Below the pieces are notes generated by a model. That model had not been told where the DNA came from. It made no database searches and was given only the letters and a program-made list of their open reading frames with translations. Positions 1 to 50,411 of a stretch of 50,411 nucleotides of DNA are shown here, in pieces (the stretch's first letter is position 1; the number at the start of each line of letters is the position of its first letter). The stretch is from Dehalococcoidia bacterium. Lineage in GTDB: Bacteria; Chloroflexota; Dehalococcoidia; GIF9; AB-539-J10. The translations under genes and the position numbers were made by a program. The DNA lies in contig PULQ01000053.1 in NCBI GenBank assembly GCA_003552465.1, positions 1 to 50,411 on the forward strand, read 5' to 3'.

Positions 1-832
<832 letters not shown>

Positions 833-869
833 TAGTAGAATACCATATTGGCAAGATACGAGGGGGAGT

Positions 870-1446
870 GAGGGCTGATAGCGGAATGCGACTGCTGGCA
901 GCGCAACCGGATTGCTTCGTCGTCCCGACACGTCGGGACTCCTCGCAATGACGCGGTAGAGTGTTGCCGCACGAGGCTAAAGCCTCGTACTACATCTGAG
1001 CGAGGCGTTGATCTCTGACCGCTGATGGCTGAAGGCCTATCCTCAGTCTCGTAACTCCTGCCGATTTCATCGAGCATCCTCGACGGAGTCGGGACCCAAA
1101 CCCACTCTTGTTCCTTTACTTCGTTCAAGGACAGGCCTAAGAGGGCGGGCCAGATTCTTCGCCCCGACAAGTCCGGGCTCAGAATGACAGGGGGAGGCGA
1201 CAAGTCGGGACCCTAGCCCCCTCCTATTCCTTCACTTCGTTCAAGGACAGGCCTGAGAGGGGGGACTCGATGCTGGGCTGTCATCCTACGAGGGGAAACC
1301 AGCGTTGCGGTCTGAAATCTGAAGGCTGACTGCCGCCCCTGTCATCGCGAACACCCGCGGCTCTGCAGAGGGTGTGCGGCGATCTCGACGATCCGCGGGA
1401 TTGCTTCGTTGTCCCGACGGGCCGGAGTTCGGGGTCAAGCCGGGAC
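870..1446. repeat. Composite cluster of REP-like palindromes (GTCAT..GAG-type and GTAG-type) with nested hairpin modules
   Basis: Palindromes at 908-952, 969-993, 1059-1094, 1151-1189, 1211-1267 and 1340-1446; 932-1058 is homologous to 4834-5011. Confidence 0.85.
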
Positions 1447-4065
1447 CTATTCCCGGTCTTTCAGCAGGAAGAGCCACCTGCCGGGATCGTCGGGGTAGTA
1501 GTCGAACGCGCGGAGTCTGATCCACCCGGAAGAACCGAAACTGAAGTCATCCAGGTAGTAGGAACCGTCGCCCACCCAGAGGTGGTTCTTCTCGTTCACC
1601 CAGTCTTTCAGGTTGTCCATGCGCGGGCCGACCTCGTCAGCGAAGCTGCCCAGGCCTGCGCCGGAGTACTGCGCGTCGATGAACTCGTAGTAAGGAACGC
1701 TGGCGTCCTCGTAGTCACCGGGGTCGAGAGCGCGTATGCCCTCCAGGTGGCCCGCCAGCGCGCCCAGTTGGACGTCCCTGTCGAGGAAGTCGGTCCAGCC
1801 CAGATCCGTTCCCTGGGCCTTGGTCTCACCGAAGGCCATGCTTCCGGCCCTCTCACCCCTTATGCCGAGGGCGATGGTGTGCCAGAAGCCGTTGCCCGGT
1901 GCGTAGTTCGGGTAACCGGTGCCGACCATGCGCTCGGCGTCCATCTCCGGCGAGGTCTCGACCTTCTTCGACCAGGTCTCGACCTTCAGTCCGACATCAT
2001 CCTCAGGGTTGACCGTGAACCTGACACCGATGGTGGTCTCGTATGTGGAGGCAATCTGCGATGCTGCTCCAGGATCATACATCGGGTTCACGCCCTCGCC
2101 CCGGGCGCGGTCATAGGGCAGGATCCAGCCGTAGAGGAAGTCGGCGAAGGAGAGCGTGCTCCCATCGTGCAGCGGGTGGCCCCAGATGTCCCGGGGGTAG
2201 TAGGCGACCGAGTAGCAGTCGACAAGCGTATCGTCAAGTGCCCACGGCTCGCCCTCATTGCCCGCGTCCAGCGCGTCGCCCACGGTTATCACCGACTGCG
2301 TCTCCCAGTCCCAGGCACGCCAGGCATCAACGGGAGCGCTGATATTGCCCGCGAAGTCCAGCGTCACCCAGTCGTGAGTGGCGGTTGCCGGAAAACCGGC
2401 CGTTACGGTTACCTCCGCCCTGTCGATGCGTCCCGGCCAGCACAGTCCGTCGCGCACGTCGGGGTGGGTGCCCCTGTCGCCGGTGGCCCGGACGGGGAAC
2501 ATGTCGTAGACGGTGTTGGAGCCGGCAACCGGGTTCCAGGGCTCGACCAGCAGGTCGTGCATGGCTACCCTGAGGTTTCCGCCGAACATCGGGTTGCCCG
2601 CGCCGTCGCGAAAGTGCGCCGTCAGGGCCCACATCCAGGAGCCGGGTATGCCGCCCTCGGTGCCGGCCGCCAGGTCCACGTTCGTCCTCAGCGGCGAGTA
2701 TTCCATGTTGTCAACGAGGTAGAACATGCCCCACTTCATGTGCGCCGGCAGGCAGATCTCGTACAGTGCATCGCGCTCGGCAAGGCTTGAGAACTCAAGA
2801 AAGGCCAGGTCGAAGGCTGCGTCATAGAACCAGCCCGGGACGTCCAGGTACTTGTAAGCCACTATTCCTGAATGCCAGAAATCGGTGTGGAAGTAGAGGT
2901 ACCAGTACCCCGAGTCGCGGGAGAGCTCGGAGGACATCCAGCCCCCCGTGTAAAGGTTCCAGCCGCCGCTGATGATCTCCGCCTCATCGTTGTGCGGAGG
3001 AGGACCGAACCAGCCTTCCCAATACCGGGGCGTAAAGACGAAGCCCATCCTCTCGATCTGCTCACCCACGTACTCACCGATGGCCGTGCGCACCGGATCC
3101 CACGAGGTGTAGAAAAGGCCTGTTAACTCGATCGGCTCGCCATCGTAGAGCCATCCGGTGGCGGCATCACCGGTGATGTCGCCGGGAACAAGTTCATCTA
3201 TAGCGGACATCGTCTCGTTCAGCCAGAGCAGGCCGGTAACCTCATCGTATCCGTACTCGTCCTCTAGATACCGGATGCCGGACTTCCCGGCGATGTGCGT
3301 GCCATCGTAGTACCTGGCGTAGTCCGGAAGCTGAGTGTGCTGAGACGTGAACTTCGGCCAGGCCAGGCCGCCCGCGATGACACCGGCTATGTGCTCGCGG
3401 TCGATGAACTTGTTCAGGACCTCGTTCATCGTGCGCACGCCCTCAGGGAAGTCGAACAGGTAGAAGGGGTTCAACGTTTCATCGGTGAAGGTGGGGCCAT
3501 AGGGGTTGATGTGCAGGGTGTTGAACGAGCATATGCTGCTCTTGTACCACAGGTCGGGGTCATCGTCCACGATTTCGAAGAGCTCTTGCGAGTCAAGGGT
3601 GTGTGCATAGACATCGAAGTCGCCCGCCTGCAGCCGCAGCACTGCCGACGTACCGTCCGGTTCCCTCTCGATCAGAATCTCGTCCAGCCAGAAGACACGA
3701 CTCGCCGCAAAGCTGGCTGTAACCGTCACAGCTGACGCGGGCATGGTGAAGCCGGTTGTCGGCGAATGAGCGTCGTCGAACGCCACCGCAGGACTGGAGG
3801 TCCACTTGACGAACCTGAAGCAGCGCTCTCCATCTACCGTGATGTTGACCGTAGCACCAGGGGCGTAGCTCGGACCACCATCCACAAGAGATGCTGTGCC
3901 GGCTCCGGCGGGAGATACCTGCAGCGTAACCCTGTAGGAAGGGGCACCACAGCCCGGCACGACCATCGCCGTGACGATGCCCCCGGCAATCAAACCCACC
4001 AGGAGCTTCCGCAGGACGCTCCCCGCGAGGTACCGGCATGAGCGCGAACCAGAAGTTCTCTCCAT
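1447..4065 (-). CDS. ABC transporter family-5 solute-binding lipoprotein with N-terminal InlB B-repeat-like domain; paralog of 9831-12383
   Basis: 872 aa; lipobox-like VVPGC; VEPWNPVAGSN motif; closely similar to the 9831-12383 product beyond the first ~120 aa. Confidence 0.85.
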   Translation of the reverse strand: MERTSGSRSCRYLAGSVLRKLLVGLIAGGIVTAMVVPGCGAPSYRVTLQVSPAGAGTASLVDGGPSYAPGATVNITVDGERCFRFVKWTSSPAVAFDDAHSPTTGFTMPASAVTVTASFAASRVFWLDEILIEREPDGTSAVLRLQAGDFDVYAHTLDSQELFEIVDDDPDLWYKSSICSFNTLHINPYGPTFTDETLNPFYLFDFPEGVRTMNEVLNKFIDREHIAGVIAGGLAWPKFTSQHTQLPDYARYYDGTHIAGKSGIRYLEDEYGYDEVTGLLWLNETMSAIDELVPGDITGDAATGWLYDGEPIELTGLFYTSWDPVRTAIGEYVGEQIERMGFVFTPRYWEGWFGPPPHNDEAEIISGGWNLYTGGWMSSELSRDSGYWYLYFHTDFWHSGIVAYKYLDVPGWFYDAAFDLAFLEFSSLAERDALYEICLPAHMKWGMFYLVDNMEYSPLRTNVDLAAGTEGGIPGSWMWALTAHFRDGAGNPMFGGNLRVAMHDLLVEPWNPVAGSNTVYDMFPVRATGDRGTHPDVRDGLCWPGRIDRAEVTVTAGFPATATHDWVTLDFAGNISAPVDAWRAWDWETQSVITVGDALDAGNEGEPWALDDTLVDCYSVAYYPRDIWGHPLHDGSTLSFADFLYGWILPYDRARGEGVNPMYDPGAASQIASTYETTIGVRFTVNPEDDVGLKVETWSKKVETSPEMDAERMVGTGYPNYAPGNGFWHTIALGIRGERAGSMAFGETKAQGTDLGWTDFLDRDVQLGALAGHLEGIRALDPGDYEDASVPYYEFIDAQYSGAGLGSFADEVGPRMDNLKDWVNEKNHLWVGDGSYYLDDFSFGSSGWIRLRAFDYYPDDPGRWLFLLKDRE

Positions 4066-4249
4066 CTCCCACCCCCGGGCCCTCCCCTCACCACGGGCAG
4101 ACCGCGACAGGAGTTACTACCCTGCCTCCTTCAAGATGCCGTCTGTCCGGCCGGTCAGCGGCCTCAGCGGTGCGACACTACACGGTCTCCGCCCTGGCCT
4201 GGAGGAGTCGCGACCGGACTGCTCCATCCTGTACGACAGTATGACACAA

Positions 4250-4269
4250 AAATGTTAGAATCCTGTTAA
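4250..4269 (-). promoter_or_regulatory. TTAACA-N5-CTAACA direct-repeat box (copy 1) ahead of an extended -10
   Basis: TTAACAGGATTCTAACATTT; 19/20 identical to the copies at 12763-12782 and 34812-34831. Confidence 0.75.
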
Positions 4270-4338
4270 CTTCCGGGGCCGACGCCGGAGAATGCCCCGC
4301 GACGGCAGGATGTGGTACGAGGGCGCACTCGAAGGCAG

Positions 4339-4530
4339 TCACCTCCGGCTGGCCATGTACATCCCTACGCCCGCCAGCCCCAGCACCAGGCCGGAGATCT
4401 GAGCCACGATAGCCACACCGTTCCAGAACCACGTTGTCTCAAGGACGCCGGTGATCATCAGTAACGGCACGATGACGCCTATGACGAGCAGGATGAACCC
4501 GATGATCATCAGGTAAACCGGTCTTTCCAT
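4339..4530 (-). CDS. Small two-TM membrane protein (63 aa)
   Basis: MERPVYLMIIGFILLVIGVIVPLLMITG...; two hydrophobic helices; GGAGG upstream. Confidence 0.7.
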   Translation of the reverse strand: MERPVYLMIIGFILLVIGVIVPLLMITGVLETTWFWNGVAIVAQISGLVLGLAGVGMYMASRR

Positions 4531-4669
4531 TATCTTGCAGCCCTCCGCGGGCATCAGGATTATTCTAGCCTTCACGGTGCCGTCAAGGCAAGTCGGCCAT
4601 CGGCCATGCCATGTCGCAGGGCAAATCGCTGATTCGTGACGATGGGGGAGTGGCAGTCCCACAGACCGA

Positions 4670-5115
4670 AGCTCAAATATCAAAATCCAAATGCCAAAGG
4701 AATGCCAAACACAAAGCTCAAATGCCAGACAGAATCAGCGGTCCTGCGTATCAAGGCCGGGTTGTTATCCTGAGAGGGGGCTAGATTCTTCGCCCCGACA
4801 GGTCGGGGCTCAGAATGACAGGAGAGGAGAGAGGTCGGGACTCCTCGCAATGACGCGGTAGAGGGTTGCCGCACGAGGTGCCGATGTAATCGGGTGCCGA
4901 CTGTCTCGAGCATCCTCGACGAAGTCGGGACTAAAGCCTCGTGCTACATCTGAGCAAGGCGTTGATCTCTGACCGCTGATGGCTGAAGGCTTGGCCTGAC
5001 TATCGTAACTCCCCCTAACCCCCTCTTATCCTAAGAGGGGGGACTAATAGCTGAAGGCTGAGTGCTGATGGCTGGGGGCTGAGTGCTGATAGCCGAAAGA
5101 TGACTGCTGACCGCC
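4670..5115. repeat. Intergenic repeat cluster: CAAAT heptamer arm, REP-like palindromes with a 52-nt insert, CCCCTCTTA..TAAGAGGGG hairpin, GCTGANN heptamers
   Basis: Direct comparison with 870-1270, 17222-17277 and 46645-46680. Confidence 0.85.
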
Positions 5116-5117
5116 TG

Positions 5118-6113
5118 CTACGCGGCGCGGTCGCCATCCTTATACAGCCAGCATTCGACGAAGTGGTTGGGTCTGGGCTCGAACTCGGGGGGTTCCTCCG
5201 TGTCGCAGAGCCCGTCGATCTTGCGTGTGCAACGGGGGTGGAAGCGGCAGCCCGGCGGGGGCTTTATCAGGCTGGGCGGCTCACCGGAGGGTATCTCCTT
5301 GAACTTCCCCACATTCTCGGGCTCAGGGTCGGGGATGGCATTGAGCAGCACCTGTGTGTAGGGATGCTGCGGGTTGTTCACTATCTCATTGACATCCGCC
5401 TTCTCCACCAGCTTGGCGGCATACATAACGAAGGCGCGCTGGGAGAAGTAGCGCACCGAGGAGAGGTCGTGGGTGATGTAGATGACGCCCAGATTGTGGG
5501 TCTCCTGGATCTTGCCCATCAACTCCAGGACCTCGACGCGCACGGAGGCGTCGAGCATGGACACGGGCTCGTCGGCCACGATGAGCATGGGGCGCAAGAG
5601 CAGGGCCCTGGCCACCACCAGCCGCTGTTGCTGCCCGCCCGAGAGCATGTGGGGATACTTGTGAAGGAAGTCATCGACGGGGATCAACCTGACCTCATCC
5701 AGCGCCTCCCGGATCCGCTGCTCCCGCTCGATCTTGGGCACCTTGTTGACGATGAGGGGCTCCGACAGAATCCTGTGCACGCTCATGAAGGGAGCAGTTG
5801 CTCCATAGGGGTCCTGCTGTACGAAGCCGACCTGCCAGCGCAGCCAGGTGAGGTCACGCGAGTTGTTGTAGTCAAGATTCCTACCGCCGAAGATCATCTC
5901 ACCATCGGTGATCTTGGCCAGGCCCAGGATGGTACGCAGCAGGGTCGTCTTGCCCGAGCCGCTCTCTCCCACTATGGTGACCGCCTCTCCGCGCGCGAGG
6001 TCGAAGCTGACCCCGTCGACGGCCCGCACATACCCGGCGTGCATGAAACCCCACCGTTTCAACTCGAAATAGGTGCGCACCCCGTTGAGCGACAGAATCT
6101 TGCTGTTATCCAT
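5118..6113 (-). CDS. oppF: Oligopeptide/dipeptide ABC transporter ATP-binding protein
   Basis: GESGSGKT, LSGGQQQR, IVADEP, HPY and CRFHPRC C-terminal motifs; start placed at MDNSK (alternative 6131). Confidence 0.92.
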   Translation of the reverse strand: MDNSKILSLNGVRTYFELKRWGFMHAGYVRAVDGVSFDLARGEAVTIVGESGSGKTTLLRTILGLAKITDGEMIFGGRNLDYNNSRDLTWLRWQVGFVQQDPYGATAPFMSVHRILSEPLIVNKVPKIEREQRIREALDEVRLIPVDDFLHKYPHMLSGGQQQRLVVARALLLRPMLIVADEPVSMLDASVRVEVLELMGKIQETHNLGVIYITHDLSSVRYFSQRAFVMYAAKLVEKADVNEIVNNPQHPYTQVLLNAIPDPEPENVGKFKEIPSGEPPSLIKPPPGCRFHPRCTRKIDGLCDTEEPPEFEPRPNHFVECWLYKDGDRAA

Positions 6114-6117
6114 AACG

Positions 6118-7134
6118 TCAGCCCGTCTCATACAGCCAGCACTTCACCGTCTCCTCCCCGTGCTCAAAGAGCGGCGGCTCTTCGTCGCATCTTTCAAACC
6201 GCCTGTGACAGCGGGCGGCGAACCGGCACCCTGTGGGCGGGTTGATCAGGCTTGGCGGCTGGCCGGGGATGAACTCGGGCTTCTTCTCAATGTGCAGGGT
6301 GGGCACGCTGGCCATGAGTTTCTGAGAGTAGGGGTGAAGGGGCTCCCGGTAGAACCTCTGGCCATCGCTATGCTCTACCAGCTGCCCGGCGTACATGCAG
6401 ATCCCCTCGTCGGCCAGTTCGCTTGAGGTGGCTATATCGTGGGTGATGAGCATGAAGCTCAACCCCAGGTCCTGCTTGATCTTCTTGAGTGTGTTCATTA
6501 TATTGGCCTGTGTCAGGACGTCCAGTGCCGAAGTCGGCTCATCGAGTATGACGATATCGGGGTCGGTTATCAGGGCCATGGCCAGGATCGCCCGCTGGCG
6601 CATTCCGCCGGAGAGCTCGAAGGCATAGCGATCCATGAACGCCTCGGGAACTCCCACCAGATTGAAGACCTCCCTCGCCTTCCGGTAGGCCTCCTTCTTG
6701 CCCACGTGGTCGAGCATCAGGGGCTCGGCCACCTGGTACCCCACCTTGACGACGGGGGTGAGAGCGTTCATGGCCGCCTGCGAGACCATCGACATCCTGG
6801 TCCACCTCACATCTTTACGGAAGCGTTCATCGCCGAACTTCATCACGTCAACGCCGTTGAGGAAGACGCGCCCCCTGTATGTATGCACGTTCTTGGGGAG
6901 CAGTCTCAAGATGGCACGCGCCAGCGATGTCTTGCCGCAGCCCGACTCGCCGATGATGGTGAGCGAACGTCCCCGGACCAGTTCGAAGCTCACACCCTCG
7001 ACCGCCTGCACCACCCCTGCGGTGGAGCGGAAGTAGAGGGTCAGGTCCTCGACCTTAAGACCGGGGCCTTCTGTCCGGTCCGGACTCCGGCCCCTCTCAG
7101 CCACTGCCTGTTTCCGTCTTCTCATACCGATCAT
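6118..7134 (-). CDS. oppD: Oligopeptide/dipeptide ABC transporter ATP-binding protein
   Basis: GESGCGKT, ELSGGMRQR, ILDEPT, HPY, GCRFAARC. Confidence 0.92.
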   Translation of the reverse strand: MIGMRRRKQAVAERGRSPDRTEGPGLKVEDLTLYFRSTAGVVQAVEGVSFELVRGRSLTIIGESGCGKTSLARAILRLLPKNVHTYRGRVFLNGVDVMKFGDERFRKDVRWTRMSMVSQAAMNALTPVVKVGYQVAEPLMLDHVGKKEAYRKAREVFNLVGVPEAFMDRYAFELSGGMRQRAILAMALITDPDIVILDEPTSALDVLTQANIMNTLKKIKQDLGLSFMLITHDIATSSELADEGICMYAGQLVEHSDGQRFYREPLHPYSQKLMASVPTLHIEKKPEFIPGQPPSLINPPTGCRFAARCHRRFERCDEEPPLFEHGEETVKCWLYETG

Positions 7135-7145
7135 CTATTTCCTTA

Positions 7146-8501
7146 TCACAGCTCCCTGAGCCTGGGGTTGAAGATGCGGTCGAGGGCGTACCCGACCAGG
7201 GCGAAGCCGAAGCCCAGTCCCATAAGCAGAATCGCGGGCTGCACTATCCAGTAGTAATGCCCCATTTGCAGGGCACCCTGATTATACCCGTCGTTTATCA
7301 TCTTGCCCCAGGTGGGCAGATAAGGGTCGCCGAGCCCGAGCACTGACAGCGTGGCCTCAAGAAACACAAACGTAGGAACTATCATCACGAATTGAGGGAG
7401 CAGTGTCGGCGCTATTCTGGGCAGTAGGTAGCGAAAGATGATGCGGAAGTTACCAGCACCGTAGGCCTGGGCCGACTCGAAGTAGGGAGACTCCTTCAAC
7501 TGCAGGAACATCGCCCGGTAGCCGAACATCGAGCCACTGAAGATGTTAAGCGCGATGACCAGTCCCAGGATGGTCCATATCCTCGGAGAGTACAGGTGGC
7601 TGATCATGATGAGGATGGGGAGCATCGGTAGGATGATATTCACCTGGGTGATCCAGAGGAAGGCCCTCTCCAGCTTGCCGCCGAACCAGGTGCCGATGCC
7701 GGCCAGGACGAAGGTGCTCATCTGGGCACCGATGGCAGCCAGTATGCCAAAGGTGAGTCCAATAGGCGCCCCCCAGAGGATGGGCAGCAGGAGGTCGCGC
7801 CGCCTGTGGTCGGTCCCTGCCGCGCCGTGCACCCGCCCGTAGACGGTCAAGCTAACATCGTCCAGGCTGTGCCCCTCTCTCATCTCGCCCTGTACGATTA
7901 GCTCGTAAGTGCCCTGCATCGCCTCTCTCTCTTCCCTGGGGACGGTGCGGTCTACCGCGAACAGGCCGAAGCGGGGCCGCATTTCCAGCCTTGCGTTGAG
8001 CTCTTCCAGCGTCTCGATATAGACGGTCTGCGCTCCACGGGTACGGACATCCTCGGTAATCAGGATAAGCTCCCCGTCCGGCTTACGCCAGTATACCGAC
8101 ACCAGCGGTCGCGGAACATCGGGCTCGAAAGACCATCCCATGGTCATCCGGAGCTCGCTGGGAAAGCCATCGTAGTGGTACTCGATGGGAATCACGGCCT
8201 CCACCCTCTTCATGCCGTCTTCCAGCGGTTCCTCGGTCAGAGTGGCCTCCTCGTCTGCCAAACCAGCCACGATGGTGCGGGGCAGTCTCTCGGAGGTGAA
8301 CCAGTCGAACCACACCGGCCGGGCTAACCTGGGGGTAGCAAGACGCTCGCCGTGGTCGCTCCAGATCCTGACCGCCTCGCTGTAGGGGACGGTGATAACG
8401 GCGTAGAGTGAGAGCACCACAAAGAAGAATATCAGCACAACCCCGCCTAGCGCCGAGGGGTAACGCCTGAGTTGCCTTAGTGACGACAAAAGCGTTTTCA
8501 C
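7146..8501 (-). CDS. oppC: ABC transporter permease with a large extracytoplasmic insertion
   Basis: GTDHRRRDL, ESAQAYGA (EAA loop), EATLSVLGLGDP. Confidence 0.88.
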   Translation of the reverse strand: MKTLLSSLRQLRRYPSALGGVVLIFFFVVLSLYAVITVPYSEAVRIWSDHGERLATPRLARPVWFDWFTSERLPRTIVAGLADEEATLTEEPLEDGMKRVEAVIPIEYHYDGFPSELRMTMGWSFEPDVPRPLVSVYWRKPDGELILITEDVRTRGAQTVYIETLEELNARLEMRPRFGLFAVDRTVPREEREAMQGTYELIVQGEMREGHSLDDVSLTVYGRVHGAAGTDHRRRDLLLPILWGAPIGLTFGILAAIGAQMSTFVLAGIGTWFGGKLERAFLWITQVNIILPMLPILIMISHLYSPRIWTILGLVIALNIFSGSMFGYRAMFLQLKESPYFESAQAYGAGNFRIIFRYLLPRIAPTLLPQFVMIVPTFVFLEATLSVLGLGDPYLPTWGKMINDGYNQGALQMGHYYWIVQPAILLMGLGFGFALVGYALDRIFNPRLREL

Positions 8502-8504
8502 CTG

Positions 8505-9590
8505 CTACCTTCCTCCCCCAATTCCCACGCGGACGCGCGGATCGAGAATGGCGTAAAGGAAATCGAGGATGAACACGGTGGCGCAGAGCAGGTATCCGAA
8601 GACGACGATAACGCCGACGATGACCGCCGTCTCATTCATGACTATCGCCTGGTAGAACACCTGTCCCAGGCCCGGCCAGTTGAAGACCGTCTCGAGGACG
8701 ATCTGCCCCATCCACATGCTGATCAACAGCATCAGGAAACCGGTGATGATGGGCGGCAAGGTGGGCCTCAGGATGTACTTCCGCTCTATCCCCCGGGAGG
8801 ACAGGCCCTTGGCCTTGGCCAGTTCAACGTGGTCCTCCATAGAGTAGATGAGGAAGAAGGTGCGCGAGCTGTAGACGCCTGCGAACACGGCGCTCAGGAG
8901 TATGGCGGTCACAGGCAGGATCATATGCCTGAGCAGTTGCGACACGAACTCCCAGTTGAACCCCATCTGGACCCCCGACGGTGCCATGCCGCCCCAGGGC
9001 AGCACCCTGAGGGCCGCCGCGAAGATCATGATCAGGAATATGCCGTAGAACCAGCCCGGCGCGGCCGAGGTCGGGGCCAGGGATATGAAGAGCTTGTCGA
9101 GAACACTCCCGTACCGCCGCGACAGGAACAGCGCCATGAGCAGCGTGAAGAAGAAAAGGAGGATTTCTGCTGTGCCGAACAGGATCAGGGTTGCGGGCAA
9201 CCGCTCCAGTATGATGGCCGACACCTGAAACGAGTGAGTGTCGCTGGTTATCAGCCGCGCCCGCCCCAGTTGCAGCGACAGTGCCTCCCCCAGGAAATCC
9301 AGACTGCGCTGGGGGAAGAAGGGCCGGTCCATACCTCGTTTCCTGAGCTCCAGCTCGATCGTCTCATCGATCATCGCCTGGCGCTGATCCGGTGGCAGCC
9401 TCTGCAACTCCGGATCCAGGGCGTACTGGAGGTTGACCTCGTGCCTTATCTGGGCCTCCACGATGCGGTCCAACTCCCCGCCCATGTTGGCGATGATGAC
9501 GGTGAGATAAACGGCGACAACAACGGACAGTAACAGAAAAACCAGTCTCATGCCCGTGTACTTGCCCAGCCTGCTTAGAGCACCCTTCAT
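8505..9590 (-). CDS. oppB: ABC transporter permease
   Basis: ERLPATLIL, LAKAKGLS, ETVFNWPGLG. Confidence 0.9.
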   Translation of the reverse strand: MKGALSRLGKYTGMRLVFLLLSVVVAVYLTVIIANMGGELDRIVEAQIRHEVNLQYALDPELQRLPPDQRQAMIDETIELELRKRGMDRPFFPQRSLDFLGEALSLQLGRARLITSDTHSFQVSAIILERLPATLILFGTAEILLFFFTLLMALFLSRRYGSVLDKLFISLAPTSAAPGWFYGIFLIMIFAAALRVLPWGGMAPSGVQMGFNWEFVSQLLRHMILPVTAILLSAVFAGVYSSRTFFLIYSMEDHVELAKAKGLSSRGIERKYILRPTLPPIITGFLMLLISMWMGQIVLETVFNWPGLGQVFYQAIVMNETAVIVGVIVVFGYLLCATVFILDFLYAILDPRVRVGIGGGR

Positions 9591-9654
9591 GGCAATCTGT
9601 CCTCCCTCTGAACTGCCGGAGAACCATCTCCCGCAGGTTCAGAGCGTTTTCAAT

Positions 9655-9683
9655 AATCTAGCACCCTCGCGGAGTAGTGTCAA
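9655..9683 (-). promoter_or_regulatory. Sigma70-type internal promoter for oppBCDF
   Basis: TTGACA-17 nt-TAGATT with TGn extension. Confidence 0.6.
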
Positions 9684-9753
9684 ATCAGCCAGCAGCCTCT
9701 TGCAGCCCCGATCCTCATGCTGAAGTATGGGCCGAAAACCCGGCGCGGGCTGG

Positions 9754-9785
9754 AGGGGGGTCGCAGGTTGACCCTGCGCCCCCCT
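9754..9785 (-). terminator. GC-rich stem-loop after the binding-protein gene (terminator or mRNA stabiliser)
   Basis: AGGGGGGTCGCAGG-TTGAC-CCTGCGCCCCCCT; no clear U-tract. Confidence 0.5.
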
Positions 9786-9830
9786 GCATCATCTTGCCCC
9801 GGCTTTCCGGGTCAAGCTGAGAGCTACGCT

Positions 9831-12383
9831 CTAGTCAAGGTCTTCCAGCAGGAAGAACCATCGGTCTCTCTCGTCGGGGTAGGCCTCGAACGCGGCCAGC
9901 CTGACCCAGTTGAGGGCGAAGCTGTAGTCGTCCAGGTAGTAGGGACCGGCGCCGACCCACAGGTGGTTCAACTCGCCGACGAAGTCCTTCAGGTTGTCCA
10001 TGCGCACGTCGACCTCGGCAGCGAAGCTGCCCAGGCCTGCAGCGCCATACTGGGCGTTGATGAACTCGTAGTACGGCACATTATCGTCGGAGTAGGCAGT
10101 GGCAGCGCGTATGCCGTCGAGGGAGCCGACCAACGCGCCCAACTGGACGTCCCTGTTAAGGAAGTTAATCCAGCCGAGAGGCAGAGGCTGGCCCTTCAGC
10201 TCACCGAAGGCCATCTCGCCGGCGCGCTCGCCGCGGATACCGAGGGCAAGGGTATGCCAGTAGCCGTTACCCTGCGCGTAGTTGGGGTACATGTTGGTGA
10301 CCATGCGCTCGGCGTCCATCTCCCAGAGCTTGGACCAGGTCTCGACCTTCAGGCCGAAGTCATCCGCCGCCCCACCCACGGTGAACTTGATCCCGATGGT
10401 GTTGGCGTAGGTGCTGGCCAGAGCGGTTCTTGCTGCCGAATCAAACATCGGGTTCACGTCCTCGCCCTGACCGCGGTCGAAGGGGATAATATAGCCGTAG
10501 AGGAAGTCGGCGTAGGAGAGCGGGCTGCCGCAGTGCAGCGGGTGGTCCCAGATGTCCTCAGGGAAGTAGGCGACCGAGTAGCGGTCGACCACTGCTGTGT
10601 CGAGGCCCCACTCCGCATCGGGATCGGCAAGCGCCTCAGCCACGGTGACGATCGACTGCGTCTCCCAGTCCCAGGCACGCCAGGCGTCGTCGGGAGCGGT
10701 GATGGTTTCCTCGAAGTCCAGCGTCACCCAGGGATTGGTCTGGATGGCGGGCAGACCCTCGGTGATGGTAACCTCGGCACGGTCGATGCGTCCATCCCAG
10801 CGCAGTCCGTCGCGCGGGTCGGGGTGCGTGCCCATGTCGCCGGTGGCCCTGATCGGGAACATGTCGTAGACGGTGTTGGAGCCGGCGATCGGGTTCCAGG
10901 GCTCGACCAGCAGGTCGTGCATGCCTACCCGCATATGTCCGCCGAAGACGGGGCTGCTTTCGCGGAAGTGCGCGGTCAGGGCCCACGTCCAGGAACCGTA
11001 GATGCCGCCCGCGCCGTCCGCCGCCAGATCAACATTGGTCCTGAGCGGCGAGAAGCCGCGGGTGTCGGTCAGCTGGATCATGCCGTACTTCATGTGTGTC
11101 GGCAGGGCTATCTCGTACAGCGCGTCGCGCTCCTCAAAGCTGGTAAACAGAAGCCAAGCGAGCGCCCAGGCTGCATCGTAGTAGTCGTCTGGAACCTCGA
11201 GGTACTTGAAGGCCGGAATACCGGCTTCCCAGAAGGGGCTGTTGAAGTAGAGGAACCAGTAACCCGAGTCACGGGCGAGCACGGTGGATACCCACCCGCC
11301 GGTGTACATGCTCCAGTCACCACCCTGAATAGCCGACTCGACGTTGGCCAGACCGGACAGAGTGGCTGCCATGTCGCCCTTGAAGGGGGGGGCATCGAAG
11401 CCCATGGTCCGGAGTTGGGCCACGACATAGTCACCTATCTCGTCGCGAATGGGGTCGTCGTCCCTGATGGCGATTATCATGCGGATCGGCTCGCCGTCGT
11501 AGAGCCACCCGTCATCGGCACTGCCGGTGATGTCGCCGGGAGCGATTTCGTCGATCGCGGCCATCGTTGCGTTGAGCCAGTCCATGCCCTCTACCGGGTC
11601 GTACTCATACAGGTCCTCGAGGGCAGCGATGCTGGCATCCGCGGAGATGTAGGTGTCGTCGTAGTACCTGGCGTAGTCCGCAAGCTGGGTGTGCTGGCTG
11701 GTGTACCTCGGCCAGGCCAGGCCGGCCATAATCTCGCTGGCGATGAACTCGCGGTCGATGAACTTGTTAAAGACCTCGTTCATCGTGCGCACGCCCTCCG
11801 GGAAGTCGAACGAGTAGAAGGGGTTGACCATGCCATCGGTGAACTCAGGTCCGTAGGTGTTCGGCCGCATCGTATTGAACGAGCCGATGCTGCTCTTGAA
11901 GTAGAGATCCGGGTCCGCCTCCACCATTTCGAAGAGCTCCACATCGTCGAGGGTGTGGGCGTACACGTCATAATCGCCCGCCTGCAGCCTCAAAATTGCT
12001 GTGGACCCTAACGGCTGCTTCTCGATGGTTATGTAGTCGAGCCAGAATCCTTCGGTCCTCTCTTCCACGAAGTTGGCGGTGATGGTGGCGTCGCGGCTCG
12101 GCATGATGAAGGTGGCGCTTGCGCTGAACGCGTCAGGCTCGAAGAAGCCTGCAGTCGCGGTCCACCTGTCGAACGACCAGCCTTCGTTGGCTGTCGCCTG
12201 CACCGGGACCTCCTCATCCGGTTCGAAGGGCGATGTACCGGTGATGGACACCGTTCCCGCGCCCTCGGGCTCCACCGCGGTGGTCAGCTCAAAGGGACCT
12301 TCCACCTCGGGGGCACAGCCCGGGATCACCATTGCAGCTATGATTATCGCTGCAAGGAGAGGCATTAAAAACCTCTTTGCCAT
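9831..12383 (-). CDS. oppA: ABC transporter family-5 solute-binding lipoprotein with InlB B-repeat-like domain
   Basis: 850 aa; signal peptide plus VIPGC; GWSFDRW...ITANF repeat domain; first gene of the opp operon; RBS AGGAGG. Confidence 0.87.
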   Translation of the reverse strand: MAKRFLMPLLAAIIIAAMVIPGCAPEVEGPFELTTAVEPEGAGTVSITGTSPFEPDEEVPVQATANEGWSFDRWTATAGFFEPDAFSASATFIMPSRDATITANFVEERTEGFWLDYITIEKQPLGSTAILRLQAGDYDVYAHTLDDVELFEMVEADPDLYFKSSIGSFNTMRPNTYGPEFTDGMVNPFYSFDFPEGVRTMNEVFNKFIDREFIASEIMAGLAWPRYTSQHTQLADYARYYDDTYISADASIAALEDLYEYDPVEGMDWLNATMAAIDEIAPGDITGSADDGWLYDGEPIRMIIAIRDDDPIRDEIGDYVVAQLRTMGFDAPPFKGDMAATLSGLANVESAIQGGDWSMYTGGWVSTVLARDSGYWFLYFNSPFWEAGIPAFKYLEVPDDYYDAAWALAWLLFTSFEERDALYEIALPTHMKYGMIQLTDTRGFSPLRTNVDLAADGAGGIYGSWTWALTAHFRESSPVFGGHMRVGMHDLLVEPWNPIAGSNTVYDMFPIRATGDMGTHPDPRDGLRWDGRIDRAEVTITEGLPAIQTNPWVTLDFEETITAPDDAWRAWDWETQSIVTVAEALADPDAEWGLDTAVVDRYSVAYFPEDIWDHPLHCGSPLSYADFLYGYIIPFDRGQGEDVNPMFDSAARTALASTYANTIGIKFTVGGAADDFGLKVETWSKLWEMDAERMVTNMYPNYAQGNGYWHTLALGIRGERAGEMAFGELKGQPLPLGWINFLNRDVQLGALVGSLDGIRAATAYSDDNVPYYEFINAQYGAAGLGSFAAEVDVRMDNLKDFVGELNHLWVGAGPYYLDDYSFALNWVRLAAFEAYPDERDRWFFLLEDLD

Positions 12384-12530
12384 TGTCTTTTTACCTCCTA
12401 TAGTATTGGTTTCTTTCTTCTCTCATCACAAACGAACTCTATCGTATGCTCCCACCTCCCTTTCTCATTCTTCTGCGCAGTTGCCCGACCTGCCGGCGCT
12501 TATCTTCCTGCCCGCTGCCGGCTTTCTCAA

Positions 12531-12572
12531 CCGGATTGCTTCGTCCCGATGTCATCGGGACTCGCAATGGCG
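12531..12572. repeat. REP-like palindrome in the oppA leader
   Basis: GGATTGCTTCGTCCCGATGTCATCGGGACTCGCAATG, homologous to 908-952. Confidence 0.75.
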
Positions 12573-12762
12573 GGCGGCGGGCCCGACAGGGCCGGCGACC
12601 GCTCTACTGATCCTTCTTTCACTTCTGTGGAACCGGGTGGCCTCTCACCTCTCCCGGCAACCTCTAGCTGGAGAGTACTCTGCACCGGGTTCGGTTCCCG
12701 GCCCGGCCCTGCTCCGGCAGAAGCTTCCGAAAGACCTCGACCTCACGATAACGGTAACATAC

Positions 12763-12782
12763 AAATGTTAAAATCCTGTTAA
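12763..12782 (-). promoter_or_regulatory. TTAACA-N5-TTAACA box (copy 2)
   Basis: TTAACAGGATTTTAACATTT, identical to 34812-34831. Confidence 0.75.
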
Positions 12783-12879
12783 TTTTTGGGGATCTCACGA
12801 AAAACCGCCTGGCTCTAGCAACCACATCTTCTGTTCCGCAGCCCTCCGCTGTAAGGAGGGTCCCTCTTCGGGACTGATG

Positions 12880-12908
12880 ATTATGCACAGCCGCCGTTTT
12901 TCTGTCAA
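12880..12908 (-). promoter_or_regulatory. Sigma70-type promoter upstream of oppA
   Basis: TTGACA-17 nt-CATAAT. Confidence 0.7.
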
Positions 12909-13015
12909 GTCCGGTGCCGTCGCGCAGGCCCTACCGCACCAGGTCGGCGGACGGACCCTATCCTTTGCGGCTGCCTCGCGGGGGCACCGGACACCTCGCC
13001 GCAACCCCCTGCCTG

Positions 13016-14116
13016 CTAGGAACGGGGCTGCCAGCTAAGGAAGGGATAGGTCTCGCCCTCGACCATGTTCCATGTATATGCCGTGTTGCGGCGGCCGGGG
13101 CCGTCCACGGCTCTTATGCTCCAGCCCTCGTAGGTGGCGGGATCCATCATCTCGGCCGTGGTGAGCCCGGTGGCATCTCCCGCCGTGCCACCCTGCCCGC
13201 TGGTCTCGACGTCCCAGTAGTTGCCGGTCATCTTGTAGCCACCATCGGTGACCACGCTTCCCGCAAAGCCGTGTTCGGCAGGACCCTCCTCATCCGGGAA
13301 GTGCACGCTCCCGGTCGAGTAGCAGTTCACTATCATCCCTTCGAGGTTTCTCCCGACGAACCCGCCGAAATTTACGTTGCGGCCACGGGCACGGGTGACG
13401 CTGCCGGTGGCATACGAATCTCTAACCGTTGCGTGGCCATTCATTCCGACCAGGCCGCCCGCAACCATGACACCGGTGACGCTGGCGTCGGAATAGGAGT
13501 TGCTGACGGTGGCACCATAGCCATTGCCGCCGAGCAGTCCGCCCACGCCGGAGTGACCGATAACGCTGCCGGTCGAGTAGGAGTTGCTAACGCTACCCAG
13601 GTTCATGGAGGCCAGCACACCGACGCTGAAATGACCGGTCACGTTGGCGCCCACGATACCGAGATCGCGGACCGCCGCTCCCTCGCCCACGATGCCGAAG
13701 AGCCCGACCGTGTTCTCATCGGAGCGGCCTATGAACAGGTCCCTGATCTCGTGACCGCCTCCGTCGAACGTCCCGTCAAACGGTTCGCCGACGATCCCTT
13801 CCTCCAAAAAATGCGCCTGCCCGATCGGTTCCCAGCCCCTTCCGTCGTTGGCGGTGGGGCCGGCCACTTCATCGTAGCCGGCAGTGGTTGAGTCGAGATC
13901 CTGAACAAGCAGATAACTGCCGGCCAGGTCGTCTCTAACCCGGTTCAGGTCATGCCAGTCCCGGATCCTGACGGTGTCGCTATCAACCAGTTGCGGGACG
14001 AGCACGGCGGCTACGACGACCACCGCGGCACAGGCGGCGATGATCCCGACCAGCCTCTTCTTGCTTCTCTTGCTGTCTCTGCGTGTTTCCCTTTTCTTCA
14101 TAAACCCTTCTATCAA
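13016..14116 (-). CDS. GLUG-motif surface protein with N-terminal membrane anchor
   Basis: Repeated VGGLLG/AGGLVG/FGGFVG units, FDGTFDGGG, YWDVETSGQ, YPFLSWQ. Confidence 0.85.
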   Translation of the reverse strand: MIEGFMKKRETRRDSKRSKKRLVGIIAACAAVVVVAAVLVPQLVDSDTVRIRDWHDLNRVRDDLAGSYLLVQDLDSTTAGYDEVAGPTANDGRGWEPIGQAHFLEEGIVGEPFDGTFDGGGHEIRDLFIGRSDENTVGLFGIVGEGAAVRDLGIVGANVTGHFSVGVLASMNLGSVSNSYSTGSVIGHSGVGGLLGGNGYGATVSNSYSDASVTGVMVAGGLVGMNGHATVRDSYATGSVTRARGRNVNFGGFVGRNLEGMIVNCYSTGSVHFPDEEGPAEHGFAGSVVTDGGYKMTGNYWDVETSGQGGTAGDATGLTTAEMMDPATYEGWSIRAVDGPGRRNTAYTWNMVEGETYPFLSWQPRS

Positions 14117-14245
14117 CGAGCCTTCGCAGCCGACACTGGAGACTTCCCCTCAACCAGGCCCGCAAACATACCTTAACTTATCAGGCAGCCCGAGTCAACC
14201 GCGCGCTCCGCACCGCCCGCGGGGGGAGCGAGACCCCGGCGCCAG

Positions 14246-16225
14246 TCAGGGCGATGGTTGAGGCCGCTGATCGAGTTCGCCGCCCGCGGATGTGGCTAGA
14301 AACTCGAGTTCCGGCGGGCAGAAATCGCCCCGCCAGTTGTTATCAAAGACGTTGTCCTTGCCGGATATGTGCCCGCCGAAGGGCAGGAATACCCCCGTGA
14401 AACAGCGGTGCGAGTATACGGCCACGCCGTATCCCCTGTTGCCCGAGATCTCGTTGCCCTCCAATACCGCCTGAGACGAGTCCCAGAGGACGATCCCTCC
14501 ATCCAACCGGCTCCCGGTAACGTAGCTGTCGACAACCGTGAGATATGCCGAGTTTGCAGCCACGATCCCATAGTCAACATGATCCATCACCAGGCAGCCG
14601 GTGACCGTCGCACTGGACGCACCGCCAACAAATAACCCGCTACGGGCGTTACCCACGATGCTGCAATCGGTCATCTCGACCGAGGATGAATAGGACAGGT
14701 GCAGACCCTGAGTGTTTCCGGTGATGGTACAACCGACCAGTTCGGCCCTGGCTCCGGCAGCGAGCGACAAGCCGGTGGAGCCGCCGCTAACGGTGACCCC
14801 CTCCAGGCGAAGGTCGGCCCCGTCGACCAGCGAGAGGACGGGCAGCGTCTCTCTACTACCGATGATGTTGACATCGCCCTGCAAGGCCTCGAAGGCGACC
14901 CCGGTTGTTATCGTCAGACCTGCATCATAGTTCCCGGGTTCGAGCCTGAGGCTGCCTCCCGGGAGCAGCGCATCGACGGCCTCCTGGAGAGAGGCGAAGC
15001 GTTCATCGGGCCAGTCTATAACGTCTTCCACGGGCTCCACGAGCGGGAGCCGGAGAGCCCCGGGCACGTTTCCCCCGAGATCGATAGCGTTATCGAGGAA
15101 CCGGTTGCCCTGACCGGTGACCTCGCCGGTCGAACCGGAGAACACCCCGTAATCCTCGCTGTTCTCGACCCGGCAACCTTCTACCTGCGCGGTCGCGGCA
15201 CCGCGAAGGTTAATGCCGCGCCTGTTGAATGCCAGCAGGGAGTCGGTAGCGGTGGCGTGGGCGGAGTCTTCGACCCTGATTCCGTCAAACCTGTTTCTCG
15301 ATATCTCGCCATCGTTAACCGTCGCGCGGGCCGAAGCTGTGAGTACGATCCCCTGCCAGTTCGCTATGACCTGGCTCCGGGCAAGCTCCACCGTAGCCAG
15401 GTCCTCGACCCTGATGCCATGGGCGCTGTTCCGGGCCACCTCGCTCCTCAGCAACTGCGCCTGGCTCTGACCGGACAGCGACAGCCCGGCTATCCCGTTG
15501 TTGGAGATAGAGCCGTCGATGACGGTGACACGGGTATCATCTCGCAGGAACAGACCGTGCCCGCCATTGCGGGAGACCTGGCTATCGCGGAGCGTTATCT
15601 CCACAGAGTCGGAGGCCCAGATACCTAACCCCCTGTTCTCCGACACGCGCGAGTCATCAACCTCGACCCGGGCCGAGTCGAGCAGGACCATGGCCCTCTG
15701 CCGGCAATCGAAGATCGAGGAGTTACTGAGAGTCAGATGGGCCGAATCAGAGACCTGTATCCCGTACAGCATCCCTGAGACGCGACATTCACTGAGTTCC
15801 ACAGCAGCCGTACCGCCGATGGTAATCCCGGTGTGCCCCAAATCCCCCGAAACACTCAGTCTCTTCAACTGCACCGTGATCGACTGGTCATTCACGCCGG
15901 TTATGTCTACTGCGGGCAGGTGGAATTGATCCTGTGCTATGGCAGTTCTTCCGGAACCCCGCCCGACCAGCGTGAGCGATTTGGTGATGACAAGGCTCTC
16001 GGTCCACTCACCCCGGTCGAGGCAGATAACATCTCCCGCCCGGGCGGCGTCGATCGCGGCCTGGATCGACTCGCCGGGCCGGACGATTGCCACGCAGTCG
16101 GGATGGGGGTCCTGCCAGGGGCGTGAGGCGAGAAGTCCGGCAGCAAGCCCGATGACCAGCACCACTGCCACGATGCGCCACAGGCGCGGCCTGCGTTGCG
16201 CCGGAGGTGTAGGTCTCTCTTCCAT
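14246..16225 (-). CDS. Right-handed parallel beta-helix repeat (NosD/pectin-lyase-like) surface protein
   Basis: PGESIQAAIDAA and SLQEAVDA starts, many N-x-x-x-GI repeats, N-terminal TM. Confidence 0.85.
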   Translation of the reverse strand: MEERPTPPAQRRPRLWRIVAVVLVIGLAAGLLASRPWQDPHPDCVAIVRPGESIQAAIDAARAGDVICLDRGEWTESLVITKSLTLVGRGSGRTAIAQDQFHLPAVDITGVNDQSITVQLKRLSVSGDLGHTGITIGGTAAVELSECRVSGMLYGIQVSDSAHLTLSNSSIFDCRQRAMVLLDSARVEVDDSRVSENRGLGIWASDSVEITLRDSQVSRNGGHGLFLRDDTRVTVIDGSISNNGIAGLSLSGQSQAQLLRSEVARNSAHGIRVEDLATVELARSQVIANWQGIVLTASARATVNDGEISRNRFDGIRVEDSAHATATDSLLAFNRRGINLRGAATAQVEGCRVENSEDYGVFSGSTGEVTGQGNRFLDNAIDLGGNVPGALRLPLVEPVEDVIDWPDERFASLQEAVDALLPGGSLRLEPGNYDAGLTITTGVAFEALQGDVNIIGSRETLPVLSLVDGADLRLEGVTVSGGSTGLSLAAGARAELVGCTITGNTQGLHLSYSSSVEMTDCSIVGNARSGLFVGGASSATVTGCLVMDHVDYGIVAANSAYLTVVDSYVTGSRLDGGIVLWDSSQAVLEGNEISGNRGYGVAVYSHRCFTGVFLPFGGHISGKDNVFDNNWRGDFCPPELEFLATSAGGELDQRPQPSP

Positions 16226-16450
16226 CCAGTCTATGACTCCTGAGACTCCGGCCTGCGAGCTAATGCGGGCGACTTACCGGAATCAACATACTTCTCTATC
16301 GTTACGCCGGTTAGACACGGCCTAAACGACACAGAATTATAGCATCCCACACAGGCGGCGGGCCAAAAGCCATATCATGTTATGAGTAAGCGAGGTTTAT
16401 CACCACCGGGCGAAACTGGTAGAATATCAGATAGAGGAGACCTGCAGTAT

Positions 16451-17131
16451 ATGAGCAAGAGCAAGAGAAGAGCACCTGCGCGCAGAGCGAAGCCTGAGGC
16501 GCCAAGATTCAGGAACCGGAGGGTAATCGCGATCATCGCGGGCACGGCAGCCGTGGCGATTCTGGCGGTGGTGCTGGTTCTGGCCAATTCCGATGTACCG
16601 GAGGACGATGTCGTGGCGACGGTCAACGGTCACCCGATAACAGTTTCGGACGTGGAGCACAGGCAGGCGAGGCACAAAATGCTCTTTGACGAGCAGATCG
16701 ATTCCGACCGGGCCCTTGAACTGCTGATTGACGAGGAGCTGGCCCATCAGCAGGCCGTGCCGGACTACTCGGTGGACCGCGCCGAGGCGGAGCGTGAACT
16801 GGAGGCCGACCTCGATAGAGATGACTTAACGCTGCCGTGGCTCAAGGCACAGCTTGAGGAGAGCGGCATCGTCTACGACGACTACCTTGAGACATTCCGG
16901 AGGGACATGGTGATCAGCATGTATCTCGAAGATGCCATTGCCGTGACGGAGGAAGAGGCAATGGCAGGTTACGAGCAGTATGCCAGAGAATACGAGATGG
17001 CCACCGGTATGGAGCCCCCGCCATACGAGGAGGTGAGGGCTCAGATCATCGCCGAGCTGGAGCGGCAGAACCTCGGCATTCTTGTAAGCAGGCTCAGGCA
17101 AGAGGCCGATATCGTGAGATACACGGAATGA
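16451..17131 (+). CDS. SurA N-terminal-domain chaperone-like protein, membrane anchored
   Basis: VVATVNGHPIT, ALELLIDEEL, LRQEADI; no PPIase domain; start uncertain (16382 or 16451). Confidence 0.75.
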   Translation: MSKSKRRAPARRAKPEAPRFRNRRVIAIIAGTAAVAILAVVLVLANSDVPEDDVVATVNGHPITVSDVEHRQARHKMLFDEQIDSDRALELLIDEELAHQQAVPDYSVDRAEAERELEADLDRDDLTLPWLKAQLEESGIVYDDYLETFRRDMVISMYLEDAIAVTEEEAMAGYEQYAREYEMATGMEPPPYEEVRAQIIAELERQNLGILVSRLRQEADIVRYTE

Positions 17132-17221
17132 GGACGGCCGCACTGCCCGGTTGAGAGCGCACGGGCACCTGTCCGCTACATGGCTCGTCCAGGGCGAGTC
17201 GTTGTTTGACCGGGAAGGCGG

Positions 17222-17277
17222 AGTTCAAATTTCAAAATCCAAATGCCAAACAAAGTCCAAATGACTGAATATCAAAG
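17222..17277 (+). repeat. Heptamer (NNCAAAN) arm downstream of the four-helix-bundle gene
   Basis: TTCAAAT TTCAAAA TCCAAAT GCCAAAC AAAG TCCAAAT; inverted partner at 17627-17678. Confidence 0.8.
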
Positions 17278-17676
17278 CTAATCCTTCCTGGACAGCAGAA
17301 TCGACGAGAATATCAGACTCAGTTCCTGGGCCTCCTGCAACAACCGCAGACATTCGTCGCGCGTACCTGGATTCGCGTTGGCAAGCATCCTGAGCCAGTG
17401 CTTCGTCTCCTTCGACTCCTTCTTGCAGAGAGCGATCTTGTGCCGGAAGTCTTTCCTGGATTGCGCTCCGTCTGCCTCCATGTAGTTTGCACCGACGCTG
17501 GTCCCGGCCCGTACTAACTGGCCGATAAGTGGAGTGTTGACCGCATCCTGGCGGAGGCCTCTCACAAGCTGGATTATCGCTTCACCGAATCGGGCAGTTC
17601 GCTCCTCAAGATCGTACTCCCTTTTCTCATTTGGATTTTGACATTTGTTTGGCATTTGAGCTTTGTCATTTGTCAT
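17278..17676 (-). CDS. Four helix bundle protein (23S rRNA intervening-sequence protein / bAvd-like family)
   Basis: DLEERT..F, QLVRAGTSVGANYMEA, SRKDFRHKIALCKKESKETKHWL. Confidence 0.92.
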   Translation of the reverse strand: MTNDKAQMPNKCQNPNEKREYDLEERTARFGEAIIQLVRGLRQDAVNTPLIGQLVRAGTSVGANYMEADGAQSRKDFRHKIALCKKESKETKHWLRMLANANPGTRDECLRLLQEAQELSLIFSSILLSRKD

Positions 17677-17771
17677 TCCCGTTATCCTCCGCAGATCCGG
17701 CAGCTATGCCTGCCGATCGCTGGCCTCCGCAGCCCCGAAGAAGAGGCCAACTACCTTGTTACATGCCCGGG

Positions 17772-18191
17772 TCAAAACCCCTGCGGGATGAAGAACACCG
17801 ACTCCTGTGCTCCCCCGTCCCTCATCACCCTCCCTTCCTCCTCGAGGTACTTGAGGTGGGCGGCGGCCTCGCCGAAGGCGAACCATTTTTGCGCCACGGG
17901 GAACGACTCCCAGGAATCGAAGTCGATGTCCCAGGTCATCTGCGATGCGACCTGGAAGACGTTCTGCCTGCCCTTCTCCAGTATTGAGAGCACCTCGTCC
18001 AGCCTGGCCCGGTGGTGCCGGCGCAGTTCGTCGATCCTCGCCCGGTGGTCGCGGATGACGCTGCGGTGGCCGGGCAGCACGAGTTCGACGTCCAGGTCGT
18101 AGACCCTGTCCAGGCTGGCCAGGTATTCGCGCAAGGGATTTCTCCTGTCCGACCAGAGCGATATGTTGGGGGTTATGTCGCCGAGGATGTG
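17772..18191 (-). pseudogene. C-terminal fragment of an MBL-fold metallo-hydrolase
   Basis: HILGDITPNIS...YLASL...VLPGH...FAFGEAAAHLKYL; the N-terminal HxHxDH half is absent and replaced by unrelated sequence. Confidence 0.8.
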
Positions 18192-18678
18192 GGAAAACCG
18201 TGCTATCCACTAACGATGACTGACAGTTATGGCCGTTGTGTGTTGTGTTGCTGGGGATTGAGCCATCCTACCCGTGATCAGGCTGAACTCTGCAGAGGAG
18301 TATGCAAGAGCAGTACCAGGCTCTTGATGGGTTTACTCAGTGAGCAAAAGTGGCGCGGTGAGTTGATCTGTGCATGAGCTAACCAACAAGATCGAACCTG
18401 TACCCAGCAAGAAGGCGGGAGAAGTGTTAACCATGTGCCCGGTCTAAGGCGTGACGCATGTCCCCGGTTGCGTACATGTCGCGACTCCGATCGAGTCGGA
18501 GATCGAGGTGAGGGTGAGCCCCAACTCGCTCCCACCCCCGTGCCCACCCCAGACATCCACACCGGGCCTGCGACCCCCTAAAGACCAGGCACTCCCGAAA
18601 GAAGTCGCCTTCACCTTAACAACTGAGTCTTGATTGCTGTATAATTTGCTGGCAGCAAACACTGAAAGGAGGTGCTTC

Positions 18679-18906
18679 ATGGACAGACTCAAGCAGGCAT
18701 ACATGGATTATGTGGAGGCATGGAAGAATCATCGCAAGAAACAGAGCGAGTACAGTGATGTGCAGCCGCTTGGCTCTCCAGAGCCATTTGATGAGTATCA
18801 CGGTCCCGTGCCAGTCACGGAGGCCGCCGCAGCGGAATTGCTAAAACTCTCCAGAGAGGCACAGCAGAAATACGAGGCTTACCTTGATCTTCTACGTTCG
18901 GAATGA
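18679..18906 (+). CDS. Hypothetical small helical protein (75 aa)
   Basis: TATAAT at about 18640, strong RBS AAGGAGGTG, then MDRLKQAYMDY... Confidence 0.65.
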   Translation: MDRLKQAYMDYVEAWKNHRKKQSEYSDVQPLGSPEPFDEYHGPVPVTEAAAAELLKLSREAQQKYEAYLDLLRSE

Positions 18907-19044
18907 ACCCGGGCTGGATACATCTGCTAGGAGTCTAACAGGAGAACGCCAGTTCCAGGCTCTGGGAGCGACACTACAGCGGTCTGTGCCTCAAACACTC
19001 AACAAGCTCCCTGTATCCACCCTACACGCAGACCGGGCCTCTGA

Positions 19045-19470
19045 ACCACCAGGAAAACCCCGCACTGCCCGAAACGAATGGCCCGTCACTCCTGTAGTGC
19101 GAGGCTTCAGCCTCGCGCCACCCCCCCGAAACGAATCCCTCGTGTTCTAGCAACCGAACGGGCTCCCCGCACCCACCCCACACACGAAAAACGGGACTTT
19201 GAACCTCCCAAAAAAACGCAATGCACAAAACGAATCAGCCCCCCCGTGTAGTGCGAGGCTTCAGCCTCGCGCCACCCCCTTCACTCATCACCGTCCCCGC
19301 ACCCGTTCCTGCTGTCATCGAGAGCCCCAGCATACCCCCCTCTTGTCATCGCGAGGACAGACCTCCCGACTCCGACTTGAGCCGGGGTCGAAGATGCTCG
19401 ATGAAGTCGGCACTCGTTGTAATCGGCACAGTCTGGCCGTGGCGACCCCGCCTCTTCACCACTCACCATT
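19045..19470. repeat. Repeat cluster, partly an inverted homolog of 45600-45960
   Basis: AAACGAAT units, two empty GTAG REPs (19094, 19248) and a TGCCGA-module variant at about 19371-19412 (minus strand). Confidence 0.75.
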
Positions 19471-19595
19471 AACCCTCCGCATCCTGCCCGGCGTGGGTTG
19501 CAGCGCCCCTGTTATGCCCATGAACGTCAGTCTACGAAGGCGTGTAGTACATCGGACGGCCAGATTCGGACCCCTTCACCGGCGGAGACCTCTGT

Positions 19596-20345
19596 CTAGC
19601 GCTGGATCACCCTGTACCCGACGAATATGCGGCCGTCGGGGCAGGTCCGGCTTTCGATGGCCTCCAGCGACACCGGGGGTTCGTCATATCTGAGGTCGGG
19701 CGATGCGAACAGCACGGGGGTGTCGAACCCGCCGATGATCACCGGGTTGAAGCGTATATGGACCTCGTCGAGCAGGCCGAGCTTGAGCAGCGCGCCGGCC
19801 AGCCTGCCGCCGGAGCTGGTGAGGACGGTCCTGACTCCGAGCTCCTCCTTCATCTTGGTCAGCGCCAGCGCCAGGTCTACCCTCTTCTCGCCGGCGACCA
19901 GGTACGGGATGCCGGCCCTGCGCAGGAACCCCAGGTACTCGGGACACACGGCGCGGGACACAAGATGCATCAAGGGCCTGTCTTCCTCTCCGGTATAGCC
20001 GCTCCTCAACCTGCCCCGCCCGTCCACCGCCGCCAGCCAGCCTTTCCGGCCCGGCTTTTCGATCACCTCCCGGGGCAGGTGGTCCCGGTAGAGATCTTCG
20101 GGATCGCCGTCATACGGGGCGAGTCTCCGAAGCTCGGCGCCCTCCCTGACGATCATGCTGCTCCCCTCCATGTAGACGTCGGGTTGATAGCGTTCCTCGA
20201 AGCTGCCGTAGAACTGCTCCCACTCTTCGCGAGTACCCAGCACCTCGTCCCGTTTGTCGAGGTCGAACATTGTCCTGTTCGGCCCGAGCGAGATACGCCC
20301 GTCTATGGAAGCGGATACACACAGGATCACGTACGGTCTATCCAT
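19596..20345 (-). CDS. RibD C-terminal / dihydrofolate-reductase-family protein
   Basis: RPYVILCVSASIDGRI, GGRLAGALLKLGLLDE. Confidence 0.85.
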   Translation of the reverse strand: MDRPYVILCVSASIDGRISLGPNRTMFDLDKRDEVLGTREEWEQFYGSFEERYQPDVYMEGSSMIVREGAELRRLAPYDGDPEDLYRDHLPREVIEKPGRKGWLAAVDGRGRLRSGYTGEEDRPLMHLVSRAVCPEYLGFLRRAGIPYLVAGEKRVDLALALTKMKEELGVRTVLTSSGGRLAGALLKLGLLDEVHIRFNPVIIGGFDTPVLFASPDLRYDEPPVSLEAIESRTCPDGRIFVGYRVIQR

Positions 20346-20471
20346 GTAAGTTCACCAGAGGGATATTGCTGCTCGTCGGTCTATGCTCTTCGGCGAGTGC
20401 CGATTCTAATGCCTGTGGCTCGAACGTGTCAAACGATCCTGCAGCCGGAAAGAGGGGTGGTGGATGCCGCC

Positions 20472-22073
20472 TCACGCCCTTTCTCGGTCCCGCAGTACCG
20501 AGCGGAGCAGCTTGCCCACAGGCGTTTTCGGTATCTCGTCGATGAACTCGACTTCCCGTATGCGCTTGTACGGAGATACCCTCTCAGCGCAGACCTCGAT
20601 GAGCTCGGTCGCTGTGGCGGTGGAGCCGGCCTTCAGCACTACATACGCCTTGGGTATTTCGCCCGCCAGGTCATCGGGCCTCGCCACCACCGCACACTCC
20701 CTGACGGCGGAGTGTTCGTAGAGAACGGCTTCCACCTCGGCCGGAGCGATTGTGTGGCCCTTGTACTTGATGGTCTCCTTCTTCCTGTCCAGGATACGGA
20801 AGTAGCCCGATTCGTCCATCACGGCCAGGTCGCCCGTGTGTAGCCAGCCATCGCGTAGCGCCTCACGGGTGTCCTCGAACCGGTTAAGGTACCCTTTCAT
20901 CACCTGCGGCCCCTTCACTACCAGCTCGCCCCGCTGGCCCGTAGGTAGCGCAACCCGGCCGGTCTCCTCGTCGACAATGCGGGCATCGGTGTCGATGCCC
21001 GGTACACCGATCGTACCCGGTATTATCTTCCCCGGGGGTGAATTGTGGGTCTCAGGCGATGCCTCGCTCAGACCATAGCCGAGGACCATCGTGACACCGG
21101 TCAATCGCTGCCACCTGTCGGCGATCTCGGGCGATATCGGCATGGCACCGCTCTTGACATATCTCAGGCCGGAGAGGTTGTATCGGGATACATCGGGACT
21201 GTTGACAAGCGAGTTGAACATGGACGCAGCGCCGTACATCACCGTTGCTCTCTCCCTCTCTATCGTTGCCAGGAGTTCCCCGGCCTGGAAGTGGGGTACG
21301 ATTATCACTTCGGCACCGCTCCAGATAGGCGAGTTTAGGCAGGCGCAACCTCCCCAGCTGTGGCAGAAGGGAAGCACCCCGATGATCCTGTCTTCATGGC
21401 TCCAGCCGAACCAGGCGGCGTTCTGCATGGCATTGGCTATCAGGTTGGAGTGGGTGAGCATGACCCCTTTGGGCAGGCCGGTGGTTCCTCCGGTGTATAC
21501 TACAACGGCCACGTCCTTCTCTGGATCTATGGACGGCCGTGGTGGCTCGCCCGTACTGCTCTCCAGCATGCTCCTGAGCGAGACCGTCCCAGGTGCCTCT
21601 CCTCCATCGGCCAGGACCACCGTCTTCAGCGACGTTCCCGGCTGCGCCTCTTTGACCACTGAATAGTGGTCGTTGCAGGTGATCAGTATGGTGGCTCCGC
21701 TGTCGCTCAGGGCATGTCTCAACTCCGTCTGCCTGGACAGCGGGTTCACGGCGGTGACTGTGCAGCCGGCCTTCAGTATTCCGTAGTACGCGACGACGAA
21801 GTCAAGACCGTTGGGCAGCAGGAGCACCACCGTATTGCCGCTCGTTACTCCGAGGGAGTGGAGGCCGGCGGCCAGCCGGTCCGTAACATCGTCAAGCTCC
21901 CGGTAGCTGAAACTCTGCTTGCCGCAGGCAAAGGCTGTGCTCCCGGGCCACTTCGCCGCCGCCGCGGTCAACAGGCCATAGAGGGGCATCGACGGGTAGT
22001 CAAGTGTCCTGGGAACGCCTTCCGGCCATGAACTGAACCATGGCCTGTCGGCTTCTATCGAGTATTCTGTCAT
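20472..22073 (-). CDS. Long-chain fatty-acid--CoA ligase (AMP-binding family)
   Basis: YTGGTTGLPKG, GYGLSE, WLHTGD, PKTPVGK. Confidence 0.92.
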   Translation of the reverse strand: MTEYSIEADRPWFSSWPEGVPRTLDYPSMPLYGLLTAAAAKWPGSTAFACGKQSFSYRELDDVTDRLAAGLHSLGVTSGNTVVLLLPNGLDFVVAYYGILKAGCTVTAVNPLSRQTELRHALSDSGATILITCNDHYSVVKEAQPGTSLKTVVLADGGEAPGTVSLRSMLESSTGEPPRPSIDPEKDVAVVVYTGGTTGLPKGVMLTHSNLIANAMQNAAWFGWSHEDRIIGVLPFCHSWGGCACLNSPIWSGAEVIIVPHFQAGELLATIERERATVMYGAASMFNSLVNSPDVSRYNLSGLRYVKSGAMPISPEIADRWQRLTGVTMVLGYGLSEASPETHNSPPGKIIPGTIGVPGIDTDARIVDEETGRVALPTGQRGELVVKGPQVMKGYLNRFEDTREALRDGWLHTGDLAVMDESGYFRILDRKKETIKYKGHTIAPAEVEAVLYEHSAVRECAVVARPDDLAGEIPKAYVVLKAGSTATATELIEVCAERVSPYKRIREVEFIDEIPKTPVGKLLRSVLRDRERA

Positions 22074-22250
22074 GTCGATGCCGGACCGGTGCCCGACCGC
22101 CCAATATCATAGCACGTTCGGACCGTCCGAACCGGGGTGGCTGTTCCTTTCCGGATGCGTGCATGCGAACAGCGGGACGGCGGACGGTACGTGGGTTCCT
22201 GCGCCGAGCAGCTATCATCGGCGGCCGTGCCCTTCGTGGGGATTCCCCTG

Positions 22251-24038
22251 TCAGGGCAGCAGCATGGAGCGAGAGAGCTCCTGCTCGAATCCAGGGTGAA
22301 GGGCCAGCTCGATGTATCTGACGCTGCGGGCGATATCCAGGGCCACGCCCCGGTGCTTCTTGGAGAGGAGCGCCAGCCTGGCGCCCACGCCGGCCGCGTT
22401 TCCGACCTGCCTGAACTTATCAAGCGGCAGCGCAGGGAGCATGCCTATGAGGATGGCGCTGCGGACGTCGATGTAGCTCCCGAATGCGCCGGCAATCACC
22501 ACTTCCTCGATCTCATCCTCCGATATGCCGGCTTCGTGGAGCAACGTGTTGATGCCGGTGCGGATGGCCGCCTTGGCGAGTTGGACCTGCGCGATGTCGC
22601 CCTGGCTCAGGACTATGTCCTTACCTGTGCCGCTCGCGTCGGCGTTCGCTATGAGGAACTCCCGCCCATTGTCGCCCCGGCGGACCAGCGGGTGATCATG
22701 CAGCCTCGCCCGCTGATCCATGATCTCATTCCTCCGCAGCTCTGCGACGGTGTCCAGGATGCCGGAACCGCAGATACCGATGGGCGGAGCATCGTCGATA
22801 ACTCCCAGTTCAACGCCCTTGCCGGTGATCTTCACGCTCTCAATGGCGCCGGCCGCCGCCTTCATGCCATGCCTGATGTGCGCGCCCTCGAGCGCAGGAC
22901 CGGACGCGCAGGAGAGGCTGACGATGGCTCCTTCTCTGGCCAGCGATACCTCTGTGTTCGTCCCGATATCGATGCCCAGTACGGTGTCACCGGACTTCCA
23001 GATGCCCGCCGCCATGAGCATGGCCACGTGGTCGCTTCCCACAAAGCCGGCTATGTTGGGCAGCAGGTATACGTATGCGCCCGGCGCTATATGAAGCCCC
23101 AGGTCGCGCGCCCTGATATCCAGCGAGCTGCACACCGCCGGCACATATGGAGACTGACCCAGCTGGCGTACGGGCAACCCCAGGAACAGGTGGTGCATGG
23201 CCGTGTTACCGGCCAGGGTCATCTCCACTATCTGCCCGAGATCCGTGGTCATCTCCCCGAGTATCTCATTTAGGGTGTCGGTCACGCTCTCACGCAGTTC
23301 AGGTCCACTGCCTTCCATGGCGGAGCTGATCCGGCTCATCACGTCCTCTCCGTAGGCGACCTGAGGGTTCGTCGCCCCCTGTGCGGCGACCGGCTCGCCG
23401 GTTCGCAGATCGACCAGGTGGACTGCTATCTTGCTGGTGCCGAGGTCGACCGCGGCTCCGAGCAGAGGCCGGTCGGCCGGGTATACGTCGATGGCCTCGC
23501 CGTTCCTGATGGCGATGCCGACTGCAGGTCCCGACGATCTAAACACTTCGGGCAGATGTCGAAGCAGGGGTAGATCGGGGCGAATGCGCTCCAGTCCCGC
23601 TCCCTTTACCAGGCTCTCATCCATGTTCTCCCAGTCCGGCAGCGGATTCTCCAGCGACGGCTCGGGCAGGTGTACCTCGTATTCGCGCACCGCGGGGTCC
23701 AGTTCGCTGTGCTCGTCCGTGCCCAGCAGTTGCAGCTTCTGCCCGGTGGCCATCGAAGCCGGAGGGACGTATACCTTGAGATCGCTCAGTGGACGGGCCT
23801 GGCAGGCCAGCCGGAGACCATCGGCGATATCATCTTCGTTCAGGTTGGCCTTCTCCCTGTCGCTCAGGGGCGAGACTTCGCCCTTGAGCACGCGGATGCG
23901 GCATTGACCGCACGTGCCCCGGCCACCGCAGATGGAGTTCAACGCAATGCCGGCATTCCTGGCTGCTTCGAAGATGGTGGTTCCATCACTGGATGTGACC
24001 CGCAGCCCGAGCGGCTCGAACCATATCTTGTGCTCCAA
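22251..24038 (-). CDS. RACo/ASKHA ATP-dependent reductive activator of corrinoid proteins with N-terminal 2Fe-2S domain
   Basis: CGGRGTCGQC...RLACQ, DLGTS, GEDVMSRI, DIGTNTE, GPALEG, GICGSG, AGAFGSY. Confidence 0.92.
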   Translation of the reverse strand: MEHKIWFEPLGLRVTSSDGTTIFEAARNAGIALNSICGGRGTCGQCRIRVLKGEVSPLSDREKANLNEDDIADGLRLACQARPLSDLKVYVPPASMATGQKLQLLGTDEHSELDPAVREYEVHLPEPSLENPLPDWENMDESLVKGAGLERIRPDLPLLRHLPEVFRSSGPAVGIAIRNGEAIDVYPADRPLLGAAVDLGTSKIAVHLVDLRTGEPVAAQGATNPQVAYGEDVMSRISSAMEGSGPELRESVTDTLNEILGEMTTDLGQIVEMTLAGNTAMHHLFLGLPVRQLGQSPYVPAVCSSLDIRARDLGLHIAPGAYVYLLPNIAGFVGSDHVAMLMAAGIWKSGDTVLGIDIGTNTEVSLAREGAIVSLSCASGPALEGAHIRHGMKAAAGAIESVKITGKGVELGVIDDAPPIGICGSGILDTVAELRRNEIMDQRARLHDHPLVRRGDNGREFLIANADASGTGKDIVLSQGDIAQVQLAKAAIRTGINTLLHEAGISEDEIEEVVIAGAFGSYIDVRSAILIGMLPALPLDKFRQVGNAAGVGARLALLSKKHRGVALDIARSVRYIELALHPGFEQELSRSMLLP

Positions 24039-24161
24039 CTGTACACCTCCCGTGCCGGCTGTCCAGGCGGTGATCGCCCGCCCTTGTGATAGGGATGACC
24101 CGTCCGCGGGCCAGGTCGGGACTCGACCTGCGCCAGTGTCGATACCGGTATGGGTGCGCGG

Positions 24162-24629
24162 CTAGTATAGTTCAGGGCAACGCCCGTAGTAAAGCCCGGC
24201 CGCCTCCCTCGAGAACCAGAAGCCTGCTATGGTGTCCAACACCCTGTCCCTGTTGCTCGACACGATGAACAGGTCGATGTCGCTCTCGGGAACATCTGTC
24301 CCCCGCACGCAGCGCCCGGACAATACTACGCGTTCGGAAATCCTCTTCAGTGCCTCCACGAGCGGCTCGATTAGCAGTAGGTGCATCGGCTTCATGAACC
24401 CGGTGAGCAACCCATCAGAGCGATGAACAGAGTAGGAGTACATCTTGCCCTGTTGCCAGTGCAGTAAGACTCCGGACGCGAACAACTCATTCAATGCTTT
24501 GCTGGCCGAACCTGTGGATACTCCCGATCTGCAGGATAACTCGCGCTAATAGAATCCGCTGTCCGAGAACCTCACAGGCAGACTGAGCACTTTCTGCTGT
24601 GTCGTGCTGATCAAGTGTGGCTGGATCAT
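24162..24629 (-). pseudogene. Degenerate HTH plus nucleotidyltransferase gene
   Basis: MIQPHLISTTQQKVL...GFY*RELS...ALNELF...SDIDLFIV is one frame with a TAG at 24546-24548; the GS motif has decayed to SGRCVRG. Confidence 0.75.
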
Positions 24630-24783
24630 CCTGTGTCTGCTCGAAATGTTCAGTATGTGCTCATTATGAGGAGCGACACTCCGGAACTCAAGGCACTGAA
24701 ACTCCAGGGATGCGACCCTGATCGGCGATGCTGTCCACGATGTCGATGTAATGCGGGAATGTGCCCCGATGTTGACAGGTTGA

Positions 24784-25875
24784 CAGGGCGGGTATGAGTT
24801 TGCCGAATGGAGCGGAGACCTGGATACCGTCGCCGACCCGGATGCGGCCTCGACCAACATCACCATGGAAGGTGACTACACGGTAACTGCTCAGTTCAAG
24901 GCCGAGGAGATACCGGTTGTCGAGTACACAATGGTGACGACCTGGTACGACCTGCATGATGTCAGGGACAACTTGAGCGGCAACTACCGCCTCGCCAACG
25001 ACCTGCATTTGGGCATGGCGGACTATGCGGAACTGGCGGGTACGGGAGCCGACGCCGGCAAGGGCTGGCAGCCCATCGGTAACTGGGAGGTCAAGTTCAC
25101 CGGCACTTTCGACGGGCAGGGATACTCGATCAGCGGCCTGTTCATCGACCGCCCCGACCTGATCTACGTAGGGCTCTTCGGCTATGTCAGTCCTGGAGGG
25201 GTCATCGCGGGTGTGGACCTGGCTCACACAGGTGTCATCGGTCATGAGATGGTGGGTGGCCTGGTCGGGCGCAATGAGGGCATGGTGGTCAACTGCGCTG
25301 CCATGGGCAGCGTCGAGGGCAGGAACTACGTCGGAGGGCTCATAGGGACCAACTTTGGAGGCGAGGTGAACAACTCTCATTCCAATGGCAGTGCGAGAAA
25401 CACCAATAACTACCGTCTCGGAGGCCTGGTGGGATGGAACACGGGAACTGTGAGCAACTGCTCCTCCCTCGTGAGCGTAACCGGCTACAACCTGATCGGC
25501 GGACTGGTGGGCAACAACGAAGGCACCATCACCAACTCGTTCTCTGCGGGCACCGTGACCGGCATCGGGCAGTACCTTGAGGGCTACCCCTCGGTCGGAG
25601 GCCTTGTGGGCGTGAACGAGGAGGGCGGAGTGGTAAGTGATTCCTTCTGGGACGTCGAAACCTCAGAGATCGATGAGAGCCACGGAGGGACGGGCAAGAG
25701 CACGGCTGAACTGTCGGACATCCTGACCTTCACGGATACGGCGACGGAAGGACTGGACTCTCCCTGGAACATAATTGCCGTCGATGACTTCGATGAACGC
25801 GATACCGGCTTCATCTGGAACATCGTCGATGGCGTCGCCTGGCCCTTCCATAGCTGGCGTACGATCATGATCTAG
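24784..25875 (+). CDS. GLUG-motif surface protein, apparently 5'-truncated (possible pseudogene)
   Basis: Half an InlB-type repeat (GYEFAEWSGD...NITMEGDYTVTAQF) lies in frame before the ATG at 24865 and after a TGA at 24781; no signal peptide; paralog of 13016-14116. Confidence 0.75.
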   Translation, partial: QGGYEFAEWSGDLDTVADPDAASTNITMEGDYTVTAQFKAEEIPVVEYTMVTTWYDLHDVRDNLSGNYRLANDLHLGMADYAELAGTGADAGKGWQPIGNWEVKFTGTFDGQGYSISGLFIDRPDLIYVGLFGYVSPGGVIAGVDLAHTGVIGHEMVGGLVGRNEGMVVNCAAMGSVEGRNYVGGLIGTNFGGEVNNSHSNGSARNTNNYRLGGLVGWNTGTVSNCSSLVSVTGYNLIGGLVGNNEGTITNSFSAGTVTGIGQYLEGYPSVGGLVGVNEEGGVVSDSFWDVETSEIDESHGGTGKSTAELSDILTFTDTATEGLDSPWNIIAVDDFDERDTGFIWNIVDGVAWPFHSWRTIMI

Positions 25876-25956
25876 GCCGCTCGGAGCCACGAAGGTGGGT
25901 GCAGGCCGGTGTTACCCGGGTTGTGGTGGGGCCGGTAAGCAGAGTGCTGGCCGGTT

Positions 25957-26808
25957 CTAGCCAGGGAGGTCACGGTAGGTCTGCTGGAGGAGCAGGGCGT
26001 CCTGCTCCAGGTAAGGGGTGCTCTCGCAGATGACGACGCCCCTTGCCCCGCGTTCTTTGAGCGCCCTGAGTAGCTCGACATAATGGAAGTCCGAATCCTC
26101 GAGCATCATGTGCTTGATCTCTCCCTTCAGGCCGTAGGCGATGCCCGAGACGTGTATATGCATATCGTCCAGTGCCCGCCTGCCCAGCCCGGCCTCGACC
26201 CGGTCGAGTATCTCCAGGAACTCCGGGTACGAGTTAGCCTGCCCTGTCCGGGCATGCCAGTGTGAAAAGTCGATACAGGGGGCAACTCCCTCCAGTTCTG
26301 AGCTGAGCTGAAGCAGTTCATCCACCGTCCCAAACTGGGAGGACTTCCCCGCTACCTCGGGGCGGATCATTACCGTGTTGCCCTCGTCTCTGAGAATGTC
26401 CATCACCTTCTGCAGCTGCCTCTTGACTGCCGTGTAGGTATCGGCAGGGCTGTCTGCCAGGTAGAAGGCGGCGTGAAACGTGATGCTCCTCGCGCCGAGA
26501 AGGGCTGCGATGCGGGCGGTCTGAAGAATCCTCTCTTTGCTCATGTGTACCTTCTGCCTCTCCACGGAGTTGAGGGTGATGTAATAGGGCGCGTGGGCGG
26601 TGAGCACGATCTGCTTCCCGGCGGCCAGTCCTCCCGCGGCAGCTGCGACCTCCGGGCTCATCTTTACACCCTGGACGAACTCGACCTCCATGCAGCCGAG
26701 GCCGAGTTCGGCGATCCGCTTTATGCCGGCCTCTGTGGAGCGCGACTCAGCGCTCGCGGGCACTCCTCCCGTGCCGAAGAGCAGACCGTCGAGTGCTTGC
26801 GTAGTCAT
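25957..26808 (-). CDS. nfo: Endonuclease IV-like TIM-barrel AP endonuclease (archaeal-type)
   Basis: MEVEFVQGV, HAPYYI, FHAAFY, CIDFSHWHAR, HIHVSGI. Confidence 0.85.
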   Translation of the reverse strand: MTTQALDGLLFGTGGVPASAESRSTEAGIKRIAELGLGCMEVEFVQGVKMSPEVAAAAGGLAAGKQIVLTAHAPYYITLNSVERQKVHMSKERILQTARIAALLGARSITFHAAFYLADSPADTYTAVKRQLQKVMDILRDEGNTVMIRPEVAGKSSQFGTVDELLQLSSELEGVAPCIDFSHWHARTGQANSYPEFLEILDRVEAGLGRRALDDMHIHVSGIAYGLKGEIKHMMLEDSDFHYVELLRALKERGARGVVICESTPYLEQDALLLQQTYRDLPG

Positions 26809-26860
26809 ACCATATCCTTCCGCTCACCAGCACCGTGCAGGTTGATTCGGTAGACGAGGG

Positions 26861-27781
26861 TCATCGTGTCTCCTCCTTCACCAGTTCTTTGTATGCTGCG
26901 TGCAACGCCTCCGTCACAGGCCCCGGCTTGCCGGTGGCGACGGGCTTGCCCTCAAAGCGTGTCAGGGGCATGAGTTCCAGTATGGAGTTGGTGAGGAAGG
27001 CCTCCTCGGCCCCGACCAGTTCTGTCAACTCCACCTGCCTTTCCTGTATCTCGATGTGCAGAGCCCGGGCGATCTCGAGCACAGCCTCGCGTGTGATGCC
27101 GGGCAGCACGCCGCTGTCTATCGAGGCGGTGATTAGCACCGTCACCCGGTCGCTCGCTTCAAGGGAGGGGGACTCCCTGACCATGAATACATTGGTCATG
27201 GCGCCCTCGGCGATATCGCCTCTCTCATTGAGCAGGATGGCCTCGTCGCACTCCGCGTCCTTCGCCTCCATACGGGCCAGGATGTTCTCCACGTAGCAGG
27301 TCGACTTGATCCGGGATAGAGGAGACTGGCTGTTGCGACGCAGTGACGAGAGCATAGCCGTGTAACCTGACTCATAGCTCGCTGCCGGCTGGGGAACCAG
27401 ATGCCTGGCGGTGACCAGTACGGTGGGCTCCCGGCATGTGTCCGGATCGGGAGTCATCTCGCCTTCACCGGCCGTAACGGTGAGCCTGATCCGGGCGTCC
27501 TTGAGCTTGTTGGCCTCGAGTGTGCTGTGACATGCGGCCTCCAGCGACTGCTTTTTGGTTGCCAGGTCCAGGGCGGTGATGATGTCGTCTGGCAGGCAGA
27601 GGCTGCGTAAAGAGCTTCGCAGGCGGGCCAGGTGGCGGTCGAGCCGGAAGATGCACCCCCCGTAGGAACGCATGGTCTCGAACAGCCCGTACCCGTAGAG
27701 GAAGCCGTGGTCGAACGGAGATAGCCGTGCTTCGGAGCGGGTAAGCAGCCGGCCGTTGATGTAGATGATTTCTTCGGTCAT
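26861..27781 (-). CDS. pabC: Class IV aminotransferase / aminodeoxychorismate lyase
   Basis: DHGFLYGYGLFETMR, EGAMTNVF, LPGITR, EAFLTNS; overlaps the upstream pabA. Confidence 0.75.
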   Translation of the reverse strand: MTEEIIYINGRLLTRSEARLSPFDHGFLYGYGLFETMRSYGGCIFRLDRHLARLRSSLRSLCLPDDIITALDLATKKQSLEAACHSTLEANKLKDARIRLTVTAGEGEMTPDPDTCREPTVLVTARHLVPQPAASYESGYTAMLSSLRRNSQSPLSRIKSTCYVENILARMEAKDAECDEAILLNERGDIAEGAMTNVFMVRESPSLEASDRVTVLITASIDSGVLPGITREAVLEIARALHIEIQERQVELTELVGAEEAFLTNSILELMPLTRFEGKPVATGKPGPVTEALHAAYKELVKEETR

Positions 27782-28374
27782 GTCGCCTCTACCCTTGCTT
27801 CCCACGCCGGCTTGGAGAAGCGAAGGAAGTTCCTCAGGATGTCATGTCCCACCTCGGTGAGGATGGACTCGGGATGAAACTGGACCCCCTCGACCACGTG
27901 GTCGAGGTGCCTCACACCCATGATCGTGTCCTCGGCCGTCCTGGCGGTGACTTCAAGACAGGAAGGGAAGCCTTCGTCCTCGATGATCAATGAATGGTAG
28001 CGGGTAGCGGGGAAGGGATTGGGCAGGCCCTCGTAGATGGTCCTGCCGTCGTGATGGATGATCGAGGTCTTGCCGTGCATCGGCGGGCTCCGGCCGACGC
28101 TGCCCCCGTAGACATGGCCGATGCACTGGTGTCCCAGGCACACCCCCAGTATGGGGATCCTGCCTCCGAAATGCCTGATCACGTCGTTGGAGACGCCCGC
28201 TTCCAGAGGGGTGCCCGGCCCGGGCGAGATGATTATGTGAGTGGGGGCCATTTCCTCGATCTGGCCCGGAGTTATGCGGTTGTTGCGGTGGACGTCGGGC
28301 TCCCGCCCCAACTCGCCCAGGTACTGGGCCAGGTTGTATACGAACGAGTCGTAGTTGTCTATTACCAGTACCAT
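27778..28374 (-). CDS. pabA: Aminodeoxychorismate/anthranilate synthase component II (glutamine amidotransferase)
   Basis: IDNYDSFVYNL, SPGPG, GVCLGHQ, RYHSL, QFHPES; start uncertain. Confidence 0.88.
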   Translation of the reverse strand: MVLVIDNYDSFVYNLAQYLGELGREPDVHRNNRITPGQIEEMAPTHIIISPGPGTPLEAGVSNDVIRHFGGRIPILGVCLGHQCIGHVYGGSVGRSPPMHGKTSIIHHDGRTIYEGLPNPFPATRYHSLIIEDEGFPSCLEVTARTAEDTIMGVRHLDHVVEGVQFHPESILTEVGHDILRNFLRFSKPAWEARVEAT

Positions 28375-28600
28375 CCTCCGAGATTGCATCAAGGGGAGCG
28401 TACTCTCTGTCCCGTCTCTGTCCCGTGGGTCATTGCCCGTAGCTTGCGGTCTTTCTGGCGCAGGCACAATCTGATATATTATAGCTGAAGCGACTCTGCT
28501 TAGCTATGGGGTATGTTCGTGTACTGGCGCGTGGGTTGGAAGTGGGATCACGCCGTAAAGCTGCTATGCCGGGGGAGACTCCGAACAGGGAGGTGTTGAT

Positions 28601-29023
28601 TTGAGCCCTTTGCTGGAGACGATACTGAGACTACTGCTGGCTACCGCCCTGGGAGCCGGCATAGGATTTCAGCGCGAGAAGGCAGGGAAGAAAGCAGGAG
28701 TCCGCACCCACACACTGGTGAGTGCGGGGTCGGCCCTTTTTACCCTGGCGTCGATATACGGGTTCGGCGTTGGCGAGGCCGATGTGTCACGCGTAGCCGC
28801 AGGAGTCGTTGTCGGCGTCGGTTTCATCGGTGGTGGGGTCATACTACGCGGCGCGCGTGAGGAGGAAGTGGTGGGGCTCACCACCGCGGCTACAATCTGG
28901 GTCACCGCCGCAATAGGTCTCTGTGCTGGGGCGGGCATGTACCTGCTCTCGGTCGTGGCCACCGCGGTCATCCTGGGCGTCCTGCTACTGTCCAGGCTTC
29001 GCGGTCACGACAGTCATCATTAG
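28601..29023 (+). CDS. MgtC/SapB family membrane protein
   Basis: AGVRTHTLV, SRVAAGVVVGVGFIGGG, GLTTAATIW. Confidence 0.9.
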   Translation: MSPLLETILRLLLATALGAGIGFQREKAGKKAGVRTHTLVSAGSALFTLASIYGFGVGEADVSRVAAGVVVGVGFIGGGVILRGAREEEVVGLTTAATIWVTAAIGLCAGAGMYLLSVVATAVILGVLLLSRLRGHDSHH

Positions 29024-29115
29024 CTGAAGCCGCATCTAACTGCTGGGTTAGGTGGTCCGGGTGAGGATAGAGACCCGGGGATGTTGACGGACTCTCTGAA
29101 CAGAGGGCAACCGAT

Positions 29116-30231
29116 ATGCTGAAGATTCTACACACGTCGGATATCCACCTGGGGGCAAGGTTTGCGGGTATGGCGGATAGAGGCGCCGCCCAGAGAGAGC
29201 AGCTGAGGACGACCTTCAAGAAGGTCATAGCCACGGCCCTGGAGGAACGTGTCGGGATCGTGCTTATCGCTGGTGACCTCTTCGACTCCAACCAGCAGCC
29301 CCAGAGGAACGTCGACCTGGTTATCGAACAGTTCTTGGTGCTCAACAAAAACAGCATCCCGGTCTGCATAGTTCCTGGCACGCACGATTCTCTCGATTCC
29401 TCGTCGATCTACAGGAAGGTCGACTTCGACAAACGGTGTCCGAACCTTACCGTCTTCGCTGGCGAGGAGATGTCTTTCGTAGAGTATCCTGACCTCGACC
29501 TCACTGTATACGGCAGGCCTAATCTCAGCAACCGTTCCTACGCAAGTCCACTTAAGGGCATCCATCGTACCACCTCCAGTAGGTTTCATGTCGCCATGGC
29601 CCACGGGTCATTCTACATCCCGGAGAAGACGGCGGAGGACGACCACGTCTTCAGGCTGGAGGAGATTCGCGAGAGCGGGATGGATTATCTGGCACTCGGG
29701 CACTGGCATCGTGCATGGAGTTGCTGCGATAGGCCGGCTGCCTGGTACTCCGGTCCTCCGGAGTGGATACCCGACCAGAGGGAGAGAGGGGTCGTGCTCC
29801 TGGTAACGCTCCTCGACTCCGGCGGGGTGAAGGTCGAGCCCAGAGAAACAGGGGTCCGGGACTTCGACGAGGTAGAGATCGACATGAGTGAGATCCAGAG
29901 CAGGGCCATGCTGGAGGCGGAGATCTCGGTTGGAGCTGGCCGGGACCTGGTCAGAAGGATCACTTTGCGAGGGCTGCGGGATGCCGAACTCGTGGTGAAC
30001 ACGGAGGAACTGGAGGCAGAACTGGGCGAGGAGTTCTTCCATCTCAGTGTTGCAGACAGGTCTCATCCCAGGATCGGGCACGTCTCTGAGGATGCCGAGC
30101 GGCTGATAAGAAACAGGTTCATCAGGCTGATGAACGAGCAGATAGAAAACGCGGAAGGCGAAGAGCGGGAGATCGCCGAGAGTGCCCTGCAGTATGGGGT
30201 CGCCCTGCTGGACGGGAGGGAAGTCCTGTAA
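29116..30231 (+). CDS. sbcD: SbcD/Mre11/YhaO-family DNA repair nuclease
   Basis: HTSDIHLG, AGDLFD, PGTHD, AHGS, DYLALGHWH. Confidence 0.88.
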   Translation: MLKILHTSDIHLGARFAGMADRGAAQREQLRTTFKKVIATALEERVGIVLIAGDLFDSNQQPQRNVDLVIEQFLVLNKNSIPVCIVPGTHDSLDSSSIYRKVDFDKRCPNLTVFAGEEMSFVEYPDLDLTVYGRPNLSNRSYASPLKGIHRTTSSRFHVAMAHGSFYIPEKTAEDDHVFRLEEIRESGMDYLALGHWHRAWSCCDRPAAWYSGPPEWIPDQRERGVVLLVTLLDSGGVKVEPRETGVRDFDEVEIDMSEIQSRAMLEAEISVGAGRDLVRRITLRGLRDAELVVNTEELEAELGEEFFHLSVADRSHPRIGHVSEDAERLIRNRFIRLMNEQIENAEGEEREIAESALQYGVALLDGREVL

Positions 30232-32372
30232 TGCGGCTCAGACGAATTCGCCTCACGAACTTCAAGCGGTTCGCCGACTTCGAGGCGCAGTTCAGTCCCG
30301 GCATTAACGTGGTGAAAGGGCCTCGTAACGAGATGGGCAAGTCCACTCTCCTCGAGGGCATCATCGTGGCGTTGTTTCGGGATCCCAAGAGCGCAGCAAG
30401 GGAGGTCAAGGCCTACGCCTCCTGGGGCTCGATGGACCAGTTCCGCACGAGCCTGGAGTTCGAACACGACGGAAACGGATATCTGCTCGATAAAGACTTC
30501 GACAGGGGGACCGTCAAGCTCACCGGCATTGACTCGGGTGAGGAGATCCACACCTTTAAGGAAGTAGCGGAGAGGATGGACGAACTGGTGGGGACGAAGT
30601 CCGACAAACTATTCGTGTGCTCCTGCTGCATTCGCCAGTCGCAGGTGGCCGAAATCTCAGAAGGTGAGAAGGAAATCGGCGAGAGCCTGGAGGAGGTGGT
30701 AACCGGGGGCCGGGAGAGTACACTGGCATCAAAGGTCATACAGAAGCTGGAGAGTAAGATATCCGACATGAGGAAAGGGCTGGACAAACCGGCCAGGAAC
30801 CCGGGGACCATCGCCACCCTGAGGAACAGGTTGCAGGATGCGTCGCTGAGGTACGAACAGGTCAGGGAAGAGGTCTCCAGGGTCGAGGCTCAGAAGCTTG
30901 AGCTTGTGGAAGTGACCGGGCAACTGGGTCAGGTCAAGGACGAACATGAGAAGTGCCGGGCCCTGCTGGAGAAGAACCTTAAGCGGCAGGAGATCGAGGC
31001 CGAGATCGAGAGATTGAGCAAGGAATACGAGAGAGTCCAGGGGGTTCTGGACCGGATAAGGAAGCATGAAGATGACCTGAAGAAGGCCGAGGAGGCGCTG
31101 GCGGCTACGGGCTTTGAGGATAAGCAGCAGGTTGTGGAACTGAGGAGAAAGCTGGACGACGCCCGGAGGCAGCGAGAAGACATCGGAAGAGACATGGCTG
31201 AACGAGAAGCAGAGCTGGCCGCGGCGAGAGAGAGACAGAGCAGAAGCGGGCTGATCGGATTCGTCGGTTCCGGAAAGGGCATAGCTGCTGCCGCGGCCAT
31301 CCTCGCAGGCGGGATGGTCGGAGGCCTGTTGGGGCCTGTCTACCTGATAGGCCTTACTGTAGTGGGTGCTGTTCTTCTCGTCGTAAGCCTGCGGGCTAGG
31401 ATCTCGCTTATCCGCGATAGGGCCGGCATCTCAGGTATCGAAGAGCGTGTCCGGAGCATGAAGGAATCGCTGGGGAAACTCGGCAGAGAAGAGCAGGAAC
31501 TGCTTGCGAAGTCCGGATGCAGCACAGGTGCCGAGTTCGACGAGAAAGAGAAGAGCTTCCGTCACTGGCTCGAGAAGAAGGGGGAGGCCAGATATCGCCT
31601 GGATGAGGCACTGGTAGGCAGGACCGCAGAGGACATCGAGAAGAGGAGGCTGGGACTGGCCAGGGACCTGGCTGTAGAGGAGCAGAAGCTGACCGACGAC
31701 ATGAAGCAGACAAGGGTGAGTCCCGAGCAGTTCATGGAACTGGAGGAGAGGGTGAGGAGCCTGGAGGCGAGCAGAGCCGAGCTTGAGGACCGGAGAAGAA
31801 AGGTGATGGCAACCATCGATGCGGCCAACCACGATGCCGAGGAGCAGACCAGGCTTGAGGAAGAGATAGAGGGCCTCAGGGAAGCCCTAGGAAGGCAAGA
31901 GAAGAAGGCAATGATCTATGAACTGGCCGGTGACATCATATCCAGGGCGAGGCTGGATGTGCTTTCGTCGGCCGATGAGGCGCTGCAGGGGGAAATCCAG
32001 AGGTGTTTCTCGCTCTTCACCAACGGCAAGTACCAGCGCGTAAGCGTCAACAAGGAAGACCTGGAGTTCTGGGTATACTCAGATGAGAAGGGGGACTGGG
32101 CCACCCCCAGCGAACTGAGTGGAGGGGTGATCGACGAGTTCTCCCTGGCCTTTCGGCTGGCCCTGGCACGGCTGATATTCAGCGATAAGAAACCGCCCTT
32201 GATACTGGATGACCCGTTCGTGAACTTCGACCCGGAGCGGCTGACCAGCACGCTGGACTTCTTCAGGACGCTGGCGGAGGAATACCAGATAGTCATATTC
32301 ACATTGAGCGATGACTACGATGCGGTGGCAGATAACATCGTTCTGCTCAACAGAGAGGAAAGGCTACTGTAG
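30231..32372 (+). CDS. SMC-like ATPase (YhaN/SbcC-like) with internal hydrophobic segments
   Basis: GPRNEMGKST, coiled coils, ELSGG, LILDDPFVNFD; TAATG coupling to the nuclease gene. Confidence 0.87.
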   Translation: MRLRRIRLTNFKRFADFEAQFSPGINVVKGPRNEMGKSTLLEGIIVALFRDPKSAAREVKAYASWGSMDQFRTSLEFEHDGNGYLLDKDFDRGTVKLTGIDSGEEIHTFKEVAERMDELVGTKSDKLFVCSCCIRQSQVAEISEGEKEIGESLEEVVTGGRESTLASKVIQKLESKISDMRKGLDKPARNPGTIATLRNRLQDASLRYEQVREEVSRVEAQKLELVEVTGQLGQVKDEHEKCRALLEKNLKRQEIEAEIERLSKEYERVQGVLDRIRKHEDDLKKAEEALAATGFEDKQQVVELRRKLDDARRQREDIGRDMAEREAELAAARERQSRSGLIGFVGSGKGIAAAAAILAGGMVGGLLGPVYLIGLTVVGAVLLVVSLRARISLIRDRAGISGIEERVRSMKESLGKLGREEQELLAKSGCSTGAEFDEKEKSFRHWLEKKGEARYRLDEALVGRTAEDIEKRRLGLARDLAVEEQKLTDDMKQTRVSPEQFMELEERVRSLEASRAELEDRRRKVMATIDAANHDAEEQTRLEEEIEGLREALGRQEKKAMIYELAGDIISRARLDVLSSADEALQGEIQRCFSLFTNGKYQRVSVNKEDLEFWVYSDEKGDWATPSELSGGVIDEFSLAFRLALARLIFSDKKPPLILDDPFVNFDPERLTSTLDFFRTLAEEYQIVIFTLSDDYDAVADNIVLLNREERLL

Positions 32373-32517
32373 CGAAAGGTATGTTCGCGGCGGATCGGTG
32401 GTGATCGACGGCATGCAGTGCGGTGTGAACCGAGCGGTCCCGACAGACAATAGTATAAGGAATGTGGTGTCAGACGGGGGGATACGGCTGTACTGAGTCC
32501 ATGACGGAGAGTTTATT

Positions 32518-33273
32518 GTGACGGATATGTCAGGGAGCGGCGATCTTGTGACAGGGGATGCCCGGGTTGATGGGTGGCTGACTGAACTTGTGGGGCGTCT
32601 GCGCTCGGCGTTTGGGGAACGGCTGGCGTTCGTGGGTCTCCACGGAAGCTGGGCGAGAGCAGAGCCAAGGGAGGAAAGCGACATCGATGTTGGTGTAGTT
32701 ATCGACCGAGTGGACACAGAGGACCTGACTACCTTTCGAGCTATCATCGCCGATATGCCCGATGCCAGGCGCGTGGCGAGCGGCATCTTCGTCTCGGTAC
32801 CGGAGTTACAGGCACTGCGTGGTTTCGAGCCGATACAGTTCTTCTATGGATGCAATGTGTTACATGGAACGCTCGAAGGAATCATCGAAAGGCCCGGACG
32901 CGTCGATATCAGGGAGCACATCCAGGTGACTGCGTCTGCCAATATGTTCCATGCCCGTCACTACCTGCTCTATCCGCACGATTGGAGCAAGGCCGTTCAC
33001 AAGCTCTATTACCCCTTCAAGCAGTGCTTCTATGCTCTGCAGTCGTGGATACTGCTGTGCGAGGGAAGGTTTGTCCCTACGAAGGATGGGATTATCGAGC
33101 AACTCACGGATGCGGATGACAGGGAAGTGGTACGAGTTGCCAGGGATTGGCATGAGTTGCAGCAGGACCGGGAACAACAGCCCCTGTGCTATATCGAGCT
33201 CCTCGAACGCTGGAGCAGGAACATGCTGCTAAAGCTCCGGGCTGATCCGGTTGACCCCACTCGATCGTCTTAG
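32518..33273 (+). CDS. Nucleotidyltransferase-domain protein
   Basis: GLHGSWARAE..SDIDV Pol-beta superfamily motif. Confidence 0.82.
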   Translation: MTDMSGSGDLVTGDARVDGWLTELVGRLRSAFGERLAFVGLHGSWARAEPREESDIDVGVVIDRVDTEDLTTFRAIIADMPDARRVASGIFVSVPELQALRGFEPIQFFYGCNVLHGTLEGIIERPGRVDIREHIQVTASANMFHARHYLLYPHDWSKAVHKLYYPFKQCFYALQSWILLCEGRFVPTKDGIIEQLTDADDREVVRVARDWHELQQDREQQPLCYIELLERWSRNMLLKLRADPVDPTRSS

Positions 33274-33286
33274 GCTGTGCCTGCCG

Positions 33287-34036
33287 CTAGCACCCGGCCT
33301 TGAGCCATTCGAGGATGGTTGCCATCGCTGAATCGTCGATGCGCAGCTTATGTCCCGCACCTGGGATGACTCGCAGCTCTTTCGGTTCTCCTGCTTTTTC
33401 GTAGAGCCTGTGTGCGTGCTCCAGCGGTATCAGTTCGTCGGCGTCGCCGTGCACGATGAGTAGCTGCCGTGGGGAGATCCTGTCGATCCAGTCGATAGGA
33501 GTGACGACCTCGAACCCTCGCTCCCATTCCTCTATCGAGGGTGGGAAGTGGGTATCCCGGATCACCCCGATGCTGCGAAACCGCTGTATCAAGGCTGAGG
33601 GCGTTTCCTTCTCGCGAAAAGCGACGAAGTCGGCGGGACAGGCGCAAAGTGCCACCGATGAGACCCTGGGGTCATGGGCCGCTGTGTAGACTGAGACCGC
33701 TGCTCCTCCGCTGAAGCCGAGCAGGTACAGGCGGGGCATGTCCACCGTGTCCAGGCTGCACAGATAGCCAAGGGCGGCCCGCAGGTCACGGGTCCAACCG
33801 AGCATATCCAGGTTGCCTTCGCTTTTGCCCGCTCCCCGGAAGCTGAATATCAGGGTGACGAAGCCGGCAGCACAGAACAGTTCGGCGAGTAGCGTGTAGC
33901 CCCTGTCGGTGGGGTCGGGAGGGCCGGCAGGAATACCGTGGCAGATGCAGAGTGCCGGGTGTTGTCCCTCTTCCGGTGGAACGTGAAGCTCGCCTGCGAG
34001 TTCGTGTCCGTCGCTGTGCAGGAGGATTTCTCTCAC
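33287..34036 (-). CDS. Alpha/beta hydrolase
   Basis: CHG, GFSGG nucleophile elbow, HGDADE, GAGH. Confidence 0.88.
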   Translation of the reverse strand: MREILLHSDGHELAGELHVPPEEGQHPALCICHGIPAGPPDPTDRGYTLLAELFCAAGFVTLIFSFRGAGKSEGNLDMLGWTRDLRAALGYLCSLDTVDMPRLYLLGFSGGAAVSVYTAAHDPRVSSVALCACPADFVAFREKETPSALIQRFRSIGVIRDTHFPPSIEEWERGFEVVTPIDWIDRISPRQLLIVHGDADELIPLEHAHRLYEKAGEPKELRVIPGAGHKLRIDDSAMATILEWLKAGC

Positions 34037-34052
34037 GGCTCCCCCAGAGCGA

Positions 34053-34658
34053 TCAGAAATAGGGCACTCGTCTCTGCTTTCTGAAGATGAGACCGGCTGC
34101 CAGCCCCACGAGCAACCCTCCGAGGTGGGCCTGCCAGCCGATCCTCGTTGCTACGCCGATGGGCAAAACGATGAGTATGAAGAAGAAGATGAGGATTGCA
34201 ACCCAGAGTGGCATTGGTACGGGGATGGGAAATATCAAGACCGGCGCCTTGGGAACCGTTATGGCGAGTAGTCCGCCGAGAGCGAAGATAGCCCCCGAAG
34301 CCCCGTAGCCGAGTAGAGTAGAGCCTGTCAGATGAGCGTATAGAATCAGGAACAGGCTTCCCACGATTCCGCCGATGAAGTACACCGCCAGGAATCTGTT
34401 CTCTCCTAACACCCTGATCACAAAACTGCCCAGGAAGTACAGGCTGATCATGTTGAACAATATGTGGGTCCAGAGGATGGGATCATGTATGAACATGCTG
34501 CTTAGAATTGTCCACGGGCGCTGTGATACCTGTGCAGTGTCGAGGCCAAACGTAGTAGTCATGGTCTCTGGCCTGAACAGGGTGATCACGAAGAGCGCTA
34601 CATTCAGGGCTATCAAGAATAGGAGGGGGTGCAGGTTGACGGGGCCGTAGGCTCGCAT
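34053..34658 (-). CDS. Rhomboid family intramembrane serine protease
   Basis: HILFNM, GASGA, AHLGG; TATAAT lies 6 nt before the ATG at 34658 (leaderless start), alternative start 34685. Confidence 0.9.
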   Translation of the reverse strand: MRAYGPVNLHPLLFLIALNVALFVITLFRPETMTTTFGLDTAQVSQRPWTILSSMFIHDPILWTHILFNMISLYFLGSFVIRVLGENRFLAVYFIGGIVGSLFLILYAHLTGSTLLGYGASGAIFALGGLLAITVPKAPVLIFPIPVPMPLWVAILIFFFILIVLPIGVATRIGWQAHLGGLLVGLAAGLIFRKQRRVPYF

Positions 34659-34740
34659 TCGCCAATTATAGATCAAACGATCCATACGTTCAACAGCGTT
34701 GCCTCAGCCAGTTGGTCGGCTATGGTTGGACGTCCGGGTG

Positions 34741-34769
34741 TTGACAGATGCTTCGGGGGAACTTAGTAT
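34741..34769 (+). promoter_or_regulatory. Sigma70-type promoter
   Basis: TTGACA-17 nt-TAGTAT. Confidence 0.55.
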
Positions 34770-34811
34770 ATGGCAGGAGGTTGAATCCTGACAGGGTTTT
34801 TGGGTGAAATC

Positions 34812-34831
34812 TTAACAGGATTTTAACATTT
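34812..34831 (+). promoter_or_regulatory. TTAACA-N5-TTAACA box (copy 3)
   Basis: TTAACAGGATTTTAACATTT followed by CAG-TGG-CATCAT. Confidence 0.75.
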
Positions 34832-35014
34832 CAGTGGCATCATTGTAATCGGGGTCTTGTGGCCGCGTGCCGGAGAGTGACGATAGCCCTGCTGGTGGAG
34901 GAGATTCGGCGCGATCCGGATGAGCCGGACCGCGGGGCGGGACGAGGCTTGGGGCAGGACGACCCCGGTGATTGTCGGCCGGCACATCGAGTAACTGAAG
35001 AGAAGGCAGAATTA

Positions 35015-36103
35015 GTGGTGAAGAGCAAATGGCTACGGGCGGTAATCGCGACTGCGGTTGTGCTCACATTGGCGCTGTCGATGTCAGGCTGTGGGCCGAT
35101 TGACGAGTTTTACAGCTACGAGTTCGGTTCGACCAGCGCCGCCTCCACGCATTACGTGGCCGCGGCGGTTCTGGCCAGCATAATCAACACCGGGAATCCG
35201 GACATGAAGATCACCGTAGTAGAGAGTGGCGCCACTCATGACAACCTCATAAAGACGCAGGCCGGAAAACTCGACGGGGGTTTTGCAACCAGCTGGGACG
35301 GCATGGCCATGGCATACAACGGCACCACGATGAGCGAGTATATTGCCTATGGCGAATGGCCAGAGTTGAGGATGATGTCCGGCTATGTTCACAACTACGT
35401 GCTTGTTGTGGTTCTGGACCACGATGATCAGGAGGAAGGTGAGGAGGGGGAGATTATAGAGACGCTGTATGATCTTCACGGCAAGAGGTTTTCGGCGGGA
35501 GTAGCAGGCTCGGTGACCGAGTTCAACATCCGCCGCCAGTTTGACTCCCTGGGGATCGAACCGGAGTGGGTCAGCGCCAGCTATCCGGACGTCATTGAGA
35601 TGGCCAGGAACCGTGAGATCGTGGGATTTGCCAGGGCCTCAACTAGTATCAGGCTTGATGCCTCGATGCGTGACCTGCACAGCGAGATAGGCATCACGGT
35701 GTTGGGTTGGCCGGAGGAAGATCTGGAACCGGCTCTGGTGGCCACTCCGGGAACGTCGGCGCACTGGGTTCCCGAGGATGCGGTTGAAGGCCTGTCGGTG
35801 CCCGGATTCTACACTATGGGACATACAACCGGTATCTTCGTTACTACAGCTATCCCGCAGGACGTGATGTATCGCATGGCGAAGACATACGTCGACAAGT
35901 GGGATCAGTTTGCCAGAGCCTGGTCCGCGGCTGGAGACTGGACGCCGCTGGAGACCGACCTCGCGCTTCTCAACGATATGGTGGGCAGAGTCGATATGCC
36001 GCCGTTGCACGCAGGCGTCGTTCAACTGATGAAGGAGAGGGGATATGAAGTGGAACCGGCGTTGATCGGGCCTGAGTACGACGAAGACGCTGTCGACCGC
36101 TAG
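35015..36103 (+). CDS. TAXI-family TRAP transporter solute-binding lipoprotein
   Basis: Lipobox-like SMSGC, VESGATHDNL, LYDLHGKRFSAG..GS, PPLHAG; GTG start inferred. Confidence 0.82.
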   Translation: MVKSKWLRAVIATAVVLTLALSMSGCGPIDEFYSYEFGSTSAASTHYVAAAVLASIINTGNPDMKITVVESGATHDNLIKTQAGKLDGGFATSWDGMAMAYNGTTMSEYIAYGEWPELRMMSGYVHNYVLVVVLDHDDQEEGEEGEIIETLYDLHGKRFSAGVAGSVTEFNIRRQFDSLGIEPEWVSASYPDVIEMARNREIVGFARASTSIRLDASMRDLHSEIGITVLGWPEEDLEPALVATPGTSAHWVPEDAVEGLSVPGFYTMGHTTGIFVTTAIPQDVMYRMAKTYVDKWDQFARAWSAAGDWTPLETDLALLNDMVGRVDMPPLHAGVVQLMKERGYEVEPALIGPEYDEDAVDR

Positions 36104-36208
36104 GTCTACGGGCAGACTTGCCCGGTTGGCCCGGTCACCCGGTGAAGAACACAGGGGAATGCAGATCGGGTCTGCCTGTCAGCCGGCTCCATGCCTTCTC
36201 AACCTGCG

Positions 36209-37243
36209 TTACCTCAGAGTATGCAGCCTTTTGATCTCCTCGATGTGCTCGTCAAACCCCTCGGGCTTCCTGGCAGTTGATGGGTCTCCCAGCGGGTCCT
36301 CTATCTCGGTGTCGCCCATGAGCACATCAAACATGGACTTTGCGGAGAAAGCGCCTACCCTCAGGCTGTAGCCGCCCTCGAGGGTGAAGACAAGACGCCC
36401 CAGGCATAGCTCATCGGCCAGTTCCTTCAGTATCATGGTCAACCGGGCAAAACCCCGAACGGTCGCCCTCATCATAGCCAGGTGGTCCGCCCAGTGAGCG
36501 TCGAATCCCGCGGAAACCAGTATGAGTTCGGGGCTGAATCTACGTGCTACCGGAATCAGAACCTCGTTGAAAGCCCTCAGTAGCTCCTCATCGCCCCAGC
36601 CGGCGGCCATGGGGATGTTGACCGTAGTTCCCTCACCATCTCCGGTTCCCCTTTCCTCCATCCGCCCTGTGCCCGGGTAGAAGGGATACTCGTGGGTTGA
36701 GAAGTAGAGGACCTTCGGGTCGGCGTAGAAGGCATACTGGGTGCCGTTGCCATGATGCACATCGAAGTCGACGATGAGAACGCGGCTGAGGCCGCAGTTC
36801 TCCAGGGCGAATCTGGCAGCTATAGCCACGCTGTTGAATAGACAGAAGCCCATCCCTCGATCAGCGACAGCGTGGTGTCCCGGCGGCCTGACCAGGGCAA
36901 AGGCGCTATCGACGTTGCCTCTCATCACCGCATCCACGCCGACCATCAGCCCGCCGGCGGCGTATGCGGCAGCATCATAAGATCTGTGACTCACTACAGT
37001 CTCCGGATCGAGCCATCCGCCGCCACTCTCGGCCTTGCTCTTGACGTAGGCTATGTACTCCGGCGTATGAATCAACTCGAGTTCCTCTTGAGATGCCGGG
37101 CGTGGCGCCAGCATTTGCAGCCTCTGTGTGGTGCCGGTTGACTCCAGGTGGGATATTATGGCCGTCAGCCTCTTCGGATTCTCCAGGTGTTCACCGGTAT
37201 CGTGCTCCAGGTAGATCTGATCGTAGATGAGGCCTGCTTTCAT
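36209..37243 (-). CDS. Histone deacetylase family protein
   Basis: RPPGHHA, GFCLFN, DFDVHHGNGTQ, SAGFDAH, LEGGY; start placed at MKAG. Confidence 0.93.
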   Translation of the reverse strand: MKAGLIYDQIYLEHDTGEHLENPKRLTAIISHLESTGTTQRLQMLAPRPASQEELELIHTPEYIAYVKSKAESGGGWLDPETVVSHRSYDAAAYAAGGLMVGVDAVMRGNVDSAFALVRPPGHHAVADRGMGFCLFNSVAIAARFALENCGLSRVLIVDFDVHHGNGTQYAFYADPKVLYFSTHEYPFYPGTGRMEERGTGDGEGTTVNIPMAAGWGDEELLRAFNEVLIPVARRFSPELILVSAGFDAHWADHLAMMRATVRGFARLTMILKELADELCLGRLVFTLEGGYSLRVGAFSAKSMFDVLMGDTEIEDPLGDPSTARKPEGFDEHIEEIKRLHTLR

Positions 37244-37365
37244 AGCCTGCCCATGATAGCAGAGCCCCTCGTGCCGGGACAACTGCCGTCGTTCGGGTTG
37301 CGCACCGAGGGCAGCATTCATGGCGACTAAGGTGTATACTCTACGGTGACGATGGGGTTCCGAAC

Positions 37366-38157
37366 ATGACCGGTGAAGAGATAGTAGCTCTGCTCGACGA
37401 AGCGGAAAAGAGATTCGCTACCGAATCCAGGCTGGTAGAACTGGACTCAGGCGGAGCGGTTTTCGTCGGCGACACTCATGGCGATGTCGAGGCCACTGAG
37501 AAGATCTTGAACAGGTACCTCAGGTCCGGTAACAAAGTGGTGTTCCTCGGAGACTATGTTGATCGCGGATCGGCATCGCTGGAGAACATCAACCTGTTGC
37601 TTGAACAGAAGATCAAGCACCCCGATCATCTCTTCCTGCTCATGGGAAACCATGAGGGTTACACGGTCAAGTCTTTCCAGCCTGCGGGTTTCTGGGAAGG
37701 ACTGGATGACGGACTGCGTCGGCGATATGGAGAAGTCCTCCTGACCCTGCCGCTGGCCGTCTCAACGCAGAATGGTATCCTGGCTGTACACGGAGGGCTC
37801 CCGGACGTGCCGGATCTCGAGGGCATGTCACGGATAGAGCCGGGTAGCACCGAGTGGAACCAGTTGACCTGGGGAGACTGGCAGGAAAGTGAAGGAGCGC
37901 ATCTGGGGGCAGATCCCTATACCGGTAGACCCCAGTTCGGGCGTGGCTGGTTCGACGGGATGATGTCCCGCCTGGGCAAGAACCTGCTTATCAGGTCCCA
38001 CCAGCCTGACGCTCCGCGGGTGATGTACGACAGGAGATGCCTCACCATCTTCACCTCATCCTCCTCCAGCTACTACACAGGTGAGCGCACCATAGCGGTA
38101 GTCGACCTCTCCAGAGAGGTCAGGAACGCCGACGACGTGCGGATCGAGACCGTCTAG
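37366..38157 (+). CDS. PPP-family Ser/Thr phosphatase-like metallophosphoesterase
   Basis: GDTHG, GDYVDRG, GNHE, VHGGLP, IRSHQ, LTIFTS. Confidence 0.88.
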
Positions 38158-39365
38158 AGCCCGGCTTCTCTTCTCAGTGTATCGGCCCTGTCGGTTCTCT
38201 CCCAGGGCAGGTCGAGGTCTGCTCTGCCGAAGTGGCCATAGGTAGCAGTCTGTAAGTATATTGGCCTGCGCAGGTCCAGCGTCCTCATAATGGACTCGGG
38301 GCGAAAGTCAAAATGCCTGCCTATTAGATCCGATATGACGTCATCGGAGACCTTCCCGGTGCTGAACGTTTCGACCGACAGTGAAAGGGGGTGGGCCTTT
38401 CCGATGGTATAGGCGACCTGAAGCTCGAGGTATTCAGCAAGCCCTGCAGCCACTATGTTCTTGGCAACATACCTTGCCATATAGGCTGCCGAGCGGTCGC
38501 CCTTGGTCGGATCCTTGCCCGAGAAGGCCCCGCCTCCGTGCCCGCATGCGCTGCCGTAGGTATCGGCGATTATCTTCCGTCCGGTAAAACCGGTGTCGCT
38601 CACCGGTCCGCCGATGACGAACTGTCCGGCGCTGTTGACATAGTATTCGGTATCGCCATCCAGCAGATCGCCGGGAATGGTCCTCTTGATCACCTGGTCC
38701 ACGAGGTCGCGCTCAATGGTGCTGTGTTCTATCCCGGGGTCGTGCTGCGCACCCAGGACGATGCAGACAATCCTCTTGGGTTTGCCGTGGCTGTCCTCCA
38801 CCGTTACCTGTGTCTTGCCGTCGGGCCTCAGATATGGCACAACGCCGTCCTTCCTCACCAGGGCAAGGCGCTGACACAGCTTGTGTGCCAGCGTGATCGG
38901 TAGCGGCATGAGTTCCGGGGTCTCATTGCAGGCAAAGCCGACCATCATGCCCTGGTCGCCGGCACCGGTCTTGTCCAGAACGGCATCCGTCGCCTCGCCT
39001 GTTCTTGCCTCCAGGGACTGAACGACCCCGGCCGCGATGTCGCTCGACTGTTCCTTGACCGAGACAAGCACGCCGCACGTTCGATAGTCGAAGCCGTACT
39101 CGGGTCTCGTGTAACCCGCCTCTTTGACCACCCGGCGCACGATCTCCGGGATCTCTACGTAGCAGTCGCAGGTGACCTCACCCAGCACTATCACCATGCC
39201 CATTGCCACAGAGACCTCGCAGGCCACCCTGGCGAACGGGTCCTTGGCCAGCATGGCGTCGAGGATGGCATCCGAAATCCGGTCGCATAGCTTGTCGGGA
39301 TGTCCCTCGGTTACACATTCGGCAGTGGCCAGATAAGAGGCCGACTGGTTGAAACTATTGGTCAT
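38154..39365 (-). CDS. metK: S-adenosylmethionine synthetase
   Basis: [22 protein letters not shown]. Confidence 0.97.
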
Positions 39366-39377
39366 CTCTGCTCCTTT

Positions 39378-40634
39378 CTAAGTCCCTTCTTCCCAGCTTG
39401 CGAGGTACTTCTCCTGCTCCGGGGTCAGGGAATCGATGGCGATGTTCATTGATGCCAGCTTGAGTCGGCCTACCTCCTGGTCGATGTCCTCTGGCACGGC
39501 GTAGACCGCCGGCTCAAGCTGTCGCTTCATCCTGGTGAGATACTCCAAGCACAGTGCCTGATTGGCGAAGCTCATGTCCATAACACTGGCCGGGTGCCCC
39601 TCGGCGGCGGCCAGGTTGATTAGCCGCCCCTCTCCCAACAGGTAGATGCGCCGTCCGTCGTTGACAGTGTACTCGTCCACAAACGTACGTATCCGTCTCT
39701 TCGTCCGGGACAGGCGTTCCAGGGCCGGTATGTCTATCTCCACGTTGAAGTGGCCACTGTTGGCCACGATGGCTCCGTCCCTCATCGCAAGCAGGTGGGC
39801 TTCGTCGATGACATGCGTGTCGCCGGTAGTGGTGATGAAGACCTCGCCCAGCTCACAGGCCTTGATCAGCGGCATAACCTGGTAGCCGTCCATAGCCGCT
39901 TCCAGGGCCGCGATCGGCTTGACCTCGGTCACTATGACCTGCGCCCCCAGTCCCTGCGCCCGCCTGGCTATTCCCTTGCCGCACCAGCCGTAGCCGCAGA
40001 CGACCACCTTCCTTCCTGACCACAGTATGTTGGTGGCCCTGGTGATGCCGTCTATCGTGCTCTGCCCCGTTCCGTACCTGTTGTCGAATAGGTGCTTGGT
40101 CTGAGCATCGTTAACGGCGATGATGGGGTAGACCAGCTTGCCCGCCCTGGCCATGTTCCTCAGCCTGATGACCCCCGTGGTCGTCTCTTCTGTGCCTCCG
40201 ATCACCTTGGCGGCCAGCGCCGGGTAGTCCTTATGGAGAGTGGACACCAGGTCCGCCCCATCGTCCATCGTGATGTGAGGCTCATGCTCGAGAGCGCTAA
40301 CGATATGGCGGTAATACGTATCGTTGTCCTCGCCCCTGATGGCATTGACGGCGACGCCGTATTCAACAAGGGCAGCGGTGACATCGTCCTGCGTAGACAG
40401 CGGATTTGAGGCACAAAGGATAACCTCGGCACCGCCTTCTTGCAGGGCCAGGGCCAGGTTGGCAGTCTCTGTAGTGACATGGAGGCAGGCGGAGATGGGC
40501 ACTCCCTTGAGAGGCTTCTCCTCGCTGAATCTCTCCCTGATCGACCCGACCACCGGCATCTCCTTGGCGGCCCAGTCGATGCGTAGCCTGCCCTCCGGGG
40601 CCAGCGAGCGGTCTTTGATATCGCAATTCTTCAT
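39378..40634 (-). CDS. ahcY: Adenosylhomocysteinase
   Basis: [38 protein letters not shown]. Confidence 0.97.
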
Positions 40635-40675
40635 TCTTCTGCTCCGGGCGTGGCGATCAGTTCGGGGCCGCACAT

Positions 40676-41569
40676 TCAGCCGGCCCTGATAGGCCTTATC
40701 ATCCGGTTGTTCAGCTGGGCGGCAACCGAATCAGGTATGTCCACTGTGCCCATGATTGGCGGCTTCTGGTGGCAATCGCTGCCGCCGGTCATGAACATAC
40801 CATGTCTCCTGGCGAACTGGATGTAGTGTGCTGTAGTTCTCCGGTCGCTCCTGGAATGCCAGCACTCCACGCCATCGAGGTATTGTAGCATACATTCCTC
40901 TATCACCTGCGTCTGCTTCTCCAGGTCACGGGTTATGCTTGCCAGAGAGGTGCCGTTGGGGTCACTGGGGTGTGCGTGCACCAGTATACCTCCGGCGTTT
41001 CTGATCAGTTGGGAAGCCTCAGCCAGGGAGAGCGGATACTTCGGCACCTCGCACTTCACCAGGTACTTATCGAAGGCGTGCTGCTTGTCCCTGGCGAGTC
41101 CCTTCTCTATCAGGTAGTTCGCGATATGAGGTCGCCCGAAGACGCCGTCCACACCCGCCTCAATGTTCTTAAGGTCTTGCTCGCCGAATCTCTCGATGCC
41201 TTCCTTCGCAAGTTCGACGTTCAGTTTGTCCAGGATTAGGCGCGCCCGTCTCTGCCTGTGCTCCTTGAGCACCCGCAGCTTCTCCTGCAGTTCGCGGTTG
41301 CCGATATCGTAGCCATAGCCCAGGAAGTCGAGCGAGACGTCTCTATCCTCGTCCCGGCAGGGGAAGGTCACATTGAGCTCGATTCCGGTGATGTAGCACA
41401 TGCCGTATCGCCCCGCCAGGGCGATGGCCTGCACCTGAGCTTCCAGGGAATCGTGATCGGTGATGGAGATGAAGTCGATACTCCTTCTGGAGGCTTCGGC
41501 AAATACATCGTTGACGTCAAGGTTTCCGTCCGAGCCGGTACTGGTGTGGATGTGAAGGTCTATCCTCAT
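40676..41569 (-). CDS. PHP domain protein
   Basis: DLHIHT..SDG, ITDHD, GRPHIA, AHP, GGSDCH. Confidence 0.9.
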
Positions 41570-41582
41570 CGGGATCAAGCAG

Positions 41583-42185
41583 CTATCTCTTTGTTGCGCC
41601 GATGATATACCACCCTTCGGGCTTCTCGCTTTCGGTGTCGACCGTCAGGTGCACGATGTTGAGGTCGGGATACGACGCTTTCAGGTCGTCCAGGTCCACG
41701 TCCTCGAACTTCGCCTTGTTGTTCAGGTAGGCCTGCTCGGTAAGGGCATTCGACTCGTAGTTGTCCTTTGATCGCCGCAGTATCCGTGCGAGGGATGCCT
41801 CCTGGGAACAGTGGGTCTGCAGGATGACGAAGGTCTTGTTGTGCCTGGCCGCTATCTCGGCCGCCCGCCTTCTCAACGACTGCGTGACGAAGGTGGCGTC
41901 GAGGATGGCACTCCCCTCCTTCTGGAGAGCCTCGCCGGCGCGGCGAAAGGTCTCATCGTACACCCTCGTCCGTTTGCTCATATCGGAGGCCACCTTGTCG
42001 TCGAATATGTCTTCGTCCTTCAGTACCTCGAGCCTGATCAGGTCGGAGCGGAGAATAGGGTAGCCCTTGATACTGGAGATCTCCTCACTCGTCTCCGTCT
42101 TCCAGGTGCCCGGCAGTCCGCATGTGATGAGCAGGACGTCATGTCCCAGTTCTCTCTCTATGTACTCCCTGAACTGTTCTCTCAA
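41583..42185 (-). CDS. P-loop kinase (AAA_33-like)
   Basis: CGLPGTWKT, LRSDLIR, ILDATF. Confidence 0.82.
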   Translation of the reverse strand: MREQFREYIERELGHDVLLITCGLPGTWKTETSEEISSIKGYPILRSDLIRLEVLKDEDIFDDKVASDMSKRTRVYDETFRRAGEALQKEGSAILDATFVTQSLRRRAAEIAARHNKTFVILQTHCSQEASLARILRRSKDNYESNALTEQAYLNNKAKFEDVDLDDLKASYPDLNIVHLTVDTESEKPEGWYIIGATKR

Positions 42186-42381
42186 CTCCCGTCCCTTTCT
42201 ACCATGACGTGTATACCCGGATGCATCCGTAAGGCCGTGTTACACCCCGGCGGCTTGAGTCCTTGTCCGCAACACCCCTCAGATATCTCACACGGCACCG
42301 GATATCCGTCCCGCATTCTAAGGGCCGTGGCGCGGCGCCGGGTCCATCGGGTTGTCAGAGGTGAACACCTAGCCCATCGTA

Positions 42382-42567
42382 TCACCCGGGATGAATGCAC
42401 AGTTGTTTCCTGATTAACTCGCAGAGGCTCTCCTTGATCTCGGAATGACGCGGCACCGGGGCACTCCTATTGTTCTTGGGGTTAACGTATATGTCATGCT
42501 TCCTTCCATGGCGCTTCGGGTAGCATCCCTCCGCCACAAGTTGCCTGATGAGATCATGTCGCTTCAC
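42382..42567 (-). CDS. hicA: HicA family toxin
   Basis: MKRHDLIRQL..GRKHDIY..VPRHSEI. Confidence 0.9.
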   Translation of the reverse strand: MKRHDLIRQLVAEGCYPKRHGRKHDIYVNPKNNRSAPVPRHSEIKESLCELIRKQLCIHPG

Positions 42568-42779
42568 ACCTCTATTCCGATCTCTCTGGTCTGGGCTGAT
42601 ACCGGCGGGTGAACATCCTCTTCAGTCATCAGGCGATATGCATCCCGAATGTTCTCCTGGAGTTCCTCCAGTGACTCTCCCTGGCTGAATACTCCGGGGA
42701 CCTCCTTCAACCTGCCGACAAACCAGCCTTCATCGGTCCAGTACTCGAGCGTGAAGTGCCTCGCTATTCTTCCTTCCAT
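42564..42779 (-). CDS. hicB: HicB family antitoxin (short form)
   Basis: GWFVGRLKEVPGVFSQGESLEELQENIRDA; overlaps hicA by 4 nt. Confidence 0.9.
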   Translation of the reverse strand: MEGRIARHFTLEYWTDEGWFVGRLKEVPGVFSQGESLEELQENIRDAYRLMTEEDVHPPVSAQTREIGIEV

Positions 42780-43049
42780 GTTGGTAGTTCTCCTTTGGGA
42801 TCTAACCCCTTCCATCATCTCCCGATTACTGCAAGGCTCTAAGCCAGACAACCCGGTTCTAGCAAGCCAAGACACCGCAACTCACGGCTGCTCCTGCGCT
42901 CACCATTATACCAGCATTGGGCGGAAGCAGGGGTTGCCATCAGCGCCCGCCACGGATTATGGTATACTTCGGTGTTCAGTCGGGCCTTATGTGACTGAGG
43001 CAGAGAGGCCGCCCGGTTCTGCAGGGCGTCTCTGCTGCCCGGATAGAGG

Positions 43050-45500
43050 ATGAGCGAGCAGAGTCCAGGGCGACGATGGAGGCTGCCCCCGGCAGCCATA
43101 GCGGCCATGATCGTGGCCGGCCTGTGCGGTTTGTCACTGTACATACGCCTGGACCTTCCGTATGACCGGATCTTCATCAACGACTGGGTGTGGTTCCGGG
43201 AGACCGATGCCTACTACTACATGCGTCACATAGAGAACATGGTCCACAACTTCCCCCGCTTCAATCCCTTCGATCCATATATGCTCTACCCCGGTGGTGG
43301 GGAGGGGCTTACCAGGCCGTTTTTCGCGTGGCTGGTGGCGGGCGCGACCAGGCTTTTCTTCGGGGCGAGTCCTACCCAGTTCCAGATCGCAGCTGTGGGC
43401 GCCTATATGCCCGCCATCCTCGGCACGCTGACCCTCATTCCTGTGTACTTCATCGGCAAGGCGTTGTTCAGCCGCTGGGCGGGCGTGCTCGCGGCGGCAC
43501 TGGTTGCCATCCTGCCCGGCGAGTTCCTGCACCGGTCGTTGCTCGGCTTCACGGATCACCACGTGGCGGAGGCCCTGTTCAGTGCAACGGCCATCCTGTT
43601 CCTCATACTGGCGGTCAGGAGCGCCCGTGAGAGGGAGATCAACTTCGGTCACCTGCTGGGAAGGGATTGGTCGACCATCAGAAGGCCTCTCGTTCATACG
43701 CTGCTTGCCGGCGTCTTCCTCGGCTTCTATCTCCTTTCCTGGAAGGGAGGGTTGCTGTTCATCTTCATCGTATTTGCCTACCTGGCAGTTCAGTTCATAG
43801 TCGATCATCTGAGGGGCAGGTCGACCGATTATCTGTGCATCATCGGGACTCCGCTGTTCCTGGTTGCATCCCTCCTGCTTCTGCCGGTGCTGGGTGTAGC
43901 GTGGGCGGATCGTGCCTACTGGTTTGCGCTGCCCTTCGCCATACTGGTGCCCGTGGTCCTGAGCGTGATCTCACGACTGCTGTCGGGCAGGGGGGGGAAA
44001 TCTGCTTACTATCCGCTGGTGCTGGCCGGGGTGGTCGGGATTGTGCTGGTTGGGCTGCTTGCCATCAACCCCGACCTGCTTCGCTTCATGCTGAGCCAGT
44101 TCGGCATCTTTGCCCCTGTAGGAGCCGCCCGCACCGTCCTGGAGATGCACCCCCTTACCCCTCAGATAGCATGGTCCAACTTCACTACCTCCTTTTTCAT
44201 CTCGTTGATAGCGCTTGTCATGCTCGGCTTCGTGGCCGTCAGAGAGAGAAGTGCGGAGAAGACCGTGTTCCTGGTGTGGTGCGTGGTGATGCTGGCGGCG
44301 GTAATCGGGCAGCGCCGCTTCGGATACTACTTCGCCGTGAATGTCGCCCTGCTCGCCGGGTACTTCTCCTGGAAGATGCTCGACCTGGCCGGCCTAAGGA
44401 GACTGCTGGCCAGGCGGAGGGAGGTGGTGGCAGCAGCAGTCACGACTACCAGAAAGAAGAAGCAGAAGAAACCGCGTCGGAGATCCGGCCCCGGGGGGTT
44501 CATGCAGCCCAGAGATGTCTGGATCAAGGTTATCATCGTGGGAGTGCTCATCTCATTCGCAGTCTTCCACTTCCCGAATTTCGTTCCCACCAAGTATGAC
44601 ACTGAGTCCGGAGCATGGAGTCGCGGTCCCGTGACGGAGCGGCAGGAGACCCAGGTCACTGGCATGACACTTCTGATGGCCGAGGGGCGGCACTTCATCG
44701 GTGACTGGCTTGATGAGGGATGGGAGAGTTCGTGTATCTGGTTGAGGGAGAACCCCCCCGAGCCGTTCGACGACCCGGATTACTATTATAAGGTATACCC
44801 GTCCAGGGCCGATTTCGAGTATCCTGAGACGGCGTACGGTGTAATGTCATGGTGGGATTACGGCTACTTCATAATGCAGATCGGGCGTCGTATCCCCACC
44901 ACCAATCCAACGCAGGCCCGGGCGGTCGAGGCCGGTCAGTTCTTCACTGCGCTGGACGAAGACTCGGCCAACGAGGTGGCGGATGATAGAGGCCTCAGGT
45001 ACGTGATGATCGACCATATGATGGCGACCACCAAGTTCTATGCCATGGTTGAGTGGGCTGAGCCCCGGACTGGCAAGAGCGTGGACGAGTTCTACCGGAT
45101 CTACTACCAGACTGCTCAGGACGGAAGGCTGATGCCGGTGCGGCTGTATTACCCTGCCTATTATCGATCCACTGTCGTCAGGCTCTACAACTTCGACGGC
45201 GAAGCGGTGGAACCCACGGAGTCGACGGTGATCTCCTATGAGGATAAGACGAGCCGGGAGGGATTCAGGTATAGGGAGATAACCGGCGTGTGGTCCTTCG
45301 ACTCCTACGAAGAGGCACTGAACCACATAGAAGGCCGGGAGGCCGACAACTACAGGATCGTTAGCAGCAGCCGCTTCAGCAGCCCCGTGCCTCTTGAGGA
45401 GTTGACCGGTTACGAGCTGGTTCATGAGTCCGATGAGCGGGTCTCTATGGGGGACAGGAGCCTCCCCGGCGTGAAGGTCTTCGAATATGTCGGCGGCTGA
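43050..45500 (+). CDS. aglB: STT3-family oligosaccharyltransferase, archaeal AglB-like
   Basis: ETDAYY, FTDHH, QRRF, WWDYG, TNPTQ, DHMMATTK; many TM helices. Confidence 0.92.
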   Translation: MSEQSPGRRWRLPPAAIAAMIVAGLCGLSLYIRLDLPYDRIFINDWVWFRETDAYYYMRHIENMVHNFPRFNPFDPYMLYPGGGEGLTRPFFAWLVAGATRLFFGASPTQFQIAAVGAYMPAILGTLTLIPVYFIGKALFSRWAGVLAAALVAILPGEFLHRSLLGFTDHHVAEALFSATAILFLILAVRSAREREINFGHLLGRDWSTIRRPLVHTLLAGVFLGFYLLSWKGGLLFIFIVFAYLAVQFIVDHLRGRSTDYLCIIGTPLFLVASLLLLPVLGVAWADRAYWFALPFAILVPVVLSVISRLLSGRGGKSAYYPLVLAGVVGIVLVGLLAINPDLLRFMLSQFGIFAPVGAARTVLEMHPLTPQIAWSNFTTSFFISLIALVMLGFVAVRERSAEKTVFLVWCVVMLAAVIGQRRFGYYFAVNVALLAGYFSWKMLDLAGLRRLLARRREVVAAAVTTTRKKKQKKPRRRSGPGGFMQPRDVWIKVIIVGVLISFAVFHFPNFVPTKYDTESGAWSRGPVTERQETQVTGMTLLMAEGRHFIGDWLDEGWESSCIWLRENPPEPFDDPDYYYKVYPSRADFEYPETAYGVMSWWDYGYFIMQIGRRIPTTNPTQARAVEAGQFFTALDEDSANEVADDRGLRYVMIDHMMATTKFYAMVEWAEPRTGKSVDEFYRIYYQTAQDGRLMPVRLYYPAYYRSTVVRLYNFDGEAVEPTESTVISYEDKTSREGFRYREITGVWSFDSYEEALNHIEGREADNYRIVSSSRFSSPVPLEELTGYELVHESDERVSMGDRSLPGVKVFEYVGG

Positions 45501-45594
45501 GCGAGCGCTGTTAAGGCCAGTGATCGTCTACCCATCCCCTCGAAGCCAGAAGGCTGTTGTCTCGCGCCCTTGAGAGTTGATGGCGATGATGGGG

Positions 45595-46180
45595 TGGCGG
45601 GGTGATTCGTTTTGTGCAGGTCGAGTTTTTTGGCGATTGGACTGCCTGTTTTTCGTGTGTGGGGTGGGTGTGGGGAGCGCATTCAGTTGCTGAAACATGA
45701 GGGATTCGTTTCGGGAGGTGTGGGGTTTTCGGGGGGTGAAGAGTAACGAGTAACGAGTAATGAGTGACGGGTGAAGAGTGAATGCTAAACGGTGAATGGC
45801 GAATAGTGAATGGGGGAGAGACGAGATCGCCACGTCGCCCCGACTGCATCGGGGCTTCTCGCGATGACGGGGGTTCGGAGTGATGAGTGAAGGGGGGCGG
45901 CGCGAGGCTAAAGTGCCGATCACATCGAGCACCCTGGATGAAGTCGGGGCCTCGCACTACAGAGGCATTGGGGGCAAAGGCCCAGGCCCCGAGCGGGGAC
46001 AAGCCCCACTCCGACGAAGGGTCGGGATGGCGGGGGTCTTGTTCGGTTGTTAAGGTACAGGGGATTCGTTTTGTGCGGTGCGGGGAGCCTATTCAGTTGT
46101 CGGGTACGATTGATTCGTTTTGTGCAGTGTGGGGGGGGCTTATTCAGTTGTAAATGTACAGGGATTCGTTTTGTCAGGGC
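45595..46180. repeat. Repeat cluster: TTCRGTTGY..GATTCGTTT units, GAGTRAN heptamers, REPs and a filled GTAG REP
   Basis: Units at 45602, 45681, 46041, 46091 and 46142; REP at 45823-45868; 36-nt insert at 45914-45949. Confidence 0.8.
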
Positions 46181-46544
46181 CGGTCGGTGGCGTTGTTGAT
46201 CCGTCGGGGGTGGGGAAGCGGCCTGCGATGATGGACTCCAGAATGAGGTCGATAACCGTCTTCAGGTCCCTGTGGTCGGCTGCATCCAGGGAGTACATAT
46301 CGGAATACGCTTTTGCCAGGAGTCTGGAGGCTTCGGTGAGGACGCGGCGATTGTCGGGGTGGTGCTGAAGGGAGGATAGCAGTTTGACACGAACGAGTGC
46401 TGCCCGGGGGTCAACACCTTCTATGTTGATTCCGGTCCAGAGCTGGTCTGTTTCGGCGGGGCTAAGGGCAGGCGAGTAGAAGCCGTGTTTGCGGGCGTTC
46501 TGGTTGCCTTTCTGGCCACCGCGCTTCCTTCGATTTCGTTTCAA
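46140..46544 (-). CDS. Hypothetical protein with a basic KRGGQKGNQNARKHGFYS N-terminus
   Basis: RBS AAGGAGG, TTG start; motif resembles nucleic-acid-binding tails of small terminase-like proteins (inference). Confidence 0.7.
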   Translation of the reverse strand: MKRNRRKRGGQKGNQNARKHGFYSPALSPAETDQLWTGINIEGVDPRAALVRVKLLSSLQHHPDNRRVLTEASRLLAKAYSDMYSLDAADHRDLKTVIDLILESIIAGRFPTPDGSTTPPTGPDKTNPCTFTTE

Positions 46545-46559
46545 GCTGGGAATCCTCCT

Positions 46560-46775
46560 TCATCAGCGGTCAGGGGTGAGCGGTCAGCTTTCAGTTGTCA
46601 GGCGTTGGGGGTCGGGGGTCGGGGGTCTGCTGTCTGCTGTCATAACTCCCCTAGCCCCTCTTAGCTTAAGAGGGGGATTGAGCAATCGTCTTGTCCGGGG
46701 TCGGGGGTCAAGATGGGCAGAAGAGTACATCCTGAGTGAGATTCGTCGGTCGCTTCGCTTCCTCAGAATGACAGT
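46560..46775. repeat. GTCRGNN heptamer array, CCCCTCTTA..TAAGAGGGG hairpin and REP
   Basis: 7-nt periodicity 46560-46641; hairpin 46655-46675. Confidence 0.75.
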
Positions 46776-46948
46776 TTTGATCAAAGCAATTTCCGGGACT
46801 GAACACCAGTGCTGCGGGAGGGGCTGGTGCAGTTGACTTAGAACAAGAGTTCTAGACCAAGGATAGCACGGGTTCCTGGATTCAGTCAAGGGGAAAATGT
46901 CCGTCTCGATCCGGGCGGTCGCGGTTGGAAGGGCAAGGGGCGGGGGGT

Positions 46949-46998
46949 TAGTGGTTAATGGTTAATGGTTAATGGTTAATGGTTGATGGTTGATGGTG
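46949..46998. repeat. TAATGGT heptamer microsatellite
   Basis: About 7 units of T(A/G)ATGGT. Confidence 0.85.
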
Positions 46999-47026
46999 TG
47001 TGGCGGGATCGCCACGGCCAGACTGC

Positions 47027-47284
47027 GTCTGGCCTCGCGATGACGAGAGAGGGGTGTGCGTCTGGTCTCGCGATGACGAGAGAGGGGTGCGTCTGGCCTC
47101 GCGATGACGAGAGAGGGGTGTGCGTCTGGCCTCGCGATGACGAGAGAGGGGTGTGCGTCTGGTCTCGCGATGACGAGAGAGGGGTGCGTCTGGTCTCGCG
47201 ATGACGAGAGAGGGGTGTGTCTGGTCTCGCGATGACGAGAGAGGGGTGTGTGTCTGGTCTCGCGATGACGAGAGAGGGGTGTGT
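47027..47284. repeat. Tandem repeat, 8 copies of 31-33 nt
   Basis: GTCTGGYCTCGCGATGACGAGAGAGGGGT(GT/GC)n; no unique spacers. Confidence 0.92.
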
Positions 47285-47487
47285 CGGGGCTCGGGATGAC
47301 AAGGGGGAGTGAAGAGTGAATGGTGGGAGAGGCGAGATCGCCACGTCGCCCCGACTGCATCGGGGCTCCTCGCGATGACAATGGGGGGTATGTCGGGACT
47401 CGCGATGGTGGGGGATGCGCGCCCGGGCTCACATTATGCTTTACCGGGATTGACGCTTATGTTAATATAGACATTAAGGAGGTCAGC

Positions 47488-47769
47488 ATGGGAAAGATAA
47501 AGTCAATCGGGATGGCTGAGGCAAGGCCGAAGCTCACCCATCTTGTTGAAGAAGTCTGCGCCGGGGGAGATCCGTACCTGATAGTGTCCGGCAGCCGGGT
47601 GAAGGCAGTGCTCATGGGCATTGAACGGTACAATGACATGGTAGAGCGACTGGAAGACCTGAGCGATGCTGCCAGCCTGCTCCGGGCGGAGCTGGACCGT
47701 GAGCCGACCGTGTCTTTCGCTCAACACCTGGCGGAGTCTAAACAGGCAGAGAGCCGTGTATCGGCTTGA
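47488..47769 (+). CDS. Phd/YefM family antitoxin
   Basis: IGMAEARPKLTHLV...AVLMGIERY...LEDLSD; RBS AAGGAGG. Confidence 0.88.
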   Translation: MGKIKSIGMAEARPKLTHLVEEVCAGGDPYLIVSGSRVKAVLMGIERYNDMVERLEDLSDAASLLRAELDREPTVSFAQHLAESKQAESRVSA

Positions 47770-48010
47770 GATCAGTCAGACTGCCCACCGGCAGGTCCGG
47801 AAGCTTCCGGCATCCACCCGGGAGAGGATCAACAAGGCCATTGCGGGGCTGGGTGATGATCCCCGGCCATACGGCAGCAGAGAGCTAACAGCAGGCGAGG
47901 GATACAGGATTCGGGTGGGGGACTACCGTGTCCTGTACAGGGTTGATGATAAGTCCGGGACGGTCACTATCTACCGGGTGATGGGCAGGGAGGATGTCTA
48001 CCGGGGCTAG
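47756..48010 (+). CDS. relE: RelE/ParE family toxin
   Basis: YRLEIS..AHRQVRKL...DPRPYG...YRIRVGDYRVLY...REDVYR; GTG start. Confidence 0.9.
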   Translation: MYRLEISQTAHRQVRKLPASTRERINKAIAGLGDDPRPYGSRELTAGEGYRIRVGDYRVLYRVDDKSGTVTIYRVMGREDVYRG

Positions 48011-48175
48011 AGTGAATGGCAAATAGTGAATGGTGAATAGTGAATAGTAAAGAGAAGCGAGTGACGAGTAACGAGTGATGAGAGGGCGGAGTGACGGGAT
48101 CGCCACGGCCAGACTGCGTCTGGCCTCGCGATGACGGGGGCTCGGAGTGATGAGTGAAGAGCAGTCAGCGATCAG
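48010..48175. repeat. Heptamer array plus REP
   Basis: GTGAATR/GAGTRAC units; REP at 48096-48136 identical to 47005-47046. Confidence 0.75.
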
Positions 48176-48333
48176 CGGGACGAACCCGCCGATCTCGGTT
48201 GACAATAACCAGGAACTGCCGGATGAGCGCGGGTTCTCTGCCGGACCGAAAGAGTGTATAATTTCGTTGCCTCCGCAAGCTGATTGCTGTGCCTGGCAGG
48301 GGAAGGTTCTACTGTATGGAGGGAGGTTGAATA

Positions 48334-48540
48334 ATGCCAACGCTAAAGGAATTGCTAGACCAGTTACCGCCTGACCTGCAGGAGGAAGCCAAGGACTTCG
48401 TGGAGTTCTTACTGCAGAGGCGAGGTACGAGGGAGAATGGAGAGCTCAAGTTACAGTGGAGGGGAGCACTACGAGAGCTGAGGGACCGGTATACCTCGGT
48501 GGAACTCCAACACAAAGCTCTTGAATGGCGGGGTGACTGA
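48334..48540 (+). CDS. DUF2281-like antitoxin
   Basis: LPPDLQEEAKDFVEFLL...WRGAL...YTSVELQHKALEWR; coupled to the PIN gene. Confidence 0.82.
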   Translation: MPTLKELLDQLPPDLQEEAKDFVEFLLQRRGTRENGELKLQWRGALRELRDRYTSVELQHKALEWRGD

Positions 48541-48937
48541 TGTACCTCCTCGACAGTAACCTCTTCCTCGAACTTCTACTGGACCAACGTAAGGCGGATG
48601 AAGTTGAACAGCTGCTGCAAAGAACCCCGAGAGAGAAGCTGCACATCTCGGAGTTCTCAGTACACTCCATGGGCATCACTTTTTTCGCCATAAGCTGTTT
48701 GAAGTCTTTGCGCAGTTCCTGGGTGAACTAGTGGTGAAAGGCGGGGTTCGTGTGCTCAGGCTCTCTCTTCAGGACATTGGGGGACTGACGAGCATAGCGC
48801 AGCGATTCAAGCTGGACTTTGACGATGCCTATCAGTATGGAATTGCTGAGAAGTTCGACCTTGAGATCATCAGCTTCGATGGCGACTTCGATCGGACGGA
48901 AAGAGGCCGCAGGACACCAGCCCAGCTTGAAGTCTGA
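48540..48937 (+). pseudogene. vapC: PIN-domain (VapC) toxin split by a frameshift at a T6 run
   Basis: MYLLDSNLFLE... continues in the -1 frame as RHKLFEVFAQFLGELVVKGG...LDFDDAYQY...SFDGDFD. Confidence 0.85.
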
Positions 48938-49169
48938 TGCCGACGAAGTCGGGAATCGCGAATCTCATCGGGACAGACGCCCTGAACTACCCAACCTGCC
49001 ATGAGGCGGCCCGTCACTGATCGCCGTTCGCGGTTCGCCCATAATCAGGCATAGTTGGCCGAGAACACGTCAGGGAAACTGAGGGCAGTCGTGACGGGTG
49101 GGGTGGGGTTCATCGGGTCGCACTTGGTCGAGGGGTTGCTCGGATGGGGGGTGCAGGGTGGCCGAGGGG

Positions 49170-49398
49170 GCTGGGAGTGACGAGAGATGAGTGGCGAGGG
49201 AAGGGGGGCGGCGCGAGGCTGAAGTGCCGATCACATCGAGCACCCTCGATGAAGGCGGGGCCTCGCACTACATCAATTGTGTGACTGCTGAGTGCTGACT
49301 GTTGGGTGCTGGGTTTGGGGGCTGGGGGTGATAGGATGGGATGTGTCAGGCTTGGGATGGCGGGATGGGGGTGTCGGGGCTCAGGGTGACAGGATGGC
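49170..49398. repeat. Filled GTAG REP plus GCTGRNN heptamers
   Basis: 36-nt insert at 49225-49260; homologous to 45880-45960. Confidence 0.78.
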
Positions 49399-49755
49399 TT
49401 AGCGGGGGTAGACCCAGACGATTTCCTTCGCGGCCCGTTGCCATCTTCCCTGATCAGAAAGCTTCTGCCACTCCGCTGTGGTATATATGAGCAGGTCAAC
49501 GGGAACGGGAAGCGGGGTGGTATCGAATCCTGCAGGTCGCATCTCGAACGGCTGTGCCGAACTCTCCACAATGATCACCAGATCCAGATCGCTTCCCACC
49601 CCCCAATCGCCCCTGGCATAGGAGCCGAGATAGCCAATGCGCACGATCTCCCGGTGATGGGCGGTGATCTCTGCTACCCACTCATGTAATGTCCTGAGAA
49701 CCGTTTCCGGCTCAGGCCATTTGAGAATCGACGAACTCAACAATCTCACCGGCAT
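49399..49755 (-). CDS. Minimal nucleotidyltransferase (MNT)
   Basis: GYLGSYARGDWGVGSDLDL; start placed at MPVRLLSS. Confidence 0.88.
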   Translation of the reverse strand: MPVRLLSSSILKWPEPETVLRTLHEWVAEITAHHREIVRIGYLGSYARGDWGVGSDLDLVIIVESSAQPFEMRPAGFDTTPLPVPVDLLIYTTAEWQKLSDQGRWQRAAKEIVWVYPR

Positions 49756-50101
49756 AACGGATCGCCTGTTCACTCTGCAGTCTGCCGTGGTGTTCGAAGG
49801 GAGAACCCTCGGGAAAAGAATCCGGATAGCGTGGAGAAATGTAGTAGACATCCAGCAGTTGTGCCTTTTCCACCAGTTCAGCGGGGATGCTGATAGCCCC
49901 GGGCAACTCGCGGATGAGTTTGGCGACTACATGTCCCCAGGCTTCCTGCCCGGAGTGCAGATGCAGGGCTTTGACAGCCTTCTCGGCCGCCTGCTGGGCG
50001 GCAAAGCAGGCCCATTCATGGTGCCCGGTACGCCGCGAGTCCTCAGCCTGCTCCAGGTCCTTGTGTGCCTGCCTCAACCAGTCACGGTCACGATTTGCCA
50101 T
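49712..50101 (-). CDS. HEPN domain protein
   Basis: WLRQAHKDL, WACFAAQQAAEKAVKA, WGH, YISPRYP; RBS GGAGG. Confidence 0.92.
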   Translation of the reverse strand: MANRDRDWLRQAHKDLEQAEDSRRTGHHEWACFAAQQAAEKAVKALHLHSGQEAWGHVVAKLIRELPGAISIPAELVEKAQLLDVYYISPRYPDSFPEGSPFEHHGRLQSEQAIRYAGEIVEFVDSQMA

Positions 50102-50282
50102 CTGTTCCTCCGGTACATCATAGCTTACCACAGGATACCGTTTACCTTCTAATGCGGTGGGTGATGGGGAGGGCGTGGGCTTGTCCTCTGTAGCGGGGCC
50201 CTTGAGGGGAGGGAGGCGCGAGGCTGAAGCCTCGCACTACAGGGGTGCCGGGGGCGGGGAGTGATGAGTGAAGGGGCGGGAA

Positions 50283-50411
50283 GCAGGGGGCAGGGGCCAG
50301 GGGGCAGGGGCCAGGGGTCAGGGGTCAGGGGTCAGGGGCCAGGGGTCAGGGGTCAGGGGCCAGGGGCCAGGGGTCAGGGGCCAGGGGCCAGGGGTCAGGG
50401 GCCAGGGGCCA
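50283..50411. repeat. GGGGYCA heptamer microsatellite at the window end
   Basis: Over 15 units of GGGGCCA/GGGGTCA with a few 6-nt variants. Confidence 0.9.

Follow-up and report, generated by a model that had tools for sequence, protein, structure and literature searches.

A 36-bp palindromic unit lodged in REPs and other hairpin repeats of Dehalococcoidia, probably among the smallest mobile elements known

REPs are short imperfect palindromes that follow a GTAG, are dispersed, often in inverted pairs, and in some genomes have a RAYT nearby; a GTAG-type tetranucleotide beside the palindrome is conserved in E. coli-type REPs. Miniature elements derived from IS200/IS605 (PATE-type) carry hairpins at both ends and insert precisely with no target duplication, and classical MITEs have terminal inverted repeats and a target-site duplication and are usually longer than 100 bp. 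Elhai and colleagues are said to have described, in 2008 (Genome Res 18:1484), the SDR4-6 of Nostocaceae, which reportedly measure 21-27 nt and lodge within other small repeats. A paper citing that work states that SDR5 inserts at the HIP1 palindrome and that only Nostocaceae have SDRs (PMC5861425). The GC clusters of yeast (GC42) and the double-hairpin elements of Allomyces are hairpin or double-hairpin units of 30-80 nt with variable loops, which merge and shuffle, insert in intergenic DNA and genes, and stay in transcripts, the double-hairpin elements being without flanking duplications and GC42 having a putative AG target duplication (PMC4478555, PMC2800124). Rickettsia palindromic elements (RPE) are palindromic, lie in frame in protein-coding genes and are retained (PMC10969869).

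The unit described here, a 36-nt module, was followed in a 50,411-nucleotide stretch of a Dehalococcoidia genome (the window). An earlier note had placed it at 1059, 4895, 45914 and 49225, and a search with the consensus of that note, allowing up to three mismatches, returned exactly these four matches, at 1059-1093, 4895-4929, 45914-45948 and 49225-49259, all on the + strand and with no mismatch, where none is expected by chance (no match in 100 dinucleotide shuffles). The copy at 1059..1094 (CM 62.1 bits) follows GTAACTCC in another host repeat, termed class II, and a contig of run X1 that spans 1007-2322 covers it with no differences. The copy at 4895..4930 (a pattern match, CM 53.7 bits) is an inner copy within a REP, and those at 45914..45949 and 49225..49260 (CM 46.5 bits each) belong to the REP-b subfamily, with C at position 19 and G at position 36. 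Since the last two have identical variable bases (TCACA/TGAAG), the module at 49225..49260 is probably a copy of a composite. The genome-wide count proposed in the earlier note gave about ten copies in this 1.8-Mb MAG (CM, at least 25 bits); seven copies in the assembly are canonical, four of them inside the 50-kb window. No Rfam covariance model matched anywhere in the window at the gathering score, and in the region 600-5200 nothing fell on the module at E<=1.

The host REP, GCRCGAGGCTRAAGCCTCGYRCTAC, is matched at 969..993 (+), 19094..19118 (-), 19248..19272 (-) and 50216..50240 (+), with no match expected in the window by chance, and is empty at all four places. Its reverse complement reads GTAGYGCGAGGC..., at 969..993 GTAG and then the palindrome, it is dispersed, with 16 hits in the genome, and it pairs with a GTAGTGCGACCC-type REP, so that it conforms to the description of REPs. 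The GTAG-plus-palindrome form of the host REPs was also counted as bearing on mechanism. Direct reading of 4870-4947 gives a filled REP, GCACGAGG, 52 nt and CTAAAGCCTCG, in which the left arm at 4870..4878 (+; GCACGAGG with the preceding base) ends at insertion site a, the 5' stem-loop junction, and the right part CTAAAGCCTCGTGCTAC, placed by reading and by block alignment, occupies 4931..4947 (+). The REPs at 45900-45960 and 49211-49271 read GAGGCTRAAG, 36 nt and CCTCGCACTAC, and are filled at site b, the 3' loop-stem junction, between the left parts at 45900..45913 (GCGCGAGGCTAAAG) and 49211..49224 and the right arms at 45950..45960 (CCTCGCACTAC) and 49261..49271, all on the + strand. Matches and direct reading thus agree with the four empty and three filled REPs listed earlier; in the whole genome 16 hits (15 loci) are empty and three REPs are filled. 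Site a is also filled in G054 (L095) and in the metagenome loci L255 and L158, the latter having both sites filled.

The class II host is a hairpin repeat, RTAACTCC^CCTRRCCCCTCTTA..TAAGAGGGG, with five filled and eight or nine empty sites in this genome. Two empty sites lie in the window, one at 5005..5043 (+), which reads GTAACTCC^CCCTAACCCCCTCTTATCCTAAGAGGGGGG, and one at 46642..46680 (+). The blocks 932-1058 and 4834-5012 are 90-98% identical outside the 52-nt insert, and the class II site after GTAACTCC is filled in the first block (1059) and empty in the second (5005-5013), which bears out the claim that the module sits at different positions in the homologous blocks.

Modules also lie inside one another. 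The best reading of the 16 nt TGCCGATGTAATCGGG at 4879..4894 (+) is an outer module of which only the left half stands here, the central loop having been interrupted: in a contig of run X2 these 16 nt run on into a complete 36-nt module, without interruption, at site a of the REP, and nested modules stand at TCGAG^CATC in L090/L152, L224 and L245. A module within a module was found in L002, L090/L152 and L245/L170/L147/L243, and L224 holds a module in a module in a REP. What had been noted as a longer variant at about 19371-19412 (-) is indeed related to the module (CM match 19364-19412, 36.2 bits); its extent had to be revised, as a nested composite covers 19362..19428 in the loop of a GGCCAGAC...GTCTGGCC repeat, made up of an outer left half, the left part and core of an inner module, one additional hairpin of 16 nt and a right end that is shared. 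The complete nested form homologous to it is found in G041 (L090) and in L152. The sequence TGCCGACGAAGTCGGGA at 48938..48954 (+), immediately downstream of the stop codon that ends a PIN-domain ORF, belongs to a family of generic mini-hairpins, which has 53 loci in the genome vs 7-16 in controls; its derivation from the module is at most putative. Hence the two supposed core-only forms of the module are an interrupted outer half and a generic mini-hairpin. Core-only units as empty or minimal states of the module were rejected on the basis of the contig of run X2 and of this family.

In mtaB of three congeners (G013, G022 and G044) the module forms a clean, in-frame insert of 36 nt (12 codons) that splits one codon between its A and C, and it is absent in 41 of the 44 orthologues, including those of the sister G017 and of this genome. 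The module consensus is open in five of the six reading frames. The filled alleles are not one clade in the mtaB gene tree, where at least two changes are forced, and the three inserts have in common the signature CCTYG...CTCGG, which is unusual and suggests that they go back to one origin. The alleles show that an essential-type enzyme can be lengthened by 12 residues through such a unit and not be destroyed; a few other in-gene insertions are only plausible. The comparison across relatives suggested in the earlier note yielded filled and empty mtaB orthologues, and no filled/empty polymorphism was seen at one locus within one population.

These filled sites bear on whether the module is mobile at all. 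It could instead be a functional motif kept by selection, such as a protein-binding site, a terminator or a small RNA, or an artefact of metagenome assembly, and the conserved stems and variable loops of its copies do suggest structural constraint, most of them being intergenic. However, 36 nt with exact boundaries cannot converge in unrelated flanks and in a conserved gene, the two flanks of filled sites are one host repeat, unlike chimeric joins, the same mtaB insert is seen in three MAGs and three metagenome contigs, and Rfam gives no match. We regard this alternative as extremely unlikely, and the module as very probably a genuinely inserted mobile unit.

The module is present in 24 of the 52 genomes of the genus and in 3 of 401 genomes sampled across the class, with about 1-10 full copies per genome, and public metagenomes hold hundreds of natural copies. 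The 147 distinct flank sequences collected from this genome, its congeners and metagenome contigs fall into 26 context clusters, and among these contexts are the two REP loop positions, the class II hairpin repeat, tracts rich in A and other modules, entered at their central loop. The earlier note had proposed at least three independent precise insertions of a unit far below MITE size, to be refuted by a single fixed context genome-wide; the proposal is supported and now extends to at least 26 flank contexts, to self-nesting and to the mtaB insert.

The insertion-site preference, which the earlier note had wanted derived, is mostly G^C in host bases: G precedes the insert in 16 of the 26 contexts and C follows it in 20, a symmetric junction at which each strand reads G^T(G/C)CCGA. 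In agreement with that note, no target-site duplication is evident in any register of the 26 contexts (2 nt in at most 3 of 26, 3-5 nt in at most 1 of 26). Nor was a 4-5-nt target word of the IS200/IS605 kind found at these junctions, only G^C, or a conserved GTAG-type tetranucleotide in the module flanks, where the host base is G/A on the left side and C on the right. At the AG^CT site of another repeat the module occurs in both orientations (L240 vs L173/L260). The symmetry of element and junctions, the lack of duplication and the two orientations at this palindromic site would all suit a double-strand route, in which a transposase or nuclease would find the element by its terminal inverted repeats, T(G/C)CCGA, and place the 36-bp duplex into a blunt cut at G^C, leaving no duplication. 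Yet we know of no enzyme that integrates a 36-bp duplex substrate, and the preference for hairpin loops and stem-loop junctions suggests folded single strands as targets, so we consider this route improbable.

Copies within a host class share variable bases (C7, C87 and C144 have TCGCA/CTCCG in common, and REP-b copies C19 and G36), and many copies therefore arose by composite spread and not by new insertions. This raises the alternative that the module is a relic of a few old insertions, whose present distribution arose as the host repeats multiplied with the module inside them (REPs through their own RAYT, along with class II and A-rich repeats) and as homologous recombination or gene conversion acted between repeat copies and between species. 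Besides these shared bases and subfamily marks, the common signature of the three mtaB inserts, the low copy number per genome and the lack of a candidate enzyme in this assembly would fit such a history. Nevertheless, at least 26 distinct contexts still require as many original insertions, self-nesting affects several different outer variants, both orientations are found at one AG^CT site, and a consensus nearly identical across flanks of very different base composition fits recent spread better; we thus find the relic reading rather unlikely.

Regarding structure, covariation supports two side-by-side mini-hairpins, CGAY-NNN-RTCG (27 double-change cells vs 6.6 +/- 2.2, a value reached in 0 of 500 shuffles), and it rests on two pairs only, 7-11 and 26-30, because the search pattern fixed most alignment columns. 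The two-mini-hairpin fold and a single long hairpin are about equally stable, but covariation favours adjacent mini-hairpins over the hairpin nested in a hairpin that had been proposed, so that the module is better described as a REPIN-like doublet in miniature than as a single long hairpin. In folding calculations, the filled REP at 4866-4950 folds at -24.7 kcal/mol (z = -5.7) and the empty REP at 969..993 at -7.2 kcal/mol (z = -3.6).

No Y1 transposase (PF01797), TnpB or reverse transcriptase (RVT_1) was found in this assembly, which is 86.7% complete. Y1 genes are present in 11 of the 24 genomes with the module vs 6 of the 28 without (p=0.08, the genomes being related MAGs), and co-occurrence with IS110 is weak (p=0.26). 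There is no Y1 match in 13 of the 24 module-bearing congeners, including G044 (93% complete, 19 CM matches) and G006, and none of the six Y1 loci examined has a module or mini-hairpin, a REP pair adjoining the Y1 gene at one of them (L114, G001). The idea of an HUH/RAYT enzyme acting in trans thus retains a weak positive trend, which is non-significant and is met by the lack of Y1 in the assembly and in several module-rich congeners. As to the reverse transcriptase, an RNA-mediated copy-and-paste, with the hairpin transcribed and re-inserted by such an enzyme, is a route suggested earlier for the double-hairpin elements of Allomyces and the GC clusters of yeast (PMC2800124, PMC4478555). It would draw on the analogous lack of flanking duplications and on the many T-G oppositions of the module + strand, but the element is symmetric and is found in both orientations at one site, and this assembly has no RVT_1 match; we consider this route very improbable here.

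Our best explanation, held as a whole with moderate confidence, is a non-autonomous palindromic mobile element of 36 bp, made of two inverted mini-hairpins and a short spacer, which can also refold as one long hairpin. It would insert precisely and without target duplication between host G (or A) and host C, most often where stem and loop of a different hairpin repeat meet, or within that loop (REP, RTAACTCC repeat or module central loop), and occasionally into coding DNA, where its 12-codon length and five open frames may allow it to persist, and the composite of host repeat and module would then be copied onward with the host. We infer that the element may move in single-stranded, folded form, with a structure-specific enzyme acting on it in trans. 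The leading, unproven candidate is an HUH Y1 of RAYT/IS200 type, and an HUH single-strand mechanism is put forward tentatively; in its behaviour the module ranks with the smallest known mobile elements. We think it unlikely that the module, the 15-17-nt mini-hairpin singlets and 27-nt loop inserts form a self-nesting community of sub-40-nt mobile hairpins, inserting without duplication at the G^C of hairpin loop junctions, whose movement depends on a class of enzymes so far without a link to transposition, or on host replication and repair working on folded single strands. If true, the mechanism of transposition would be new and the hairpins would be the smallest bacterial mobile DNA documented outside cyanobacteria. 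The module also shows how hairpins stacked into other hairpins build up the intergenic DNA of Dehalococcoidia with small genomes.

Among known systems, the module comes nearest to cyanobacterial SDRs, REPINs, and mitochondrial GC clusters and double-hairpin elements. It has the terminal inverted repeats of a classical MITE, but no duplication and only 36 bp. It resembles PATE-type elements in its terminal hairpins, precise insertion and lack of duplication, and differs from IS200/IS605-type miniatures in having no fixed 4-5-nt target word 5' of the element, only single favoured bases, and hairpins that are inverted, not direct; it is far shorter than any PATE-type element known to us, and Y1 genes are absent from several carriers. 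The host repeat of the module is itself a GTAG-type REP, as in REP/RAYT systems. Like REPINs (Bertels and Rainey 2011, PMC3116915), the module is a doublet of inverted short palindromes foldable as one long hairpin, is non-autonomous and has singlets beside doublets. In contrast to REPINs, it is about one half to one third of their size, has no GTAG, is low in copy and not strictly extragenic, lying also within genes, and no flanked RAYT gene was found among the six Y1 loci examined, Y1 co-occurrence being non-significant. RPEs, of about 150 bp, are mostly intragenic, whereas the module is mostly intergenic, with one proven gene insertion (mtaB). It shares a small hairpin unit, variable loops and the lack of flanking duplication with mitochondrial double-hairpin elements, which are organellar and unrelated in sequence, and has no counterpart of the putative AG duplication of GC42. 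Cyanobacterial SDRs, like the module, are very small dispersed units in many contexts; the module differs in its occurrence in Dehalococcoidia, unrelated sequence, 36-nt length, mini-hairpin doublet, G^C at hairpin loop junctions and in-frame gene insert, and is an analogue at most. Its designation as undescribed holds within the searches made; close analogues are known. For cyanobacteria and mitochondria, mobile units shorter than about 50 nt have already been put forward, with a mechanism that the accounts cited describe as still unresolved; the module is an unusually clean case, with exact boundaries, filled and empty sites in several host repeats and in a conserved gene, self-nesting and a G^C rule, features that make the enzyme question testable by phylogenetic profiling and short-oligonucleotide biochemistry.

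The main inference of the earlier note, the precise insertion of a very small unit, is supported by at least 26 sequence contexts, by nesting, by a clean insert in mtaB and by the lack of a duplication, and there is thus good support for the module as a real mobile element, inserted and of very small size, that has the unusual habit of nesting in itself. In the window, contig C103 of the assembly G000 (1.8 Mb, 167 contigs, 58% G+C, completeness 86.7%), the module pattern, searched with as many as 3 mismatches tolerated, has exactly four matches, all on the plus strand and with 0 mismatches each (1059, 4895, 45914 and 49225), and no match in 100 dinucleotide shuffles. The REP pattern is found at 969, 19094(-), 19248(-) and 50216, where none is expected by chance. 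On direct reading, a REP is split after GCACGAGG by 52 nt (4879-4930), and at 45914 and 49225 an insert of 36 nt follows GAGGCTRAAG of the REP, so the module copies and the filled and empty REPs had been described correctly. Excluding the insert, identity between blocks 932-1058 and 4834-5012 is 90-98%; in the first the module lies directly after GTAACTCC (1059), and in the second the same site is empty (5005-5013), which bears out the claim of different module positions in homologous blocks. Among the matches listed, no contig of sequencing run X1 bridges 4863-5016, i.e. there is no independent bridge over the filled REP at 4870-4947, and among the indels listed for run contigs none is a 36-nt indel at a module site (a further 117 indel rows and 245 joints fell outside the listing).

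Several other features lie close to these sites. A 41-codon stub at 49055-49180(+), which begins as an NAD-dependent epimerase/dehydratase does (GxxGxxG), leads straight into the repeat cluster and therefore appears truncated by the repeats. From 50270 to the contig end at 50411 a 9-nt unit (CAGGGGYCA-like) is repeated in tandem, which is probably why the assembly stops there. The gene at 43050-45500(+) encodes an STT3/AglB-type oligosaccharyltransferase of 816 aa, here in a bacterial genome; Dehalococcoidia MAGs commonly have homologues of it with 40-70% identity, 278 stretches being confirmed in genome contigs.

Genome-wide counting and flank comparison over G000, its congeners and metagenome loci gave at least 147 distinct flank sequences in at least 26 context clusters, so that the module is not confined to one fixed context. 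In the REP it is found at either end of the CTRAAG loop: at site a, between GCACGAGG and CTRAAGCC (in the window, the congener G054 and at least 2 metagenome loci), and at site b, between GAGGCTRAAG and CCTCGCACTAC; one REP, at metagenome locus L158, has modules at both sites. In the class II hairpin repeat it stands between RTAACTCC and CCTRRCCCCTCTTA..TAAGAGGGG, with 5 filled and 8-9 empty sites in G000. It is also found in the loop of other small hairpins, at the AG^CT centre of the repeat CGTTCGTSSTGAG/CTTGTCGAA in both orientations, in the TCGAG^CATC central loop of another module or of a module-like hairpin, in coding DNA, and in A-rich tracts (class I), whose copies match over only some 50-130 nt surrounding the module and do not share their neighbouring genes, for which reason a single conserved orthologous locus was rejected. 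Where the host is a hairpin, the insert usually sits right after the 5' arm or right before the 3' arm, and locus L224 presents a module nested in a module nested in a REP.

The junctions were counted with one representative per context (n=26). The host base preceding the insert is G in 16 contexts, the last base of the element is A in 23, and the host base following the insert is C in 20, the junction G and C being assigned to the host because empty sites carry them. As the earlier note had stated, there is no target-site duplication: in six registers, at most 3/26 contexts match for 2 nt and at most 1/26 for 3-5 nt.

The coding insertion in mtaB is the cleanest case among the contexts. In the mtaB-like radical-SAM gene of three congeners (G013, G022 and G044), MPTxxSILGxVG lies between ...WEKE and TSPGS..., and 41 of the 44 orthologues are without exactly these 36 nt, including those of G000 and of G017, which is sister to G013. 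In the DNA the insert splits an ACC codon directly after its A, with no footprint, and the module consensus has no stop codon in five of the six frames. All three inserts have unusual variable bases in common, which indicates a single origin, and in a quick gene tree the filled alleles do not form one clade, at least two changes being forced by well-supported branches; precise loss or allele transfer is therefore required. Module copies at L184, L259 and L244/L005 (metagenome loci, G016) lie in open frames across the entire 435-nt locus, with a protein-like reading, and may be additional in-frame gene insertions. A degenerate copy at C4:25819 was rejected as a gene insertion, since there is no credible gene there.

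The whole G000 assembly holds six copies by the pattern of the earlier note and seven by a relaxed pattern, and a covariance model (CM) built from 102 distinct copies has 10 matches at 25 bits or more, including the nested composite 19364-19412(-) and a 62-nt variant on contig C120. Of the 52 species genomes of the genus (0.6-2.6 Mb), 15 match the pattern and 24 have a CM match of at least 30 bits, whereas 16 genomes belonging to other families in the order have no match. An even sample of the class has the module in 3 of 401 genomes, namely G000, another member of its genus and one genome from a distant family. In G308, from the distant family f38, two identical copies are present on contigs C118 and C156, suggesting horizontal spread or else bin contamination. 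Public metagenome contigs contain at least 122 module loci with at least 127 copies, and IMG/VR viral contigs contain two copies.

Nesting also revises the reading of the shorter forms, which the earlier note had called core-only. The 16 nt at 4879-4894 recur in a contig of run X2 (other locus or organism), where they belong to an unbroken module at REP site a; because of this contig and of the nested forms at TCGAG^CATC, they are best read, from sequence comparison, as the left half of an outer module. The loop of this outer module would have received the module at 4895, and its right half would then have been deleted between direct repeats. The same history would apply to the composite at 19362-19428(-), the complete form of which is present in the congener G041 (L090) and in L152; the 'longer variant' placed at about 19371-19412(-) is indeed module-derived (CM match 19364-19412), but it is a nested composite spanning 19362-19428. 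The CM matches of 62-63 nt are modules whose central loop has received a 27-nt hairpin (C120).

The other core-only form, the hairpin at 48938, lies directly after the stop codon that ends a PIN-domain gene with a frameshift, and is indistinguishable from a generic mini-hairpin family. The preceding stretch, 48334-48937(+), has a DUF2281 antitoxin-like ORF and then a VapC-like PIN-domain gene that changes frame at ~48731, apparently a frameshifted toxin-antitoxin pair. The mini-hairpin alone (CCGAYNNNRTCGG) is found at 53 loci in G000 versus 7-16 in controls. The family, (T)CCCGAY-NNN-RTCGGG(A), has window examples at 12546, 18487, 45840 and 47351, and most members are central in larger palindromic repeats, e.g. 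GATCGCCACG...CTCGCGATGAC, GATTGCTTCG...CTCGCAATGAC and ATTCTGAG...CTCAGAAT. A right-half module remnant at 1196-1210 was rejected, this stretch belonging to another repeat common to 4830-4845. At 1087-1149 and 1203-1264 a class II hairpin (CCCCTC..GAGGGG) carries an extra ~26-nt loop insert (ttcctt.acttcgttcaaggacaggc), another small unit in a hairpin loop, in tandem-like copies that are 87% alike. A CRISPR repeat, an integron attC and a tyrosine-recombinase core site were set aside by eye, there being no array, no R/L boxes and a spacer of only 4 nt.

In the alignment of the 102 distinct copies, two side-by-side mini-hairpins are formed by columns 4-7 with 11-14 and 21-26 with 30-35. For this fold 27 cells are changed on both sides versus 6.6 +/- 2.2 in shuffles (0/500 reach the observed value), with the double changes located at pairs 7-11 (UA 69, CG 16) and 26-30, most other columns being fixed by the search pattern and hence uninformative on the fold; for a single long hairpin, double changes are fewer than in shuffles (22 vs 36.1). 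The fold energies of the consensus strands, -7.8 and -8.0 kcal/mol, make the two folds equivalent. Because covariation favours the mini-hairpins and the energies are equivalent, the module is predicted to be a doublet of inverted mini-palindromes able to switch to a long hairpin, REPIN-like. Of the proposed 'hairpin nested in a hairpin', the long hairpin stands as equally stable, whereas covariation supports two adjacent mini-hairpins instead.

Regarding the mobilising enzyme, Y1_Tnp, the TnpB zinc-ribbon domain and RVT_1 have no match in the G000 assembly (86.7% complete), in which we found one IS110 transposase and two resolvase-domain matches. The IS110-family (DEDD) gene, at 1-660(-), is an N-terminal part cut by the contig end at its start, and the non-coding stretch upstream of it, 661 to ~930, runs into the repeat cluster with the REP at 969. 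Another IS110 fragment adjoins a filled REP in G054 (L095); the two genes have no common DNA apart from the module. Y1 genes are present in 17 of the 52 genus genomes (11/24 module carriers vs 6/28 non-carriers, p=0.08) and IS110, over cut-off, in 21 (12/24 vs 9/28, p=0.26), neither co-occurrence being significant and the signal being overstated because the genomes are related and incomplete. The module-rich G044, G013 and G006 have no Y1 match. Among six Y1 loci, a REP pair lies beside Y1 in one (L114, G001; ORF of 161 aa), and the module in none. The host REPs resemble typical RAYT-type REPs; two types of them, GTAGTGCGACCC..GGGTCGC and GTAGYGCGAGGC..GCCTCG, also form inverted pairs, a REPIN-like arrangement (C13, C33 and C87 of G000; L004, L006 and L050). 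Among candidate ways of moving the module, we rank first a single-strand, structure-specific route, because no duplication is left, the ends are hairpins and the targets are hairpin loops.

The module is of clear interest to mobile-DNA specialists, and the available data make its mechanism testable. No Rfam family matches it, and a full-text literature search found no paper on repetitive extragenic palindromic or miniature inverted-repeat elements in Dehalococcoidia. The nearest bacterial analogue is the cyanobacterial SDRs, which reportedly resemble the module in size and nesting. REPINs are doublets able to switch to a long hairpin. They have the doublet architecture in common with the module (PMC3116915). 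The yeast mitochondrial GC42 element is like the module in its small size, variable loops, merging and shuffling, and differs in having a putative AG duplication (PMC4478555). The double-hairpin elements of Allomyces are also double hairpins kept in genes, with no flanking duplications (PMC2800124), and Rickettsia palindromic elements (RPEs), likewise found in frame within genes, are longer, at ~150 bp (PMC10969869). Tiny hairpin mobile repeats are thus already known as a kind, and the module belongs among them.
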